Assembly (NCBI RefSeq): GCF_037042905.1
Contig: NC_087250.1
Coordinates: forward strand, 9,984,001 to 10,048,000
DNA: 64,000 nucleotides
Reading direction: 5' to 3'
From: Lytechinus pictus
Lineage: Eukaryota
Shown here: in pieces, positions 1 through 64,000 of the stretch
Layout of the letters: every line of letters begins with the position of its first letter
Numbering within the stretch: position 1 is the first letter of the stretch
Notes under the pieces: model-generated
What the model was told of the DNA's origin: nothing
Databases searched by the model: none
The model's input: only the letters and a program-made list of their open reading frames with translations
Program-made: the position numbers and the translations under genes

Positions 1-3000
1 CACCAAATGTGACCAAGGTATAACTCATTTTCATATTACTTGCTAAAATATATGCTTTTGGAAATTTCCAAAGTTCAAGGTGATTTACTTCATTTTCTAA
101 AAACAATATTCAACAGGTTTCCAGTTTTAAAAAAAATGGAGAGGAAGTTGCATTGTTCAATGTTACTACTGATTTCCATTAACAAACTGCTGCATTCTGA
201 GCGTCTCCTGCTGAACTTGCTGCAGATCCATGCTCCTGGTACTTGGTGTGCTGGTCATAACAGGAAGAGCACCTTCTCTTCTCTTATGCTGGGTGTCATC
301 TTGGTGTCCTAAAAATCAACTAGACCCCATCTACCCTGGATGTCAATGGTGCCCTGGGAACAGCTTGAGGTTCCGCCTCAACCTCCTTTTCCTCCTCTGG
401 CTTCCCCATGTCCAGAAGCAGGCTGCCTTATGTGAAAGCTGCACATCAAGAAAATAATTTTTGACTTAACTTTAATTACATCTTCAAACCATTCCGCATT
501 GATTTTTTTTTTATTGACTTACTATGATTCAACATTTTTATTTCATTTTGGAAATCTTAAATCATTTACCAACTCTGAACGAAAATCCCTCAATCTGGCA
601 ATAGTAGTTGAAGCTACTTACTATTCCTTGCAGAAATTTTCATGAGGAAAGAAGAACTATCCCCGTTAAAATTCAGATTTAATTAATTCAAAATGAATGA
701 TAGGAATTCTATGGGTTAGTGATAATTATTCTAGCTTTTAAAAAATCTGAATTTTTCATTGTAGACCAGTTTACCTATTTCTATAGGGAGAACCATCTTG
801 TACAAATTTCAATCGAAATTATGCTCCTTTCTCGAGAAAATGAATGAAAGAATATAGCAAAATTAATACAATGATCCTTAGGTATATATATTTTCAACTT
901 TGTTGTGCCTTTGTGTGATAAATCTTTTATGTAAAACTAACCAGTTGCTCAGATGCCCCAGTCTCTGTCTCCTGGCCATGGACCCAATGCTTGGCCTTGT
1001 CCCTCATGGCTGCCAGCACAATCTCCATATTTGGCTTCACTTTACCACCTAAAGATTTAACAAAGTGCAGTAATGCCACAATTATAAATGTTCTCCATGC
1101 AAACAGGGATCACAGCAGAAGGATCTTTAAAAAAAACTATGAAGGGTGATTTTGACTCGCCTCACCCCAGGCGCAGATCCAGGAATTTCCAAAAGGAGGG
1201 GCACTTTTGTCCAGAAAATGTTGACAACCCCAAAAAAAATGGTCATCACTTGCATATAAACACAGTACTTTCAACAATTTTTTTGGGGGTGTACCCCCCC
1301 AGATCTGTGCCTACCCCCCCCCCCCACAAACACAGGGGATCTAGGCCAAAGAAGAATCTGTCAATAACAAATTTTGAAGTCACTACACACAGAACTGTTC
1401 AGTTATGAAGTTTTCCACAAATGCAACAATTTAATTACTGAATGACTGAAATAGACAAAGAATAATACTTGTTTTTTAATTAGTATTTAGCCGTGACACC
1501 AATCCATCCTTAACCCGTCGAGGATCATGGGGGTACATTTGTAAGTTTCGAAATTTATGCATCCGCCATTGCAACATCAAAAGATAAAAATATTAAACAC
1601 ACAAATTTGCCAACGATCTCTGGTGAATTTTTACATTTGACCTAACCTGATCATTGTCACTCCCAAATATATATTTGCCAAGTTGAAGTTGAACCATCAA
1701 AGGGTTCTTTATTTATCACAGGAACTATGTATATTCAGGTGAACAAGGCATGCCACCTTTGACCTTGATACCCTCAAAATAATTAAAGTATAATCAATCC
1801 TACATGCATTCTTGGACAAGTTTGAAATCAAACAGTTCTTTACTTATCAGAATAATTTAAGAAAGACAGGATGGCCAGACAACCCCAAAACCTGTCCTCG
1901 GACCCACCTCCGATGGGTGGATGTAAAACAATTCTAGATATTTTGGATTAGTTGCATGACAATTACAACAAAATAAAATTTAAGAGATAGTGATCTTTAA
2001 TTCTTCTTGATGCATATAAAATATATTCTTAACTCTTATAAATAAAAATACATACCAGTCTTTGTCTGATTCCTAGCATAATCATTCACTCTTTTGTTAG
2101 ATCACTCCAAGACCGCCTCAGGTTTGAGGCAGTCCGACCTGGGCAGCCAATAGCATCTCCACACAGGCTCTCTGTCTGGTTTCTGCAAACCTTTATTTAA
2201 AATGCAAACACAAACAAATCATAAAATAGGTATATGCTATATATTAATTGAAAAGACACTCTGCACTTTGTCAAGAATGTCTAAATTTATTTGACAAAAA
2301 TCTCATTTCATGGCATATAATTAATATTATTTATCTACTTTGTAAGTTATCAAAATTTAAAATTGCAATCTATTAATGTAACTAGAGTTCAAATCAGGAA
2401 TTTATAAGAAAGATGTGTTGTACTCTTTCAGTTTTATTCCATGAAAATCTAAATCAAAACTTGTAATTGTAAGAAAATAAGATTTCATCATTTCCAATGG
2501 ACATATCAAAGAAAAAAAAATCAAAATCAATAATAATTTTCAAAGAATTGCAAGAGGTAATTAAATGAACTTAACTATTATTGATTCAGGTCTACACAAT
2601 CACTAGCATAGCCAGGTGAGATTAGGTACATTTTCTATTTTTTTTTTGGGGGGGGGGAGGGGGGTTGTATAAATTTAATAATCAACATGAGGATTCTTAC
2701 TCATTTCAAATATGCCTGAAACAAATTTTTTTCTTTCTATTCAAGAAGACGAAACCTTTTTTAAAAATTGTATTTTATAACTACTTTATGTTCGACATTA
2801 TCAGGCAGTAATGACTTCTTCTTCATGAATATTCTTTTCACTTTGAGAAACTTTGCATCGAGATTACCAACATAAAATATAAGCCTGTCTATAAATACTT
2901 AAAATGGTAGCAATTAGAATTTTGGCTAATTTGAAATTAAGCTGTATATCTTACCCTTTTACATGGTGATTGCTAACCAACAGCCTTGTGTGGTTTCTTC

Positions 3001-3884
3001 TCAAAAAGTCACACATGCACTTGAGTTGCTCCAGTGTATATACCTCAACTATTTAAGCTGTTAGATATTGAATGAGAAAATAAATAATCCTATTAGAGAG
3101 TCACAAATTAAGACTAGATAAAGTCACACAAATATTTGCATTGAGATTACTTTCAGTATAAATTATCAAATGAATTATACTACTGTAATATGTTTGTGCC
3201 GGTGAATTAAACCATTACTAGGATAGGACATTTTGATGGTTGATTCCAATTGTTGGACTTATTACAGTGATTCAAACTTAACAGAAAAAAATTAGCTCAG
3301 TACAAACTGGAAAAAAATATTTGGATTGATCATTGAAATTCCCTTTCAGATGATAAATAACCTAAAGGGATTTGTTCATTTCTTCAACATAATTTAGATA
3401 TGCAAATTTATATGAACTTAGAATATCCAAATTCCAAAACTGCAATTTTTTAATCATTTTTTATTTTCTATCTTAAACAAATAATCAATGATGTTATATG
3501 CAATTGAGACCAAAATCAAAATTCTAGCCCCTTAAAAAACATAGTAATGCATGTTAAATACTAACAATACAACAATCCCATAGTCTCCATTCATCCCCAA
3601 AATAACATTATATATATGATTTGTTTCTCTGCAAGAATTTTTTTATGAAGGATTTTCAAGATTTTTACTTTAGTGGTCATCAGATCATTAATTTCAATTA
3701 ATTCAATTAATTGAAATAAATTGCAGAGTGTTGGATTATAACAAGCTTTAAATTGAGACCAATTTTTAATCTCTAGCCACTGTATAGATTCACGTTCACT
3801 GGCGTACATTTTTTTTTTGGGGGGGAGAGACTATGGACCCTCTAAAATTTTCAAAAACAAAATAAAGGGGATAACAAAAATTTC

Positions 3885-3925
<41 letters not shown>

Positions 3926-5310
3926 TATTAAAAAAAAATGTAAAATTTTTGGGTTGCTCAGTTTTTATCAAAAAGATTTGCCCCCTACGCCATTGTCAGT
4001 GTCAGGCCCCCTCAAAATTTTTGGCACATTATGCTAAGTACTGTTCATGATCATGATGTCGCAATTTCATGTGGGGTCACCTATAGCAGATCCATGGAAA
4101 GGGGGTCAATTGTTACGACTGCCTCCCCCCCCCTATTTTATTTCAAATTTTTAAGGGAGAAATTAAAGCCACCATTCAGAGTTGTCAAAAATTTTGGATC
4201 GCAGCACTGCACTGTAGGCCCTAGTGCCAATTCGCGCCCTGTAGTACTGTACTAACATGACTAAGTAAAGACACAGGCTCTAGATCTGCACCTGGTACAA
4301 GAGAGTCTATGCGCCAACCATTAATCTAGCTCTAGCTCTAGAGCTACGCACCTTTTTTAAGGGCCTACGTAATACTAATAATAGAACATGTACCTCACTC
4401 AGCCTCAGGGGCTTCACGGTGGAGACCTCAAACTGACTGACTGAAGTCTCAACTTCTTCAGAAAAAGTTAACTTAGATCAAGAATGTTGATTCTATGCCT
4501 AAAGTTAGATCTGAAAATTCGATCTAACTGTTGTTGTAGGTCTAGAATCTAACCAACTTCAATTCAACTTGTCTGACTTGGTATTTGGTAACGACCGACA
4601 GTGACGGTGGTCCAAAGTTTGCAACTTTGGCTTTGCATTCAATTCAATTCTAACATGAAAAATTGATTTGAACAACATGAAATTTTTATTTACTGATACT
4701 AATCATAATGTAGAATGTGTGATCATAGCAAGAGAAATACGATAAATAAGCTTTCCAAACGTGTCGATGCAGTTGGTGGTTTCAGCTGTTGGCGCACCAA
4801 GTGCGACCAGCGCGGTCACATCACCATGCCGAAGCTCCGGCGGCAATAGACATGGCCGAGACGCAGACCCCGCAGGCGCTTGCGACACAAAAATGGAACG
4901 ATTCAAACGTGTTAAAAAATCGTGAATCTCACTTTCACGGTGTGAGCACGGATTCAAAACAATACACAGATATTTTTGCAACTAATTAATCGACCTATAA
5001 TGATAAAAATAGCAAGTATCAACACATTTCATTAAAAAAATATCAAGCTTACCGTTCTATGGAGTCTCCATGATTTTTTCAGCAGCCGCAGATACCGATC
5101 GCGATATCGGCTGATATCGGCGTTCATCCTCGTTCAAGTTTATTCAGTCTTAAAAACTCTGGCAACTTAAAAAACTCTGGCAAAAGTTTGCCAGAGTTTT
5201 TTTGCCATGAAATTTTGACCGAATTTGAAACTCTGGCAAAAAACTAAGGTTTTTGCCATATAAAAACTATGGCAAAAATAAGTCTGGCAAAAGTTTTATG
5301 CAACGGGGCC
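1..5310 (-). mobile_element. PIF/Harbinger DNA transposon remnant, one end visible
   Basis: Terminus AAGTTTTATGCAACGGGGCC ends at 5310. Clustered TGGCAA/TTGCCA subterminal repeats at 5155-5290. Flank CTGGTCATTT resembles the CWGGTCTTT target preference of zebrafish Harbinger elements. Carries the Myb-like pseudogene. Confidence 0.65.
942..5071 (-). pseudogene. Spliced Myb/SANT-like DNA-binding gene of a PIF/Harbinger transposon, disrupted
   Basis: GT-AG exons at 5053-5071, 2955-3048, 2056-2190 and 942-1048 give METP*N-VEVYTLEQLKCMCDFLRRNHTRLL...RQRACVEM/…RTASNLRRSWSDLTK/RVNDYARNQTKTGG. This resembles the Harbinger-type Myb/SANT signature (RT..LR..W.DL...KTGG). There is an in-frame TAG and frameshifts in exon 3. 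Further degenerate coding-like sequence lies at about 160-440. Confidence 0.7.
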
Positions 5311-5464
5311 CTGGTCATTTACAAAACCGTATTGCCCTACATTTTCTGAATATCGGGAAGGGTAGGTATATTGTTTGTATTTTCCTCGGTCTCAATGAGC
5401 GTATTTACTTTGCATGCAAAGACGGCGCAAAATATACCTTTATATTAGATAGCCAAGACAGATA

Positions 5465-5603
5465 GCCAAGCGCGATTGGTCAATTGCGCGTCACGTGATA
5501 TGATCGAAATCCATGTATTTTCCCAGCCGGTCCACCTCCGATGAAAATATTGACCAACCGGTCCATGAATATATTTTTCTACGTGTATGGCGCCCTCTTG
5601 TGG
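5465..5603. promoter_or_regulatory. Promoter-like motif cluster (CCAAT box, E-box, CTCF-like site)
   Basis: GATTGG (reverse CCAAT) near 5473, GTCACGTGAT near 5490, and ATGGCGCCCTCTTGTGG at 5587-5603 (reverse CCACAAGAGGGCGCCAT, close to the CTCF consensus). Locally CpG-enriched. Confidence 0.35.
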
Positions 5604-5749
5604 ATTAGATGTTACTAACTACAGGGAAATAAAATATGTGGGACTAAAGTAGCGATCGTTTGTAATCGATCAACACTCGATATCAATTGGTATCAATCAA
5701 TTTTTTGAACCGGACCTCGAAATTTAAGTGAGTCCGACGACGACAACAA

Positions 5750-6830
5750 AGTTATTGTTAGGAGCCTTCTAAGTTAAGTTTACCGTAAGGCCTTCTTCAG
5801 TTACTAAAATGGAGCCCAACTTAATTGTAACGTCATTTCTGAAATTCTGAGGATTTTATTTAACGATTTCTTGATAGATCTTTGTACCGGTATTTGGTGA
5901 GTGGAGCCAACGTTTTTTTAAGCAGTTTTAAAACTTTTAACGTTGGATTTTGGCCTTGATCAGCTAACGTTACGATCTAAATTCTAATTTGTTAACGTCA
6001 AAGATTTGTGGTGATGTCTGATGAGGAATAAGATCAGCTTTTGGACAATAAAATTGGGTATTTAGATCTAGATTAAGGCCTAGATCTAGTCTAGATTCTA
6101 AGTCTAACGTTACTAGATCTAACTTTAGAGACGAGAGTCTAACGTTAGATCTAGGCTATATCGGTATTAAGTTAACGTTAGGTCTAACGTTTTAACGTGT
6201 TAACGTTAGGCCTAACGTTAGATCTAATGTTTATAGGCTAGATCTAGAGTCTAAAACAAAGACAGTTAGAGAAACATAACGTTAAATCTTGCTAACGACA
6301 ACGTGAGTTAGATCTAACGTTAGATCTAACGAGTCATTAGTCAGATTTGGTCCTGGACAACCAACAGTACCGGTACATCTGACTTGTTAGGCCTAAGTTA
6401 ACAGTAACAGACTTACAGCCGCAATCTAAAAGTAATTAACGTTAGAACTCTAACGTTGGATCTAGATAATTATAACTTAGGCCTAGGTCTAGACTTCTAA
6501 CAGTTAGACCTAACTCTTAGATCATGTTTTATCTCATCCAAAATGAGGCCTAACGTTAACTTAGATCGAAATCTGCACCTGATCATGGACTAAAAAAGAG
6601 GCATTCTCGGTCTGCCTTGGGTCGTAGACCTGGATTAGACTCTAACTTAGATCTAACAGTTAGGGCTAGGCCTAAAACAAAGTTGATTTGATTAGAAAAG
6701 GGCCATTCACTGCATTAGAGTAGTAGTAGACTAAATAAAGTTACATCTAGGCCCTAGATCTATACCAGTTCCATCAATCACTGTGACTATCGTATACAAC
6801 AGGCTGCATGCATCGTTAGGCCCATTTATA
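5750..6830. repeat. Low-complexity tract saturated with 6-bp palindromes
   Basis: Dense AACGTT, AGATCT, AGGCCT, TCTAGA and GTTAAC, e.g. CTAACGTTAGATCTAACGTTAG-like strings. Confidence 0.75.
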
Positions 6831-6857
6831 TCTTATTTAGTTTAAGGGCTATCTAAT

Positions 6858-7430
6858 ATAACAGATATTGACTGATGGGATGTGTAAAAAATATTCTTTG
6901 GACCGCCTAAAGGATTAATATTTTCCCTCGTGATCATATTTTCCCTCAGCGCTGCGCGCTTCGGGAAAATATAAATCCGGCGGTCCAAAGAATGTTTATA
7001 TTACACACCCCATTAGTCAATATCTGTATAGTATTTTCCCTGGTCTCACATCCGGGCATTTATGGATGCGTATAAAGAGATACGCTTCATAAGGATCCGC
7101 GCACCAACAATATACGTCATAATAAAGACAACGCTGGATCCGAGCGCTTGCAAGTACGTCATAATGGTAAAGTGCAGAGCCTAAACCGATATTAACATGA
7201 CACAATAGAACTCTATTTTTAAAAGAAATATCCCCATTATCATATTTTTTGCTCTAGATATCTAATTTGGATGATAATAAAAATATTGACTGGCTCTTCT
7301 TTCGGGGAACATCAAATATATTGCCCTTAAATGACCCATATTGCCCTCGTCTAAAGACTCGGGCCAATATGATTCTTTTGCTGGCAATATATTTGATGTT
7401 CCCCTCAAGGTCAGTCAATATTATATAATT
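6858..7430. mobile_element. Element bounded by two long imperfect hairpins (possibly non-autonomous Crypton-like)
   Basis: Hairpin 1 at about 6858-7030 (ACAGATATTGACT..TTCTTTGGACCGCC / GGCGGTCCAAAGAA..AGTCAATATCTGT). Hairpin 2 at about 7282-7425 (AATATTGACT..GGGGAACATCAAATATATTGCC / GGCAATATATTTGATGTTCCCC..AGTCAATATT). Confidence 0.55.
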
Positions 7431-7749
7431 ACTTGGTATAAGAAAGGGAGACAAGTTTTAAAGAGAGAAATTATTCACTAACATCATCACTATTGGTGCC
7501 CTTAGCACTGTTAGTGATTTGTATTAACATTAGCGCCATTGTTAGCTTCTGCTAAGCCTTTTATTGTTAGATTAATAGTAATTCAACTAAGCTTCTGTGA
7601 GTTTATAGATACCGGTAGGCCTACTTTTAGTGGTCTATTAGTGAAAACAATGCGTCTATCGGTGGTTGCCCGTGAAACATGTGACTGGCCCTAATTTTAG
7701 CGTTCTGGTACGCTAACGCTTCTGTGCGCTCGCCACTGGAGTTTGAGGG

Positions 7750-7769
7750 TCAAGTGTAGATTTTCGATT
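7750..7769 (-). CDS. Gene A candidate terminal exon (ESKIYT-stop)
   Basis: Pyrimidine-rich acceptor ...TTTCTTGAAACCTAG; phase 1 matches the 9283 donor; short, so easily chance. Confidence 0.25.
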
Positions 7770-8089
7770 CTAGGTTTCAAGAAACACGGCAAGGGAAAAT
7801 GCGTTGTTTAAAAAAAATGCAATCGCATCTGCTTAAAATAACAGAATTCGAAAAAAAGGGGTGTACAAAAGTGGGTCAGTTGGAAAGAAATCATATAAAG
7901 AAAAGTCACTACGGTCACATCCGAAATTAAAGACATACACACGCATTTCCAGATGCTACATCACATTCCTTCCCTTATCCCAATCCGCGCCTTGCCATTT
8001 CTTTGTTTTCCCATTTCTCGTCAATATCAGACCATTTAATATTGCTATTTTGCCCTTTTTTTATTTGTAATAATTTAAGAATGGCAATA

Positions 8090-8368
8090 CACTGTTAGAA
8101 CAAATAAAAAAAGTTCCTGCAGCAGAGTCTCGAGAACCCCTGTAATCTTACCAGATTGCGTAATCTTACAGGAAATAGGTATTTGGTGGCATTTGGTGTA
8201 TGGAACTTGACAATTTTCTTGAAGAAGACACCCTTTTCCCCTTTGTAAACAGACCTGTTCTGTTTAATTGCAGAACAATTCCTATTTCATGACTTTACAG
8301 AATGATTCTGTTGTTGCTTTCTGCAAAATCTTCTTTCCCCCCTGTAAAATCAGGGTTTTTTAACAGTG
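8090..8368. mobile_element. MITE with CACTGTTA..TAACAGTG termini
   Basis: TA-CACTGTTAGAA ... TTTTAACAGTG-TA. Confidence 0.65.
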
Positions 8369-8372
8369 TATA

Positions 8373-9250
8373 TTTCAGATTCAGATTTATTTCTAACAGA
8401 AATGACATAAATATTGATACAAATCGTTTTTCATAATTATAACAAATATTTACGATACAAAACATTAATGATAATTAACATAATAAAGATAATACAAAAC
8501 ATTTTATAGACAAATTATGATATATAGTTTATATAGAAGAAAGGTATTTGTGGAAATGGGAGATTCACTCAAAAGCATAGCTTGTATAATATGAACCTCC
8601 CTCAAGGAAGAGGAAAGAGGAGAGAGAGAAAGAGGGGGGGAGATGCAATGGTTGTTATTTGCCTACGGAGATTTACTAAATAGATTTAAAAGAACAGGAT
8701 AACCCATGGAACAAGACAAAACTAAAAAAAAGTGAAATAAAACGACAAAAATGGACAACATAAGGAGAAATAAACATAAATAAAATCAGGACGAATTATG
8801 ACCGAAAATAGAGGATAAAACAAAATGATAAAGACTAACAAAAATAACTAGAAGTCTGAGAGGAGATGATAACGAGCGGAAATTAGTAATGAAGACCTCG
8901 GTAGGATTTAAGTCAGAAGTTTTTCAGTTTTCTTTTAAAAGAATGTATGGAAGGGCTGTTTTATGTTACTGTCGAGGGAGTTCCAAAATCTAGGGCCATC
9001 GAAGATAAATGTACTCTTTGCCAATAAAGTTCTAAAACGGGGTAAATAAAATATTCGTTAGATTGTCTAGTAGGGTAATTATGAAAAGACCGATTAAGAG
9101 GAAACATAGAATCTAGTACACGTGGAAGGGTATTTTTGTCAAATTTAAACATAAATTGTCCTAAATAAAGTAAGCATAGGTCGCTTATCTTCAGCAATTT
9201 GCTATAAAAAATAGTGGATCAGTGTGTGAACGAAACAATGACAATCGAAA
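8373..9250 (-). mobile_element. CR1/Crack-like LINE 3' fragment
   Basis: ORF 8961-9197 (LKISDLCLLYLGQFMFKF..HNYPTRQ) is similar to ORF 37895-38677. 3' UTR stem-loop at 8558-8601 and (TCTGAA)n-type tail near 8375-8392. Confidence 0.75.
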
Positions 9251-9282
9251 AACATAATAGTGTAGTAAGTAAGCCTACTTAC

Positions 9283-9321
9283 CTTGATCGTAGAGAGGTG
9301 AGTTGTCCGGGATGACAGATG
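9283..9321 (-). CDS. Gene A cytoplasmic exon (SVIPDNSPLYDQ)
   Basis: TTTTGAAG acceptor, strong G|GTAAGT donor, 39 nt, phase 1-1, open, Tyr motif. Confidence 0.55.
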
Positions 9322-9677
9322 CTTCAAAATAATGAATAAGATATCGATAATTATACTATACTATAATTATTTCGACGTTTATTGTTAGTTCGGCTTTTCA
9401 GTTCCATCAATATATTACAATATCATGATATAACCACAACTGTTATATATATATAAAGCATTATCTACTGAAAACACAAAACAAAAATTAAAGTGAGATA
9501 ATAAGATTTTGATTGGCGCATATATTTCTTTATTTGAATAAAAACATTGTTGGTAATCCAACAACCACAACAGAAACGAGTAGTTATTTTCGAAAACAAT
9601 GTCACATACCTACAATACAATATTTTATTACGTATACAGTGGTGTTTAGACGTGGATAAAAACAATGGAATACGTAC

Positions 9678-9728
9678 GAGCTATGATTTGGTACGTGTAA
9701 ACCGGGTCATGAACAGTTGGAGGAAATT
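9678..9728 (-). CDS. Gene A candidate cytoplasmic exon (EFPPTVHDPVYTYQIIA)
   Basis: CTTTTTGCAG acceptor, C|GTACGT donor, 51 nt, phase 1-1, open. Confidence 0.35.
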
Positions 9729-10823
9729 CTGCAAAAAGACAATAACAACCGATAAAAAAGAACTAAAGATAAGTAATTGCTACAGAAATCGTACATTAAA
9801 TTTGTACGTTGCTCTAAAGTATAGATAAAGGGTAAGCGAAAAAATCCTAGCAAGCAAATTCTAATTTCCGGTCACTCGGTTTATTAAAGTGGACAATGCC
9901 GTAACACTTGTAGAAATGATAGTGTATAAATGTCTTTGGGTAAGACTACGTGATGAAGGGCGTTATGGGACCATGACGTCATAAAGCACAAGGTTTATTG
10001 CCAAGGATTGACAGTGATTTTTTTTTAAATAGAACAGGCTTTCTGCCATCGCACCTTTTCCCGCCCATCGAATACGAGAGACTGAGCATGCAAAGAATTC
10101 AAATTTTGTCTGACATATCACATGCTTCTCATACTCCTGCAATCATATGGATTTTCTCCAAACAACGTCGTTCGCCAGGATAGTGGACATGGATTGTGAT
10201 GTTTTGCATGGTGTGTGTATCGCCGGTAATTCAAGTTCACTCTTTCGACTTGAGTAAATTTTCCTTTAACGGTGAAAATCGGATGCGGCGATCAGATTGT
10301 ATATTGCTTTGCTTTGTTATTCAACAACATTCCAAACTTATATTATTTTAGATATGTGTCACAGGCATTATTCTTTTTGGGTGTGACATTCTATCCACAA
10401 ATTGCACGTTTGGTTGAGATTTAATTGTAATATTTTGGTCAAAACATAACCACACAAGTACAGCCAGATTTAGACGTGTGTGCACCAACAGAGACGCCGA
10501 TTGAATTTATTTTACCTTAACAAAATAACTTTTCAAATCTGGTATTTTTTCCAAGAGGCTATAGCAAAAACATAAAAAAAAGGATACCGGTGTGTGGTGG
10601 AATTTGTTGACTACTTTTTAACGGTAAGAAGACATGTTTATTGCGGCCCCTTTTTTGTTTGTCCCATTCAATATAGGTCCATTCATTCAAAATAGGTCAA
10701 CTCAATTCCTAACTACAATTTACAACCAATAACAACTCTTCATTGGCATTGTTTGCATGTATATACATTATACATGTAATTGTGCATGCGTCTATCTGTC
10801 TGTGTGTAGTTGGTATGACTTAC

Positions 10824-10943
10824 CTCTTCTCTTTCTAATGAAGAAAACGATTAGAACAATCATCGCTACGCTTATCACAAGACCCGCGAAGACAGATCCT
10901 ATTATTAGACGTCTTTTATGAAGATTTGATTTACCATATACAG
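10824..10943 (-). CDS. Gene A transmembrane exon
   Basis: LIIGSVFAGLVISVAMIVLIVFFI followed by the RKRR stop-transfer signal; CTTGCAG / G|GTAAGT; 120 nt, phase 1-1. Confidence 0.85.
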
Positions 10944-11670
10944 CTGCAAGCGAATCTGCCGTATAGTTACATGTAGATGGCAAAAGAAAATTAATAAATT
11001 AGAATTGGGTCAATAAAAGAACGATGTAATAATCATGTTGACTCAAACTAGGTGGTTGAGTTTTATTCTTATATTCGCAGATCCGTTAATTCAATTTTAA
11101 AATAATACTCGCATCTGTCGTATCCACGATGCATAGTCAATATGTGTCACATTTTTCTGGCATAAGACTTCTATGATATACGTCATAACACGAAATAATA
11201 TAGGTACTCATGATTACTCTGGAAATGACGGAAATAAGTGATAATGAAATTGGTATATACTAATGATAATGATAACAGTAAAACAGTAAATACGACTACT
11301 GCTATAGAACCACTACTGCTAATTATAATGATAAAAATAATTAGCTCTTGAACAGTGCATACCTCGTTTTCATCTAACGTCTTTATGCGCTCGATCCAAA
11401 GAGACTTTGGACATTATCACACTGACTTAATACCTGGCAAGTTGTGAATATCGATGAATATATAACTAAAATACATTTATAGAAAATTAATATATGTCAA
11501 GAGTAAGTATCAACTGATGAAAGAGTGACCCCCCCCCCTAAAAAGCCATAAGAGTCGAGCATTAAGATAAATGAATAAAAGTGATCAATAAATAATGTTT
11601 TTCCCCATGTGTATCATTCGATTTATCGAGCCTTAGCTCAGATTTCTTCAATACCGGTGCGACTTCTTAC

Positions 11671-11899
11671 TTGTATCAACACAGACACTTCTGTTCATGG
11701 ATTCACCAAGAGAGTGTGTTGCAACACATAACCACTTGCTGTTCCTGTTGATGGGGACGTCGACCACAGATATGGCGTATCCGTTGACTGACGACTCTTC
11801 TTCATCTAACTGATCATCCAATACTCGAAACAGTTTTATATCCCACGGTGTGGCAATATTCTGTGCTTCACATAATAGGTTAAGGGTAGAGCCTGATAT
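11671..11899 (-). CDS. Gene A divergent Ig-like domain exon
   Basis: GSTLNLLCEAQN...KWLCVATHSLGES (B- and F-strand Cys); TTTTCACAG / A|GTAAGA; phase 0-1. Confidence 0.75.
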
Positions 11900-12370
11900 C
11901 TGTGAAAAATTAATACGATAATATTTATCCAACCAGCCTAATATTTGATGATTAAAATTTAGCGTTAACTGAGGATGGTCGTAGGCAAAGGTGGGGGAGG
12001 GGGGGGGGGTAGCGCAGATCCCCAAAATAATCCATAATCTACTTTAGCTTCTTAGTTTATACTGTTCTTTGTTTGAGACTTCTATTGTTATAACTGGAAA
12101 TGATTTCCATGTATGTATTCATCTGTTTTAACAGGACATCGATGAAAACAGTCTGGCTGAAATGAAATGTTTCTTTTTATTCCTGTATAAATATGTTAAA
12201 TTTTAAACAAATAAAAACTATTTATTCGTACAAAGGACAGAATACTTAACTCTGTGAAAAATGAAATAGCACATTTCATTTCTGATCATCACATTTCACC
12301 TCATGAAGTATTCTGTCCATTGCAAGAATAAACAGTCATAATTTTTATAATACACGTACACACAGATGTC

Positions 12371-12945
12371 TTAAACGGAAATCCAACCCAAATAAAAAAA
12401 GTTGTTTAACATGAAATAGACAAATCAGACAAGTCGACAGGTGAAAGTTCGAATGTCGGACAAACAATAAGAAAGTTGTTAACTTCTAAAAGTTGTAAAA
12501 ATTGACAATTAGTATATCAATAGAGACTTCAAATTGGCCGCATTTTTATGTCATAGTGATGTAAGCAAGGACTACCCTTCAATGTACTCAAATGAAAATA
12601 AATTGGCTAAAATGTAATTTTTTTCAAAATATTTTACTTCAAAATATGTTTGAAAACATAGATCAATATCCTATCTGAGTTATGTTTTTATTACTGCCCT
12701 TGGAGAACAGGTACTTGGAAGGAAAACCACAAATCCCTGATAATAAGCTCATGGCCGATGAGAAAGTTGCCCTGGTCCCTCTTACCCATTTGCCAATCTG
12801 AAATTTACATAGCCTTATGGATCCCAATGTCTAAAGCAGCCGTAACTTTTTTTATTGCTTTTTCGATTTCTTTCAAATTTTCACCATTCTGCTTTACTTA
12901 TTATTTTCTTTTCCCACACAACATTTTATCACCAAGGCTGGAAAC
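12371..12945. mobile_element. Decayed TTAA-type (Kolobok-like) MITE
   Basis: Starts TTAAACGGAAATCCAACCC; internal layout resembles the elements at 16576 and 28417. Confidence 0.4.
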
Positions 12946-12953
12946 CCATGTAC

Positions 12954-13147
12954 ATGTAAGATGTTAGAGCCACACAGTCGTCTGCAGGCTGGCCAAATCC
13001 AGAACAAGATTCCCGTTGATATAAAATGTTTCGCTCTTGAGTCTGTTTCGCAGGTGAGTATGTGTGACTGTTGCCTTAATCTGCCCGTCGTACAAAGAGT
13101 TACGATTAATCCAACTGTATGGAAATCCATCCTTACCATATTCTTTT
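12954..13147 (-). CDS. Gene A candidate exon of unknown domain type (ends CRRLCGSNILH)
   Basis: Coding-like segment between Ig exons. TTTCCTGTAG acceptor and weak GTACAT donor give phase 1-0, the bridge needed between exons 15702 and 11899. Confidence 0.4.
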
Positions 13148-14108
13148 CTACAGGAAATTTGCACAATCTCCTAAGTTAACACAGAGAATCACACTGAATA
13201 TTTAAGAGAGAATGATAAATATATGGGATATACATCAGATCTAGAAAATATTTCGAGCAAATTTACATTTTAGATGTTGACGTTGTTGACCGTCCATAGT
13301 TGTAGGTGATCGGATCAATCGCAACTGTAGTATGTAGTATGAGGGCCCTGCCCTCCTGATGAGGCGCGGATCCATGGAGTAGGAGCTGGGGGCAGGCCTC
13401 CCCCCCCCCTTCCCTCCATGGGTCCGCGCCTGCTCCTGATCTCCTAAAAGTGGGCGATTAAAAATGTCTTGCAAGTTCACTGACTTCATTAACCCGTAAA
13501 ATATCCTTTCTCTCAATTTCAGTAAAACTTCATTGTTCCATAAATAATCAGATGATGACGTTACGTTACCTTTGACACGTTTGAAGCCGTACTGATTACA
13601 CAACAGTCGCCAGGCTGAGAATCAATGGGATCGAGGCAGTTAGCGATAGCTATACGAGGATCTGGTTTAATGAGATATTAATCGGAGTATTTATTTATTT
13701 TTTGCTTTTCTAACTTCTAGGCACCCAAAATAGCCTTCCTTCTTTAGTGTTTTTTTTCTTTATTGATATTTAGCGACCAAAAATAATCTTCATTTTATAG
13801 TGAACCCCCCCCCCCTTCGGCTGTTCAAATTTCCGGGAGTAAAATAACCCGTTTTTTTTCAAATTCACATCAGCACCCCTAGTAAAAAAAAAACGTTTCC
13901 AATGGCCCTGTGAGAGAGCACAACTGTTTATTAATGAGAAAGGTTTACGTGTTACCATACCCATACATGATCGTATGCGTATTTGAAAAAAAATTATTTC
14001 CCAACGGTCATTACACAAAATATATGGACAAATTAAAGCATATTAACAAATCATTTCCCCAAACATTTTCCACGCATAATAATTTCACATCATTATACAT
14101 GTATATCT

Positions 14109-14117
<9 letters not shown>

Positions 14118-14151
<34 letters not shown>
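14118..14151. repeat. (AT)n microsatellite
   Basis: Direct inspection. Confidence 0.95.
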
Positions 14152-14153
<2 letters not shown>

Positions 14154-14429
14154 CGTAGGTTACTCTCTGATTACCAATTTAAAATGGATGTATTGCGAAA
14201 AAAATCAAGTAATGCACAATAAAACCCCCAAATATGTTCAAGATATAGTGCGCCATAGATCAATAAATTTCCAAACTAGATATTCAATCAACTGTCCCCT
14301 TTTCATTGAAAAACCATAAACCGAGTATTATAAAAGATCATTTTGTTATCATAGCTCCAAGATATGAAATAAGTTATCCCCTTCTCTCCGTTTAGCAAAT
14401 TCATTTATAATTCTGTTAAAAAAGACAAT

Positions 14430-14702
14430 GTTAATCGATATCCCTCACACAAATATGTTTTTAGATTTCCCTGAATACTTTATGTTACTTTCTGTTGTTA
14501 TAAGTTTATTAGTGATTTTGATTTATTTGTACTTTTATGTATTACATTTTTCTTTCCCATTGATTATTATGTTCCCTTTGAGACTATTTTTATGTAATAT
14601 TGTTTTGTTATGTTTTTAATTTATGTTGATACAGGGCCCCTTGGTCGAGCAGTTCTTGTAACTGAAAGGGCTACCCTGTTAAAATAAAACGACAAATAAA
14701 TT
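14430..14702 (+). mobile_element. L2-like LINE 3' tail
   Basis: T-rich UTR, stem-loop CAGGGCCCC..GGGCTACCCTG, then AAATAAA tail. Confidence 0.45.
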
Positions 14703-15701
14703 AAGTACGTATATATACAACATTAATATATAAAAGAACATAATATATATATCACATAAGCACTTAAAATGGTTATGCCATAAAGGTCGGCTTATACTTC
14801 TAAATATTGCATTCAACGAAGTGATCTTTTTTTCTCGAAATGTTTAAACAAATTATTTTTTATAAAAATGTTAAATATAATTATTTGACAAACTTCATTC
14901 CACAGCAAATAACTATTCACAACATAGTATGTAAAATAAGAGAACTCCATTTCCCTAAATGGAATGTTCTAAAATTCGGAGTAAAATAATTGCAGATGTC
15001 GTTCTATCTTTATTTTTTTATCAAGGTTACAAGAAGCTAAAAAAAAATATCTAAATATAAAGAGTAAAATTTAGGGAGCAAAGTGCTTAGAGTTTTATGA
15101 AAAAAATCTGATTATAACAAGGTAACTCAGCTTTAAGCAATTTATATATGTATATATATATATATATATATATTGAGAAAGCAGCAATATGCAGTCTACC
15201 ATGAATATTTATTAGGTGGAATGATTGTCATGTCCCCACTTTCCTTTCTCTCAATATCTGAAATCATATATGATTATTCTTTGTTTCCGTATATGTCTCC
15301 ATTTTAACAAATTAAGTTGCAATGAATGAATACCTTTCACATTGAATCAGTTGTCAATCCATTACATTCAATCTTGCGGGACAAAATTTGTATCAACATC
15401 ATATCATATTAAGAAATACTAAATGATAAAGTGTGGATATGACATCATTAGTTTACTCGTTTCATATTAACGAAAACATGCATAGAACTGATTCACCGTA
15501 ATAATTAATTCTCAAATATTTTGATGGATTTTTTAGTGTTTTGTATGTCATTTTTACTTAATCCGTTAGAATTAAACACTTTTCGGCCTAGAGTACCCAT
15601 TCTATAGTAAATACTTGTTTATAAATGAAAATTCATTAAACTAATTTAAACAATTGGTATATACGTTCAGTGCAAGCATGCATTGATATAAATCTACTTA
15701 C

Positions 15702-16025
15702 CTAATCTCTTTATGGTAAAAGTGACCTCTACCGTCTTGTAAGAACGCCCAGCGACGATTTGGTCCGCCCTACAAGTGATATTCTGACCCCGAGCTTGCT
15801 GCGAAATATTGAGTTTCACAGCACTGGAGGAACCTCGAACTCTTTCGCGAGACGAATTAATGTTGTTTGCCGAGGTCTGTAAGAGGAGACTGACCGGTGG
15901 AAACACTTTTCCAACAACAGCGCACTCTACGTCCGTTTCTTCACCATGCAGAACTTCAACAACGGCGCCGTCAGTTATTACGTCGCCTGTTGTAGTCTTT
16001 GAAATTGTTATCTCCAAAAGGGGTA
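15702..16025 (-). CDS. Gene A C2-type Ig domain exon
   Basis: ETDVECAVVGKVFPPVSL...ARGQNITCRADQ; TTCTTCAG / G|GTAAGT; 324 nt, phase 1-1. Confidence 0.85.
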
Positions 16026-16575
16026 CTGAAGAACATTGAAAGAAAATGCATATCACATCAAATCATGGGCGGAAATCCCAGGGGGGGGGGGACAGGGGAC
16101 GCGCCCCCTACCCAATATAGTAGGGGATACAATGTCAAATGTCCCCCACTGTTTTTGTTCTTTTGTGATGGAAAGAATACACAATTCAAAATCGAAATAA
16201 AACATGTATTTTTAACGAGATGACCTTACTTTTGTCAACTTGTCCAGCCCCTGGTCCCCCTACCTTTGGGGACAGATTTCTGCCCTTGTTTACAATTGGT
16301 GTGGATGGAACAGTAATCTTCACCCACACATTCAACACCACACACACACGCGCTCGCGCACACACACACACCCACCCACATACTAATCACCAGCGCCTCC
16401 ACACATACACCCACACATCTCTAAATACATTTAGGCGAAGAAAAAAACTAATAATGTTCTGATCATTTGGTAAGGCATATTACTGATAATCAATGATTGT
16501 TGTTCGAGATTCATTTTTTATATTTTCAAGTCATATAAAGGGCCCATTAATATCAAGCCTCACGTCAAATATACT

Positions 16576-17174
16576 TAAAGGTCAAGTCCACCCCGGAAAA
16601 TAATGATTTGCAAAAAGAAAAAAATCTAACTAGCAAAACGCTAAAAAAAATTCATCAAAATCGGATGTGAACTAAGAAAGTTATGATATTTTAAAGTTTC
16701 CGTTATTTTTCGCAAAACCGTTATACGCACATTGGCATGTGAATGAGACAGTCGATGATGTCCATCACTCACTATTTCTTTTGTTTTTTTATTGTTTGAA
16801 TTATACAATATTTCATTTTTTACAGATTTGACAGCAAGGACCAACTTGACTGAAACATATAGTATTAAAACAATGCTTATTCCACATGCTGAGGGAGGAA
16901 TTAATCTTCGTTTCACTTGACAATGAGGAGAAAATTAGCATATTTCATATAATGAAATACAAAAGAAATAGTGAGTGGATGACGTCATCGGTCTCCCCAT
17001 TTGCATACTGACCAGGATGTGCATATAACGGTTTTGTGAAATTAAGCGAACCTTTCAAATGTCATAACTTTCTCATTTTACTTCCGATTTTGATGAAATT
17101 TTCAGTGTTATGCGTTTTGGATTTTTCTCTTTTTATCCAAATCAACTTAAGGTTGGGGTGGACTTGTCCTTTAA
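16576..17174. mobile_element. TTAA-flanked MITE (Kolobok-like), copy 1
   Basis: TTAA-AGGTCAAGTCCACCCC ... GGGGTGGACTTGTCCT-TTAA; largely self-complementary; close homologue at 26280-26879. Confidence 0.85.
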
Positions 17175-18726
17175 GTACAGTGTGTTACCAATATGGGGAA
17201 TAGGCTTCTGCAGATTCGCGTCATTTTTTTGTTAACTTTCATGTTTTCCAAAAAAACTATTCTGACATGGGTTAGATGCCTCATCCCGCTTTTTATAAAA
17301 GGTCGGGTCTGTTTTGTGTTAGTTGAATAGATAAATATTGGGGAATTTTTAGTGACAGTAAGGGCGAAAATCATAACCCCTAGAAATAAGCAAACCATGT
17401 TCAAATTAATAAACAAACATTCAGTAATATTAATAGAATGGTAAATCTCAAATAAAAATAATGATGCAAAATTAGATGACACCAACGAATACAAGAACTT
17501 TAAAAAAATGACTTAAGGAAAAGACAAAAAAGAATGCATGAATAATTTTTAGAAAAATGCAATTCTGAAACATGAGAAGGCGCAGAAATAAATACATAAA
17601 GGACTTTACCGGTAAATACAACCTCAGAATTAAAGGCAAATTCATTAATCCGGGCAATCATGCATTTAGACAAAAAAAATAATTATTTAGGAGCGGCCGA
17701 GCGGAGTTGAAAGTGGGGGGGGGGGGGCACAGGGAAAATGGCACCTTTTCCTTCGAAAATCTAAACATGGCCTTATGCATAAATTTGTTGCTTTTTTCGG
17801 GAGGAAAATTGCACTTACACGAGAAAGGGTACTTGGTAATACCTAAAACGGGTCCTGTTCCGATAAAAGTAGCACAGTACACGTTCGTTAGGGGGCATTA
17901 TTCTTGAGTAAAAAGGACACTCTTTCAGTGCTTCAAAAAGTGGGGGACACTGTGCCCCCCGGCTCCCCCCCCCCCCCCTCCAGAATCACCGCCCCTGATT
18001 TAAACACATTGTATTATGTTGAACGCATAAATATAAAATGCAAACCACCAAGCAACTATAGAAATGAAACTAACAAAATCAAATGAAACCGCAGAACTAC
18101 AAATATACAACAATGAATACTAAACTTCACACACACACACAAACACAAAAGAATATACAGCTTGCAAACGAACAAAAGCAACCATAAAAGTTTATATTGA
18201 CTCTGAATTTTCATCCCAAGGCAAATAACCATGATAAGGGCAACTACAAATGTATAAAAAAAAACAGGTAAGAGACATGACCCAAGGAAGCTGGGGTGCT
18301 GAAACACCCCCAAGATTTTTCTCGAGGGGTGCTGCGTGTATTATTTTACAAACGCATCACTCCAAGGAATTCTGGTCGGTGTGACAAAATGGAGAAATAT
18401 AACCAAAATGACCTATATTGTGTACACACTCCATTTTGTTTATGCTTGCCAAATGTCTCGGGACGAAAATGACCATTTTGGAGTAATTTCTTTTTCTTCT
18501 TTTTCTCATATTGACATCAGCACCCCCAGTCTAAGAAAATCGTTCCCATGGCTCTAGTAAGTTTTTTTTTTTTTTTGGGGGGGGTGTAATAACAATAATA
18601 ATATCCCTGATTTACGACGAAGATTGTTTTAACCCGTTTGAGTGTTGCTCCACCCCCTCCTCATTAATAAAGAAAATCCAATTAAAATGACAACAACAAA
18701 TATTGATCGCACCTCATAATACTTAC

Positions 18727-19050
18727 AAATGACATGAAGATATGCGCTGGTCTCTTTAATCTCAACTTTACTATGGGTCAACAGCCTACAATTATAGATG
18801 CCGTCGTGAGAAAATGATACATTAAGAAGAACGAGATCAGTGTGATTCACAACGTATCCCCGAACAGGGCTCTGCCATCCGAGGTCAGTAAATTTTGAAA
18901 AGGAATACAGTGTTTCGAAACCCTGAGTTGAGTTGGTGACTTTCTGCCAGTACAGGGCCTGAATATTTGACGGGGTAATGTTTATCGAGCATGGGATGGT
19001 AACGTCTGTTCCTGGTTGAACGTAGATATCCATTGCAGAGGTCAGGAATA
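18727..19050 (-). CDS. Gene A V-set Ig domain exon
   Basis: PGTDVTIPC..ALYWQK..DLVLLNVSFSHDGIYNC (canonical Cys, Trp and DxGxYxC-like motif); ACATAG / T|GTAAGT; 324 nt, phase 1-1. Confidence 0.9.
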
Positions 19051-19264
19051 CTATGTATAAAAAAAAGGTATGAAAACAAAACTCTAATAATTGGTTACAA
19101 CACCCCCTCCCCCCCCCAAAAAAAAAAAATATATATATATTTATGTCTCGGTACACTTCTTAGAAATCCATTTACGAGGATATTGCATCTACGGATATTA
19201 ACACCCGAATATTCAGCCTGAGACGGTAGGACAACCATCTTCTAGAACGATTTACATGATAAAC

Positions 19265-19412
19265 CATTGGCGGCGGAAGCCAAAAAATTTAGGGGGGGCC
19301 CACCTGAAATGTTTCGATGGACACGGAAAAAATTTGACAAGCCCCCCCCAAAAAAAAAAAAAAAATTATCAACCTAAATTTTAGGAGGGGATCGCAAAAA
19401 ATTTTGACAAGC

Positions 19413-19452
<40 letters not shown>

Positions 19453-19543
19453 ATCAACCTAAATTTTAGAAGGGGACCGTCCCCCACCTCAAATTTAGGG
19501 GGGACAGGTCCCCCCATCCCCCCCCCCGCTTCCGCCGCCTTTG
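19265..19543. mobile_element. hAT-type MITE with poly-G/C tracts
   Basis: TIR CATTGGCGGCGGAAGC / GCTTCCGCCGCCTTTG; perfect 8-bp TSD TGATAAAC. Confidence 0.85.
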
Positions 19544-19679
19544 TGATAAACCTGTAGGAAAATGGCCCCTTCTAGCACAATTATGTAGGAAAACTATCCA
19601 CTAGGATGGCTTCCGACGAAAAGGTTTATCCTCAGCTAAATATCATTGATGACAAACAGTTACCCTTTATACACGGCTT

Positions 19680-19946
19680 GTGTTATTACATAGGGTTATC
19701 GCGTCTGTCGGGGCAATCGCGTAACCCGTCCATTCGATAAAAGGGGCCCCCTAAGTGCCCGAAGGTTGTGGTACATATAGTTAACCCGACGCTTTGAAAA
19801 ATTTTCCCGATAATTTGTTAAATTGTGAGCCAATTAATGTACAGGAGTCGGATAATCTGGATCCCTGCCTTTCGGGAATTCAGGGTGTCCCTTCTCGAAT
19901 GGTCGAGTTACGCTATTGCCCGACTGGACGCGATAACCCAATGTGA
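19680..19946. repeat. Imperfect inverted repeat element
   Basis: GGGTTATCGCGTC..GGGCAATCGCGTAAC..CCATTCGA versus TCGAATGG..GTTACGCTATTGCCC..GACGCGATAACCC. Confidence 0.7.
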
Positions 19947-20519
19947 TGATGGCACAATTAAGCCTCTATACACTGGAAAATACCCCAAATAATTCTGCTT
20001 TCCGGGGTTACTTGTCCGAAAAGTTGGTTGGACGTAAGGGGAATTTCGAGGGCGGGTGTCCGTGGTTGTTTGTCCTAGAAGGGGAGGGAGCGTTGCCGGA
20101 GGCCATGGAGGTAATTATTTGTCGATAATCTCGGAATAGTTTTCCAGGGATACTAGTCTTGTGCACTCAAGGGTCCATTACATGCCGCCTCGCACAGAAA
20201 AATCAAGCCATAGAAGTCGTGTGTTGTGGACAACAGATCTTGGGATCGCAGCACGCGCGACCAACTAGTTAGAAATCCACTGCCAAACGCGGTTTATGGT
20301 GCGAGGTTAGTATACTAATACTAACCTCGCAATACGTGTGAGTGAGTCTTGTGATAGCTCGGTGACGAGGGGGTATTATTACGGGGTAGCTATCAGGAGG
20401 TCCAGAAAGTCGTCGACCTACTAGCTAGGGGAGACCAGGTTGGGAATAGCCATCTTACTTGGGTTCTACTAGCGGTTAGTGGTTCTATCGACTCGGAGGT
20501 ATTTTCAAAATTTGGGGGT

Positions 20520-20850
20520 GTATTCTTCATTTAATTTCGTTTATTTCCATATTCAACAATTACAGTTTTGTTTTGTACATTTTGACATACAAATAACAAA
20601 ACATATTTCATGTATTCCTGTACAACAATTATATTCAGGATTATTACATATCAGGTTGGAAATGGAGGAGGCGGCTAAAAAGCGGAGCTAGTAGAGCATG
20701 TAGAGTGCAGCCTCCTAATAAATATTCTTGTAGTTACATAGCATCTAAAAATCAAAATAACAACTTGAGCATAAACCAGTTAAATTAAAAAGAAATAGGG
20801 GGAAATCAAAATAGATAATGAAATAAGAAAAAAAAAGATATTAATGGTCT
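20520..20850 (-). mobile_element. LINE 3' UTR remnant (CR1/Crack-like)
   Basis: GGAGGCGGCT..AGTGCAGCCTCC stem-loop with an AT-rich tail; same layout as the other LINE tails in the window. Confidence 0.4.
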
Positions 20851-21169
20851 CCAGAAGCCGGCCCCAATACTCACAAACGGACCTCGCTGATCGACAGGAA
20901 AACGAAAGAGATGGAAAAGTATAGTCACATGATATTCTTGTTTGACTTTTTTTAAATACAAGAGTTTGAGTGATGAAGAGTTAAAAAGATAACAATATCA
21001 TACGAACCATCTCAATAATCAAAATATTTCAATCACCGTGAAACACACTATTCGTAATAAAATGCATTTCAGGAAAACTACTTCGTTTGGTGAAATAATT
21101 GTGTTTGATGAAGATGATGATTGTGATTATGTTGATAATAACACAACACCTACAATAAAAATATCAACA

Positions 21170-21305
21170 TTAATCTTAATGATAATAAAAATAACAATAA
21201 TAATAATGATAATGATAATAATAATGATGATGATGATCACAATGATAACAATACTAAAAACGACAACATCAGCAAATGCATATATAATAGTAATGATAAA
21301 AATAA
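21170..21305. repeat. (ATA/ATG)n trinucleotide low-complexity tract
   Basis: Direct inspection. Confidence 0.85.
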
Positions 21306-21316
21306 AATGTGCTTAC

Positions 21317-21368
21317 CATTTTTGAGAACGAGCGTCAAAAACAAGAACCGGATCAAGACAAGTTGCAT
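21317..21368 (-). CDS. Gene A first coding exon, signal peptide (MQLVLIRFLFLTLVLKN)
   Basis: AAAATG start, hydrophobic core, G|GTAAGC phase-1 donor joining in frame to VFLTSA-MDIYV. Confidence 0.75.
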
Positions 21369-22129
21369 TTTCGATCATAAAAGTATATCATGCAATATAT
21401 GTAAGTGAAGGCTGATATGAGGGCAATAAACCAATGAGATTTCCGAAACCTCCTTAGTACTATTTTGATAACCTTGCTTTGTGATAAATATTGGAATAAG
21501 TACTGAAGTGTGTACAGGTGAATCACTTGCTTCGTTATTCATGTTACACTCGATATTCAATGGCTGTTTGAATATCAAACTCGATTTGAAAAGAGATTCT
21601 TTGAACCGTGTCGATAGAAAAATTTGGCATTGGCATGATTGTCATTTGGTACAAGCCTTTATAGAAAAAGGCGAAAGAGATGAATGAACGCTGCAATGAC
21701 GAACATTTTCCCCCATGGGGAATCCCATATTAAGTTTTTATTGCGAAACTGACAACCGGAGAAGGAGAATCATCCACAAAACAAACATTTAAAAAGACCA
21801 AATAAGACAAAACTCTTGATAGCCGTGGAGTAATGAGCCAACAATTTTGAGGGGGCCAAGGTATTACGTATTGCGTAAAATTGATAAGAAGTTGCGAACG
21901 AGCAAAAAATCCGACATGTTTGTTTCGAAAATCCAATTAGTGATAGATTTTGACATACTATTCATAAAATTATAAATTAATTATGCAATGTGTTTCGAGA
22001 TGCAATGCATTGCTAAGATAAAATTGTATAAGAGAATTCAAGACCACGTAGAAGTCCCTTACGAAATGGGTACGTTTCTTCGTCTGTCTCATTTGGAAGC
22101 GTCCCATTCATTCGAGCAGGGATGTAGTC

Positions 22130-22290
22130 AAAGAAGAATGACAAGAAAATGAGGAATAAGCTAGGAAGAGGCGAAGAAGGAGGAGGAGGAGTAAGAAGAA
22201 GGAGAGAATGGGAAAGAATAAGAGGGAGGGGGAATAAGAAGAGGCCAAAAAGAAGATGAGGAGGAGGAAACAGGAGGAGGAGGGGGGGGT
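22130..22290 (+). repeat. Purine-rich (GAA/GAG) low-complexity tract
   Basis: Direct inspection. Confidence 0.85.
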
Positions 22291-23039
22291 AGAATTAGTG
22301 GGAAATGCCGGGCAACAAAAATGAAGATCTTTTATTTTGCATTGGGTGGCTTGTCAGATCCCCCTGCCCCCTGGTTAATCCTGGAGAGGCCCCAACATTC
22401 AACAACGATGTACATGGTGTAGGTCCAAAGGATGCGAAGAAAACTTTTTTGTATAATTAGAAGGTGAAAAAAGACCCAAATATCAAATTGAAACCACTAT
22501 TAATAACAAGTGCCTCATAAATGTTATGCTATTATTATAATTATAGTTATTATTATTATTATATCATTATATCAATATTAGTTGTAGCTGCAGACTTGTT
22601 TGATAGTTCAAAATAAAAACAAAGGTTTCGAAGGAAATGTAAGGTTTCATGTCATATCTCTATTACTTAATTCTTTTACTTCTTTAATTCTTGAGACATG
22701 AGGTACTTCCTTAACTCCATAAAAACAATAACATAATTCCGTAAAAACTCAGTTGAAACAGAATACAAGGAAGTCATAGGTACAAGAGCAACATCAATCC
22801 TTCACAGCATCTATGACTTTAACCTTATGATACAATGACTATCTGATTCTGAATGCAAATTATCACAATCCAGCTTAAATTGCATAGACCTATTTAGCAC
22901 TGTAAATTATATGCAACCCAGCAACTGACATTAAATCAACATTACATAGGTGGCATTCGTGTACCTAATAGGCTCATAAGATGCATGTTTTGTCATTATT
23001 TAGCATCACTCTATAGCATTACCAGGTGTCTACTGTGGA

Positions 23040-23460
23040 AACACCGTGGTGTAGAGGCTCTGACTCTCGCCTTGTAATTAGAGGGTCGTGTGTTCGAATC
23101 CCACCATGGCCTAGCGTTCTTTGGTACTTTTGGTAGGAAACAATCGTCACTGTGGTTAGTTTAGCAAGTGTGCGCCTAACAGGCTGCTTAAAATGCTATG
23201 AATCCACACTGTAAACAATTAAGTGCTAATTTATAGCACTTACAGTGCTTGTATAGTGACTGCACTATGATTGCTGATTTTCTAGTTTAAATTTAAACTA
23301 GAAATCAACACTCGTAGTGCAGTCAATATACAAGCACTTTAAGTGCTAAATTAGCACTTCATTTTTTACAGTGCAGTGACCGGGTAAAAATAATTGTGAA
23401 ACACTTTGAGCAGCCAATGATTGATAATGCGCTATATAAATGTCAATTATTATTAATTAT
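23040..23460 (+). mobile_element. tRNA-derived SINE interrupted by a palindromic MITE (23207-23373)
   Basis: A box GTGGTGTAGAGG, B box GTTCGAATCC, tail GCGCTATATAAAT..TATTATT; insert CACTGTAAAC..TTTTACAGTG is self-complementary. Confidence 0.75.
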
Positions 23461-23813
23461 TTGTTACTTTCCAAGTGGTATATGTATTTGACACAAAAAC
23501 TTTCTGCATTAACTTTCTATGGACATTCACATGCATTAATGCGTTAAGCCTATTTATGCCATGTCAATATGCTAAACCAAATCATATCAAAACTTTCTTC
23601 CAATATACATATATACATATTTTTTAAATACATGTAATGTAAATCAATTTTTCAACTAGCTATTTGCTTCCAAAAATCTTCTTTATTAAGAGAAATCCCA
23701 TGTAGAATGCTTAAGATTAATGTAGATTTTTAGTCCCAAATCACAATCTCCAGCTCTGATTTCATCTTATCACACCAATCACATACGTTGACCAAGAGAT
23801 AGTGCTAACAGTA

Positions 23814-24046
23814 CACTGCAAAAACTCCGGTGTTGATTTAACACCAGCCCGTATGTCCACACCAGAGAAGTATTGAAACAACACTAGTTTGGAATCAAAC
23901 CGATGCTGTTTTAATACTAATTGGTGTTGTATAAACACTTATCTGGTGTTACACCAAAATGAAACTGGTGTTGTTTCACACTTCTTTGGTGTGGACAAAT
24001 ATAGATTCCGGGCTGGTGTTAAATCAACACCAGAGTTTTTGCAGTG
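23814..24046. mobile_element. Palindromic MITE
   Basis: TA-CACTGCAAAAACTCCGGTGTTGATTTAACACCAGCCC ... GGGCTGGTGTTAAATCAACACCAGAGTTTTTGCAGTG-TA. Confidence 0.9.
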
Positions 24047-24427
24047 TATAATAATCAGGAAAGGCATACGCGGCACAAGTATTAAACATGCACCGTGTGA
24101 ACTATGTACAATATATACAAAGATGAGTGGGGGTGTGTCTGTGTGTGTTCACCCAAGCACATTATCTACAGTACAAGCATATCAATACGACTAGTCTCAT
24201 CATCATACCCAAGGAGGCCTTATTTTTTACAAATTAGAACATTTGATGGTATTTCAGAACAAATCAGATTAACAACCTTTGTACTCAAAACAGCTTTCAT
24301 TACTGGTTTGCATAATTATTATAAGAAATTAAGAAGGCTAAAAAATCAAATTGAAACCATTAGAAAAACCGGCGCCTCATAAATGTTACGTTATTATCAT
24401 AATTATAATTGTTATTGTTATTATAAA

Positions 24428-24442
24428 TAGTAGTAGTAGTAA

Positions 24443-24480
<38 letters not shown>

Positions 24481-24532
24481 TCATCATCATCATCATCATC
24501 ATCATTATCATCATCATCATCACCATCATCAT
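24428..24532. repeat. Compound (AGT)n(ATC)n microsatellite
   Basis: Direct inspection. Confidence 0.95.
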
Positions 24533-25113
24533 GAATAATACAAAATTATTAGCTTTCTGAAGAGCTCGAAAGTTCAGAGATAATAGAATGAAAACTTCAC
24601 TTTAGAGCGACCTTATAAATCATTTGCTTACTTGACAAATCGTTATTGTCTATCCGTCAAAGGTCTACCATAAGGTGTTCAACAAGAGCTCGAAAGTAAA
24701 GAGACAATAGAATGATATCTCCTACATACAGGCAATGATATAAATCTTCTACTCTTTTGACGAATCAGTAATGCATACAGTGTCGAAGGTCAATTTTTGT
24801 TTCATTTTCATTATTTTTTTGGGGGGAGGGGCATGAAATCTCCCATTTACCATGTTTACGGATACTAAACCCTTAAATATCATTCAAACATGTTCGAATG
24901 GTTAAAAAAATCATAGACACCAAGTTAAAATAAAACACTGATCGCTCTAACGACTTTGATAAAAAAGAAAGATATTTGAGCTGATTTATTTTGTCTTTCG
25001 AACCTCATGTTCGCACTTCGCCCTACTGATATAATGGAATACCTGTCTGCCTTCATTTAATGGCATAATAGTATATGTGTTATGGTCAGAAAGTGAGAAA
25101 AGAGGATTTCACG

Positions 25114-25162
25114 ATGGCGTTTTTTAGTCGAATTCCAGTGTACTGCATTGTTATACTTGCGT
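25114..25162 (+). CDS. Gene B exon 1, signal peptide (MAFFSRIPVYCIVILA)
   Basis: ACGATGG Kozak-like context; T|GTAAGT phase-1 donor in frame with exon 30375. Confidence 0.7.
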
Positions 25163-25349
25163 GTAAGTATTTTTCAAAGTATGTATTTGTTTATTAATTT
25201 GTCTCTATAATTTCTAGGGTATAGGAGGGTGCAGTGGGTATATGTTTGCCTCCATTTGAAAAAGACGGCCTTATCTTTTATCCTCATGTTAGTTTGAAAT
25301 AATTGTATGTCCATTCTTTTCTGTTCTTGGGGTGAAAAATGTGTTTGCT

Positions 25350-25553
25350 TATTTATTTTTATTTTTATTTTTTTTAAACAAGTGCACACCAAGTTACCAA
25401 TAATGCATATAGCATTAACATTTATTTGAAAGCAGGATAAAAGAGCAATGTACATTAAATACTTTGCTCACGGGCATAGGTGCCGCGGCCGGGGATCGAA
25501 CCCCGGATTTTGTATGTATAGCCAGGCGCCTTAGACCACTCGGCCACGGCACC
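25350..25553 (-). mobile_element. tRNA-derived SINE
   Basis: GTGGCCGAGTGGTCTAAGGCG A box, GGTTCGATCCCC B box, body TATGCCCGTGAGCAAAG.., (AAAAT)n tail. Confidence 0.8.
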
Positions 25554-25960
25554 TTTGTTTACAATTATTGTATGCAGGTTAACCAAAAAAAACAAGTTTG
25601 TATTAGGAAAATTACACGAAATTAGTTATTTGTGTGTCAGTAAATTACCACCAGAAAGAAAATAAAATATATCTGTATAGTTGATCTTTGTTCTCAATTC
25701 ACGTAGACCTGGGCAACATTTAACTGTTCTATTCATGTATAATTGTGTTGTGTCCTCTTTAATCTATATGAATTCCATTCAGTTCAAGTAAACCTTTTTT
25801 TTTCTCTCTTTCAATTTGCATTTTTCATTAAAAAAAATTACGAATCAATGATAAAGTTGAACGTATATAAAAACAGTATTAAAATCATATGAATGGGATA
25901 AGTCGTAATAGCTAGATACAGGGTCCTGTATTGGGATAAGCCCGTAACACTTTAACCAAA

Positions 25961-26160
25961 GGGCAATTCCATAAAATTTGTACGTCCGACCCCCTATATG
26001 TGGGACTTTCATGAATTTTTTGTGTCTGATTTTTTGTTCTTTCGACAGTCTGTAATGTTCTCTAATTGACCATGACTTGGTCAGTTTATGAAGTTAAGTA
26101 TGACTTTAGAAAAATGGGGGTCGGACGTACAAAAAGGTTGATCATTCATATGGAATTGCC
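25961..26160. mobile_element. MITE with GGCAATTCCATA TIRs
   Basis: GGCAATTCCATA..GTACGTCCGACCCC / GGGGTCGGACGTAC..TATGGAATTGCC. Confidence 0.75.
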
Positions 26161-26279
26161 AATTCGCAAAAAAAGGCTAAAAGAAGGGAAAGGAAAGGAA
26201 GAGAAGAGAAGATAAAATAAAAGGGCTCGAGGGGCGAGCAAGTGGAATAGTGGGCATAAATTCCTTAGTGTTACGGTAT

Positions 26280-26879
26280 TTAAAGGTCAAGTCCACCCCA
26301 GGAAAATGCTGACTTGAATAAATAGAGAAAAATCAAACTAGCACAGTGCTGAAAATTTCATCAAAATCGGATGTAAAATAAGAAAGTTATGACATTTTAA
26401 AGTTTCGCTTATTTTTCACAAAACAGAGATATGCACAACTAGGTGGGTCAGTTGATGATGTCCATCACTCACTATTTCTTTTGTTTTTTATTGTTTGAAT
26501 TATACAATATTTTATTTTTTATAGATTTGACATTAAGGAGCAGCTTGACTGAAACATATAATATTAAACAATGCTAATGCCACATGTTCAGGGAGGAATT
26601 AATTGTTCTATCACTTGCCAATGAGGAGAAAATTAGAATATTTCATATTTGGCATAATGAAATACAAAAGAAATAGTGAGTGGATGACGTCATCAGTCTC
26701 CTCATTTGCATATGAACCAGGATGTGCATATAACTGTTTTGTGAAATTAAGCGAAACTTTAAAATGTCATAACTTTCTTATTTTACATCCGATTTTGATG
26801 AAATTTTCAGTGTTATGCTTGTTGGATTTTTCTCTTTTTATTCAAATAAACTTTTTGTTGGGGTGGACTTGTCCTTTAA
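26280..26879. mobile_element. TTAA-flanked MITE (Kolobok-like), copy 2
   Basis: TTAAAGGTCAAGTCCACCC ... GGGTGGACTTGTCCTTTAA; aligns with 16576-17174. Confidence 0.85.
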
Positions 26880-27049
26880 CAAATACCGAACAAATAACAG
26901 GAAAAAAATAGCTAAATGATTGGGACATATTTCTCTACCCATTCTAAGGCCATAATGATCGCTGCGAATTAAGCTCTCATAATATTTGCTTTACATAATC
27001 AGAACTTTTTTCTTACTTGTAACTGCGGTATGCAAAAAGCAGCGGTGAG

Positions 27050-29960
27050 GTTGATTGTCACCAAACTTTAGAGCGAAGAGGACTTCCTCTCTAAAAATAA
27101 CTGAAACACTTCATTGATGCTGTGCAGATAATTAAAAAAGTCGATGTTGTATTTCACAAAGAAATGAACTATGCTCTGTGTCACATTGGATTCAGAATTG
27201 CCTTTACTTGTGCGTATCTTAAAATGATACAGATTAAGAGAGAGGTGAAATAGAGAATGTAAGAACATGCTTTTTGTGCCATTGGTGGTGAATTGTGGTG
27301 AATGATGGTGAAGGTCAGTGAAATGGGATTAGTGTGAAAATTGGAGATTAACTTTCTAGTGTGAAAGGGGTCTTGTATTAAGTTCATATTGTGCCTGAGG
27401 TAGTTGAAATGTATGTTAATCAGTGCTGGAGAGAAAGGTTTATTTTCCTAGTGTAAAAGGGTCTTCTCTATAGAATCTGTAATGTAAGAGTTAATTGAGC
27501 TGCATGCCTTATTTTATTCAGCCCAGGATAGGTTTTTGTGTTAAGGAATTTTCAGGTGCAAATATGCAAATTAACTGTGGACATGTTCCTTGTACTGAAC
27601 ATGTAGAAAGGTACACTTGGGGCAGACACACCCAGCCAGTTAGAGAAGGAGGACATGCCAAGCCTGGGCATGGATCCTCAGGAGATTTTGTTCTATTAAT
27701 TTCTTCAATAATTTCTGGTTTAGTCTTATAATTTTCCAAGTTTGAGAGCAGGGGAAGAACCTGTTTTGACAGGGTATTTCATCAATTCTGTATACACATA
27801 GTTAATTCAGCACCACCGGTGAGTTGACTTATGAGCTTTTGTATTTTTTTAAGTAACAGAAATTGCAATGTATGTGAAAGAAACAATACTGACTTCCGAT
27901 AAAGGATACTTTAATATAGTAAATGGATGATTCTTTATGATCTATTTATAAAGTATTTGAGTAAACCCTTTAATATAATTGTTTGAATGTTATCCTTATT
28001 ATTGTTTGAACTTTTAGAAAACTAATTTCAGCATTTAAATACGGATTGTATATTTATAGGGAGTCATTGGATTTAAAAGGAATAATGAATAAAATAACGG
28101 AAGACAAAGAAATCAAGATGGCGACGTAAACACCACCCTTAGCTCTTCCCATATTTTCATAACATTTTTCTCGTTTTTTTAATGAATTCTTCTTTAAAAA
28201 TGAAATCGATATCGCAGAAATGTCGGAAATGAAGTTGAACCCCATGTACATGATTTAGGGCTAGATCTTTTAGAGGGAAAGTAGAAATCTCGGGGGCGAA
28301 AGTTTCAGGTTTTGTGGCCGTACGTGCATGACTATGCCTTAGTGTTCCAGGCTTCATGGGGAGTAAGCCTACTACTTTTACTCCCCAGAAGCCTCGAGTC
28401 TACCACTTCCCATCCTTAAAGGAGAATGAAACTCTTGAAACCAGCTGAATCCATATCAAAGAGAAAAATCAAAGAAACATATTGATGAAAGTTTGAGGAA
28501 GATTGAATGAATAATAAGAAAGTTATGAGCATTTGAATATTGAGATCACTAATGCCATGTAGATCCTCCCATTGGCAATGCGACCAAGATCTGTGATGTC
28601 ACACACGTACAACTCCCTCATTACTTTAGTACTTATTTCACTTATATTCTCACGTTTATAGAGTCTATCACAAGGTCAAGGTGAGGTGTTCTCTTTATGA
28701 GAGGACAAGTATAGAGGTTTCACAACATTATATCATTGATGAATCGTTTGTCATATGATTAGAATGAGCAAAAAAAGATGTTTTGGGGTATATTATCTTG
28801 GTTGCATTGCCAAAGGGAGGATCTCCATAGCATTAGTGATCTCGACATTCATATGCTCATAACTCTTCTATTGCTAGTCCTATTTTACTCAAACTTTTGT
28901 TGATCTTATTCTTTGATTTTTCTGCTTTCACAAAAGCTAACTTGCTCCAAGATTTTCATTCTCCTTTAACTTCAACGTACATGACGTAGACGCCGATGGA
29001 GTACTGTTTAGCGAGGTGGGCGACAGCAGGACTCCGACTTTGTCGATTTAAAGCATTGAATCTTCGTAGTATGAACTATTCATCAAAGACTGGATAATAT
29101 GGTGAAGTATGGAATTGTTGAGACAATGAGCGTGATTGGATTTTGAGAACAATTATAGGCGCATATTTTCTGTTCATCATCGTAGAGCGAGTGCGTCTAC
29201 TTTAGCGCATAAGGAAATGGTTCAGAATGATGTGTTTAATAATGTTAAAGGTATTTGTATATTAAGTGAATGTATTAGTATTGGATAAGGAGTAGATTTA
29301 GAGAGGTCATGGTCAGATCAATACAGGATCTGTTTTGTGCAGAGCCTTAGTGGCAGTTATACGGTTATGCAGTGTGGAAATTGTTGAAGAATATTGTTAT
29401 TTTGAGCCTTAGTGGCAGTTACGGTTTTGTAGCGTGGAAATTGAAGAACATTGTTATTTGGAGAGAGATAAAGCATAGTATGCTTTAGAAATAAAGAATC
29501 TGATTTAAAGGCATGGCTGATGTGAGAATTATTTTTATTTGGCTGTTCCCATGTGACACTCTCACATGAAGTCTTGCCTGAAACTTTGAGTTCTGGCCTC
29601 CTTGAAGAAGCTGCCAGATTTTATACATAAATTTCCACTATTCTGGAAGCTTCTAGTATTGTCTTTAAAAGGAACAATCTAGTTCTTTCTTGAATAGTCC
29701 CATATTACATGTTCTAGAAGACTCTTGAATGACTCAGTGAAATCAGCAATGTAAACAGCAGAGCTAATCCTATTTTCCTTGTCCAAGCTGACAATCTCTA
29801 TTGTCTGCCAAGATCATTGTACATTACAAAAATACCAAGTCATTTCTCAGCCTCATTGAATATGCGTAGCTGAGACATTCTGGAATATTCCTTGATCATA
29901 GGCAATAAATATCATTTGAGAAAAAAATAACTAAGTGGATGAATGTAATTTCTCTTACAA
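27050..29960. mobile_element. Possible long LTR-like or retroelement remnant
   Basis: Distinct composition; TGTAAGAG (27483) and CTCTTACA (29952-29959) inverted ends; roughly 63-bp direct repeat at 29342-29460; no clean TSD. Confidence 0.3.
28416..28969. mobile_element. TTAA-flanked MITE (Kolobok-like), second family
   Basis: TTAAAGGAGAATGAAA ... TTTCATTCTCCTTTAA with long internal inverted repeats. Confidence 0.85.
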
Positions 29961-30374
29961 TTATTGTTTTATATAACATTAGCATGATATAAAATGTATA
30001 AACATGATAGAGTAGATGAATTATGCATATTAAAAAGTAATAGAACTGGTAAAGTTACAGTACAATAAAAATAAAGAAAAACACTGTAGAAACTGTAAAT
30101 TTTCTTAAACATGTATCTAAAGCTTGATGTCTACTATAATTTTTTTGGGGAAGATCATTCCATAATTTGAGGGAAATAACCAAACAAAGTAAAAATTTGA
30201 GATCAAACCAATCTTTGGCTGGCGTGTAAGATTATTCGTAGATGTGGGCCTTGAATGTGTTGATGTGCCCAGTAGCTGAGAGAAGATATATCCCGTGCCT
30301 TATATATATATGCATGAGTATTCAAAGTCTTCCTAATCCTTCTTTTTTTCTTTTCTGAAAAATTAAACAAATAG

Positions 30375-30587
30375 CTGTTAAAGTGGGAGTACAATCTCGA
30401 AATGTTACTGCTATCGCCGGAGAAAGAGCTGAGCTTACATGCAATATCTCTCGGTACCAAAGTTCTCTCGTGTCCTTAACATGGGCCCTCGGATCTGAGA
30501 CTATCCTGGTCCACCTGTGTGAAGATCGATGTGCCAACGTTTCCACTGGTCAATTCGAATCCCATATCGACAAGGCAACTGGTTACG
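30375..30587 (+). CDS. Gene B exon 2, N-half of V-type Ig domain
   Basis: NVTAIAGERAELTCNIS..VSLTW; AAATAG / G|GTAATG; 213 nt, phase 1-1. Confidence 0.85.
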
Positions 30588-30629
30588 GTAATGTATTCGA
30601 ACTCATTACATCTTAGAAATAAATAATAT

Positions 30630-30900
30630 TAAACAATAATAGTTACCTCGGTCATAGGATGCATGACTCTTCCACACATATAGTGCACCATCTCTACTCC
30701 CTTGGGAGTATCCTAACCAGGCAACCGTTTATCGATGCACACATGCCAATCCTTTCGGGTACCCATTTAGCACCAAGGTGGAAAGTGACAAATGTGGGTA
30801 AGTGCCTCGCCAAATGCCATTAGCGCCGAGCGGAATTCGAACCCCCGACTCTTGGTTTAAGAGTCAAGTGACTGAACCACTACACCATGACACCTCCACT
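30630..30900 (-). mobile_element. tRNA-derived SINE
   Basis: Minus strand CATGGTGTAGTGGTT..GGGGTTCGAATTCC, followed by a SINE body (AAATGGGTACC, ATACTCCCAAGGGAGT). Confidence 0.7.
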
Positions 30901-31632
30901 AAATGCCATTTCGGCAATTGTATTAGTCCAAAATGATTTCGGACAGAATCCTATGAAACGTCCTCTCAAGTATTTGTATAACTGAAATTTATATGTCAAA
31001 TGATTCTGGAAGAAATGAAATAAAATTGCTAAGAAATTAGGAAAACAAGCAAAGTTTCCACCCAAAGGTCGGGTCTTTTTTCAAGGAATAATAATACTCA
31101 CATGTGCGTGTTCGTGATCTCAACCGTGATCGCTTCCAGCTTAGATTTCATGATTTCAATAAATTTTCTATAAAATAGTGAAAAATATCCTTGGTTTTAC
31201 AGAATTTCACATGAAATATTTACTTAGACGACATTCATTTGTATTTAACAATGTGTTTACCTGGTAGAATTACGAATTACGGGAATAAAACCACCTTCCT
31301 TTGATAATAGAAATGGTAAAAAGAAATCACCCACCATTTCTTTTTCAATTCAATTTGTAAAAGGTTAAGCTAAAAAAATATATATCCACTGGACTCTGGT
31401 AGTAATTAAATATGATTATTTTGATATATAAATAAACAAAAATCAATGAGAATTTCAATTGTTTTGATATATTTTTTTTATTTCTGCTTCATTTTCGAAG
31501 AAAGGGTGTCATTACATAAAGATATTAAACTATGTCCAATTGAAATCTTCCCTGTGAAATTCATAGACTGCGTAAACTTTTAGTTAATTAATATCTACAT
31601 TAATACTAAATAGGTTCATTATTGCGGACTGA

Positions 31633-31786
31633 AATAATCGCTAGAGGGTATTCATTTGTCTCGCAATCTACTATGGTCAACAAGGAAATTCGTGATCACT
31701 CTCGCAAAAAGTGTTCACTAGCTTACAAGTTCACGAGCTTTCGAGTGCAGATTGCGAGACAAATGAATACTCTCTAGCGATTATTA
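31633..31786. repeat. Hairpin element flanked by a direct repeat
   Basis: AATAATCGCTAGAGGGTATTCATTTGTCTCGCAATCT / AGATTGCGAGACAAATGAATACTCTCTAGCGATTATT; TAATATCTACATTA occurs on both sides. Confidence 0.8.
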
Positions 31787-33159
31787 ATATCTACATTATT
31801 CAGGATGAGATTTAAATACACCCAGAATGATACGATGCTATTCAGCGAAAACCTATCAAGTTCAAATTGATAAGCAAACCCCAATCAGAATCTTTCAAAT
31901 GTACACAGTTAATTCTGATTGGCATTTATGGGAGTATACTAGTTATTAAAACCAATAAATCAACTTCGTGGTTTAAATTGGTATCAGTTCACGACACATT
32001 GTTTATATGAGGGCATATTTTATCCTACTGATTTTGAGATGCAGCCTATTAGGAAAATCGAAAGTTCCATGAAAAACTACATCATGAGCAAATGGCTATG
32101 ATATCAAAATAAAGATGAAGATGAGTCCTGCACTGAAAATTTAGGTACAATTGTACTAAAAATTTAAACGTTCAACAGTTAATATCTAAATGTATAGTCT
32201 CGATCAAGCAATGCAAGTTCGCTGAAGATACTCAGAACTGTCTAGAAAATCACCTATTACACAATACACTCATGTGGGGCATTGCACAGAGCTTATATAC
32301 ATTCAATTGCAATTGGTGTGGTCTTATGGTTAGAACATTGGAATCATGATTGAAAAGTTGTGAGTTCGAATATCCGCTTTAACCAAAAAGGCCATTGAGT
32401 AACCTCTGTCGTCTATAACGGTCGGCCAAAATGACTAGTTAACTTAAATACACATGTAAATAAAATCAAGGGCGTATCCATGATTTTCTATTAAAAAAAA
32501 AAAAAAAGGGGGGAGGGACATTTCCCCATGAAAAATTATATAAGCAAAAAAAAAGGGTTTAACCAAAGATTAAAGGTCATTTTGTCCATGCAAAATTTGA
32601 CAAGCAAAAAAAAAAAGGTCCTTGTGAATGAACGACAAATTCCCGTTAAAAATACATGCTGTGACTTTCAAGGGGGGGCACACACTCTTGTAACAACGGC
32701 AGATTTGTGCCCCCCCCCCCCCTGGATCCGTCAGTGTATAAAATGTTTCCTGTGTAAATGTTTATACCAGTTGATATGGCAATGATGCGGCGGAAAGCTG
32801 TGCGAAATTGTGCCTAATTTGGATATTAGGCTTGCATTGGAACATAACAAATAAGTTTATGGCAACGCACAAAAGTGGCCTCTAAAAAGAAATGTAGCTC
32901 CAAATAATAATTGTTAATTGTTTCTAAAATATATTGCGGGAACCTTTCATGAAAAAGAGTAATTTTCTCTGATTGTTGTAAATAAGAGCTATTGCAAATC
33001 ATCGCCTCGGATGATTTGCAGTAGGATTTTAGTCAGTAATAATTTGAAACGCACCCAGGCTGTTAGATAGGTGATTGATTTCCCTTCTTAATCTCCTTTT
33101 CTCCCCTCTTCTCTCTCTTTTCTCCCCTCTTCTCTCTCTTTTCTCATTTCGCATTAAAG

Positions 33160-33267
33160 GTACATTGACGATTCAGCGTACTTTACCAGAGCAAGAAGGT
33201 GTTTATTCCTGTATCGTATCGGCCGAATCTACTATTATGAATGATAAAATCATCCTTGTCATTCAAG
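33160..33267 (+). CDS. Gene B exon 3, C-half of V-type Ig domain
   Basis: GTLTIQRTLPEQEGVYSC..IILVIQ; long polypyrimidine tract, TAAAG / G|GTAGGT; 108 nt, phase 1-1. Confidence 0.85.
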
Positions 33268-34747
33268 GTAGGTCATTCATTGTGCTACAAATACCAACCT
33301 CTCCCATTTCGCAAATATCTTGCTAAATGTATTTATGACGATTTCTTTTTTAGCTAGTAGAGATTGGTTTTTGTGTGGGTGTGAGTGTTTTTTTTTTTGA
33401 GGGGGGGGGGAGTGGGGATTGGCTGACGCCCTAATAAGCCCGCTGCTGACCTCCAAAAGGAACAGCCCCCCCAAAAAAAAATCAATCGAAAAATCAATAA
33501 GTAACACTTTGAATGCGTAGGAAACAGCCCCAAAAAGTTGTTTTATAATGAAAATAATAATGAAATTTGTTATTTGTATATCGCACACAACAAACTTGTT
33601 AGGTGCTCGAATGCATTCCTATATTGCCCTGGCAAAGCTAGACAACCAATTTAGGTGCTCAAACCTTTTTTCCGGTACCAAATTTCCTAACCAAGGTTGA
33701 GTGCAGCACATTCAATTTTGCGCTGAAGAAAATTACGCCATGGCTGGGCGACCCACGACCCTCCGTTCAACCGCGTAGCCAGGATTTAATCTTTGAGGGG
33801 TCGGTAAGTGCACGCGAAGCGCGCTCTCTAGGGAGGAGGGTGCAGGGAGAGGGGATTTTCTCATCAAATTAAAATCAAAAGAAGGCGTCTCTTGCGTCTC
33901 TAGTACCCTTATCAACTCGAATATTGACTGGCTGTGATAATTTGTTTTCGAAAGAAATTATGAGCCCCCGAAAAATTGAGAAAAGATTGAGGAATTTGAA
34001 AATAATTCCTCTTACCGCGCGAAGGGCGAAAGCTTGAAACGTTGTATAAAAATAGAGAAAGAAATGATACAATTATGCCTACCTTGGTCACATCAGATTT
34101 GATTGTAAAACGTTTATCCACATTAAATTTCGTTAACTCGATCAAGTCGCCAGAGTAGAAGACGCCTATATACAGGGAGGAAATAGGCCCTATTCCTTCC
34201 CGCGAATGGCGCTGAAGCTCTCAATTTTCGAAATTTCTCCGAGACTTTAACCTGTTTTGACTTTGATATTTCTTAGAGTATATTTAACTCGATTTAGAAG
34301 AAAAACGAGCTCAAAATTTGAAAGGGACGATGCAAGCTAAAAGGAATTTTCCTTTCCCATGCTCGCGAAGCCCGGAAACCTCTTTATTTTGAAAGAAAAA
34401 AAATTGTATAATTTCGCTTATTATTTAGCGTTTGCTTTTTTTTGGTTTGATTAAGAAACTTCAGTGAATTTCAAATAAATGGCGCAAAACAGTACAGGAG
34501 ATGGATGTGCAGCGATGAAGAATAAAGTTTAATATCGTACAATATTTTTTGCATATAGCACGGCACGAATTTAATGCCTTTCCCTTTGAGCAGATACTTT
34601 GCCAAAAATTACTTGCTAAAAAGCGGAAGAAATAGCATTTGGGGTCTCGGGGAGTGACGGTAATGTTTACCCGCTCCGAACAGAAGAGCAAAAATTTTGT
34701 GTCAATGCAATTACACCCATGTATACTTTATAATTTCTAGCAAGAAT

Positions 34748-34886
34748 CACTAGCGTACCTACGGGGGGCAGTCTGCCCCCCCCCCCCCCTGACGAGCTTG
34801 AAGACCTTTTTTTTTTTTTTTTTGCTTGTCAAATTTTTTGGCGGACGGTTTTGCCCCCCCTGTGGAAAATCCTAGGTACGCCACTG
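34748..34886. mobile_element. hAT-type mini-MITE
   Basis: CACTAGCGTACCTA..TAGGTACGCCACTG with perfect 8-bp TSD GCAAGAAT. Confidence 0.85.
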
Positions 34887-35288
34887 GCAAGAATATATGA
34901 TTCTTACAGCCAGGAAGGTGAAAAACGGAGTAGAAAAAGGTGTGGGAAACAAAAGAAATGGCAATTTTGATATTTTTCTCTCGCGGAGCGCGGAATCAAA
35001 ATTTTGTATGAAGAGAGAAATATGTCTCGTTTAGGTTTTTATTCTTTTGACATTTTGGGAGCGTTTTTTTTTTTTTGGGGGGGGGGGGCAACCGCCCCCT
35101 GGCTACGCGCCTTCCTCCGTTTCAAAGTCATCATGGCTAATAAACTGGAATAGGGTCAAAGTTGGAGTCCGTACTATTATCCATTGAATTAAATATCGCA
35201 AACAAATTGAACGACAATTAAATGAATCAGTATTCCAAACAACAGCTAAAAAGAAGATTTTGAAATTTACTATCAAATATGCCCACAG

Positions 35289-35621
35289 TTCCTCCTCAAG
35301 GAGTATTTCTCTACGACTTATCTCAACGCTTTCGCGTGGATGATTGGGAAACCATGATCACCCTAGACCAAGAGCAACTCCGTCTTCGATGCTCATTGGC
35401 AAACCCAACCAAACCCGAATCACAGCTTCGCTGGGAAACGAACAATATGGAGACCGCCCTCTACGAACAAGTTACCACATTGGAAGATGGCCTTTTCTCT
35501 AGTCACATGCATCTAGATGTGAAAATTCAGCGATCAGATCATGGGAAGGAAATTGTTTGCAGGGCTTCACAGAGAGGATATGGAGTAGTTCCGATGGCGA
35601 GTCTATTTATTCAAGTTCAAG
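35289..35621 (+). CDS. Gene B exon 4, C2-type Ig domain (nephrin/nectin-like)
   Basis: VPP..LRLRCS..TKPESQLRW..RSDHGKEIVCRASQ; CCACAG / G|GTATGT; 333 nt, phase 1-1. Confidence 0.9.
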
Positions 35622-36597
35622 GTATGTTTTATTATAATTATTATTGTTCTTGTTATTATGATTAGAAATAACCCAACCAGTTGACGTTAGATTATTATTG
35701 TCTAATACTTCTTGTTATTACGAGGAAGCAAAATTACCGACGAGTCCCAAGTTATCAGCAGTTATGTACTTCAGTATTCCAATATTAACATTAAAGAAAA
35801 AAAGATAAGAAAATATACATCTGAAAGTACATCTAAACATATTCCTCGTATGCGTAGTACAAACTTTCATTTTTACGGATACTGTTTATGCGGATTAATT
35901 AAATTGAATATTTAAGTAAATTGCCATTGGAATAGAGCCGTAACGAGTTATTTCTTCTTAAAAATAAGAATTAATGGAAATTATTGCTTGAGGAGTATTA
36001 ATGAAATTGTAGATATCCTCGATTCGCCACGGTTAAATTTGTTCTACATAATTTAAAATTGTTATGTTTATGTTTTAAAAATGGAACAATTTTGTTAGAG
36101 AATCGCCGGCACGATACCGATGTTAGTTGTTTTTGGTGACGCGTCAGGCAACACCCCACGCTATAGTTCATTGTCACACTCGATATAGCAGCCAACAGAT
36201 TTTCGGGCGCTATACATGTACGTTCGTTCGTGTTGGCATAGCGAAGTTTTCGACTGTTTTGAAAATGGACATACTGACGTAGATTAATAGACGCCATATT
36301 AAGGGCGTGACTTTATAATGGAGCTGACTTAGCTTATACACCACCTAGGAGATTTGTTGTTTACCAATAAAATAACTGCAACACTAGCCACCGTCATCAT
36401 GACTGTTGTTGTCGTATTCACTCCAGATTTGTTGGCTTCTAAAAGGGGTGTCGACATCGACACCGAATATATAAAACTACAAGACGAATTACTCTTTTAA
36501 AGTACTATACAAAATATCCAAAAAAATCCTTGGCGACTTATTGTTGGTTTTGTGGTGATAGGTAACATACAATCACATCAATTTTTCTCCATTGCAG

Positions 36598-36927
36598 AGT
36601 GCAAACTAGGTGTTCTTCCACCGGCATGTCGTGCAAATCTTACTTTGAATCAGGTGTCCCAAGTCACGTGTCCTCTGGCAATAGAGAACCCTTCACTGTC
36701 TGAAGGTTCAGCAGAAGTTACGCCTACCTTCAACGGATCTCACTTCGCTGTTTCGTTGAGACAGTCCTCCGAATTGCTAGGACTAGTTCTGGCTGCGCAA
36801 GTCCCCCATGTTCAGGCAGACCCGACCGAGGACGATATTGCACTCATAGAGTTTGTGTGTTGTGAGAATCCCGCATCATCTTGTCCGGGTGTCGCTTGCT
36901 CCGGAAAGTGTCGTTCTACTATTTTGC
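36598..36927 (+). CDS. Gene B exon 5, 8-cysteine module (possibly a Trp-less Ig variant)
   Basis: Open 330-nt phase 1-1 exon; CATTGCAG / C|GTAAGT; ECKLG..C..VTC...EFVCC..C..C..C. Confidence 0.8.
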
Positions 36928-36950
36928 GTAAGTGTGTAAAACATATTATA

Positions 36951-39582
36951 CAGTGCGTCCCAGAAAAAACGAAACCGAGATTTATCGATGATTTATCATA
37001 ACTTAATCATAAATGCAATAAACAAATTACCTACCATTGTAAAGCTTCGAATCTCCTCTTTCATCTAAAATTACTTAAATTATTTCTCATTCACGCATAA
37101 GTGAGCAAAAACCATTTGAAGAGGGGATGCCAAAAAGTCATTTGGCGGGCTGTATCTGGGTTTCTAAGAGAAAACCACAATTTTTAAAAATTCAATATCT
37201 GCTCTATAATTTGATACCTCAATTACCGAAAATGGTCAAGAAATAACAAAGTTCTGGTTATTTGAAATAAGGCTTGAATTTCAATAATTTCATAAAATGA
37301 AGAGGTTTTACAGGCCAGCGTTCAAACTCACTCGACACTCAGTTCAGTTTCAGTTTAGTTTATTTCACTTCCATTTTCTGATAATAAACATAACAAACAT
37401 ATATATACATATGTATAAATGTACAAAACAGCATAAGTGTCATAAGAATACTTCAATAATCAATTAACAAATTCGTAGGAAATAGATGAAACGTATACAA
37501 TTTTTTGTTCAAGATACATTTTGATGATTAGACAAATTATTGATTACTGTTAGCATGTGAAAAGGAAAATGAGGGACTTATTAAAAGGCGAAGCTTGTAA
37601 TTGTAAGCCCCTTAGGATAAATTTGTAGTAATCTTTATCGTATGTAATTAAAAGTAAAGTAAGACAATCTAGACCATATATGAAGAACGGCAAAATAGGT
37701 TTGAATAACAAGGAAAGAAAGGGGGGGGGAGTAACTACATAGGTTACAGGGATAAGGGAATATTAAATAACTGGGGGAAAAAAAACAAAACAAAAAGAAA
37801 CGATTATGTGCCCAGCAGAAAAGGAAAGGGGAGGAGAAAGAGAAATAGGGTCGTGAGGCAAGTATCGTGGAAAAGATAAAGCAGTTCATGTGTTTCATAC
37901 ATTGTACTCATTAAGGAATGAAAGTTTTAGGTGTTTTTTGAAGGTGTTTATATTTCTATATTGTTTAAGGCTTTGGTGAATACCATTCCAGTATTTGGGA
38001 CCTGTGTAAATGATGGTTTTTTGTGCGAGTGTGGTTCTAGTCAGAGGGGGGTGATATTGATGTTGTATAGCTTGTCTTGTGGGGTATGTATGGATGTCAG
38101 TGTTTTTGGTAAAGAGTGAAGTAATTGCGGTGGGTAATTCGTTTTTTGATAGCTGGAACATAAAAGTTCCAAGGTTCAGGAGATAGAGATCGTGGATTTT
38201 TAGTATTCTATTTTTTTTAAATAACGGGCTTGTATGAGCACGGTAATGGGCATTTTCAATTATTCTAACAATTCGTTTTTGGAGCAAAAATATTCTATTA
38301 GTTTGTGTTATTTGTGAATTACCCCAGGATAAAATTCCGTAGTTTAGATAAGGGAGGATGAGGGTTGAGTAGAGGGTCAAAAGTATTTTGTGAGGTAAAA
38401 ATGTTTTAAGTTTGTTGATGACACCAATGTTTCTTGCGATCACTCTACAAAGAATATCAATGTGTGTTTTCCATGATAATTTATTGTCGATGAATATGCC
38501 AAGAAATTTTGTTGATTGGGTATAAATATTAATGCCATTAATGTTAATGTTACCATGGAGCGTTTGTATTGTGTTACTAAATAATATGTAATTTGTCTTT
38601 TTTATGTTTAATGATAGTTTGTTCGCCCGTATCCAAGCATGGACCGATTTCAATTCGGTATTCATAACATTAATCAAAGTTGTTGGGTCACGATGGGAGA
38701 AAAATATGTTGGAGTCGTCAGCGAACAGAATGAAGGATAATAGTTTAGAAGATTTATGGAAGTCATTTATAAATAATATAAATAATAGGGGGCTGAGGAG
38801 TGATCCTTGTGGTACATCACAATTTATGTTTTCCAGGTGTGATTTGCACCCATTAACACAAACGTATCGAGTTCTGTTAGTTAATTAATTCCTGTACCAC
38901 TCCAAGGCCTTTCCTCTAATACCGTAATAAGCAAGTTTTTATAAAAGAATATCATGATCTATAGTGTCAAAGGCCTTGGAGAAGTCCAGGAATATTCCAA
39001 CAGTGTGAAGGGATTTATCAATAGCTTTGATGACTTTATCGACGAGTGTAATCATAGCGTGAGTTGTTGCGTGTTTTTCACGGAAGCCATATTGGAATTC
39101 GTTGAGAATATTGCATTCATGAATGGACTTAATCGTTCGAGTATATACAGTTCTTGTTGACGATCAGCCATGCATTCAGTCTTTTGTTAACCATGCGATA
39201 GCTTCTGTGGGAAACCGGTGAAAACGCGTTTATTTAATGAAATTATGGAAATACAAGCATTGTTTCGATGGAACATTCCTTTTTTTTTACTTCTTGACCA
39301 ATTTTTGTGATTAAGGTATCAAATAAAAGAGCAGATATTGAACTTTTTAGGCATGTGATTTTCTTTTTGAAATTCAGATACCCCCCGCCAAATGAGTTTT
39401 TGGTATCCTTTCTTCAAATTGTTTTTGCTCACTCATGCGTGAATGAGGAATAATCTAAGTAATATCAGATGAAAGAGGAGATTCTAAGCTGTACAATGGT
39501 AGGTCATTTGTCTATTGCATTTGTGATTAAGATATGGTAAATCATCGCTTAATCTCGGTTTCGTTTTTTCTGGGACGCACTG
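36951..39582. mobile_element. Tc1/mariner-type MITE split by a LINE insertion
   Basis: TA-CAGTGCGTCCCAGAAAAAACGAAACCGAGATT ... AATCTCGGTTTCGTTTTTTCTGGGACGCACTG-TA; long complementary arms. Confidence 0.9.
37341..39150 (-). mobile_element. 5'-truncated CR1/Crack-like LINE (reverse transcriptase)
   Basis: FLDFSKAFDTIDH, VPQGSLLSP and LFADDSN motifs with stops; intact 260-aa C-terminal ORF 37895-38677; (AACTGA)n-type tail. Confidence 0.9.
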
Positions 39583-39981
39583 TATATACACCAACACTCT
39601 CTATCCATACGACAGAATGTGCGTACGCCCTTACAAACGCACACACACAAGACACCCACCACATCGTGGGTGTCACCCTCCATAGTATTACATACATCCA
39701 TATCTCAATAAAAACTCATAATAGGCCTACTATCGTTTGAAATATTCTGCTTTAGTTTTTTGTTTTTGTTATATTTCTGGGACGCACTGTATATACACTC
39801 ACACTCTCTATCCATACGACAGAATGTGCGTACGCCCTTACAAACGCACACACACAAGACACCCACCACATCGTGAGTGTAACCCTCCATAGTATTACAT
39901 ACACCCATATCTCAATAAAAACTCATAATAGGCCTACTATCGTTTGAAATATTCTGCTTTAGTTTTTTGTTTTTGTTATAA
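39569..39981 (+). repeat. About 207-bp tandem duplication including the MITE right end
   Basis: TCTGGGACGCACTGTATATACAC..TTTTTGTTATA occurs twice, nearly identical. Confidence 0.9.
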
Positions 39982-40289
39982 AGGCCCACTTTTTGCTTCA
40001 ACAAGCTCAGAACATCAATGAAATGCCTTCTTTGTAAATCCATAACCCGATGAGGACCCTGCTGCAAAAAGTAGCTTTCATGGGTTACCATGTTCAAGCC
40101 TACGCATGTAGCTTATGCTTTGATGTATTAAATCATTTATTTTGTCTCGGTGATTTCGCATAAAAAATCAATAAATCAATTAATCGATCAATAAGTCGAC
40201 TTTATAATCGAGGAGCTTCCTTGGAATTTGACAATGTCTGAAATAGGTACATGTAAAGGTGTTACCTTCTAAATTTGTTTTTTCAACAG

Positions 40290-40589
40290 ACAACCCAACG
40301 AACGTTGAAATAGTTCGCCTCTCCGATGGCGCCCTTGCAGAACATGCGCAAAATATTTCAGTCATGTGCTTTGCAAATGGGTACCCTCCCCCCTCCGTCT
40401 CCTGGGTGAAGCAAGAAGTCACTGATCATAGTGGAGAAGAGAAAGGAGAGTTGGAATCAACCACTGGAATCGGCTCATCAACTCTGTTCTTTAAAAACTT
40501 GTTGCGCGGCCACTCAGGGGTATACGGCTGCCATGCAAATAACGGGATACCTCCAAGTGCGGAATCACGTATTAACATCGTTGTTAACC
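40290..40589 (+). CDS. Gene B exon 6, I/C2-set Ig domain
   Basis: ISVMCFANGYPPPSVSW..STLFFKNLLRGHSGVYGCHANNG; 300 nt, phase 1-1. Confidence 0.92.
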
Positions 40590-40898
40590 GTAAGTTCCCA
40601 AGTAATACATGTAATATTTAAATATTTAAACACTCTCTAATATTGTATCGGTCCTAATGACACTCATCTGGGAGTGAGACGATCTCATTGCATTTAGGGT
40701 GAGATTATTATTATTTTTTTTTTTTTTTTTTTTTTGGGGGGGGGTCTCCATTTGGTCCTCTCTCTCTTTGTGTTATACGTTAAAGAAGCGTTTAATCTCC
40801 TGGTATACACGTTGATGAATGGATTGACTCCAAACCCCATCCTCCGAGTAAAACAAATCATTTGCAATGTTTTCTTACAAAAAAAAACACATAAACAG

Positions 40899-41195
40899 AT
40901 GCCCCGGATATTGATCTTGGGCAGACCAAGTTAAACCGAAACGAGGAAGAAAGTGTGCGGCTAACCTGTGAGGTAACAGCAAACCCAGAACCGACCCGAC
41001 TGGAATGGATCGATCCCAACGGACGGGTCATTGAAGGGACTCAGACGTCAGCGTTAACATCTAATCCATTTGAAACGGTAGTGGAATTCGTAGCAGCTTT
41101 CGTCGTGGGACAGGAAACTGTCTTTGGAAATTATACTTGCCTCGCAGCCAACGACTTTGGAAGTGCCAGAAATGATATCGTTTTAACAGGAAAAA
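40899..41195 (+). CDS. Gene B exon 7, I-set Ig domain
   Basis: APDID..VRLTCEVTANPEPTRLEW..FGNYTCLAANDFG; 297 nt, phase 1-1. Confidence 0.92.
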
Positions 41196-42076
41196 GTAAG
41201 ACATTGCAATGAGGATATTCTTTTCAATCAATGTTCCTATTTGGTGGTTTTTTTTTTCAGGAGTGTATCTTATTATCATATCTCTCGAGAACTCTCTCTC
41301 TTTGGGTAAATTAGCGATTCTAATTTATAATTAAATCAGGGTATTTCTTTAAAGCAGGTTCCTACAATTTAAAGTAAGTCACCATCAAGCTTACAACGCC
41401 AGATGCTTTGCTGCAGCTTTGAGCACCTCAAGAGTTCTCTTTTTGTGAACAGGTAGATTTACCAGACTTGATCCGATTCTCCTAGATTAACTCCTTCACT
41501 AATTAAAGGATGGTTATCTTACCAGGATGGTCGGGGTCCCCCAACCACTCCCGCGGGAATCGTAATAAAGAGCGTGTCTCGATTCGGTACTACTTAGATA
41601 TCAATTTTGGCCGAAAACAGAACATTCCCCCCCCCCCCCCCCATTGTATCTAAGAATTGAGCTGTGATGGAGGGTACTAGGAAATCACGGGTTAATGCCG
41701 GAAAAGACAGTGTCTACTTCACACGTTGGTGAAATGGGTTATGATTTTTGATAAACCATAGCTTTGTATCAAATCATCTCGATACTGTAAGCCTCCCTCG
41801 GTACGTCACTGTATAGGCCATAGCTAAAACAATGGGAGTGATTCAGGAAAGGACTTGTCGGGACGTTTAATCCTACAAGTTCTATTTTTTCAGACAAACA
41901 CCATGGTAACAGTGCTTCTCAGCCAATCAAGTTCAAGGAAAGTTGTCTGATCTGACAACTTCTCAGAAGACAAATGATAAAATGCTTCCCGGGATACATA
42001 TTCCCTTGCGAAGGTCAATGTTTTGATAACCATAGAACAAATATATTCAATTCCCTCTTTATTATCGTCATCTCAG

Positions 42077-42358
42077 AATTCCCCGGGTCTCCTTCGAATC
42101 TGAACGCACTCGTCATTTCGGAAGATTCGCTAAAATTAACTTGGTCATACGATGATGAAGACGAGATATCGTTACACTTCAACGTGAAATATTGCAAGAA
42201 CTCTTCTCGAAGCAAATGCGGTCTACAAGACAACCATCAGAGCCGTTCTTTGGACATTGAAGGTTTGATGTCCTATACCTGGTATTGGGTGTCCATATGC
42301 TCCGAAAATGACTTTGGAAAAAGCAAATACTGTGAGGAAATTGTGACGTCAACTCCAC
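42077..42358 (+). CDS. Gene B exon 8, fibronectin type III domain 1
   Basis: FPGSPSNL..SLKLTW..FNVKYC..IEGLMSYTWYWVSICSENDFGKS; 282 nt, phase 1-1. Confidence 0.92.
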
Positions 42359-42834
42359 GTAAGTTTTTTTCTTCAACTCCTTTGGCAATTTTGGGGGGTA
42401 AATGTATAGCATTGATACATTTAAGGTCAAAGTTCACACACACCAATTAAACAGCAAAGCACAAGTGATTTAGTTGCAAATATCGTATTATTTATAACAT
42501 AAAAACACAAATTTTACCTATCCCATCATTTCTTATGGCGATTAAACTTTCTATCTTAATACCTCATGATTAATATAATTCTTGATTTTCCTAAAAACTC
42601 ATACCAAAATAAAACATTACCGTTGCATGAAGACCATACAGACATCCGAGTCGGTCATTGAGTCGAAAATTAGGTTTTAATTGCTCACGAAATATTTTCG
42701 TCATGACGAATGATGTGTGCAAAATCTCTCCCCCATTATACTATTGGTTGAACGAATTAAGAAAAAAATATTGTAATGGTACTTCACCCATAATAGTAAC
42801 TATACCACCAAATACATATATATATGTATATATA

Positions 42835-44498
42835 CACTGTTGGTCATAAAGGTGGAATATTTTTTTTCACCAAATTTTCACAGCGTAATTATTACAACAT
42901 GATTTGAATATGGCATTTATGGTGCATGATAACCACTTTACTTTATTATTCTGCCTCTTACACACGTTTGACAGTGATATTTTACAAGTTTATGTCCTAT
43001 TAAAGCGATGGATGTCATGAGCATAGAACAACAATGACGACAATGTATAGTAAATTAAAGGATCATGAGATATTTATTTTCAATCTCTCTCAGTTTTCCA
43101 TATGACTTTTTTTGTGATTTCATGGACAAATTTGCATCAAACTTGAGTCATTGTTCTTACTCAGTCACTAGTATCGGGTATATCCACCCCTGGCGCGAAC
43201 CAGCGCATGCAGACGTCGTGGCATGCTGTCCACTAGCTTGTTGACGATGTCGACAGGCATAGCGTCCCATTCTTCCCTCAGAGCATCTGCCAACTCCTGC
43301 AGATTTTGAGGAATGACCTCTCTGTCGTTGATGGCTCGGCCTAGGGCATCCCATGCATGCTCTATGGGGTTCATATCCGGCGAACAAGCTGGCCATGGCA
43401 ACTGTACGACGCCCTCTGCCTCCAGGAATTCCCTTACTGCAGCCGCCCTGTGCGGTCTAGCGTTGTCATCCTGCAGTCGGAAATTGTGCCCATACACTCG
43501 TCTTGCATATGGAAGACAGTGGAACTCCAAGATATCCTTGTAGGCGGCGGCGTTGACGTTTCCGTCCGGAACCACCAGTGGTGTTTTCCCTCCATAATGG
43601 ATGCCGGCCCATATCATCACTGAGCCGCCTCCGCCTTGAGTCGTCTCGCGGATAAATTCATCACGAAGGTTTTCCCCGGCTAATCGACGAACTCGTTGTC
43701 TCCTATCCTTTCGGTCAAGGATTAACCGGCTCTCGTCCGTGAAGACCACATGTTGCCAATGTCCTGGATGAAGCCTAATGTGCTCCCTAGCCCAAAGAAG
43801 ACGAGCTACTCTGTGGCGAACAGACAGGCGTGGGCATTTGGTCAACCGTCGAGCTCGGTAACCATGTTGGAGCAATCTGCGATTAACGGTTGACCGGGAA
43901 ACGTTGATCCCATGATATCTCCTCCACAAGCGACGAAGACGGCTTGAGGGCAATTTCCGGTTTCTGCGGCTGAAATTCAACAGTTGGCGATCATCTCTTC
44001 TTGTGGTCAATCTGGGACGTCCTGGTGATTTCCGTGGCCGCACATTCCCCGCCTCACGTTGACGTTTCAGGATCTTAGAGACTGCACTCTGTGATATCCC
44101 TAGGACTTCTGCGATATCAGTCTGCTTGTAGCCCTCCTGTCGCAGTGCTACCACTCTCTCACGTGTTGCTGTTACCGTCGGATCAGGCATAGTCCAGGGA
44201 ACGTCTCTACCGATTTTTGTTTCAAATGGTACAAGGAACTCGAAATAATGCAACCTTCTTATACATAGTGCTAAATCAGGGAAAGGGACAGAATATCATA
44301 TGCATAGGCTTTTATAGTCTACAACAAAAGAATTTATTACGTAATCCAAATTTATCATGTTATAATGTCACCTGTGTAATGGGGAAACATTATGTAATCA
44401 CTTAATTACCATTTTGTCTACGCGTAGCCTTTCAAATACCAACAAAACTGTCGATTTTTATTCAAAAATATTTTATTCCACCTTTATGACCAACAGTG
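42835..44498 (-). mobile_element. Full-length Tc1-family DNA transposon
   Basis: Perfect 25-bp TIRs CACTGTTGGTCATAAAGGTGGAATA; TA flanks inside an (AT)n tract; intact transposase ORF. Confidence 0.97.
43168..44190 (-). CDS. Tc1 DD34E transposase (340 aa from MPDPT; ORF track starts at 44253)
   Basis: Paired-like HTH, GRPR, FTDESR, QDDNARPH and WPACSPDMNPIE; 34 residues between the second D and E. Confidence 0.96.
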   Translation of the reverse strand: MPDPTVTATRERVVALRQEGYKQTDIAEVLGISQSAVSKILKRQREAGNVRPRKSPGRPRLTTRRDDRQLLNFSRRNRKLPSSRLRRLWRRYHGINVSRSTVNRRLLQHGYRARRLTKCPRLSVRHRVARLLWAREHIRLHPGHWQHVVFTDESRLILDRKDRRQRVRRLAGENLRDEFIRETTQGGGGSVMIWAGIHYGGKTPLVVPDGNVNAAAYKDILEFHCLPYARRVYGHNFRLQDDNARPHRAAAVREFLEAEGVVQLPWPACSPDMNPIEHAWDALGRAINDREVIPQNLQELADALREEWDAMPVDIVNKLVDSMPRRLHALVRARGGYTRY

Positions 44499-44959
44499 TA
44501 TATATATATATATATATAAATATAAATATGATACAAACATTACCTGTTTTCACTTTACAATGTACTTTCTATATATGCCGCTGTTTTGTGAATCTGATGT
44601 CGTTCATAAGTTCAATTCTTTACATGTAACACTTCTGTGATTTGGATGGTTTTCAATACGGAATAGAATTATATGAAATGAATGTAGCAATTTGCAATCC
44701 CTTCCAATTTAACATCTGGTATAGACATTAATTTGCCCTTTTCGTTGCATAAGCTTTTGCATAATATGGCTGGTCATTTAGTCTATACATTTTATTTTTT
44801 TTCTTGGCTATTATGTTTATTTATTAAGATTAGTATTTTTCGTGAATAAGTTTATTTTAAGTAGGCTAATTAACATAGAAATGTAAATTGATATATTGAT
44901 TTTTCTCCTATCAAACAGCTTTACCTCCAAGTTTTTTCGGTAAGTAATAATTTTGCTAC

Positions 44960-45378
44960 TCTTTTTCGTATTTACATATAGAAGTATGTATATATTGATC
45001 TTTTTATCTCTTACCAGCAAGTCTCCGTAGGCAAATAACTATTGCGTCTCTCTCTACCACCCCCCCCCCTCTCTCTCTCTCTCTCTTCTCTCTCCTTTCT
45101 CTTTCTTTAGGGAGGTTCACATTATACAAGCTATGCGTTTGGGTGCATCTCCCATCTCAACAGATCCTTTTATTTTCTATTTAAATTATGTATTATAATT
45201 TGTCTACAAAATGTATCATGTTATGTAAATATCTATGTTAATTATCATTGATGTTAGTGAATATATTTCAAATGACAATTATTCGTATTGTAAATGTTTG
45301 CTATATATGTATGAAAATAATTTGTATTATTCTTTACGTTCTGTAAGTTCGAAATAAAATCTGAATCTAAAAAAAAAA
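44960..45378 (+). mobile_element. CR1/Crack-like LINE 3' UTR, same family as 8373-9250
   Basis: GGGAGGTTCACATTATACAAGCTATGC..ATCTCCC matches the reverse complement of 8558-8601; AATCTGAATCT tail. Confidence 0.7.
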
Positions 45379-45632
45379 TCTCAATAAACACTTACATCTA
45401 AGTTGGCGGGCCCAATGGTATTTGTGTGTATGTGAGAACATATGTGTGAGTGTGTGTGTGTGTGGGTGGGTGTGTTTATGTGTGTGTGTGAGGGTGAAGG
45501 CTTTTTGGTATGGGCGTGTGTAAATAGCTGTGTGTCATGCTGAAAATGTAATGTCATATTGCATTCATAGGTGATTCGCCATCATGGTTCGTGAATCATA
45601 TAATATGAACGTAATCATGTTTGTGGATACAG

Positions 45633-45899
45633 GTGTGAATGCTACTTACCGCGAATTGACAAAGCGACTTACTCTAAGTAGAAACACTGACGGAAATACT
45701 CCGCCGATTCCAGCTGGACTTTGCTTCCACATCCAAATCTCGATAGCGGGTGTACGCCATGTGAACGACTCTTGTCTGTCTCCGAATAGCAGCCTTACAA
45801 CAAGCCATCAACTCTTGGATGGTCAGATCTGGCTCGTGTCATGTGGTCACGCCGTATGCAGTGACCCATCTCCTGTCCACTTCCTGCGTGACCCCGAAG
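45633..45899 (+). CDS. Gene B exon 9, unrecognised 4-Cys module, copy 1
   Basis: Open 267-nt phase 1-1 exon; clearly similar to exon 48679-48936. Confidence 0.85.
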
Positions 45900-46275
45900 G
45901 TAGGCCGCCTGTTAGTCTTTCGAATATTCATTATTCTTAATAATACTTACCATCATGAAAACTATAGTAGAATATTTCAGAGATCTTTGAGAAGCAATTG
46001 AAGTATATACTTGCAAAGTTTCGCTCGGCAAAATGCATGTTTGTATATTATATTTTGGGTACTCATACTCGGTACACGCTGCATTAGTTTCCAACCTTTA
46101 CAGGTGAACCGTGATATGTCCCCTTTCTGCTCCGTTAGATTCCATATTCGTGCTAATTTAAAGGTACATAATATGATGTCTTACTTGAACAAGGGATATG
46201 AGAAATTTCTGGTGATCCCAAAAAACGATTGTAAATGTATCTTTTTTCACTCGCTTTTTCCCCCATTTATCCTAG

Positions 46276-46560
46276 GCCCACCTGATGCACCTACGAGATT
46301 AGCAGTGAGAGATTATTCCGAGACGACCCTCACAATCGTATGGGAACACGATAAATACATTCAGAGAGGAAAGACGATTCTCTTCTTCTTAACGTGTTGC
46401 CGGAATGACACGCCCTCTATCTGCATAACCTTCTTCGACGTCAATGGCAGCCCATTGCACATTGCTGATCTGTACCCCAAAACTTGGTACCTCATTCGCG
46501 TTTATGCCCGAAACCAGTTTGGCGAGAGTCAACCTTCCCAGCTATTAGCTTCGACCGCAC
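46276..46560 (+). CDS. Gene B exon 10, fibronectin type III domain 2
   Basis: PPDAPTRL..TLTIVW..IADLYPKTWYLIRVYARNQFGES; 285 nt, phase 1-1. Confidence 0.92.
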
Positions 46561-46811
46561 GTATGGTGAAAATTCCCATGCTTAGTGTGTGCCATGCTTA
46601 TGAATTATATATATTTTTCCCCGAAAGCTATTATATCAAATGTTATTAAATTGTAATTGAAATCATTGTTAAGAGCAGGCTTAAACTGTTAACAAAAATT
46701 TCGTACTCTTTCCATCGGCTGTTGTACAAGCATCATATTTTGTTTTGAAGGATAATGGAAATAATACCCTTTTTTTTATCAAGCCCCTCATTTGACAAAA
46801 ACCTGTAGAAC

Positions 46812-47289
46812 ATATGTGACCTGCCACCCCAAAACCAACAATAAGTCGACCAAAATGAATATTGAGATTTTATTGAGCTTGAAAACTTATTTCCTAAGCT
46901 TCGAAATGATATATAATATGGTAAAATTGACCAACAATAACCATTACAAGTACTTGATTGAATGCAGAGGTAATTCAGCAAGAGCTAAACTATAAGGAGA
47001 AAACAAGGTTTGAAGTTTGGGGTTCACTCAAGCATTAGATGTGCATACTGCGTAATCTCAGTGAAACTTCCAAGCAGTCTGAAAAAGTAGTGTTCAAGAA
47101 ACTCTTGGATCTTTTATTTTATTCAATTTCACGACTTCAAATTTTCACAGTATAAAGAAAAAGATTTGTTCTTCCGGATAAGTGATTTTCTTAATATTTA
47201 GATCTTAGAGACTAAATTACAATTTTGGCATATTGACAGAGAACCATACCTGACGACTTATTTGCGGTTTTGGGTGGTAGGTCACATAT
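46812..47289. mobile_element. MITE
   Basis: ATATGTGACCTGCCACCCCAAAACC ... GGTTTTGGGTGGTAGGTCACATAT. Confidence 0.75.
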
Positions 47290-48170
47290 AAGCGTAAAAA
47301 CGAACACTATAATATTCATAACAAATAAGATATAACATGCACCCTTTTATTACTAACAACTATTCACGGCCGCACGCAACGGGTGTAGGGGCGCAGGGGG
47401 ACCAATGCCTCCGACCCAGAAATTTTGAAAACTTCCTTTTTTTTCCAAAAAAAATCATCAAAAGGGTAAAAAAAAAAAAAAAATCAATACCATTCTATAA
47501 AACGCAAATTGCCTCTTGACAAGCTCGGTCGCTTCGCACCCTAGCTTTATAGTTTCATTGGTCTTGCACCCTCCCCCCCCCCCCCCACCAAAAATAAATA
47601 AATATGTGTACAGCCATGTAACTGTTCACTTTTATATTATGTTAATATATAAATAGTTAATATTGGATTGAATATTTTGCATATAAGAAATATATAGTAC
47701 CATCTCTAAGGTCTGCGCACCACACTTAATGGTTCCCAATCACTTTTATACCTATTGTCACCAACCCAATTTTTTAATGTAAGAATAGTGTTTTTTTTTT
47801 TTAATCAGCACGGTTTTACACATTAACTAATGATTCAAGTATTATTTCTTTTCAAGATTCTTTAGTTATTAAATATTCAAAGAATGTAACTACTAAAATT
47901 GAGCTTCGACATATCCAATTCTTCTTCAAATATCATATCTAGTAATATTAAAGTATTGACACGTTTTTTTTTTTTTACAAAACAACTCAATCCCTTACGT
48001 TTAAACGTTATTATATTCACATTTGATTCTCCCAAATCAAATCCCGTGTAGATTTGATACCCAAATTTTCTAAAATCAATGTGTATTACATCTTAATTTT
48101 TTTTTTAACGCTCTACTTGCCTGATCAATGTTTCTTTATACTCCTTACATATATTGTTTTGTCTACCTAG

Positions 48171-48191
48171 CTGAATCGCCGGAGGCACTTG
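48171..48191 (+). CDS. Gene B exon 11, 21-nt microexon (PESPEAL)
   Basis: TTTTGTCTACCTAG acceptor, G|GTAAGT donor, phase 1-1, open. Confidence 0.65.
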
Positions 48192-48678
48192 GTAAGTATG
48201 CGTTTATTGTACTAAATTTTCACAGAACTTAAACAAAGAAAGGATAAAAAGGGGAAAATTATACTCGTCATTAGGAGATTAAAGAACGAAATGTATTGGC
48301 TCATGCAGGAGCTCATAATTTTTATTAAAAAAAAATATGGGATTGCTTTCACATGTTAAATTTGAATCCATGTTGTTTACGATTTGTGCTGATTTTCATA
48401 ATTCTGTAACGTAACAACTACACCTAAAATAAAGGTCTGATTGCCAAGGAGTAATAGATTGAGGATACAGAATGATAATTTTGAGAAAAGGTAAAGAAAA
48501 AATGACACTTTTTAAGGGGGGGAATCCCTTCGAAATCATTATTATGCCCGTATCTGTAGTACTCTTATATTCATTTTCAATGTTTTCCAGTAATAGGTCT
48601 TTTTGACATTTTTTTTTAATCATACCTCTAGCTGATCATAAACTTTTGCTTGGCGTATTGCCGATCTCCCTTTTTCAG

Positions 48679-48936
48679 GAATTACTGCGTCGTTTGAAAA
48701 ACAGACCAGTAAACTAAAGATCCATCAAAACTCGAAGGAGCTCTTACCACGTGATTTATGCATCCGTTTGGAAATTCGCAGCAACGAGTTTGTCCACCAG
48801 AACTCGACTTGCCTGAGACCTGATGATTCCAGCAGGCTATCTACAGATTACCATGCGGGACAACTTTGGATTGCATTATGCCGGGAAGAAGTCTGTGGTG
48901 CGCCTTCACAAGTCGACTTCATAGAGAGTGACTGGG
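48679..48936 (+). CDS. Gene B exon 12, unrecognised 4-Cys module, copy 2 (missed by ORF track)
   Basis: GITASFEKQTSKLKI..LPRDLCIRLEI..NSTCLRP..GQLWIALCREEVCGAPSQVDF; 258 nt, phase 1-1. Confidence 0.85.
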
Positions 48937-49168
48937 GTAACACTTAATTTTTCACAGATAATACTGGCGAAGCCGACTCGAGACCGACCAAAGATATTTC
49001 GTTTTTCGGGTGCCCGATCAAATTAAAATATCTTTGTGGATTTCAATTACTCAATTTAAATCCGATTCAAAGGATGAACTGGCCTGAAAATTTCCGGATA
49101 TAATTTCTGTCTTCAGCTTCGTGATATCCAATCCGTAAATTTGTGAGATAAATGGTCAAAGAGCTCTT

Positions 49169-49917
49169 TTAACCCTAGCCAGGCCGGGATTATTTGGTGT
49201 TATATGACCTTGGGGTTGAATCAATCCGCCACCTGGCGCCTGCCCCCGCCCCTCCAGATATCTCGGCCGCCAATCGCGCGAACGCCGTAAAAATTGGAAT
49301 ATGATAAAAGTGTAAGATTTGATGTACAGGGATGTATGGTTAATTTTTCGAAATAACAAGATTTCTTATAGAAATTATATGCTAATTTATGCGTAAATCA
49401 GCTATAAAAGAAGCTCCTAGAATGCAAATTTGTTGTGCTAATATTCTTTAAACCATTTCTAACAATTAAATAAAAGGAAAATAAAATCTGGTTTAAAAAT
49501 GAATGTATGTATTTTATGAATTTCTTACGCATTCCTTTGTTTTTGGACATTGTGTTTTTCTTTGTTTTGTTCTTCGCCACATTTAAAGCACAACCTTTTT
49601 GAAGCATAATTATGCTAAAATCAATCAATTTCAGTTGATGAAAGTAAAAATAATCACATATTTTATGAATAAGATAAGAAAACTCAATTTACATTGACTT
49701 TGTACTCAAAATCACGTTTTGAGCAATTTTGGGTCTGATATGCACTTACGTAATGTTGCATAATTTTTCAACTGCATACCCGGGCATCATAAATTTGGAT
49801 TCAAAAGATGCGCAAGACCTTGAAGTAAAGATTCAGTGAGTGGCGTGGTCGAAGAATTTTGCACAGCGGAATGGTCGGGGAAAATGTTGAGGGGACCCCC
49901 GGCTGATTTAGGGTAAA
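49169..49917. mobile_element. piggyBac-like MITE, degenerate
   Basis: TTAA-CCCTAGCCAGGCCGGG ... CCCGGCTGATTTAGGG-TAAA. Confidence 0.55.
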
Positions 49918-50079
49918 GGAAAAAAATGATTACATTACCGAGAGAGGGCGCAAGATAGATGATCGTTTGATTTGAATATTTAAATTTTCTCAGAGGATCC
50001 GCGGTTGCTAAAAGATTAAACCGATACTACAAGTTTCTAAAAATAGATTATGTCAGATAATATTAGAGTATAATTAGCA

Positions 50080-50379
50080 TTAGTTTAGGAGCCAGACTAG
50101 AGTAATAGACATAATCAAAGCCCTTAAATCAACGAAATGGAGATGGGCTGGCCACCTTGCAAGATCACATGATAATAGGTGGACCAAACGCATCACAGAA
50201 TAGAGACCATGGCTAGGATCACGAAATCGGGGTAGACAAAAATTGAGATGGAGTGACGAGCTCACAAAATTCATTGGCATAAATTGGATCGCTTCAGCAC
50301 AAGACAAGCACCTTTGGCACCAACTTGAGGAGGCCTTCGCCTTGCAGTGGGCTGAACATGGCTGATATGATGATGATGA
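50080..50379 (+). mobile_element. RTE-clade LINE 3' fragment
   Basis: KWRWAGHLAR..NRWTKRITE..RNRGRQKLRWSDE..AQDK..W..LEEAFALQW followed by an (ATG)n tail. Confidence 0.85.
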
Positions 50380-50472
50380 CCCTTTACCAACATGAACAAA
50401 GACGAAGACAGGCTTTATCGTTTCGATTGATTCAGTAATTTCTTATCAATTCTTTTCTTGATTCATTTGCAG

Positions 50473-50574
50473 ACAGAATATCAACACCAGTATTGGCGTC
50501 GGTCATCTCAGTTACAGCGGTTGCCATGGTGATTTGTGGCTTCTGTTTCTACAGTAGATGCAATCGGTGTCAAA
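50473..50574 (+). CDS. Gene B exon 13, transmembrane segment (missed by ORF track)
   Basis: PVLASVISVTAVAMVICGFCFY-SRCNRCQ; TTTGCAG / A|GTAAGA; 102 nt, phase 1-1. Confidence 0.85.
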
Positions 50575-50889
50575 GTAAGAGTTGTCCGATGTCTTTCAAA
50601 GAATTACCTTACTGAAGTTATTGACGTACTTCGTAAAATGTATTTTTTTACGAAGGTCCATACTAAATCTCTATTCGTATTTTCATGGTAGCCCTATCTT
50701 ATACCTATATGGAATTGAAGCAGTGATACTGGCTCATATTAGTTTTTTTTTTTACAAAAATGACAAACATCATATCTTCCACGGCTCCGGTATAACTTGT
50801 ACTGGCATTACTCCCCCCCCCCCCCCAGACAGAACCTTTTCTATAATTCGAGGAATATTGTAAACCAGATAATTTCGAGGTTGTTTCGA

Positions 50890-51040
50890 TTAGGTGGTCC
50901 AATGGTACGGGCCCCACCTCCTGATCGGGAGAACGTGGGTTCGACCCCGGCCGAGTCACGCCTAAGACTCAAACATACGACTTTCTACCTTCTTGTCAGT
51001 CAGATTATATAGCTCGCTGACAGTAGTTATTATCATCATG
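50890..51040 (+). mobile_element. tRNA-derived SINE fragment
   Basis: GGTGGTCCAATGG A box; GGGTTCGACCCCGGCCGAGTCA B box. Confidence 0.6.
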
Positions 51041-51245
51041 AGAAAATTGTACATTCATTTAAGTGCTTGTTGAAAGGTATTGACATGGAACATCAAATAA
51101 ATCGTTATTATAGATATGTAATTTTCTCTCATTCTAAGGTGAAAGAGATATCAAATTCTTATTACTGAAACTATTTGCTTAAAGCAAACATGGCTTGATT
51201 GAAAATGATGTAACTACATGCACATTTGTTTCAAACCATGAACAG

Positions 51246-51424
51246 ACTACCAGTGGAACTACAATAAAGGTGGTCGTAAACTTCGTCGGAGGGGTCAAGA
51301 CGAACAGCCACAGGTATTTCGTCGAATTCCTGATGCTGACAGAAGCGTGCGAGGAGAGACACCAAGCCAATTGCCACCAATTCCTCCAATACCCCCACCC
51401 TTCCAGAATGACCTTGAATTGGTG
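51246..51424 (+). CDS. Gene B exon 14, cytoplasmic Pro-rich exon
   Basis: NYQWNYNKGGRKLRRRG..QLPPIPPIPPPFQNDLELV; phase 1-0; donor GTATGA (alternative GTGGTA 3 nt upstream). Confidence 0.7.
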
Positions 51425-51458
51425 GTATGATTTTTATGAACATTATTTAAGACAGTCT

Positions 51459-52249
51459 TCAGGTCTAAATCTCGTTTTTTTTCCGCTCGCGCTTCGCGCT
51501 CGCATCAATTGTTTAGTTGCATACCTATCCTGTTCACGATTTCAAAAATTGAAATTTTACATTCTTTACGTAAAAAAAATTTTCTGCTCGCGCTCTGCGC
51601 TCGCATTATTAATGTAATGAAGATCCCCACTTATCCTTTTCATGATTTACAAAACTTGAATAGAGTGTCTCGTTCAGTAGATCTAAATCTCGAAATTTCC
51701 CTATCAATTGTTTAGTAATATACCTATTCTGTTTAAGTTACAAAAAGTGCTTACAATTTCCATTCCTTAGGTAAAAATGATAAAAAATCTCGGCTCGCGC
51801 TTCGCGCTCGCATTATTTGATTTTTAAAATATTTAACGTCTTCATGGCTAACTGCAAGCAGTCTTTGACAGTACCTTTTCCATCAGTTCATTTCTGCTCG
51901 CGCTTCACGTTCGAAGAAATTATTCATTTGCATATACACATCTTTTTCAGGATAACAAACATTGCCCAGAATGTTAAAAATTTTAGGGAAAATACTCAAG
52001 ATTTCCAAAAAAAAATTAGCTCGCGCTTCGCGCTCGCATTATATAAATAAGGATTAGGGTATTATATATACTCTTTATACATAAAATAAAGATAAGAAGT
52101 CACTATTAGGACTACCCCTTCAAAGATACCAAAATTCCCGGCAAAAATCATCTTCGAGCGGCCGATCGGGTAAAATATGGCTGGAAAAAAAAATTCCGGG
52201 CCCCCTCCCCCCCCCCCCCCCCTATTGGCGAAGGCTGGATCCGCCCCTG
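51459..52249. mobile_element. Non-autonomous element with interspersed GCTCGCGCTTCGCGCTCGCATT motifs
   Basis: Motif recurs at about 51485, 51586, 51792, 51895 and 52019; poly-C tract and GGATCCGCCCCTG terminus. Confidence 0.7.
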
Positions 52250-52329
52250 GGTAGTTGGGTGGGGGCTATGCTGGACACCGATCTAATTTAATTTAGTTGA
52301 GCGTAGCATCAGTAGTTAATTGCATTGGT

Positions 52330-53815
52330 GTTCAGCAGGAGTAAATAAAGCAAGAAGTTAAAGTCGTTTTGTAGCTCTCTCTATCTCTCGCTGCTGATCC
52401 CTCCACTTCTTTGGAGATTCCTGGAGTCCTCTTATATTATATATATATATATATAATATAATACATAGAATATGTACAGATCCGATATTAGCAAATTTCA
52501 AGACACATAGGGCGGGAGGTATGAATTTTGTGAAGAAAAGGGAAAGCAGGAGTAGGCTATTGTGTACTTCAGATGACAAGCAAGGATGGTAGGATAAGGT
52601 GGCACAAGTAAATTGGTGGTTGTGGCAATACGTGTGGTCTACTAGGCACTGCTTAGCTTTGTTGACAAAATCCATGAGATTGGGACATGCTCCAACAAAG
52701 TGCTCCACTGTTTCATTGGCAGAGTTACATAATGGGCAGTTACGAGTAGATAATTTCTTCAGAGTATATCATGTATCCGGCTGTGGGTTTCATGTAGAGG
52801 ACATTAGTTGGGCTCTAACTACAATCGCATGCCGAGTTGTAGGTGAAGGTGATATAGAGTTCTTAGGTTATAGGATGTTAACAGATGGTGGAACCAATAT
52901 TCAGAGCCTAAGTGAAGATTTAGAATGGATTGCTTGTAAAGTGAGTTGTCTTACTGCATGAAGGACTGTGTATTTAGACATACGTTTCCAGTTGGAATAT
53001 GGCGGATTGGAGATGAGACTATGCAGATCTGGCAGGTCATACTTCTTCACTGTCGCTTGTTAATGCCCGTATGGTACGCGTTCTGGCATTAAGAGCTGCA
53101 AAGATCATGTCCTGAACTCAAAACGATTATGGTCAAGAGCAATGAGTTGCCCGAGTAGCAGAAGCCTGTCGAGGTCAACCTGTGATGAAACTGGCAGGAG
53201 ATTTGTCAGCAGGAATATAATCTCATCTGCCGCAGACTTTGGCACCCTAAGAATCTGTTTAAAGAGGTGGGACTGGGTCTTGTCAAGCTTAATTCTGCAG
53301 CATAGATTATGTGAACTCGAATACAGGAGAGCCTTGCAACATCCTAGGGATACAAAAGGTTTTCCGTAGCTGGGATATAATAGTAGGGATGAGTTCACCT
53401 ATGTAGGCACCTGTTCCAGAGAGAGCGTAGAAGGTACGGAGTCCCATTCCAATGATGTTATCTGTAGGATCAAACCTTGTTCCACATTTGTTGACACCAA
53501 GATGTGGTTGACTATCCCAGGATGATCTTGTAGGTTGTTTGGTCTTGTTTGTTACAACCACTGCACATTTAGAAGGATTGGATCTGTAGTGCCATTGTTG
53601 AGCATAGTTAAAGGCAACCTCTTACATTTGCTGCAGCTTTGTTGATGAGTTGGTTGAGTACACTATCATCTGCAAGGACTACCAGGCAGGGGAAACGACC
53701 GTCCCTTGTGCAGCAAATGTTCTTTTCACATTTTTTTTTATCAGACCATTAACATATGTACTAGTCGAATTATTAGAAGCATCTTTTTGCAAGAACTTTT
53801 GCCCCACCTGCCATA
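52330..53815 (-). mobile_element. Decayed non-LTR retrotransposon 3' part (RTEX-like)
   Basis: Minus-strand ADD motif near 53670, YAQQWHYRSNPSKCAVV, FKQILRVPKSAADEIIFLLTNLLP, and CPLC..ETVEHFVGAC zinc knuckle; many stops and frameshifts. Confidence 0.75.
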
Positions 53816-53825
53816 TCTGGTACCG

Positions 53826-54228
53826 TTAAAGGCGACCGCACACCTTACGATTGGTCTGCGACCCGATTTCAGAATAAAACGTAGTAGAATTTGATGCTAA
53901 TATTGAGACTTGGAATATCTTACTGTGTAATGTTCTAAATCATCATAAGAATACCTATGTTCATATCCTTCTTAGAATAAAAGCGAATTTAATATCTAGT
54001 CGTATTGACGTCATAGCAGTCGTACGATTGGCTACGATTTGAAACTAATTTGGCCTTTACTCCAAAATAAAGGCTTGCAATCTTTTAAAATGGTTAATAG
54101 TATTCTTTCAATTAATTTTTAATCTCAAATAAAATGATATGTTCCATTCACATTTTCAGAAAATTAGCAAAATTCGATTTGTTCCAAAATCGGATCGCGA
54201 ACAGTCGTAAGGAGTGCGGCGGCCTTAA
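53826..54228. mobile_element. TTAA-flanked MITE
   Basis: TTAA-AGGCGACCGCACACCTTACGA ... TCGTAAGGAGTGCGGCGGCC-TTAA. Confidence 0.75.
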
Positions 54229-54789
54229 CATTTTCGGCTCATTACTTACACCACTTAGCCGTGGTTAAGTTTAGCAATAGAAGTACAATGTGTGTCTGTG
54301 TCATTGGGCTGTGTATAGAGCACAAATTAGTAATTCATTCGGGAGCAGATCACAGATAATTTAACTTTATTTATTAAAATAGTTCATGAAAATTGGACAA
54401 AAGGATTGAATATCAAATAAAATTCATTATACGTTCTTATTCTTTCATAATTGGGCATTTGGAGATGCTAGGGTGCATGCTTATCGTTGTTGTCGGCAAA
54501 GCAGTTCCGTTTTTTTCTCGCAAAAAATTTGGTAAATTTATGGTTAGTCTTGTCTCGGGTCATATAAATTTGGTTTGAGTTGGACAAGTACTCGATTAAT
54601 GTACCAAATTGTAGGCCTACTGTATATTTCGATTAATCTCAGTAAACTAGAACAAAATAGAGGGGTTGCTATCTAATGATATTTTTATGGTGTATATACT
54701 TGAGAGTGAATTGGAGTCTTAATTACTCATGTGTGCCCTGTACGTGAACGCGTGAAATTGGTGAAGAAAAAGTAAAAAAATATACACTT

Positions 54790-55191
54790 GGGCGATTCCA
54801 TGCTAGAAAGATCAGCCATTTTCACAACATTTTTCAACCTGCTGTCCAAATGAACAAAGAACTTCAATTTGCTTTGTGGTAATATTAAAGAACTATTGGG
54901 TAGACATGCAAAAAACCGACAACCAACAAAAATATATTGTCTTTATGTGAATTAGAGCTTAAAATGTTGCGTGTCGTACGGGACATTTCTGCGTCCCAAA
55001 CGATCGACACACAACATTTTCACCTATAATTTACCCATAATCATTTTGTTTGTGTTGGTTATTAGTTTTTCACATGACTACCCACTATAGCTTCATCATT
55101 GACCAAAAATAATATTTTATTGCTCAAGCATTCGTCTAAGAAACTAGAAATTAATGTCAAAATGTCCCGTACGACACGTATGGAATCGCCC
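54790..55191. mobile_element. MITE with GGGCGATTCCAT TIRs
   Basis: GGGCGATTCCAT ... ATGGAATCGCCC; CACTT on both flanks. Confidence 0.7.
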
Positions 55192-55469
55192 ACTTGCGTG
55201 GCTCGTCAACCCTGTTTCAAAGAGACCTGCGTCAAAGAAAAACAATATCACATAGCCGTAGCAGTGGTGATAGTAATACAAGTAGTTGCTGTAGAATAGC
55301 AGCAGCGCTGAAACCTGTTTTAAGGTTGTTTTACTACGAGGGCAGACAAACCGCGATACGTTTGCCTGTTTTGTTTGCTTATGAACCCGGCCCGGTGTGG
55401 TCGCTTCCTCCTTCAGCCGAAATAATCATTTCTTTCCCTCCTTTTCTGCATTCAAACAATATCGAACAG

Positions 55470-55733
55470 AACTACGATGACGTACCAGATCAGAACAGAC
55501 GATCAGGATCAATCTCTTCCGGTTCGTTCATGGAATCACTTCCTGAGAGCATGCAGACCTCGGAGCCACAGGAAGGTTTCCAGGGTCCTCGTGCTTCGGC
55601 GGAAACACGAAACGGAATGTACTGTACCACTCTGATGCGGGACAGACGTGCCGCTGCAGGACGGGGAGCCCGTGCAGGTCTTAGGCAGCAAACAAGAATC
55701 ATTCGTATGAGGCCGATTAGTACACCTAACTAA
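55470..55733 (+). CDS. Gene B exon 15, terminal cytoplasmic exon
   Basis: NYDDVPDQNRRSGSISSGSF..GMYCTTLMRDRR..PN-stop; pyrimidine tract and AACAG acceptor; phase 0 matches exon 14. Confidence 0.75.
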   Translation, partial: NYDDVPDQNRRSGSISSGSFMESLPESMQTSEPQEGFQGPRASAETRNGMYCTTLMRDRRAAAGRGARAGLRQQTRIIRMRPISTPN

Positions 55734-55749
55734 AATTATAGGACATTAT

Positions 55750-56075
55750 GGACCGTATTCTGATAGCCTGGTTTAACTTAACCCTAGTCTAAGTGTGGTA
55801 ATAAACCGCCATATTTAAACCGAGGTTTAAATTTCCTATTCTGATAGCAATGTTTAAGTTAACCCTGGTCTAAGTGTGGTAATATATCCTTAAAAAGTTA
55901 GACTCTCGCAGGGGATACTTTAAGCCTGGTTTAAATCAAGAAAATCATGGCCAACAATTTTTTAGAATTTATACCTATCTTGCATTTCGAGCTACTTCCT
56001 TAGTTTTTAACCGATTATTGTTAAATTTTGAACACACATTGGTAAGGAGGTGTAAGAAACATCAGAATACGGGCC
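55750..56075. mobile_element. Harbinger-like MITE
   Basis: GGACCGTATTCTGAT ... ATCAGAATACGGGCC with internal direct repeats (TAACCCT.GTCTAAGTGTGGTAATA). Confidence 0.65.
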
Positions 56076-57411
56076 TATTTGTTCTATTATGTAAAGCTGA
56101 ATGATGTATATATACGCCCCCCCCCCCCCATAAATCAGAAAAAAAGTGATATCCATGTTGATTTTGATACTCCTATTCTTAATTGTTATAATTTGCTCGT
56201 TAAGGACGCAGGAAAGTAATCTTTTTTTTGCAAAGTTATATCATAACATATGTACAAACCTTTTCAAATGTACACTTTCAGAAATCATTCTTGGTATAGC
56301 AGTTGTAAAGAGTTGTAAAGACAGCAGCTACTAAATGTGACAAATTATTTCTTTTGCTTGAGGTGAATAGATCTGTGCGTAATATGAGCGCAGAATTGCG
56401 CATTAGGACAAAGTTTTAAAATGACAAATTTATGCCCAAGCTGCAATAATACAAAAAACAATCATTCAACTCACGAAGAATGAAGACTGAGCAGCGGCAG
56501 TATAAATGCGATAAGAAATCCTGTTTATTACATTCAAATTACAGGCCTACTAACATGAATAACAAGTCTCAGTAGTAGCAAATAAGATAACATGCTATAT
56601 TATAGCATATTACTCCACTTGACACTTGTTTAATGTAGCCAAAAATCTCGTGTGTTTTTAAATGACTTGATTACTGTGCCATGAATATGAGTATACACCC
56701 CCGGCCTTCCATCTAACATGTGTATTCAAATTTGAAAATAACCTCGATGTTGTCCTTTCATATCTTTTAGAAGTCGTAATAGAACATGTATTATTCATTA
56801 CTCTTACGTTTAAATGTTATCGTATATAAAAAGGAAATCACGAATGATTCAATAATTATACGTATATAATAAAAATTGTATTTGTTTCATCATTACATTT
56901 CCAAATTCATATTTACAAAAATGTCATTACATTTACAATATAAATGAAAGGAATGCAATCATATTGTAGTCATCCACAACAGTAAAAATGCATATTAAGA
57001 AGCTACACAAGACATCCGTCAGAGGAACTTTGACAATGAGGGTAAGGGTGGGGTGTTGTAATAGACTAGTACTGCTTGGTTTTCATATCATGTAGGCCTT
57101 TTTCAGGTAGAATGTTTTCAGATGTTTTTTATAGGTTTTCCCGCTCAATTTCAGATTTAAATCATTTAATCTAATGTTGTGGATTTTGATGTCGCGATAG
57201 CTATGATCGCCTCGGTTATTTGTCATTCTGTCACTTGATTGCATTTTCCGTGCAAAATAATTATCAAACAAGTCACTAGAGTATAGATAAACAGCATGCA
57301 ATTAAATGAATTCGCAAAAATAACAATTTTCCGCATGTTGGTCCATGATCTCTCCAAAACATTCTTCAATTGAATCAAGTGAATTTTTAAAAAGAGCATG
57401 CAGTTGAATTG

Positions 57412-57997
57412 GTTACACTTCGTAATTCCGAAGGTTCGTAATTCCGAAGGTTCTTTATTCCGAAGGTTCGTAATTCCGAATCACGCAAATTGCCTATCCC
57501 TCGATGTTCGTTAATCCGAAAACGTAAAAGGGTTCGTTAATCCGAATATTTGTGGCGTTACTCCGAAGGTTCGTTATTCCGAAGGTTCGATAATCCGAAA
57601 ACGAAATAAGGTTCGATGTACCGAAGGTTCGTTAATCCGAAAACGAAATAAGGTTCGTTGTTCCGAAGGTTCGTTAATCCGAAAACGAAATAAGGTTCGT
57701 TGTTCCGAAGGTTCGTTAGTCCGAAAACGAAATAAGGTTAGTTAATCATTTAGTTTTCGGACTAACGATCTTCGGAATTACGAACCTCATTTCTTTTTCG
57801 GATTAACGAACCTTCGGAATTACGAACCTCACTTGGTTTTCGGACTAACGAACCTTCGGAATTACGAACCTCACTTCGTTTTCGGACTAACGAACCTTCG
57901 GAATTACGAACCTGCGGAAATACGAACCTTCGGAATAACGAACCTTCGGAATATCCGAACCTGCGGAATAACAAAGCTTCGGAATTACGAATGTATG
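57412..57997. repeat. Foldback element built of TTCCGAAGGTTCGT(T)AA minisatellite arms
   Basis: Units of about 16 bp in one orientation to about 57740, then the reverse-complement orientation to about 57995. Confidence 0.9.
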
Positions 57998-58368
57998 CGG
58001 TTGAATGAATGGGCATTCAAAGTAATTTTTCCACATTTGTATTAATTATATTTGCAACATCTATTTTTTTAGTATGCGCATGGAAATTAAGAAATGGGCA
58101 TTCAATATCAGATGTTGCATGGCGTGGCAGCTGTTTAGCCGAACGAATTTTCGTATAGGCAAGCGTGTTTTACATTAGTGCATTTGATTTAAAATGTTAA
58201 GCAACAGCTCACTTAAAATGTGTAAATTATTCGGCGATTCTATTTCATGTATAGGCCTACTTTTCCTGCGAGTAATATTTGAAATAATGTTATAAAATGT
58301 ACTGTAATGCGTTTTTTTTTTTAATGGTATGGAGCCATTCCTTCCAAATCCGCCATGCCTGACATATA

Positions 58369-61300
58369 CAGTGCGTGTCAAAAAAGTTTACACTTAGGAA
58401 AAGCCCTGGGAATTAAAAAATAAACAACATGTGGGTAATTTTTTCACATATAATCTTGGGTTAGGGTCTCATCTATCTAATGAAAGTAAAAGTTTTGACA
58501 GAATGTTACACTTGATAAGCACTGTCCATTTATGTAAAGCTCGCAGAAATCTGTTTGCGCAGAAATGCTCGTTTTCACGCTGTGTCAAGGGAAAAGGGAG
58601 AAATCAAACTTACCCTGCGAAACATTTCTCATACATTTCCCTTGCACTTATAGTCAGTTGAGATAAAACGGGTATACATTCAAACATTTTGTAGCAATTT
58701 TGCCACCCAAATTGAAATTTCAACACTTAGTAAGCACAACCTCTACCCTTTTGTGCCAGCCGGATCTGAGGACATAACTGAATCTGAACAAAAGTTTATA
58801 TCAGACATACATATCCAGCATTTGTTCACTAAGTTTTTATCATTTAAAGTGGGATTACATTTAATTTTTCATACTTGTTTCTCCACACTTTTTCCAAGCT
58901 TGACAATGATTAACAAAATGACAATCAAGCCTAAGCCATTTCATGTAAATCACAGTTCAGTGTAAAGCAAATATCGTCACGATGGTCTCGGTGTGTGGGG
59001 GAGTGGGGTGGGGCGTAATGCACCCTTCGACAAGGAAACAAGTTTAAAAAGGTAAAAAATATCTTCAAATCAATTTTCTAGAATTTCTACGTCCAAAATC
59101 AAGGTCCCCATCAAGCTCCGACTACGCCACCGATGACTTCAGCACACTCTCGTCACGTCAGATTACCCAGGAAGAACGGATAACTTCTCCACAAAAAGCA
59201 CACCCCAGCAGAAAGTTCAAAAGAGGAATCGGAAAGAAAGAAGGTGACCAAAGAAAAGTGAGTAAACTGAAACTCAGATCACTAAACATGGACATGGAAA
59301 ATAATATATCCTCGGTACGAGTGAACGAAAACAGAATATGTATTTTTTATCCCTCAATGTAAGGGGGATCAGAAATAAACTGAAACGAAGCAAAATTTTG
59401 TCGTGGATTATAAAACAGAAAACAGATGTAATAATGTTACAAGAAACTTTTTTGACCTTTGAAATGGAATCAATAGTGAGTCTAAAATTAGATTACCAAT
59501 GTTTCTTCAATCATGGCACAAACCACTCTAAAGGTGTGGCTATTTTTGTGCGTAAAAAAAAAATGTTATTATGAACAGATCGAAAAGTTTGTACACCTTG
59601 ATGGTCGTGTTCTTGCGATAAGATTGAAAGATGATTAAAAAAGCAATTCACCTGGCGTCAATTGTCATTAAATATATTTTCCCGTCTTGACTATTGGCTG
59701 TTAATAGATTCTTTATGGTGCTGTGTGCAAACGGTTGAAATTAAATCTGCTCCAAATTGTGATCATTGTGCAATTACTTTAAAAAATGACAACTAATAGT
59801 CCTCGAAAAGGATGTGGCTTATGGAAAATGAATAATTCGTTTTTAAAAGACGATTATTATACAAAAAATGTGAAAAGTTTGATTAAAAATTATATTGGAA
59901 AATGTTAATATGAATCAAATGAATTGGGACATGTGTAAAATAAAAATTAAAGAATACACAATCAAGTATTCGAAACAAAAACAGAAAGAAAATAATGAAA
60001 CTTTTAAACAATTACACTCTGAATTCGATTCAATGAGTTATAAGACTGATGAAAACCCATCTAATGAAAATAAAGCTGAATTAGAACGAACAAAAATTCA
60101 ACTATACCAATGGTTAACATATAAATGTAAAGGAGCTTTCATCAGATCCAGGCGAAAGTGGATGGAGCATGGTGAAAAGTCAACCAAATATGTTTTTGAA
60201 AGCGAAAAGAGAAACGGAAAGAGAAAATAAATTAATTATATTAAAAAGAATGGAAGGGTTATTACAAACCAGGAATCTGTTCTTGGAGAAATATTTCAAT
60301 ATTATAAACATTTGTACTCTAAAACAAACAATGAAGTTGAATCGTCTGATATTGATGACTATTTAGATTCAACTATATTACCTACGTTAACAGAACAAGA
60401 AGCATTGTCATGCGAAGGTATACTTACTGAGGAAGAATGTCGTAATGCTTTATTTTCTAACAATAAGTCGCAAGGTGGTGACGGTTTATCTGTTGAATGT
60501 TTAAAGTATTTTTGGGACGATGTTAAATCCCTTATAATAGTGTTAATGAAGGTTTCAAAAACAGTTATCAGAAACTCAGAAATTAGCTATATTAACTTTG
60601 CTGTACAAGAAAGGTGATAAACAATGTCTAGATAATTGGAGACCTATATCATTGCTCAACACTGATTATAAGATTGCAGCATAAGTATTGTACAAGATTA
60701 AGAGGTATTATAGATAAATTGATTTCTTTTGATCAATCAGGTTATCTAAAACAGCGCTCTGCTATGCAAAATCTACGTTTGGTTAAAGATATCAAATATT
60801 ATGAATATAATAATCACCAAGGCATTTTTCTTTTTCGTGATTTTCGAAAAGCTTTCGATACGGTTACCTATCAGTTACTATTTCAAATATTATACAAACT
60901 TAAATTTAAAGAATCTTTTATTACATGGATTAAAGTCCTCTATGCAAATGTTGGAGGGAGTGTCATGAATAATGGTTGGATTTCGAAAAAATTTGAAATA
61001 AAAAGAGGAATTAGACAGGGTTGCCCTCTGTCCGCTCTATTGTTTATTCTTGTTGTTGAAATTATGGCATTAAAATAAAGCAGAATATTGATATCAGTGG
61101 TATCACTGTAGTATCTACTGAAACTGGTATTTCAAAAGAATTTAAGATATATCAAATTGCAGATGACACTGTTCTCTTTTTAAACAACATTCAATCTGCC
61201 AACTTATGTCTTGAAGAAGTAAAACTTTTTGGTTTCTTGGCTGGGCCAAGCCTAAATGTAATGAAAACAAATGCTGTCACTATGCAACAACATGCATTCA

Positions 61301-63154
61301 TTGAAGGTATTAAATGGAATGATGAACCTGTCAAGTACTTAGGAATGTATCTAACAAGTGATAAAAAAGAGTCTGAACGACTAAACTGGTTTATGAAACT
61401 TCAAAAAGTTAAATCAATTTTAATTTTTTTGGAAAATGAGAAATTTCACTTACTATGGTAAAGTTTTGATTCTTAAATCATTAGTAATTTCTCAATTTGT
61501 TTACGTTGCCTCTGTATTACCAATCCCCCAGAAACTAGTTGTTGATCTCAATAAACTGATGTATAATTTTTTATGGAATTCAAATCGAGAAAAAGTCAAG
61601 AGAGCAGTCTTGATTAATAATATTATAAGGGGAGGACTGAGAATGATAGATTTGAAATCTAAATTCCAATCATTACATTCATCATGTTTGAGTAGATTCT
61701 TTGAAAATGATAATGATGTACCGTGAAAAATTATGTTTAGATATTGGATAGAAAAAATATGTCCTTTTTTATTAATTTTGAAAAACAAATTGTTTCAGTA
61801 AAGATATGTTGAAGTTGTGCGTAAAACAAAAGGTACCCAACTTTTATATTGACTGTCTCATAACTTGGAGTGAACTTAAATATATTCAGTTTCCAGATAT
61901 TGTAAATGTTAAAAATCAAGTTTTGTGGTACAATAGTAATATCACACATGATAGAAAATCTTTATTTTTTTTAATGGTTTGAAAAAGGCATTATAACGAT
62001 TAATGACATTGTAGAAAATGGACGATTTCGGCCAAGAGAACATATTTGTCGAGTGCTTGGCTCAAATTCTTTGTTAATTGACTTTATGTATTCGAAACTG
62101 AAAAATGCAATACCAAAAACTTGGATCGAAAGAATTCTAGACATAAGTTATGCAGATAACGATGGAACAAATTCACAATACGGAAGCGACGTATTCGAAA
62201 TTAGAACGCTTGATTTTATTAGACTACGATCAATGAAGTCTCGCAATTTCTATAGTTTATTGTGTGAATTTAAGAAAAGAGAACCGACTGCTTTAACATT
62301 CTGGGAAGGTGAATTGAACCTTGCAATTGATTTTGACTGGAAAGACACATTGAAATTTAAGTTTAAGACATTGAAAAACAATAAAATAAAGCAACTCGAC
62401 TTCAAAACTCTTCATAGGACTTTATCGTTTAGATACAACTTGTGGAGGTGGAAAATCGTAACAGACAACTTATGTATTTTCTGTAAAACAATAGAATCTT
62501 TTGTTCATGTTGTTTTAGAATGCCCAAGCGTAAAGCTTTTCTGGAAACGTATTGTGGATTTGATTAATTTAATGTTTAAAGGAAAATATATTAAACGAAA
62601 AATCAATAATAGTTGGTTTTGATTTCACACATGAAAAAGAAACAGATATAAATATAAATAAATCCTTGTGTATGCTCAGTATGCAATCTATTTGATGTAT
62701 ATGATTAATTATTTTCAAGGTAAACCATACAACAGTTATTCTATATGGCATGTGTTTAAATATGAAATTCTTTTAGACGACATCTCGGATGTTGTCTCTA
62801 AGACCCTGAATGTTAATACATATTAACTTGGCAATTGAATAAATAAAAAACCTCCGACACGAGGAAAAAAAAATCTTCAAATCAATTCTACTAGCTAAAT
62901 TCCACGTGATCTTCATGATTAAGGTTTACTTTTATTCGCATAACTATTTCAAAGTTCTGCGCAAATCGTTTTTCACTAACTTTTCAAAAGCAAGTGGTGC
63001 TCACTCAAGCAGAAATATATTTTGACAGTTATATCGTCATTTGCTTAAATGGATCTGTACCAATGTTAAAATGTGGAAAAATATTCAGGATATTACAAGT
63101 GTATAATTTTACAGGATTGTTTTCAAAGTGCAAACTTTTTTTTGATACGCACTG
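58369..63154. mobile_element. Tc1/mariner-type non-autonomous element split by an L1
   Basis: TA-CAGTGCGTGTCAAAAAAAGTTTACACT ... AGTGCAAACTTTTTTTTGATACGCACTG-TA. Confidence 0.85.
59081..62870 (+). mobile_element. L1/Tx1-clade LINE with decayed ORF2 (APE endonuclease, RT, CCHC)
   Basis: SLNVRG..LQET endonuclease motif; [22 protein letters not shown] and IADD RT motifs; CIFC..HVVLEC; AATAAA and poly-A; TSD-like ATCTTCAAATCAATT on both sides; many frameshifts. Confidence 0.92.
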
Positions 63155-63654
63155 TAGAGGATCACCCATGAAATTTATTAAAGTTGAAAATATGTATAAA
63201 AGGGATCCACTTTTGTAAGGCACAATTTTTTTAATGGAATGTCTCAAGCATAGGAAATTGGGGATCCTTTTTTTATTACACATCATTAATTTGAATTAAA
63301 TTAGAATTAAAAAATTAATTGTGAATATTAGTAGAGAATATCGATAAAGAATTGTATGGAAGGGGAATGTGAAGATGCAAGGGTAAATTGCCAATTCGCA
63401 TACTGCCAACTCGTCCACTTAACATTCAGCTCGTGTAAAAGAAAATTTAGAAGCACCACTTTCCATTGTTCTCACTCAGCCATACGTACATTACAAACAT
63501 TGAAATTGGCATTAAATGAAAGAAGAGAAGCATATTATTGTCTCCATTATTATTATTTCTATTAATTCCATTCATGTACATCTTCTGAAGCAAATGATAA
63601 CGACTGCAAAAACTACAATGAATTACAGTTTCGTTTTTTTGGGGGGCGCACTGT

Positions 63655-63708
63655 ATATACACGTATTTGCATATGTGTGTATTCACACACACCCACACAC
63701 ACACACAC

Positions 63709-63747
<39 letters not shown>

Positions 63748-63759
63748 TGTATGTATATA

Positions 63760-63817
<58 letters not shown>

Positions 63818-63820
63818 TAA
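63655..63820. repeat. (CA)n/(AT)n microsatellite next to a partial MITE end (about 63625-63655)
   Basis: Direct inspection; TTTCGTTTTTTTGGGGGGCGCACTGTA resembles the TIR at 39558-39582. Confidence 0.9.
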
Positions 63821-64000
63821 TAGAAATAGTCTGCTTCGGAATATGGAATAAAGTAATCACAAAAGGTTTAGTAAATGCCGTGGAAATAAGATCGCAGATT
63901 TTAAAAGGAGCATAGCTCTAAAAAATAAGGGTGTGTGTGTGAGTATATGATACAGATATGAATTAAATAATATTCTTATAATAAGAATAAATAATGACTA

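Follow-up and report, generated by a model that had tools for sequence, protein, structure and literature searches.

Several adhesion molecules of the IgSF serve as points of comparison for the two receptors considered here. In nephrin and the other members of the IRM family (nephrin/SYG-2/Sns), the ectodomain consists of about eight to ten Ig domains and, after these, one FN3 domain, and the cytoplasmic Nck site of nephrin is of the YDxV class. Sidekick proteins combine six Ig with thirteen FN3 domains. PxxP motifs constitute a class of SH3-binding sites. Here, we describe a locus at about 10.0 Mb on contig C6 of the sea urchin Lytechinus pictus, lying in a window of 64,000 nucleotides (the whole stretch of DNA that was analysed), in which two intact IgSF receptor genes are arranged head to head and transcribed divergently, the ATG of gene A (21368, minus strand) being 3746 bases from that of gene B (25114, plus strand). 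Judging from sequence comparisons, we consider it quite likely that A and B are two separate, intact genes for single-pass IgSF surface receptors and not close paralogues, with A an orphan of camarodont sea urchins and B a member of a sea-urchin Ig-FN3 family. Their head-to-head placement is most likely incidental and the locus appears largely ordinary.

Gene A is the annotated LOC135154402 (P0002) and runs on the minus strand from the ATG at 21368 to a stop codon at 9275-9277, its eight exons encoding 416 residues laid out as signal peptide, V, C2, a 31-residue Cys linker, Ig, transmembrane helix and a 34-residue tail. When joined, the eight exons equal P0002 letter for letter, with GT-AG at all seven introns:

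21317..21368, minus strand: exon 1, ATG and signal peptide, phase-1 donor (exact model; tblastn 100% identity)
18727..19050, minus strand: exon 2, V-set Ig domain (Pfam V-set E 1.1e-08; exact model)
15702..16025, minus strand: exon 3, second Ig domain, C2-like (exact model)
13570..13661, minus strand: exon 4, 92 nt, about 31 residues with three Cys (tblastn; exact model)
11671..11899, minus strand: exon 5, third Ig-like domain (exact model; two Cys with Ig spacing)
10824..10955, minus strand: exon 6, stalk, transmembrane helix and basic stop-transfer residues (exact model)
9678-9728, minus strand: exon 7, first part of the cytoplasmic tail (exact model)
9275-9321, minus strand: exon 8, end of the tail and stop (exact model)

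Exon 3 gives weak Pfam matches to C2-set_2 and Ig_2 (E 0.04-0.06), and I-set is matched at E 6.7e-4 with the whole protein. Exon 4 extends the third Ig domain on its N-terminal side, and 4 of the exon's 31 residues differ from the L. variegatus protein P0003, all of them downstream of an unchanged Cys-bearing stretch. Searched alone against Pfam, exon 5 returned no match; exon 6 returned matches of transmembrane type (Syndecan, E 2e-4, and EphA2_TM). The tail contains three Tyr, and its Y-T-Y-x-I-I motif is kept in L. variegatus.

Three of 6442 candidate proteins match A, all from Lytechinus or Strongylocentrotus, and no orthologue outside camarodont sea urchins was seen among these candidates; the orthologues are P0003 (L. 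variegatus, 86%) and P0004 (S. purpuratus, N-terminal half, 53%). When A was searched in six frames against the complete L. pictus genome, six matches resulted (14 candidates scored), all of them A's own exons, and A is single-copy in this genome. As far as sequence similarity indicates, A would be a three-Ig orphan that has come to light in camarodont sea urchins alone. It resembles V-C2 adhesion molecules such as nectin, ALCAM and BCAM: among solved structures, nectin-3 is the one family matched (two chains, E 3.8e-4 and 3e-3), in a marginal alignment (E 3.8e-4) that spans the V domain and part of the C2 domain, the third Ig having no Pfam match of its own, and the language-model look-alikes are clusters of ALCAM, BCAM, CD22, HEPACAM2 and G6f type (scores 0.95-0.96).

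Gene B extends on the plus strand from the ATG at 25114 to the stop at 55733 and is modelled with 16 GT-AG exons encoding 1102 residues, in a single 3309-nt open frame free of stops and frameshifts; 15 of 15 introns are GT-AG and 14 are phase 1. Its N-terminal part comprises a signal peptide, a split V domain, a C2 domain, a Cys-rich Ig-like module and two Ig domains, and is followed by two copies of a unit (FN3, 21-nt microexon, disulfide FN3-like module), a transmembrane helix and a 155-residue tail. Exons 4-16 are confirmed by the L. variegatus protein P0159 and exons 4-6 additionally by P0001, whereas exons 1-3 are prediction only, though they carry the V-domain hallmarks of B's family:

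25114..25162, plus strand: exon 1, ATG and signal-peptide-like segment, phase-1 donor (predicted; in-frame model)
30375-30587, plus strand: exon 2, first half of a V-set domain (weak Pfam Ig/V-set half-domain; splice sites)
33160-33267, plus strand: exon 3, second half of the V-set domain (weak Pfam Ig/V-set half-domain; splice sites)
35289..35621, plus strand: exon 4, CD80-like C2-set domain (Pfam C2-set_2 E 2.1e-10; P0001, P0005, P0159)
36598..36927, plus strand: exon 5, Cys-rich Ig-like 'CC' module of 110 residues (family homology)
40290-40589, plus strand: exon 6, I-set/Ig_3 domain (Pfam Ig_3 E 1.3e-10; P0159 mapping)
40899-41195, plus strand: exon 7, I-set/Ig_3 domain (Pfam Ig_3 E 3.6e-09; P0159 mapping)
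42077..42358, plus strand: exon 8, FN3 domain 1 (Pfam fn3 E 1.5e-08; P0159 93.6%)
44919..44939, plus strand: exon 9, 21-nt microexon, LPPSFF linker (frame kept)
45633..45899, plus strand: exon 10, first 4-Cys 'Y' module, FN3-like beta sandwich (AF2; family alignment)
46276..46560, plus strand: exon 11, FN3 domain 2 (Pfam fn3 E 6.9e-10; P0159 94.7%)
48171..48191, plus strand: exon 12, second 21-nt microexon, ESPEAL linker (frame kept)
48679..48936, plus strand: exon 13, second 4-Cys 'Y' module, FN3-like (P0159 88% identity)
50473..50574, plus strand: exon 14, transmembrane helix (hydropathy scan; P0159 mapping)
51246..51424, plus strand: exon 15, juxtamembrane tail, Pro-rich LPPIPPIPPPF (P0159 mapping 83%; no Pfam match)
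55470..55733, plus strand: exon 16, C-terminal tail with Tyr motifs and stop (P0159 mapping; no Pfam family)

The V domain is interrupted by a phase-1 intron and, when aligned with the V domains of the family, shows an extra C-x3-C. Exon 5 contains eight Cys, including an adjacent Cys pair, four of which are invariant across family members; it is 93% identical to both P0001 and P0159, finds no match in Pfam and is given an all-beta, low-confidence model by AF2. In contrast, the 'Y' module is predicted with a confident fold (AF2 pLDDT 84.4), for which FN3 and cytokine-receptor domains rank top, if weakly, in fold searches (Foldseek best E 0.052, TM 0.54; VIA Z 6.5, rmsd 3.4 over 81 residues) and whose atlas look-alikes are fn3 clusters (0.90-0.92). 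The intron around exon 9 offers no other such candidate with AG...GT flanks, and exon 9 agrees with the L. variegatus linker at six of six residues; exon 12 is likewise the sole candidate in its intron, with agreement at five of six. The tail carries the Tyr motifs NYDDVP and GMYCTTL, and NYDDVP and x-Y-C-T-T-L are kept in L. variegatus.

These spliced models bear out much of the first-pass annotation, which had placed two type-I IgSF genes at ATGs 21368 (minus strand) and 25114 (plus strand), had set the low end of A at 9283, and had described Tyr-motif tails and no enzyme domain in either protein; a Pfam scan of A, B and the B tail exons returned no family beyond Ig and FN3 types. The order of signal peptide, V, C2, 'odd' Cys exon and Ig also stands for both genes, with the qualification that the Cys exon amounts to 31 residues in A and to a 110-residue domain in B. 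As for B itself, the plus-strand gene is real and larger than first described: a second I-set Ig domain, two FN3 domains, two FN3-like Cys modules and two microexons had gone unmentioned.

The L. variegatus orthologue of B is XP_041466830.1 (P0159, 'protein sidekick-2-like'), to which B is 92.0% identical over 957 aligned residues. P0159 follows B exon by exon from C2 through to the stop, with the two microexon linkers and the two FN3/FN3-like units in place, but has neither signal peptide nor V domain and is missing the beginning of C2. The S. purpuratus protein XP_030849709.1 (P0005, 'amalgam-like') has C2 and one Ig only, the Cys-rich module being skipped. In the tree, window B, P0159, P0001 (L. 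pictus LOC129263398) and P0005 form one clade (100/99); the last three are partial automatic predictions whose automatic names are mutually inconsistent. P0001, which seems to stem from an older L. pictus annotation, has 322 residues and is 90.6% identical to window B, a difference (9.4%) about as large as that between window B and its L. variegatus orthologue.

More broadly, B belongs to a small family of Ig-FN3 adhesion-type receptors seen only in sea urchins, for which the automatic names vary between nephrin-, NCAM2-, sidekick- and amalgam-like. Its members include P0074, P0075, P0100, P0128, P0153 with cluster mates, and P0154, all of them sea-urchin proteins, and paralogues are found on C4 and C8. 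Three features mark the family, namely an additional C-x3-C in the V domain, a third Ig-like module that is rich in Cys and a disulfide FN3-like module at the membrane, and window B shows the C-x3-C, the CC module with its adjacent Cys pair, the 4-Cys FN3-like module ahead of the transmembrane helix and a Tyr-rich tail. HMMs of the CC and FN3-like modules match sea-urchin proteins only (158 proteins, the models being built from the same proteins), and the orthogroup of B has two copies of the unit made up of FN3, 21-nt microexon linker and FN3-like module.

The comparison of B with P0001 bears on whether B might be a recognition locus of high polymorphism, at which allelic lineages have persisted for a long time in the manner of allorecognition or immune receptors. 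P0001 is nearer to the L. variegatus orthologue (93.6% identical) than to window B, and among 297 shared sites private changes number 15 in the window, 12 in P0001 and 7 in L. variegatus, these 7 being the only sites that unite the two L. pictus sequences; the tree does not separate the branching order of the three, and the genome search found no second locus closer to P0001. We nevertheless regard a polymorphic locus as unlikely: the comparison involves two conspecific sequences and 297 sites, P0001 is without the V domain in which recognition polymorphism would be expected, and it may derive from a paralogue missing in the assembly, a divergent population, a mislabelled source or model errors. 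That B would serve polymorphic self/non-self or immune recognition, with allelic lineages dating back to the split between L. pictus and L. variegatus, is, in our view, rather improbable. Were a polymorphic reading true, the Tyr-motif tails of the family would give inhibitory or activating signals and orphan A could be a linked partner; unless the deep split between the two L. pictus versions of B is real allelic polymorphism, the locus is biologically ordinary.

It had also been proposed that A and B are paralogues, possibly under common regulation, that form a single lineage-specific receptor system for immune recognition or allorecognition. The two genes are indeed divergent and 3.7 kb apart, both run from V through C2 and a Cys-bearing segment to Ig, and a profile-profile comparison (hhalign) aligns them over V and half of C2 only, at 20% identity (probability 91.8, E 7.4e-07). 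Their orthologues appear to be co-located, as judged from equal contig size, on one chromosome-size contig in L. variegatus (47,823,793 bases) and one in S. purpuratus (52,437,917 bases). In Table 1 of PMC12113024, S. purpuratus LOC581043, named nephrin-like and at most a putative relative of B's family, is listed as elevated in the axial organ and coelomocytes. Against a common system, the best BLASTP alignment between A and P0001, a fragment of B, has E 0.005 and covers 79 residues at 20% identity, the whole-genome six-frame search with A finds A alone and misses B 4 kb away, and phmmer of A against the 158 proteins yields 11 matches, of which none is a member of B's family. The identity of about 20% is confined to generic Ig positions, at a level typical of V-C2 adhesion molecules generally, and the V domain occupies a single exon in A whereas it is split in B; A is moreover without the C-x3-C, the CC module and the FN3-like module. 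The intervening sequence is the following:

21369..25113, no strand: spacer between the ATGs, 3.7 kb, mostly unique sequence

It contains a high-copy repeat of about 240 bp at about 23810-24050, matching on both strands, and microsatellites, (TAG)n/(ATC)n, at 24428-24532, and a compact shared promoter is not indicated. Close paralogy of A and B is therefore not supported by sequence similarity, which is of the generic V-C2 kind, and a common, co-regulated system is quite unlikely; a very old common origin would be conceivable from the common domain order and the hhalign probability. Of the lineage-specific family proposed in the first-pass annotation there remains that A and B each seem restricted to sea urchins as far as the searches reach.

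No protein from the present L. pictus assembly with B's Cys-rich exon was found among 165 candidates, the only match being P0001, so B may be unannotated, modelled differently or not expressed. That B is unexpressed or decaying, which this and the large intronic transposon insertions (a fragment of a reverse transcriptase and a transposase of Tc1 type) could suggest, is very improbable given that the 3309-nt frame is intact over 16 exons with canonical splice sites throughout, both microexons are kept with good splice signals, B is more conserved relative to L. variegatus (92%) than A (86%), and the transposons are confined to introns.

On our preferred reading of two separate receptors, A and B may act as adhesion or recognition molecules, with the membrane-distal V-C2 domains engaging a partner exposed by another cell, and phosphotyrosine docking sites in the tails passing on the signal. 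The Pro-rich stretch in the tail of B, read as PxxP, could bind SH3 domains, and its YDDV site would be of the class bound by Nck in nephrin; together, such sites would connect B to adaptors and the actin cytoskeleton. For annotation, the gain is a full 16-exon model of B with two 21-nt microexons, where the searched protein collection represents B only through fragments or a truncated orthologue, and the definition of a small sea-urchin Ig-FN3 receptor family with two distinctive Cys-bearing modules, which automatic naming scatters across nephrin, NCAM2, sidekick and amalgam. 'Nephrin-like' labels in echinoderms do not equal orthology, which is relevant to work on echinoderm podocytes and excretion.

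How, then, does B compare with known systems? One-to-one orthology to nephrin, Kirrel or SynCAM, which would have spoken against a lineage-restricted origin, was found for neither A nor B. B shares with the IRM family the sequence of N-terminal Ig, CD80-like C2-set, Ig, FN3, transmembrane helix and Tyr-bearing tail, including the IRM-like placement of C2-set_2 directly after the first Ig (E 2.1e-10 for exon 4, E 4.2e-14 for P0159), and its tail has one YDDV site, the Nck site of nephrin being of the YDxV class. In contrast to nephrin, B has five Ig-type and four FN3-type domains (two Pfam FN3 and two FN3-like), and its Cys-rich and disulfide FN3-like modules are not seen in non-echinoid matches. 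Among solved structures, family member P0075 is matched best by C. elegans SYG-2 D1-D4 (4OFY; E 2.2e-19, residues 35-317), which also matches P0100 (E 6.7e-26), but Dscam, Robo, titin and NCAM2 match family members on a par with SYG-2 or better. SYG-2 is absent from the 29 listed solved matches of P0159, the best of which is NCAM2, and B as a nephrin/SYG-2/Sns orthologue was rejected. A separate S. purpuratus gene, LOC592278, is given as nephrin in Table 1 of PMC12113024 (BLASTp 8e-122 to human nephrin), and this entry counts against B being nephrin. The identification of B as a sidekick, after the automatic name of its orthologue, was likewise rejected, its domain count being far lower; Sidekick-1 is matched only by P0100, and weakly (E 7.2e-12). 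P0159 matches NCAM2 (2JLL) at E 7.8e-23 over a stretch from the I-set pair through FN3 domain 1, and B shares with NCAM2 (five Ig and two FN3) the class of Ig followed by FN3 and the single pass. An NCAM type, with five I-set and two FN3 domains, was rejected for B, in which I-set/Ig_3 is found only in domains 4 and 5; unlike NCAM2, B begins with a V-like domain and a C2-set_2 domain, followed by a Cys-rich domain 3 that has no Pfam match, and the membrane-proximal FN3-like modules carry four Cys within a duplicated unit, making four FN3-type units. Gene A, in turn, shares with nectin-3 and other V-C2 molecules a V followed by C2-type domains, three Ig domains in total, a single pass and a short tail, and differs from them in the three-Cys linker exon ahead of its third Ig.

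The stretch carries two immunoglobulin-superfamily (IgSF) receptor genes, as the first-pass annotation had observed, and this is borne out by an exact model of the gene on the reverse strand (gene A, LOC135154402, ATG at 21368) and a 16-exon model of the one on the forward strand (gene B, ATG at 25114, stop at 55733). A database search with one gene A exon returned the L. pictus LOC135154402 protein (P0002, 416 residues) and L. variegatus LOC121417659 (P0003, its orthologue), and P0002 matches the window at 100% identity within exons (tblastn). When splice-site combinations around the tblastn matches were tested by script, a single solution gave a translation exactly equal to P0002, with eight exons and with GT-AG borders at every intron. 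The encoded protein opens with a signal peptide and a V domain, which Pfam calls V-set at E 1.1e-08. A second Ig domain follows, then the products of a 92-nt exon (three cysteines) and of a third Ig-like exon, a transmembrane segment and a 34-residue tail with three tyrosines, of which the Y-T-Y-x-I-I stretch is kept in L. variegatus and the last tyrosine is not. ORFs at 12894-13175, considered as the odd exon of gene A, were ruled out by tblastn and the exact splice model, the true exon being 13661-13570.

Stop-to-stop ORFs on the forward strand carry Pfam signatures of C2-set_2 (E 2.1e-10), Ig_3 (E 1.3e-10 and 3.6e-09) and fn3 (E 1.5e-08 and 6.9e-10). No Pfam family was found at E up to 1 in seven of the 18 ORFs scanned, including the Cys-rich exon (exon 5), one of the two exons encoding a four-cysteine module (exons 10 and 13) and the tail; the other four-cysteine exon has a noise-level match only (E 0.13). 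A search with the Cys-rich exon drew a single protein out of 165 candidates, P0001 (LOC129263398, labelled L. pictus, 322 aa, nr only), which confirms the exon 4-5-6 junctions. A member of its 90% cluster, the L. variegatus protein P0159 (XP_041466830.1, ‘sidekick-2-like’, 960 aa), confirms all gene B exons from C2 onward when mapped on the window, reveals a tail exon at 51246-51424, places the last-exon acceptor at 55470 and leaves two short linkers without a match beside flanking exons. Both introns were scanned for in-frame pieces flanked by AG...GT, and exactly one candidate was obtained per intron, both with strong splice signals:

Microexons of gene B
44919-44939, + strand: first microexon, six of six residues as in L. 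variegatus
48171-48191, + strand: second microexon, five of six residues as in L. variegatus

A 13-exon model, which lacked the microexons and exon 15 and used a different last-exon acceptor, was replaced on the P0159 mapping. In the final model, 16 exons give 3309 nt and 1102 aa with no internal stop; the introns are all GT-AG and, except for the last, in phase 1, and the protein agrees with P0159 at 92.0% of 957 aligned residues. Exons 1-3 are predicted without orthologue support, since P0159 starts inside C2; the predicted V domain aligns with those of the gene B family, with an extra C-x3-C common to both. The model is a useful annotation gain, and a search of the main text of published papers found none on gene A or gene B.

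The two genes had also been proposed to be lineage-specific paralogous receptors, of which the lineage restriction holds for both within the proteins searched, and the paralogous pair does not, as four comparisons gave generic similarity only. BLASTP of gene A against gene B (as P0001) reached E 0.005 at best, in a 79-residue stretch of C2 with 20% identity; phmmer with gene A against the 158 stored comparison proteins found no gene B family member in its 11 matches (best non-orthologue E 2.2e-05); a whole-genome search with gene A did not pick up gene B; and hhalign matched the two in V and half of C2 (157 columns, 20% identity, probability 91.8, E 7.4e-07). This likeness is one of shared V-C2-type IgSF ancestry, not of recent paralogy. 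Between the ATGs lies a spacer of 3.7 kb, which contains microsatellites and a repeat of about 240 bp (at about 23810-24050) that matches both strands of itself and recurs, with 90-94% identity, at dozens of places across many contigs (at least 94 matches; 5650 first-look candidates); it looks MITE-like. Genes A and B are described as an ordinary pair of IgSF genes, with nothing yet pointing to a joint system.

Gene A has few relatives. A search restricted to proteins of similar length found three among 6442 candidates, namely gene A itself, its orthologue in L. variegatus (86.3% identity) and S. purpuratus LOC100888977 (P0004). Genome searches were run on the window’s own assembly (811.7 Mb, 368 contigs; the window is C6:9984001-10048000), in which a six-frame search with gene A gave six matches (14 candidates scored), all of them its own exons, so that gene A is single-copy at detectable similarity. 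Its relatives among solved structures are two nectin-3 chains only (E 3.8e-4 and 3e-3), and its language-model look-alikes are clusters of V/C2-set adhesion molecules (ALCAM, BCAM, CD22, HEPACAM2 and G6f-like; scores 0.95-0.96).

The likeness of the S. purpuratus protein to gene A (53% identity) covers only V and half of C2, after which that protein runs into a ZU5 domain. Its ZU5-bearing C-terminal half maps to L. pictus C6:16.82-16.83 Mb and 18.21-18.22 Mb, that is, 6.8-8.2 Mb from gene A, so the fusion is likely a model artefact (chimera) or a rearrangement. ZU5 as the true C-terminus of gene A was set aside on the same distance. ZU5-like exons also have many more weak matches on contigs C8, C9 and C16 of L. 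pictus.

Gene B belongs to a family of sea-urchin Ig-FN3 receptors. P0001 had 919 matches at E up to 0.001 in a library-wide HMMER search, the best 150 of which are mostly giant multi-Ig proteins, with a few matched over the whole length: P0074 and P0100 (Diadema, ‘nephrin-like’), P0075 (S. purpuratus LOC580285) and P0153 (L. pictus, ‘nephrin-like’). P0001 also matched P0005 (S. purpuratus XP_030849709.1, ‘amalgam-like’) and P0128 (L. pictus LOC135153997). These proteins have the gene B layout in common, and their exons map consecutively onto the window. In a maximum-likelihood tree of 12 rows, for which the tool warned of long branches, window gene B groups with P0159, P0001 and P0005 (100/99); P0128 and P0158 are sister to this group (94/97), P0075 pairs with Diadema P0154, and P0153 groups with long Diadema proteins. 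P0128 and P0158 end in E-T-A-V and E-T-A-L, which we take to look like class I PDZ ligands; S-T-P-N is the ending of gene B and of P0159.

Family counts within the genome are lower bounds, as single exons, which are less sensitive, served as queries. The Cys-rich exon found itself only, and the second four-cysteine exon gave four matches, namely itself, its sister exon and two C4 loci. P0128 maps to C4:27.09 Mb and has a paralogue of 50-69% identity at 26.86 Mb, and P0153 matches two C8 loci nearly equally (31.457-31.473 Mb on the - strand and 35.665-35.682 Mb on the + strand, 4.2 Mb apart), which points either to recent duplication in inverted orientation or to a duplicate made in assembly.

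Two unusual modules mark the family. HMMs of the Cys-rich and four-cysteine modules, built from the very sea-urchin proteins that they match, hit sea-urchin proteins only among the 158 stored proteins, both modules being absent from all others, including those of spider, mollusc, tick and shark. Exon 5 can be aligned to domain three of every family member, four cysteines being invariant and more nearly so, and the equivalent region of P0075 lies inside a stretch matching SYG-2 domains 1-3. Its AF2 model is all-beta and of low confidence (mean pLDDT 58.4) and was left out of fold searches; from the family alignment and the strand pattern we infer that exon 5 is Ig-like. The four-cysteine module, unrecognised by Pfam, was modelled with confidence by AF2, as seven strands (pLDDT 84.4, pTM 0.67). 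Foldseek found no match in the PDB at E up to 0.001, its best rows being CNTFR-alpha (E 0.052, TM 0.54), IL-7R-alpha and FN3 domains of titin and DCC. A wide structural search placed IL-10R1 first (Z 6.5, a level common for beta sandwiches; rmsd 3.4, 81 aligned), followed by many FN3 and cytokine-receptor domains, and the protein atlas returned fn3 clusters (0.90-0.92). The module is read here as a divergent disulfide-bearing FN3-type domain. The two FN3, microexon and FN3-like units of gene B are 27-30% identical to each other, and the duplication is old, as L. variegatus carries both.

P0001 shows 90.6% identity with window gene B, against 93.6% with P0159 of L. variegatus. At 297 gap-free sites, 262 are identical in all three sequences and one differs in all three, with 15 private changes in the window, 12 in P0001 and seven in L. 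variegatus. No locus closer to P0001 than window gene B was found in the assembly (11 matches, the best three being window exons). P0001, which by its accession and nr-only source would derive from an older annotation, may belong to a deep allelic lineage, stem from a paralogue that this assembly does not contain, or reflect a difference of source population. It stands as the one hint, still open, that gene B is unusually divergent.

The window is AT-rich animal DNA (GC 0.29-0.42), with mobile elements in and beside gene B:

Mobile elements around gene B
37895-38884 and 38939-39163, - strand: reverse-transcriptase ORF fragment of a non-LTR-type element, inside gene B intron 5 (Pfam RVT_1 E 2.2e-13)
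43168-44295, - strand: Tc1/mariner-type transposase ORF, 375 aa (DDE_3 E 3.8e-15, HTH_Tnp_Tc3_2 E 1.2e-12)
59300-62620, + strand: LINE-like element downstream of gene B (Exo_endo_phos E 1e-07, RVT_1 E 1.6e-17)

The transposase ORF sits in the gene B intron that follows the first FN3 exon and precedes the first microexon, and the endonuclease and reverse-transcriptase ORFs of the LINE-like element are broken across several frames. Adjacent, near-identical ORF translations in intron 5 (39531-39740 and 39756-39947) point to a tandem duplication of about 225 bp at 39531-39947. A tRNA-like stretch seen by eye in the first intron (25470-25550) suggests a tRNA-derived SINE; ARAGORN called no tRNA there or elsewhere in the window.

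Each of the two proteins has a signal peptide, an Ig-type ectodomain, a single transmembrane helix and a tail in which no Pfam domain was found. The ectodomains would act in adhesion or recognition through their distal domains, and the tails may dock adaptors at phosphotyrosine sites. The gene B tail motifs NYDDVP and x-Y-C-T-T-L are kept in L. variegatus, related tyrosine motifs recur across the family, and the tail also has a Pro-rich stretch; these tyrosine and Pro-rich motifs are presumably of the Nck-type SH2- or SH3-binding kind.

Automatic names within the gene B family conflict (nephrin-like, NCAM2-like, sidekick-2-like, amalgam-like and uncharacterized). A 2025 study (PMC12113024, Table 1) names S. 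purpuratus LOC592278 nephrin, with a BLASTp value of 8e-122 against the human protein, and labels LOC581043 nephrin-like. It reports elevation of both genes in the axial organ; neither of these two entries of that table is among the gene B family members recovered here. The solved-structure matches differ between members: SYG-2 is the first match of P0075 (E 2.2e-19), P0100 matches Dscam (2.5e-33), Robo2 (4.1e-26) and SYG-2 (6.7e-26), P0159, which is without the V domain, matches NCAM2 (E 7.8e-23) with no SYG-2 among the 29 matches listed, and P0001 has generic I-set matches first and SYG-2 at 8.3e-07 on the C2 domain. On these differing matches, the gene B protein is mosaic-like, with a distal part resembling nephrin/SYG-2 and a proximal Ig-Ig-FN3 part resembling NCAM.

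Follow-up and report, generated by a model that had tools for sequence, protein, structure and literature searches.

Results

With five Ig-type domains, two units each made of an FN3 domain, a micro-exon and a further module, a transmembrane segment and a tyrosine-bearing tail, the product of the gene on the forward strand of the window (the whole stretch of 64,000 nucleotides of Lytechinus pictus DNA analyzed here) is predicted from its exons to be a type I receptor. The V-type Ig domain is spread over two exons, 30375..30587, which has a weak Pfam ig/V-set match, 67% identity to the relative P0024 and a tentative acceptor site, and 33160..33267 (phase 1-1), which was located by tblastn to P0023 and P0024. 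A C2-set Ig exon follows at 35289..35621 (Pfam C2-set_2, E 2e-10). The third ectodomain exon, 36598..36927, matches no Pfam family, is 56% identical to P0024 and carries a CC-x(n)-C-x3-C signature, a motif shared by all ten relatives checked; it appears to encode a second unnamed derived domain of the receptor. Two I-set Ig exons at 40290..40589 and 40899..41195 (Pfam Ig_3, E 1e-10 and E 4e-9) complete the distal part.

The first repeated unit consists of a canonical FN3 exon at 42077..42358 (282 nt, phase 1-1, defined by its splice sites and by Pfam fn3 with E 2.8e-9), a micro-exon of 21 nt at 44919..44939 (phase 1-1) which encodes (P)LPPSFF(G) and would provide the N-terminal segment of a derived domain, and the four-cysteine body of this domain, module 1, at 45633..45899. 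The second unit contains a canonical FN3 exon at 46276..46560 (285 nt, phase 1-1, Pfam fn3 E 7.6e-11), a micro-exon at 48171..48191 (21 nt, phase 1-1, (P)ESPEAL(G)), which passed a strict splice scan, and the membrane-proximal module 2 at 48679..48936. Both FN3 exons exceed the Pfam fn3 cutoff (37.5 and 42.5 bits). The transmembrane exon, 50473..50574 (phase 1-1), was recognized from its hydrophobic run by inspection. Two tail exons were assigned tentatively, namely a juxtamembrane exon at 51246..51424 (open, phase 1-0, weak acceptor), which holds a basic stretch and the proline-rich sequence LPPIPPIPPP, and a last exon at 55470..55733, which starts in phase 0, is open to a stop codon and includes the tyrosine motifs NYDDV and GMYCTTL. 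The tails of relatives contain RxLPxxP (8 of 9), YxxM (9 of 9) and Y-x-T-x-[LIT] (9 of 9); the tentative tail in the window lacks a strict RxLPxxP as well as YxxM, and an HMM profile of family tails detected neither of its exons. By eye the last exon resembles the family tail motifs, a likeness that is not significant by HMM.

The two module exons had been proposed in an earlier note on this DNA as phase 1-1 exons encoding homologous four-cysteine modules, and this was borne out. Both have AG/GT ends, lengths of 267 and 258 nt, which are multiples of three, and open frames. Their products share 25 of 84 aligned residues (30% identity; two-sequence BLASTP E 1e-14), and none of 5000 shuffles reached their Smith-Waterman score of 119 (shuffle mean 24 +/- 4.5). 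Four cysteines spaced 17/23/5, a tryptophan and an NxS/T sequon are kept in both copies, as had been claimed. Selection, which had been presumed from this retention, is also implied by a comparison with two orthologous records, to which module 1 is 68-69% identical and thereby the best conserved of nine exons, the others reaching 49-67%. Paralogous modules are 27-40% identical to module 1. The two units may have arisen by internal duplication or by the joining of units from different paralogues; trees are compatible with both units lying in one clade, which was not rejected (p-AU 0.33, with long-branch warnings).

That these exons are non-coding, or that their likeness is due to chance or to a RING-like metal-binding motif, is very improbable. 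A search for RNA runs listed none and no transcript of the gene was seen, there is a weak zf-RING_5 match (E 0.074), and ESM features of isolated module 1 pointed to RING look-alikes (0.83) and not to fn3. However, this RING match spans 15 residues and reaches half of the cutoff, the exons have clean splice sites and reading frames, orthologues share the 68-69% identity given above, named relatives exist in three genera, and the domain lies N-terminal of the transmembrane segment and carries a sequon. RING fingers are intracellular and bind metal through eight ligands in C3HC4-type spacing. A RING finger was thus rejected on the presence of only four cysteines, a score of 13.5 bits against a cutoff of 27.9 and the extracellular position.

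The module had been described as following an FN3 exon, in a duplicated unit of FN3 and module. While the order and the repetition were confirmed, a 21-nt micro-exon had been missed in both units, and the repeat unit would accordingly be FN3, micro-exon and module, as judged from sequence. Each micro-exon is the only YAG-(9-60 nt)-GTRAG candidate in its intron and supplies an FN3-like opening, PxxP..[L/F]G[V/I]. The peptide of micro-exon 2 has an orthologous counterpart, QSPEALG, in P0024. A linker of micro-exon length is present in 18 of 22 long relatives; skipping of micro-exon 1 would create a TP-R-V junction, and the same junction is found in the other four. The first proline, whose codon spans the junction between the FN3 exon and the micro-exon, is conserved in 11 of 11 linker-bearing rows. 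In all 11 the site of the FN3 'L' is hydrophobic, and PxxP occurs in five of these rows and in both micro-exons of the window. The proline at the start of FN3 strand A was taken as a criterion from the residue list in PMC9546547.

Relatives of the module are few. Many homologues without a Pfam match had been named in the earlier note as support for a new domain; a Pfam match is indeed lacking, and the family is small, with 7 real matches among 1.84 billion representatives, every named one coming from a sea urchin. Two further search matches of nine, the wasp repeat proteins P0003 and P0010, were dropped as they aligned over 24-26 residues of low-complexity repeats only. With module 2 as the sole query, none of the 3 candidates from a word-based search was a relative. 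A profile search among short proteins yielded, from 138 candidates, just 2 sequences, both already among the known members, and sequence searches of the PDB gave chance matches only (E 0.28-0.64). The named relatives are Ig-FN3-module-TM receptors of Strongylocentrotus, Lytechinus and Diadema, mostly with a single membrane-proximal copy of the module, and an FN3 domain precedes the module in all 22 long relatives. Their database labels are 'uncharacterized', 'titin-like', 'NCAM2-like' and 'roundabout-like'. No description of this receptor family was found in the literature listings searched, which covered few subscription journals and in which five LOC identifiers occurred in 0 papers; sea-urchin genome papers may list the genes.

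Conserved residues were counted over 16 aligned rows in model numbering, with the strand register assigned by the analyst. All 16 rows contain the four cysteines (spacing 16-17/23/5), with each outer pair centered on a short turn, which would fit two hairpin pairs with putative disulfides C-C' (Cys36-Cys53) and F-G (Cys76-Cys81). Gln70 is found in 16 and Trp72 in 15 of the rows; as Trp72 alternates with the buried positions 71 and 73, it is probably outward-facing. The tryptophan of FN3 strand B is absent from all 16 rows (the site holds S, R, F, P or Q), with no tryptophan anywhere in the region, and no tyrosine corner is seen at the start of strand F in either register, site 69 being polar or glycine and site 71 leucine (10 rows) or isoleucine (6 rows). 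At the strand-C tyrosine sites, in the assigned register, the start is F in 7 and I in 9 rows and the end F in 7, I in 5, V in 3 and Y in 1. The E-F loop leucine was found in 0 of 16 rows at the site tested, where the register is uncertain, and a hydrophobic remnant lies three residues further on in several rows. The Ig superfamily 'pin', a B-F disulfide with a strand-C tryptophan according to PMC9546547, was rejected for the module, whose cysteines lie on C, C', F and G with none on B, and whose strand C has no tryptophan.

The AlphaFold and Foldseek check that had been suggested was run on two models. An AF2 model of the paralogue P0020 (13-sequence alignment with P0020 first) has seven strands and no helix (pLDDT 84.4, pTM 0.73), and seven strands are likewise predicted for module 2 of the window, modeled as a single sequence (pLDDT 63; top VIA Z 6.5). 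Foldseek returned nothing at E<=0.001 for either of them, its best 50 for the paralogue model being mostly nanobodies. By transfer from the paralogue model, module 1 would comprise strands A, B, C, C', E, F and G; the micro-exon peptide was not assigned a strand by DSSP in this model. VIA-align of the paralogue model against 48,161 chains gave a top Z of 7.5 (IL-10R1; rmsd 3.0, 89 residues aligned), a middling value in the range for which the tool warns of 'only a common arrangement'; with Z 7.4, an adhesin from bacteria ties for first. About 37 of the 50 matches listed are FN3 or cytokine-receptor domains by their titles, with no antibody domain among them, and in the ten best alignments 7-13% of residues are identical. 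The FN3 and cytokine-receptor matches begin at model residues 1-3 and thus include the micro-exon peptide, while antibody domains reach a Z of about 5 and align from residue 9-10. ESM features of a P0020 segment gave fn3 at 0.91 (154 of 256 features shared), which is a lead only; the segment took in the end of a real FN3 domain.

Discussion

The fold of the module is very probably FN3-like with seven strands, as the predicted structures suggest, and its descent from FN3 is likely. It would thus represent a lineage-specific variant of the FN3 building block, being neither a new fold nor a member of Pfam fn3. Of the two options that the earlier note had left, a new family or a very derived FN3-like sandwich, the latter fits the models, and the former holds in the sense of Pfam but not in that of a new fold: Pfam gave no family at its cutoff, and no fn3 match at E<=10, for either window module or for any of the 8 aligned members.

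It is unlikely that the module is instead an Ig-like sandwich of separate origin, for instance through decay of a C2-set Ig domain or by convergence on an s-type fold. Such an origin would agree with a profile similarity to FN3 that did not exceed shuffles, as hhalign of the module against the family's own FN3 scored 11.8 (E 0.18; shuffle median 10.9, 95th percentile 14.7; shallow 17-row profile), no better than the 12.2 obtained against Ig, and pairwise alignments of module and FN3 scored at chance. The lack of the FN3 tryptophan and tyrosine corner in 16 of 16 rows and structural scores of non-animal Ig-like domains equal to those of FN3 point the same way, and C2-set and FN3 domains have a common topology (PMC9546547). 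Descent from FN3 is favored by the PxxP..L.[VI] opening with its FN3-like N-terminal extension, by the position right after FN3 in 22 of 22 long relatives, and by cysteines that are not positioned for an Ig B-F bridge together with the poorer alignment of antibody domains.

Taken as a whole, a highly derived FN3-type module that is membrane-proximal in sea-urchin receptors and serves mostly as a rigid stalk is rather likely. Module and micro-exon would form a beta-sandwich of about 95 residues with seven strands in C2/s topology, marking the membrane-proximal end of sea-urchin Ig-FN3 type I receptors. Its ancestor may have been a second FN3 repeat which lost the strand-B tryptophan and the tyrosine corner and gained two cross-strand disulfides. 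Packed on the preceding FN3 domain, such an N-glycosylated stalk could determine how high and at what angle the distal Ig domains stand, these being the parts that would do the binding, and the tail could pass on signals via an SH3-type proline motif and tyrosine docking sites. The two FN3-module units would give the product of the window gene a longer ectodomain, the repeat probably being old. For a mainly structural role of the module itself we lean only slightly. The high conservation of module 1 is not required of a passive spacer and counts against a stalk.

Membrane-proximal FN3 'stem' domains are known from cytokine receptors. With the same fold, the module might be an active binding or dimerization surface whose Q-[LI]-W face between the disulfides contacts a partner chain or co-receptor, which is rather doubtful. 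Such a surface would suit the top rank of module 1 in conservation, the nearly invariant Gln70 and Trp72 with the latter's presumed exposure, and the numerous cytokine-receptor domains among the structural neighbors. Yet these domains tie with generic FN3 domains (Z within about 1), paralogous modules retain only the low identity to module 1 reported above, and an exposed tryptophan might just as well pack against the N-glycan close by or against the FN3 domain before it. Beyond the preferred stalk, a still bolder reading by analogy is quite improbable, namely that the receptors form a diversified recognition family (V-set, CC-domain, I-set, FN3 and stapled FN3-like domain, SH3-/SH2-type tail motifs, paralogues on same-length scaffolds) that works like the Alr histocompatibility proteins of Hydractinia or an immune co-receptor, the module being a cis-dimerization stem whose geometry could be switched by skipping of the micro-exon, which would preserve the frame. 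A new mechanism would be opened only if these receptors turned out to be recognition molecules.

On the models and alignments, the module appears to define a new family of FN3-like domains, stapled by disulfides and so far limited to echinoids, which is small and new only in the Pfam sense. Its signature, LC-x15/16-CL-x15-Q[LI]W-x3-C-x4-C, identifies an unnamed echinoid receptor family and should be useful for domain curators and for work on echinoderm immunity and adhesion, and the 21-nt micro-exons correct gene models that omit such an exon.

With the Pfam family fn3 (PF00041) the module shares a length of about 95 residues, a prediction of seven strands, structural alignments that extend from end to end, a PxxP-like opening, phase 1-1 exons and the location between Ig/FN3 domains and the membrane. 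It differs by the lack of a Pfam match, of the strand-B tryptophan and of the tyrosine corner, by two putative hairpin disulfides and by an N-terminal segment on its own 21-nt exon. The FN3 domains of class II cytokine receptors are likewise derived and disulfide-bearing, and as structural matches those of IL-10R1, IFNGR1, IFNLR1 and tissue factor rank first or tie for first, with a Z of 5.7-7.5 that does not set them apart from the remaining FN3 rows. Receptors of this class are marked by a paired D1-D2 module that binds the cytokine. However, identity is 6-10%, the sea-urchin module follows 2-5 Ig-type domains, and neither the window modules nor the 8 aligned members match a Pfam class II cytokine receptor family. 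NCAM is built from five Ig and two FN3 domains, and the paralogue P0025, with five Ig domains, FN3, the FN3-like domain and a transmembrane segment, resembles it, but differs in having a V-set domain first, a domain with the CC motif third and a tail with multiple tyrosines, and the NCBI names of the relatives are automatic.

A published analogue by description is the extracellular spacer (ECS) of Hydractinia Alr, which in PMC9546547 is a once unrecognized membrane-proximal region found Fn3-like by ColabFold (HHpred 60-88% to Fn3). Encoded by a single exon and preceded by an I-set domain, it keeps the strand-B tryptophan, lacks the E-F leucine and the tyrosine corner, and has predicted disulfides that join neighboring strands of one sheet. 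Both would be membrane-proximal, Fn3-like domains of invertebrate IgSF receptors with tyrosine-motif tails, a lost tyrosine corner and adjacent-strand disulfides; the module, unlike the ECS, lacks the strand-B tryptophan, follows FN3 and has a separate micro-exon. After the Alr spacer, the module may be a second invertebrate example of an FN3-like domain in which core signature residues were apparently traded for surface disulfides.

Results

The two module exons (45633-45899, +, 267 nt; 48679-48936, +, 258 nt) lie in eukaryotic, intron-bearing DNA and are both open and in phase 1-1 with AG/GT ends. Over 84 aligned residues they share 30% identity (E 1e-14), and their alignment score of 119 was reached by none of 5000 shuffles, which bears out the claim made from the DNA alone that two phase 1-1 exons align here; by this comparison the two exons are judged homologous. 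Neither module, nor any of eight aligned family members, came close to the cutoff of a Pfam family, and two fragments consisting of the module alone are without precomputed Pfam domains. For Pfam, the initial impression of an unrecognised domain thus holds. Both modules were also said to follow an FN3 exon. A canonical FN3 exon does precede each of them (42077-42358, +, Pfam fn3 37.5 bits; 46276-46560, +, 42.5 bits), but a 21-nt micro-exon lies in between.

On the + strand, the receptor gene comprises a V-type Ig domain (two exons), a C2-set Ig, an unrecognised 330-nt Cys-rich exon and two I-set Ig domains, followed by FN3, micro-exon, module, FN3, micro-exon, module, a TM exon (50473-50574, +) and, tentatively, two tail exons. 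The signal-peptide exon of this gene was not located. The Cys-rich exon of the same ectodomain (36598-36927, +) had no Pfam match and scores 56% to the orthologue-level record P0024; its CC-x(n)-C-x3-C motif is present in all ten relatives checked, and it is probably another Cys-stapled derived Ig domain. According to the alignment, the canonical FN3 domains also bear a Cys pair near the C-C' turn, the first one (42077-42358) with a second pair on F/G, in registers that differ from the C-C' pair of the module.

The micro-exons (44919-44939, +, between the unit 1 FN3 exon and module 1; 48171-48191, +, between the unit 2 FN3 exon and module 2) are both in phase 1-1. Each is the sole YAG-(9-60 nt)-GTRAG candidate within its own intron, the background of such sites on the + strand of the window being a mean of 2.3 per length. 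A strict pyrimidine-tract scan is passed by micro-exon 2 and failed by micro-exon 1. With both spliced in, the six exons yield an open stretch of 377 residues. Most long relatives (18 of 22) carry P + 6 residues + G exactly at the micro-exon site and the other four read TP/TA-R-V, the product of skipping the window micro-exon, which confirms the micro-exon reading. These four MetaClust records may be gene models in which the micro-exon was overlooked; one of them, P0024, has a micro-exon 2 orthologue (QSPEALG vs. ESPEALG in the window). The N-terminus of the module is encoded by the micro-exon.

The intron separating the first FN3 exon from micro-exon 1 harbors an intact 375-codon ORF (44295-43171, -), which, judged by eye from its motifs, we take to resemble a Tc1/mariner transposase. 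Fragments like LINE-type reverse transcriptase/endonuclease elements were seen by eye at 38884-37898 (-) and about 59300-62620 (+). A second Ig-domain gene (19159-11651, -) lies on the opposite strand, divergent from the receptor gene, with a V-set exon (E 1e-8) and a weak C2-like exon; the window yielded neither a module nor an FN3 exon for that gene.

In a phmmer search of 1.84 billion representatives, module 1 had nine matches, seven of them real; two wasp proteins were dropped as low-complexity repeats. Profile searching added seven further records. All named real matches are from sea urchins (Strongylocentrotus purpuratus, Lytechinus pictus, L. variegatus and Diadema setosum) and combine Ig domains, FN3, one membrane-proximal module, TM and tail. 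Calling the family "echinoid-only" would be a weak statement, since one query sequence alone served for the exhaustive search and the profile searches rely on words in common. In P0026, an older S. purpuratus model, the second half of the module is missing, and current models of the same gene have it complete; either the older model is in error or an internal splice donor is used. The paralogues P0006/P0009 and P0015-P0017/P0019 lie on scaffolds of identical length within each Lytechinus species, suggesting linked gene copies.

With P0023 and P0024, the two orthologue-level records, module 1 shares 68% and 69% identity, compared with 49-67% for the other exons present there. Judged by sequence identity, module 1 is therefore under no less constraint than the Ig and FN3 domains, in line with the selection proposed in the earlier note. 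Both records have the order FN3-module-FN3 and stop short of a second module, so that this copy is seen in the window only. As both contain the two FN3 exons, the unit repeat is older than the split from P0023/P0024. Module 1 shares 27-40% identity with paralogous modules and is thus no closer to module 2 (30%). Unit trees did not group the two window units, and a forced grouping was not rejected (p-AU 0.33); the units may stem from internal duplication or from exchange between paralogues.

AlphaFold2 predicted seven strands both for linker plus module of the paralogue P0020 (13 sequences; pLDDT 84.4, pTM 0.73) and for window module 2 alone (pLDDT 63). IL-10R1 headed the VIA-align ranking of 48,161 chains (Z 7.5; rmsd 3.0 over 89 aligned residues), in a tie with a streptococcal adhesin at Z 7.4, a chain of an IL-27 complex at 7.3 and a clostridial Fn3-like protein at 7.2. 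Judged from titles, about 37 of the best 50 rows are FN3 or cytokine-receptor domains. The FN3 matches begin at model residue 1-3 and so include the micro-exon peptide; antibody domains (Z about 5) align from residue 9-10. No chain reached Z 8, Z values in this range may by the tool's own warning mean a common arrangement only, and Foldseek gave no match at E<=0.001. The model therefore points to an Ig-like sandwich with FN3 as its nearest likeness, from which a specific parent domain cannot be picked. Of the alternatives first offered, a new family or a very derived FN3-like beta-sandwich, the sandwich fits these predictions and has no Pfam family, but it is not a new fold.

All 16 aligned rows have the four Cys and Gln70, 15 have Trp72 and 13 the sequon, in agreement with the retention of Cys, Trp and sequon described in the earlier note. 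The Cys spacing (16-17/23/5, with a short turn inside each outer pair) and the AlphaFold2 strand assignment together suggest C-C' and F-G cross-strand disulfides. Six conserved Fn3 residues are named in the available text of PMC9546547. The module retains the Pro at the opening, lacks both the strand-B Trp and the Tyr corner in all 16 rows, and shows replacements or uncertain assignments at the remaining three positions. A profile-profile comparison of the module with the family's own FN3 domains stayed at chance level (score 11.8, against a median of 10.9 and a 95th percentile of 14.7 after shuffling). The case for FN3 descent draws on the fold, the position and the PxxP..L.[VI] opening. The module is thus FN3-like in its working, yet outside Pfam fn3 membership.

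Discussion

The module constitutes an unnamed, conserved domain family that varies the FN3-type fold and occurs in a family of sea-urchin receptors. In such a receptor, the distal V/C2/I-set domains would bind a cell-surface or soluble partner, while FN3 and the stapled, glycosylated module would form a stiff stalk, doubled in the window gene. The main rival is that the conserved Gln/Trp face of the module itself binds or dimerises. Below the proposed stalk, the tail would recruit SH3 and SH2 proteins. Paralogue tails contain YxxM, a PI3K-type site, in 9/9 cases, Y-x-T-x-[LIT] in 9/9 and RxLPxxP in 8/9. The last motif is described as a high-affinity SH3 ligand in the available text of PMC4380453. 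The tentative tail in the window is rich in Pro over one stretch and bears two Tyr motifs, with strict RxLPxxP and YxxM both absent.

No account of this module family was found in the literature, with most subscription papers outside the coverage. That the family represents an allorecognition or immune receptor system appears rather improbable to us; if true, the finding would gain much in interest. The closest precedent, likened by description, is the extracellular spacer of Hydractinia Alr, which the available text of PMC9546547 presents as a region at first unrecognised, for which an Fn3-like fold was afterwards predicted. As described there, the spacer resembles the module in being without the Tyr corner and in having strand-linking disulfides, but it retains the Trp that the sea-urchin module has lost.
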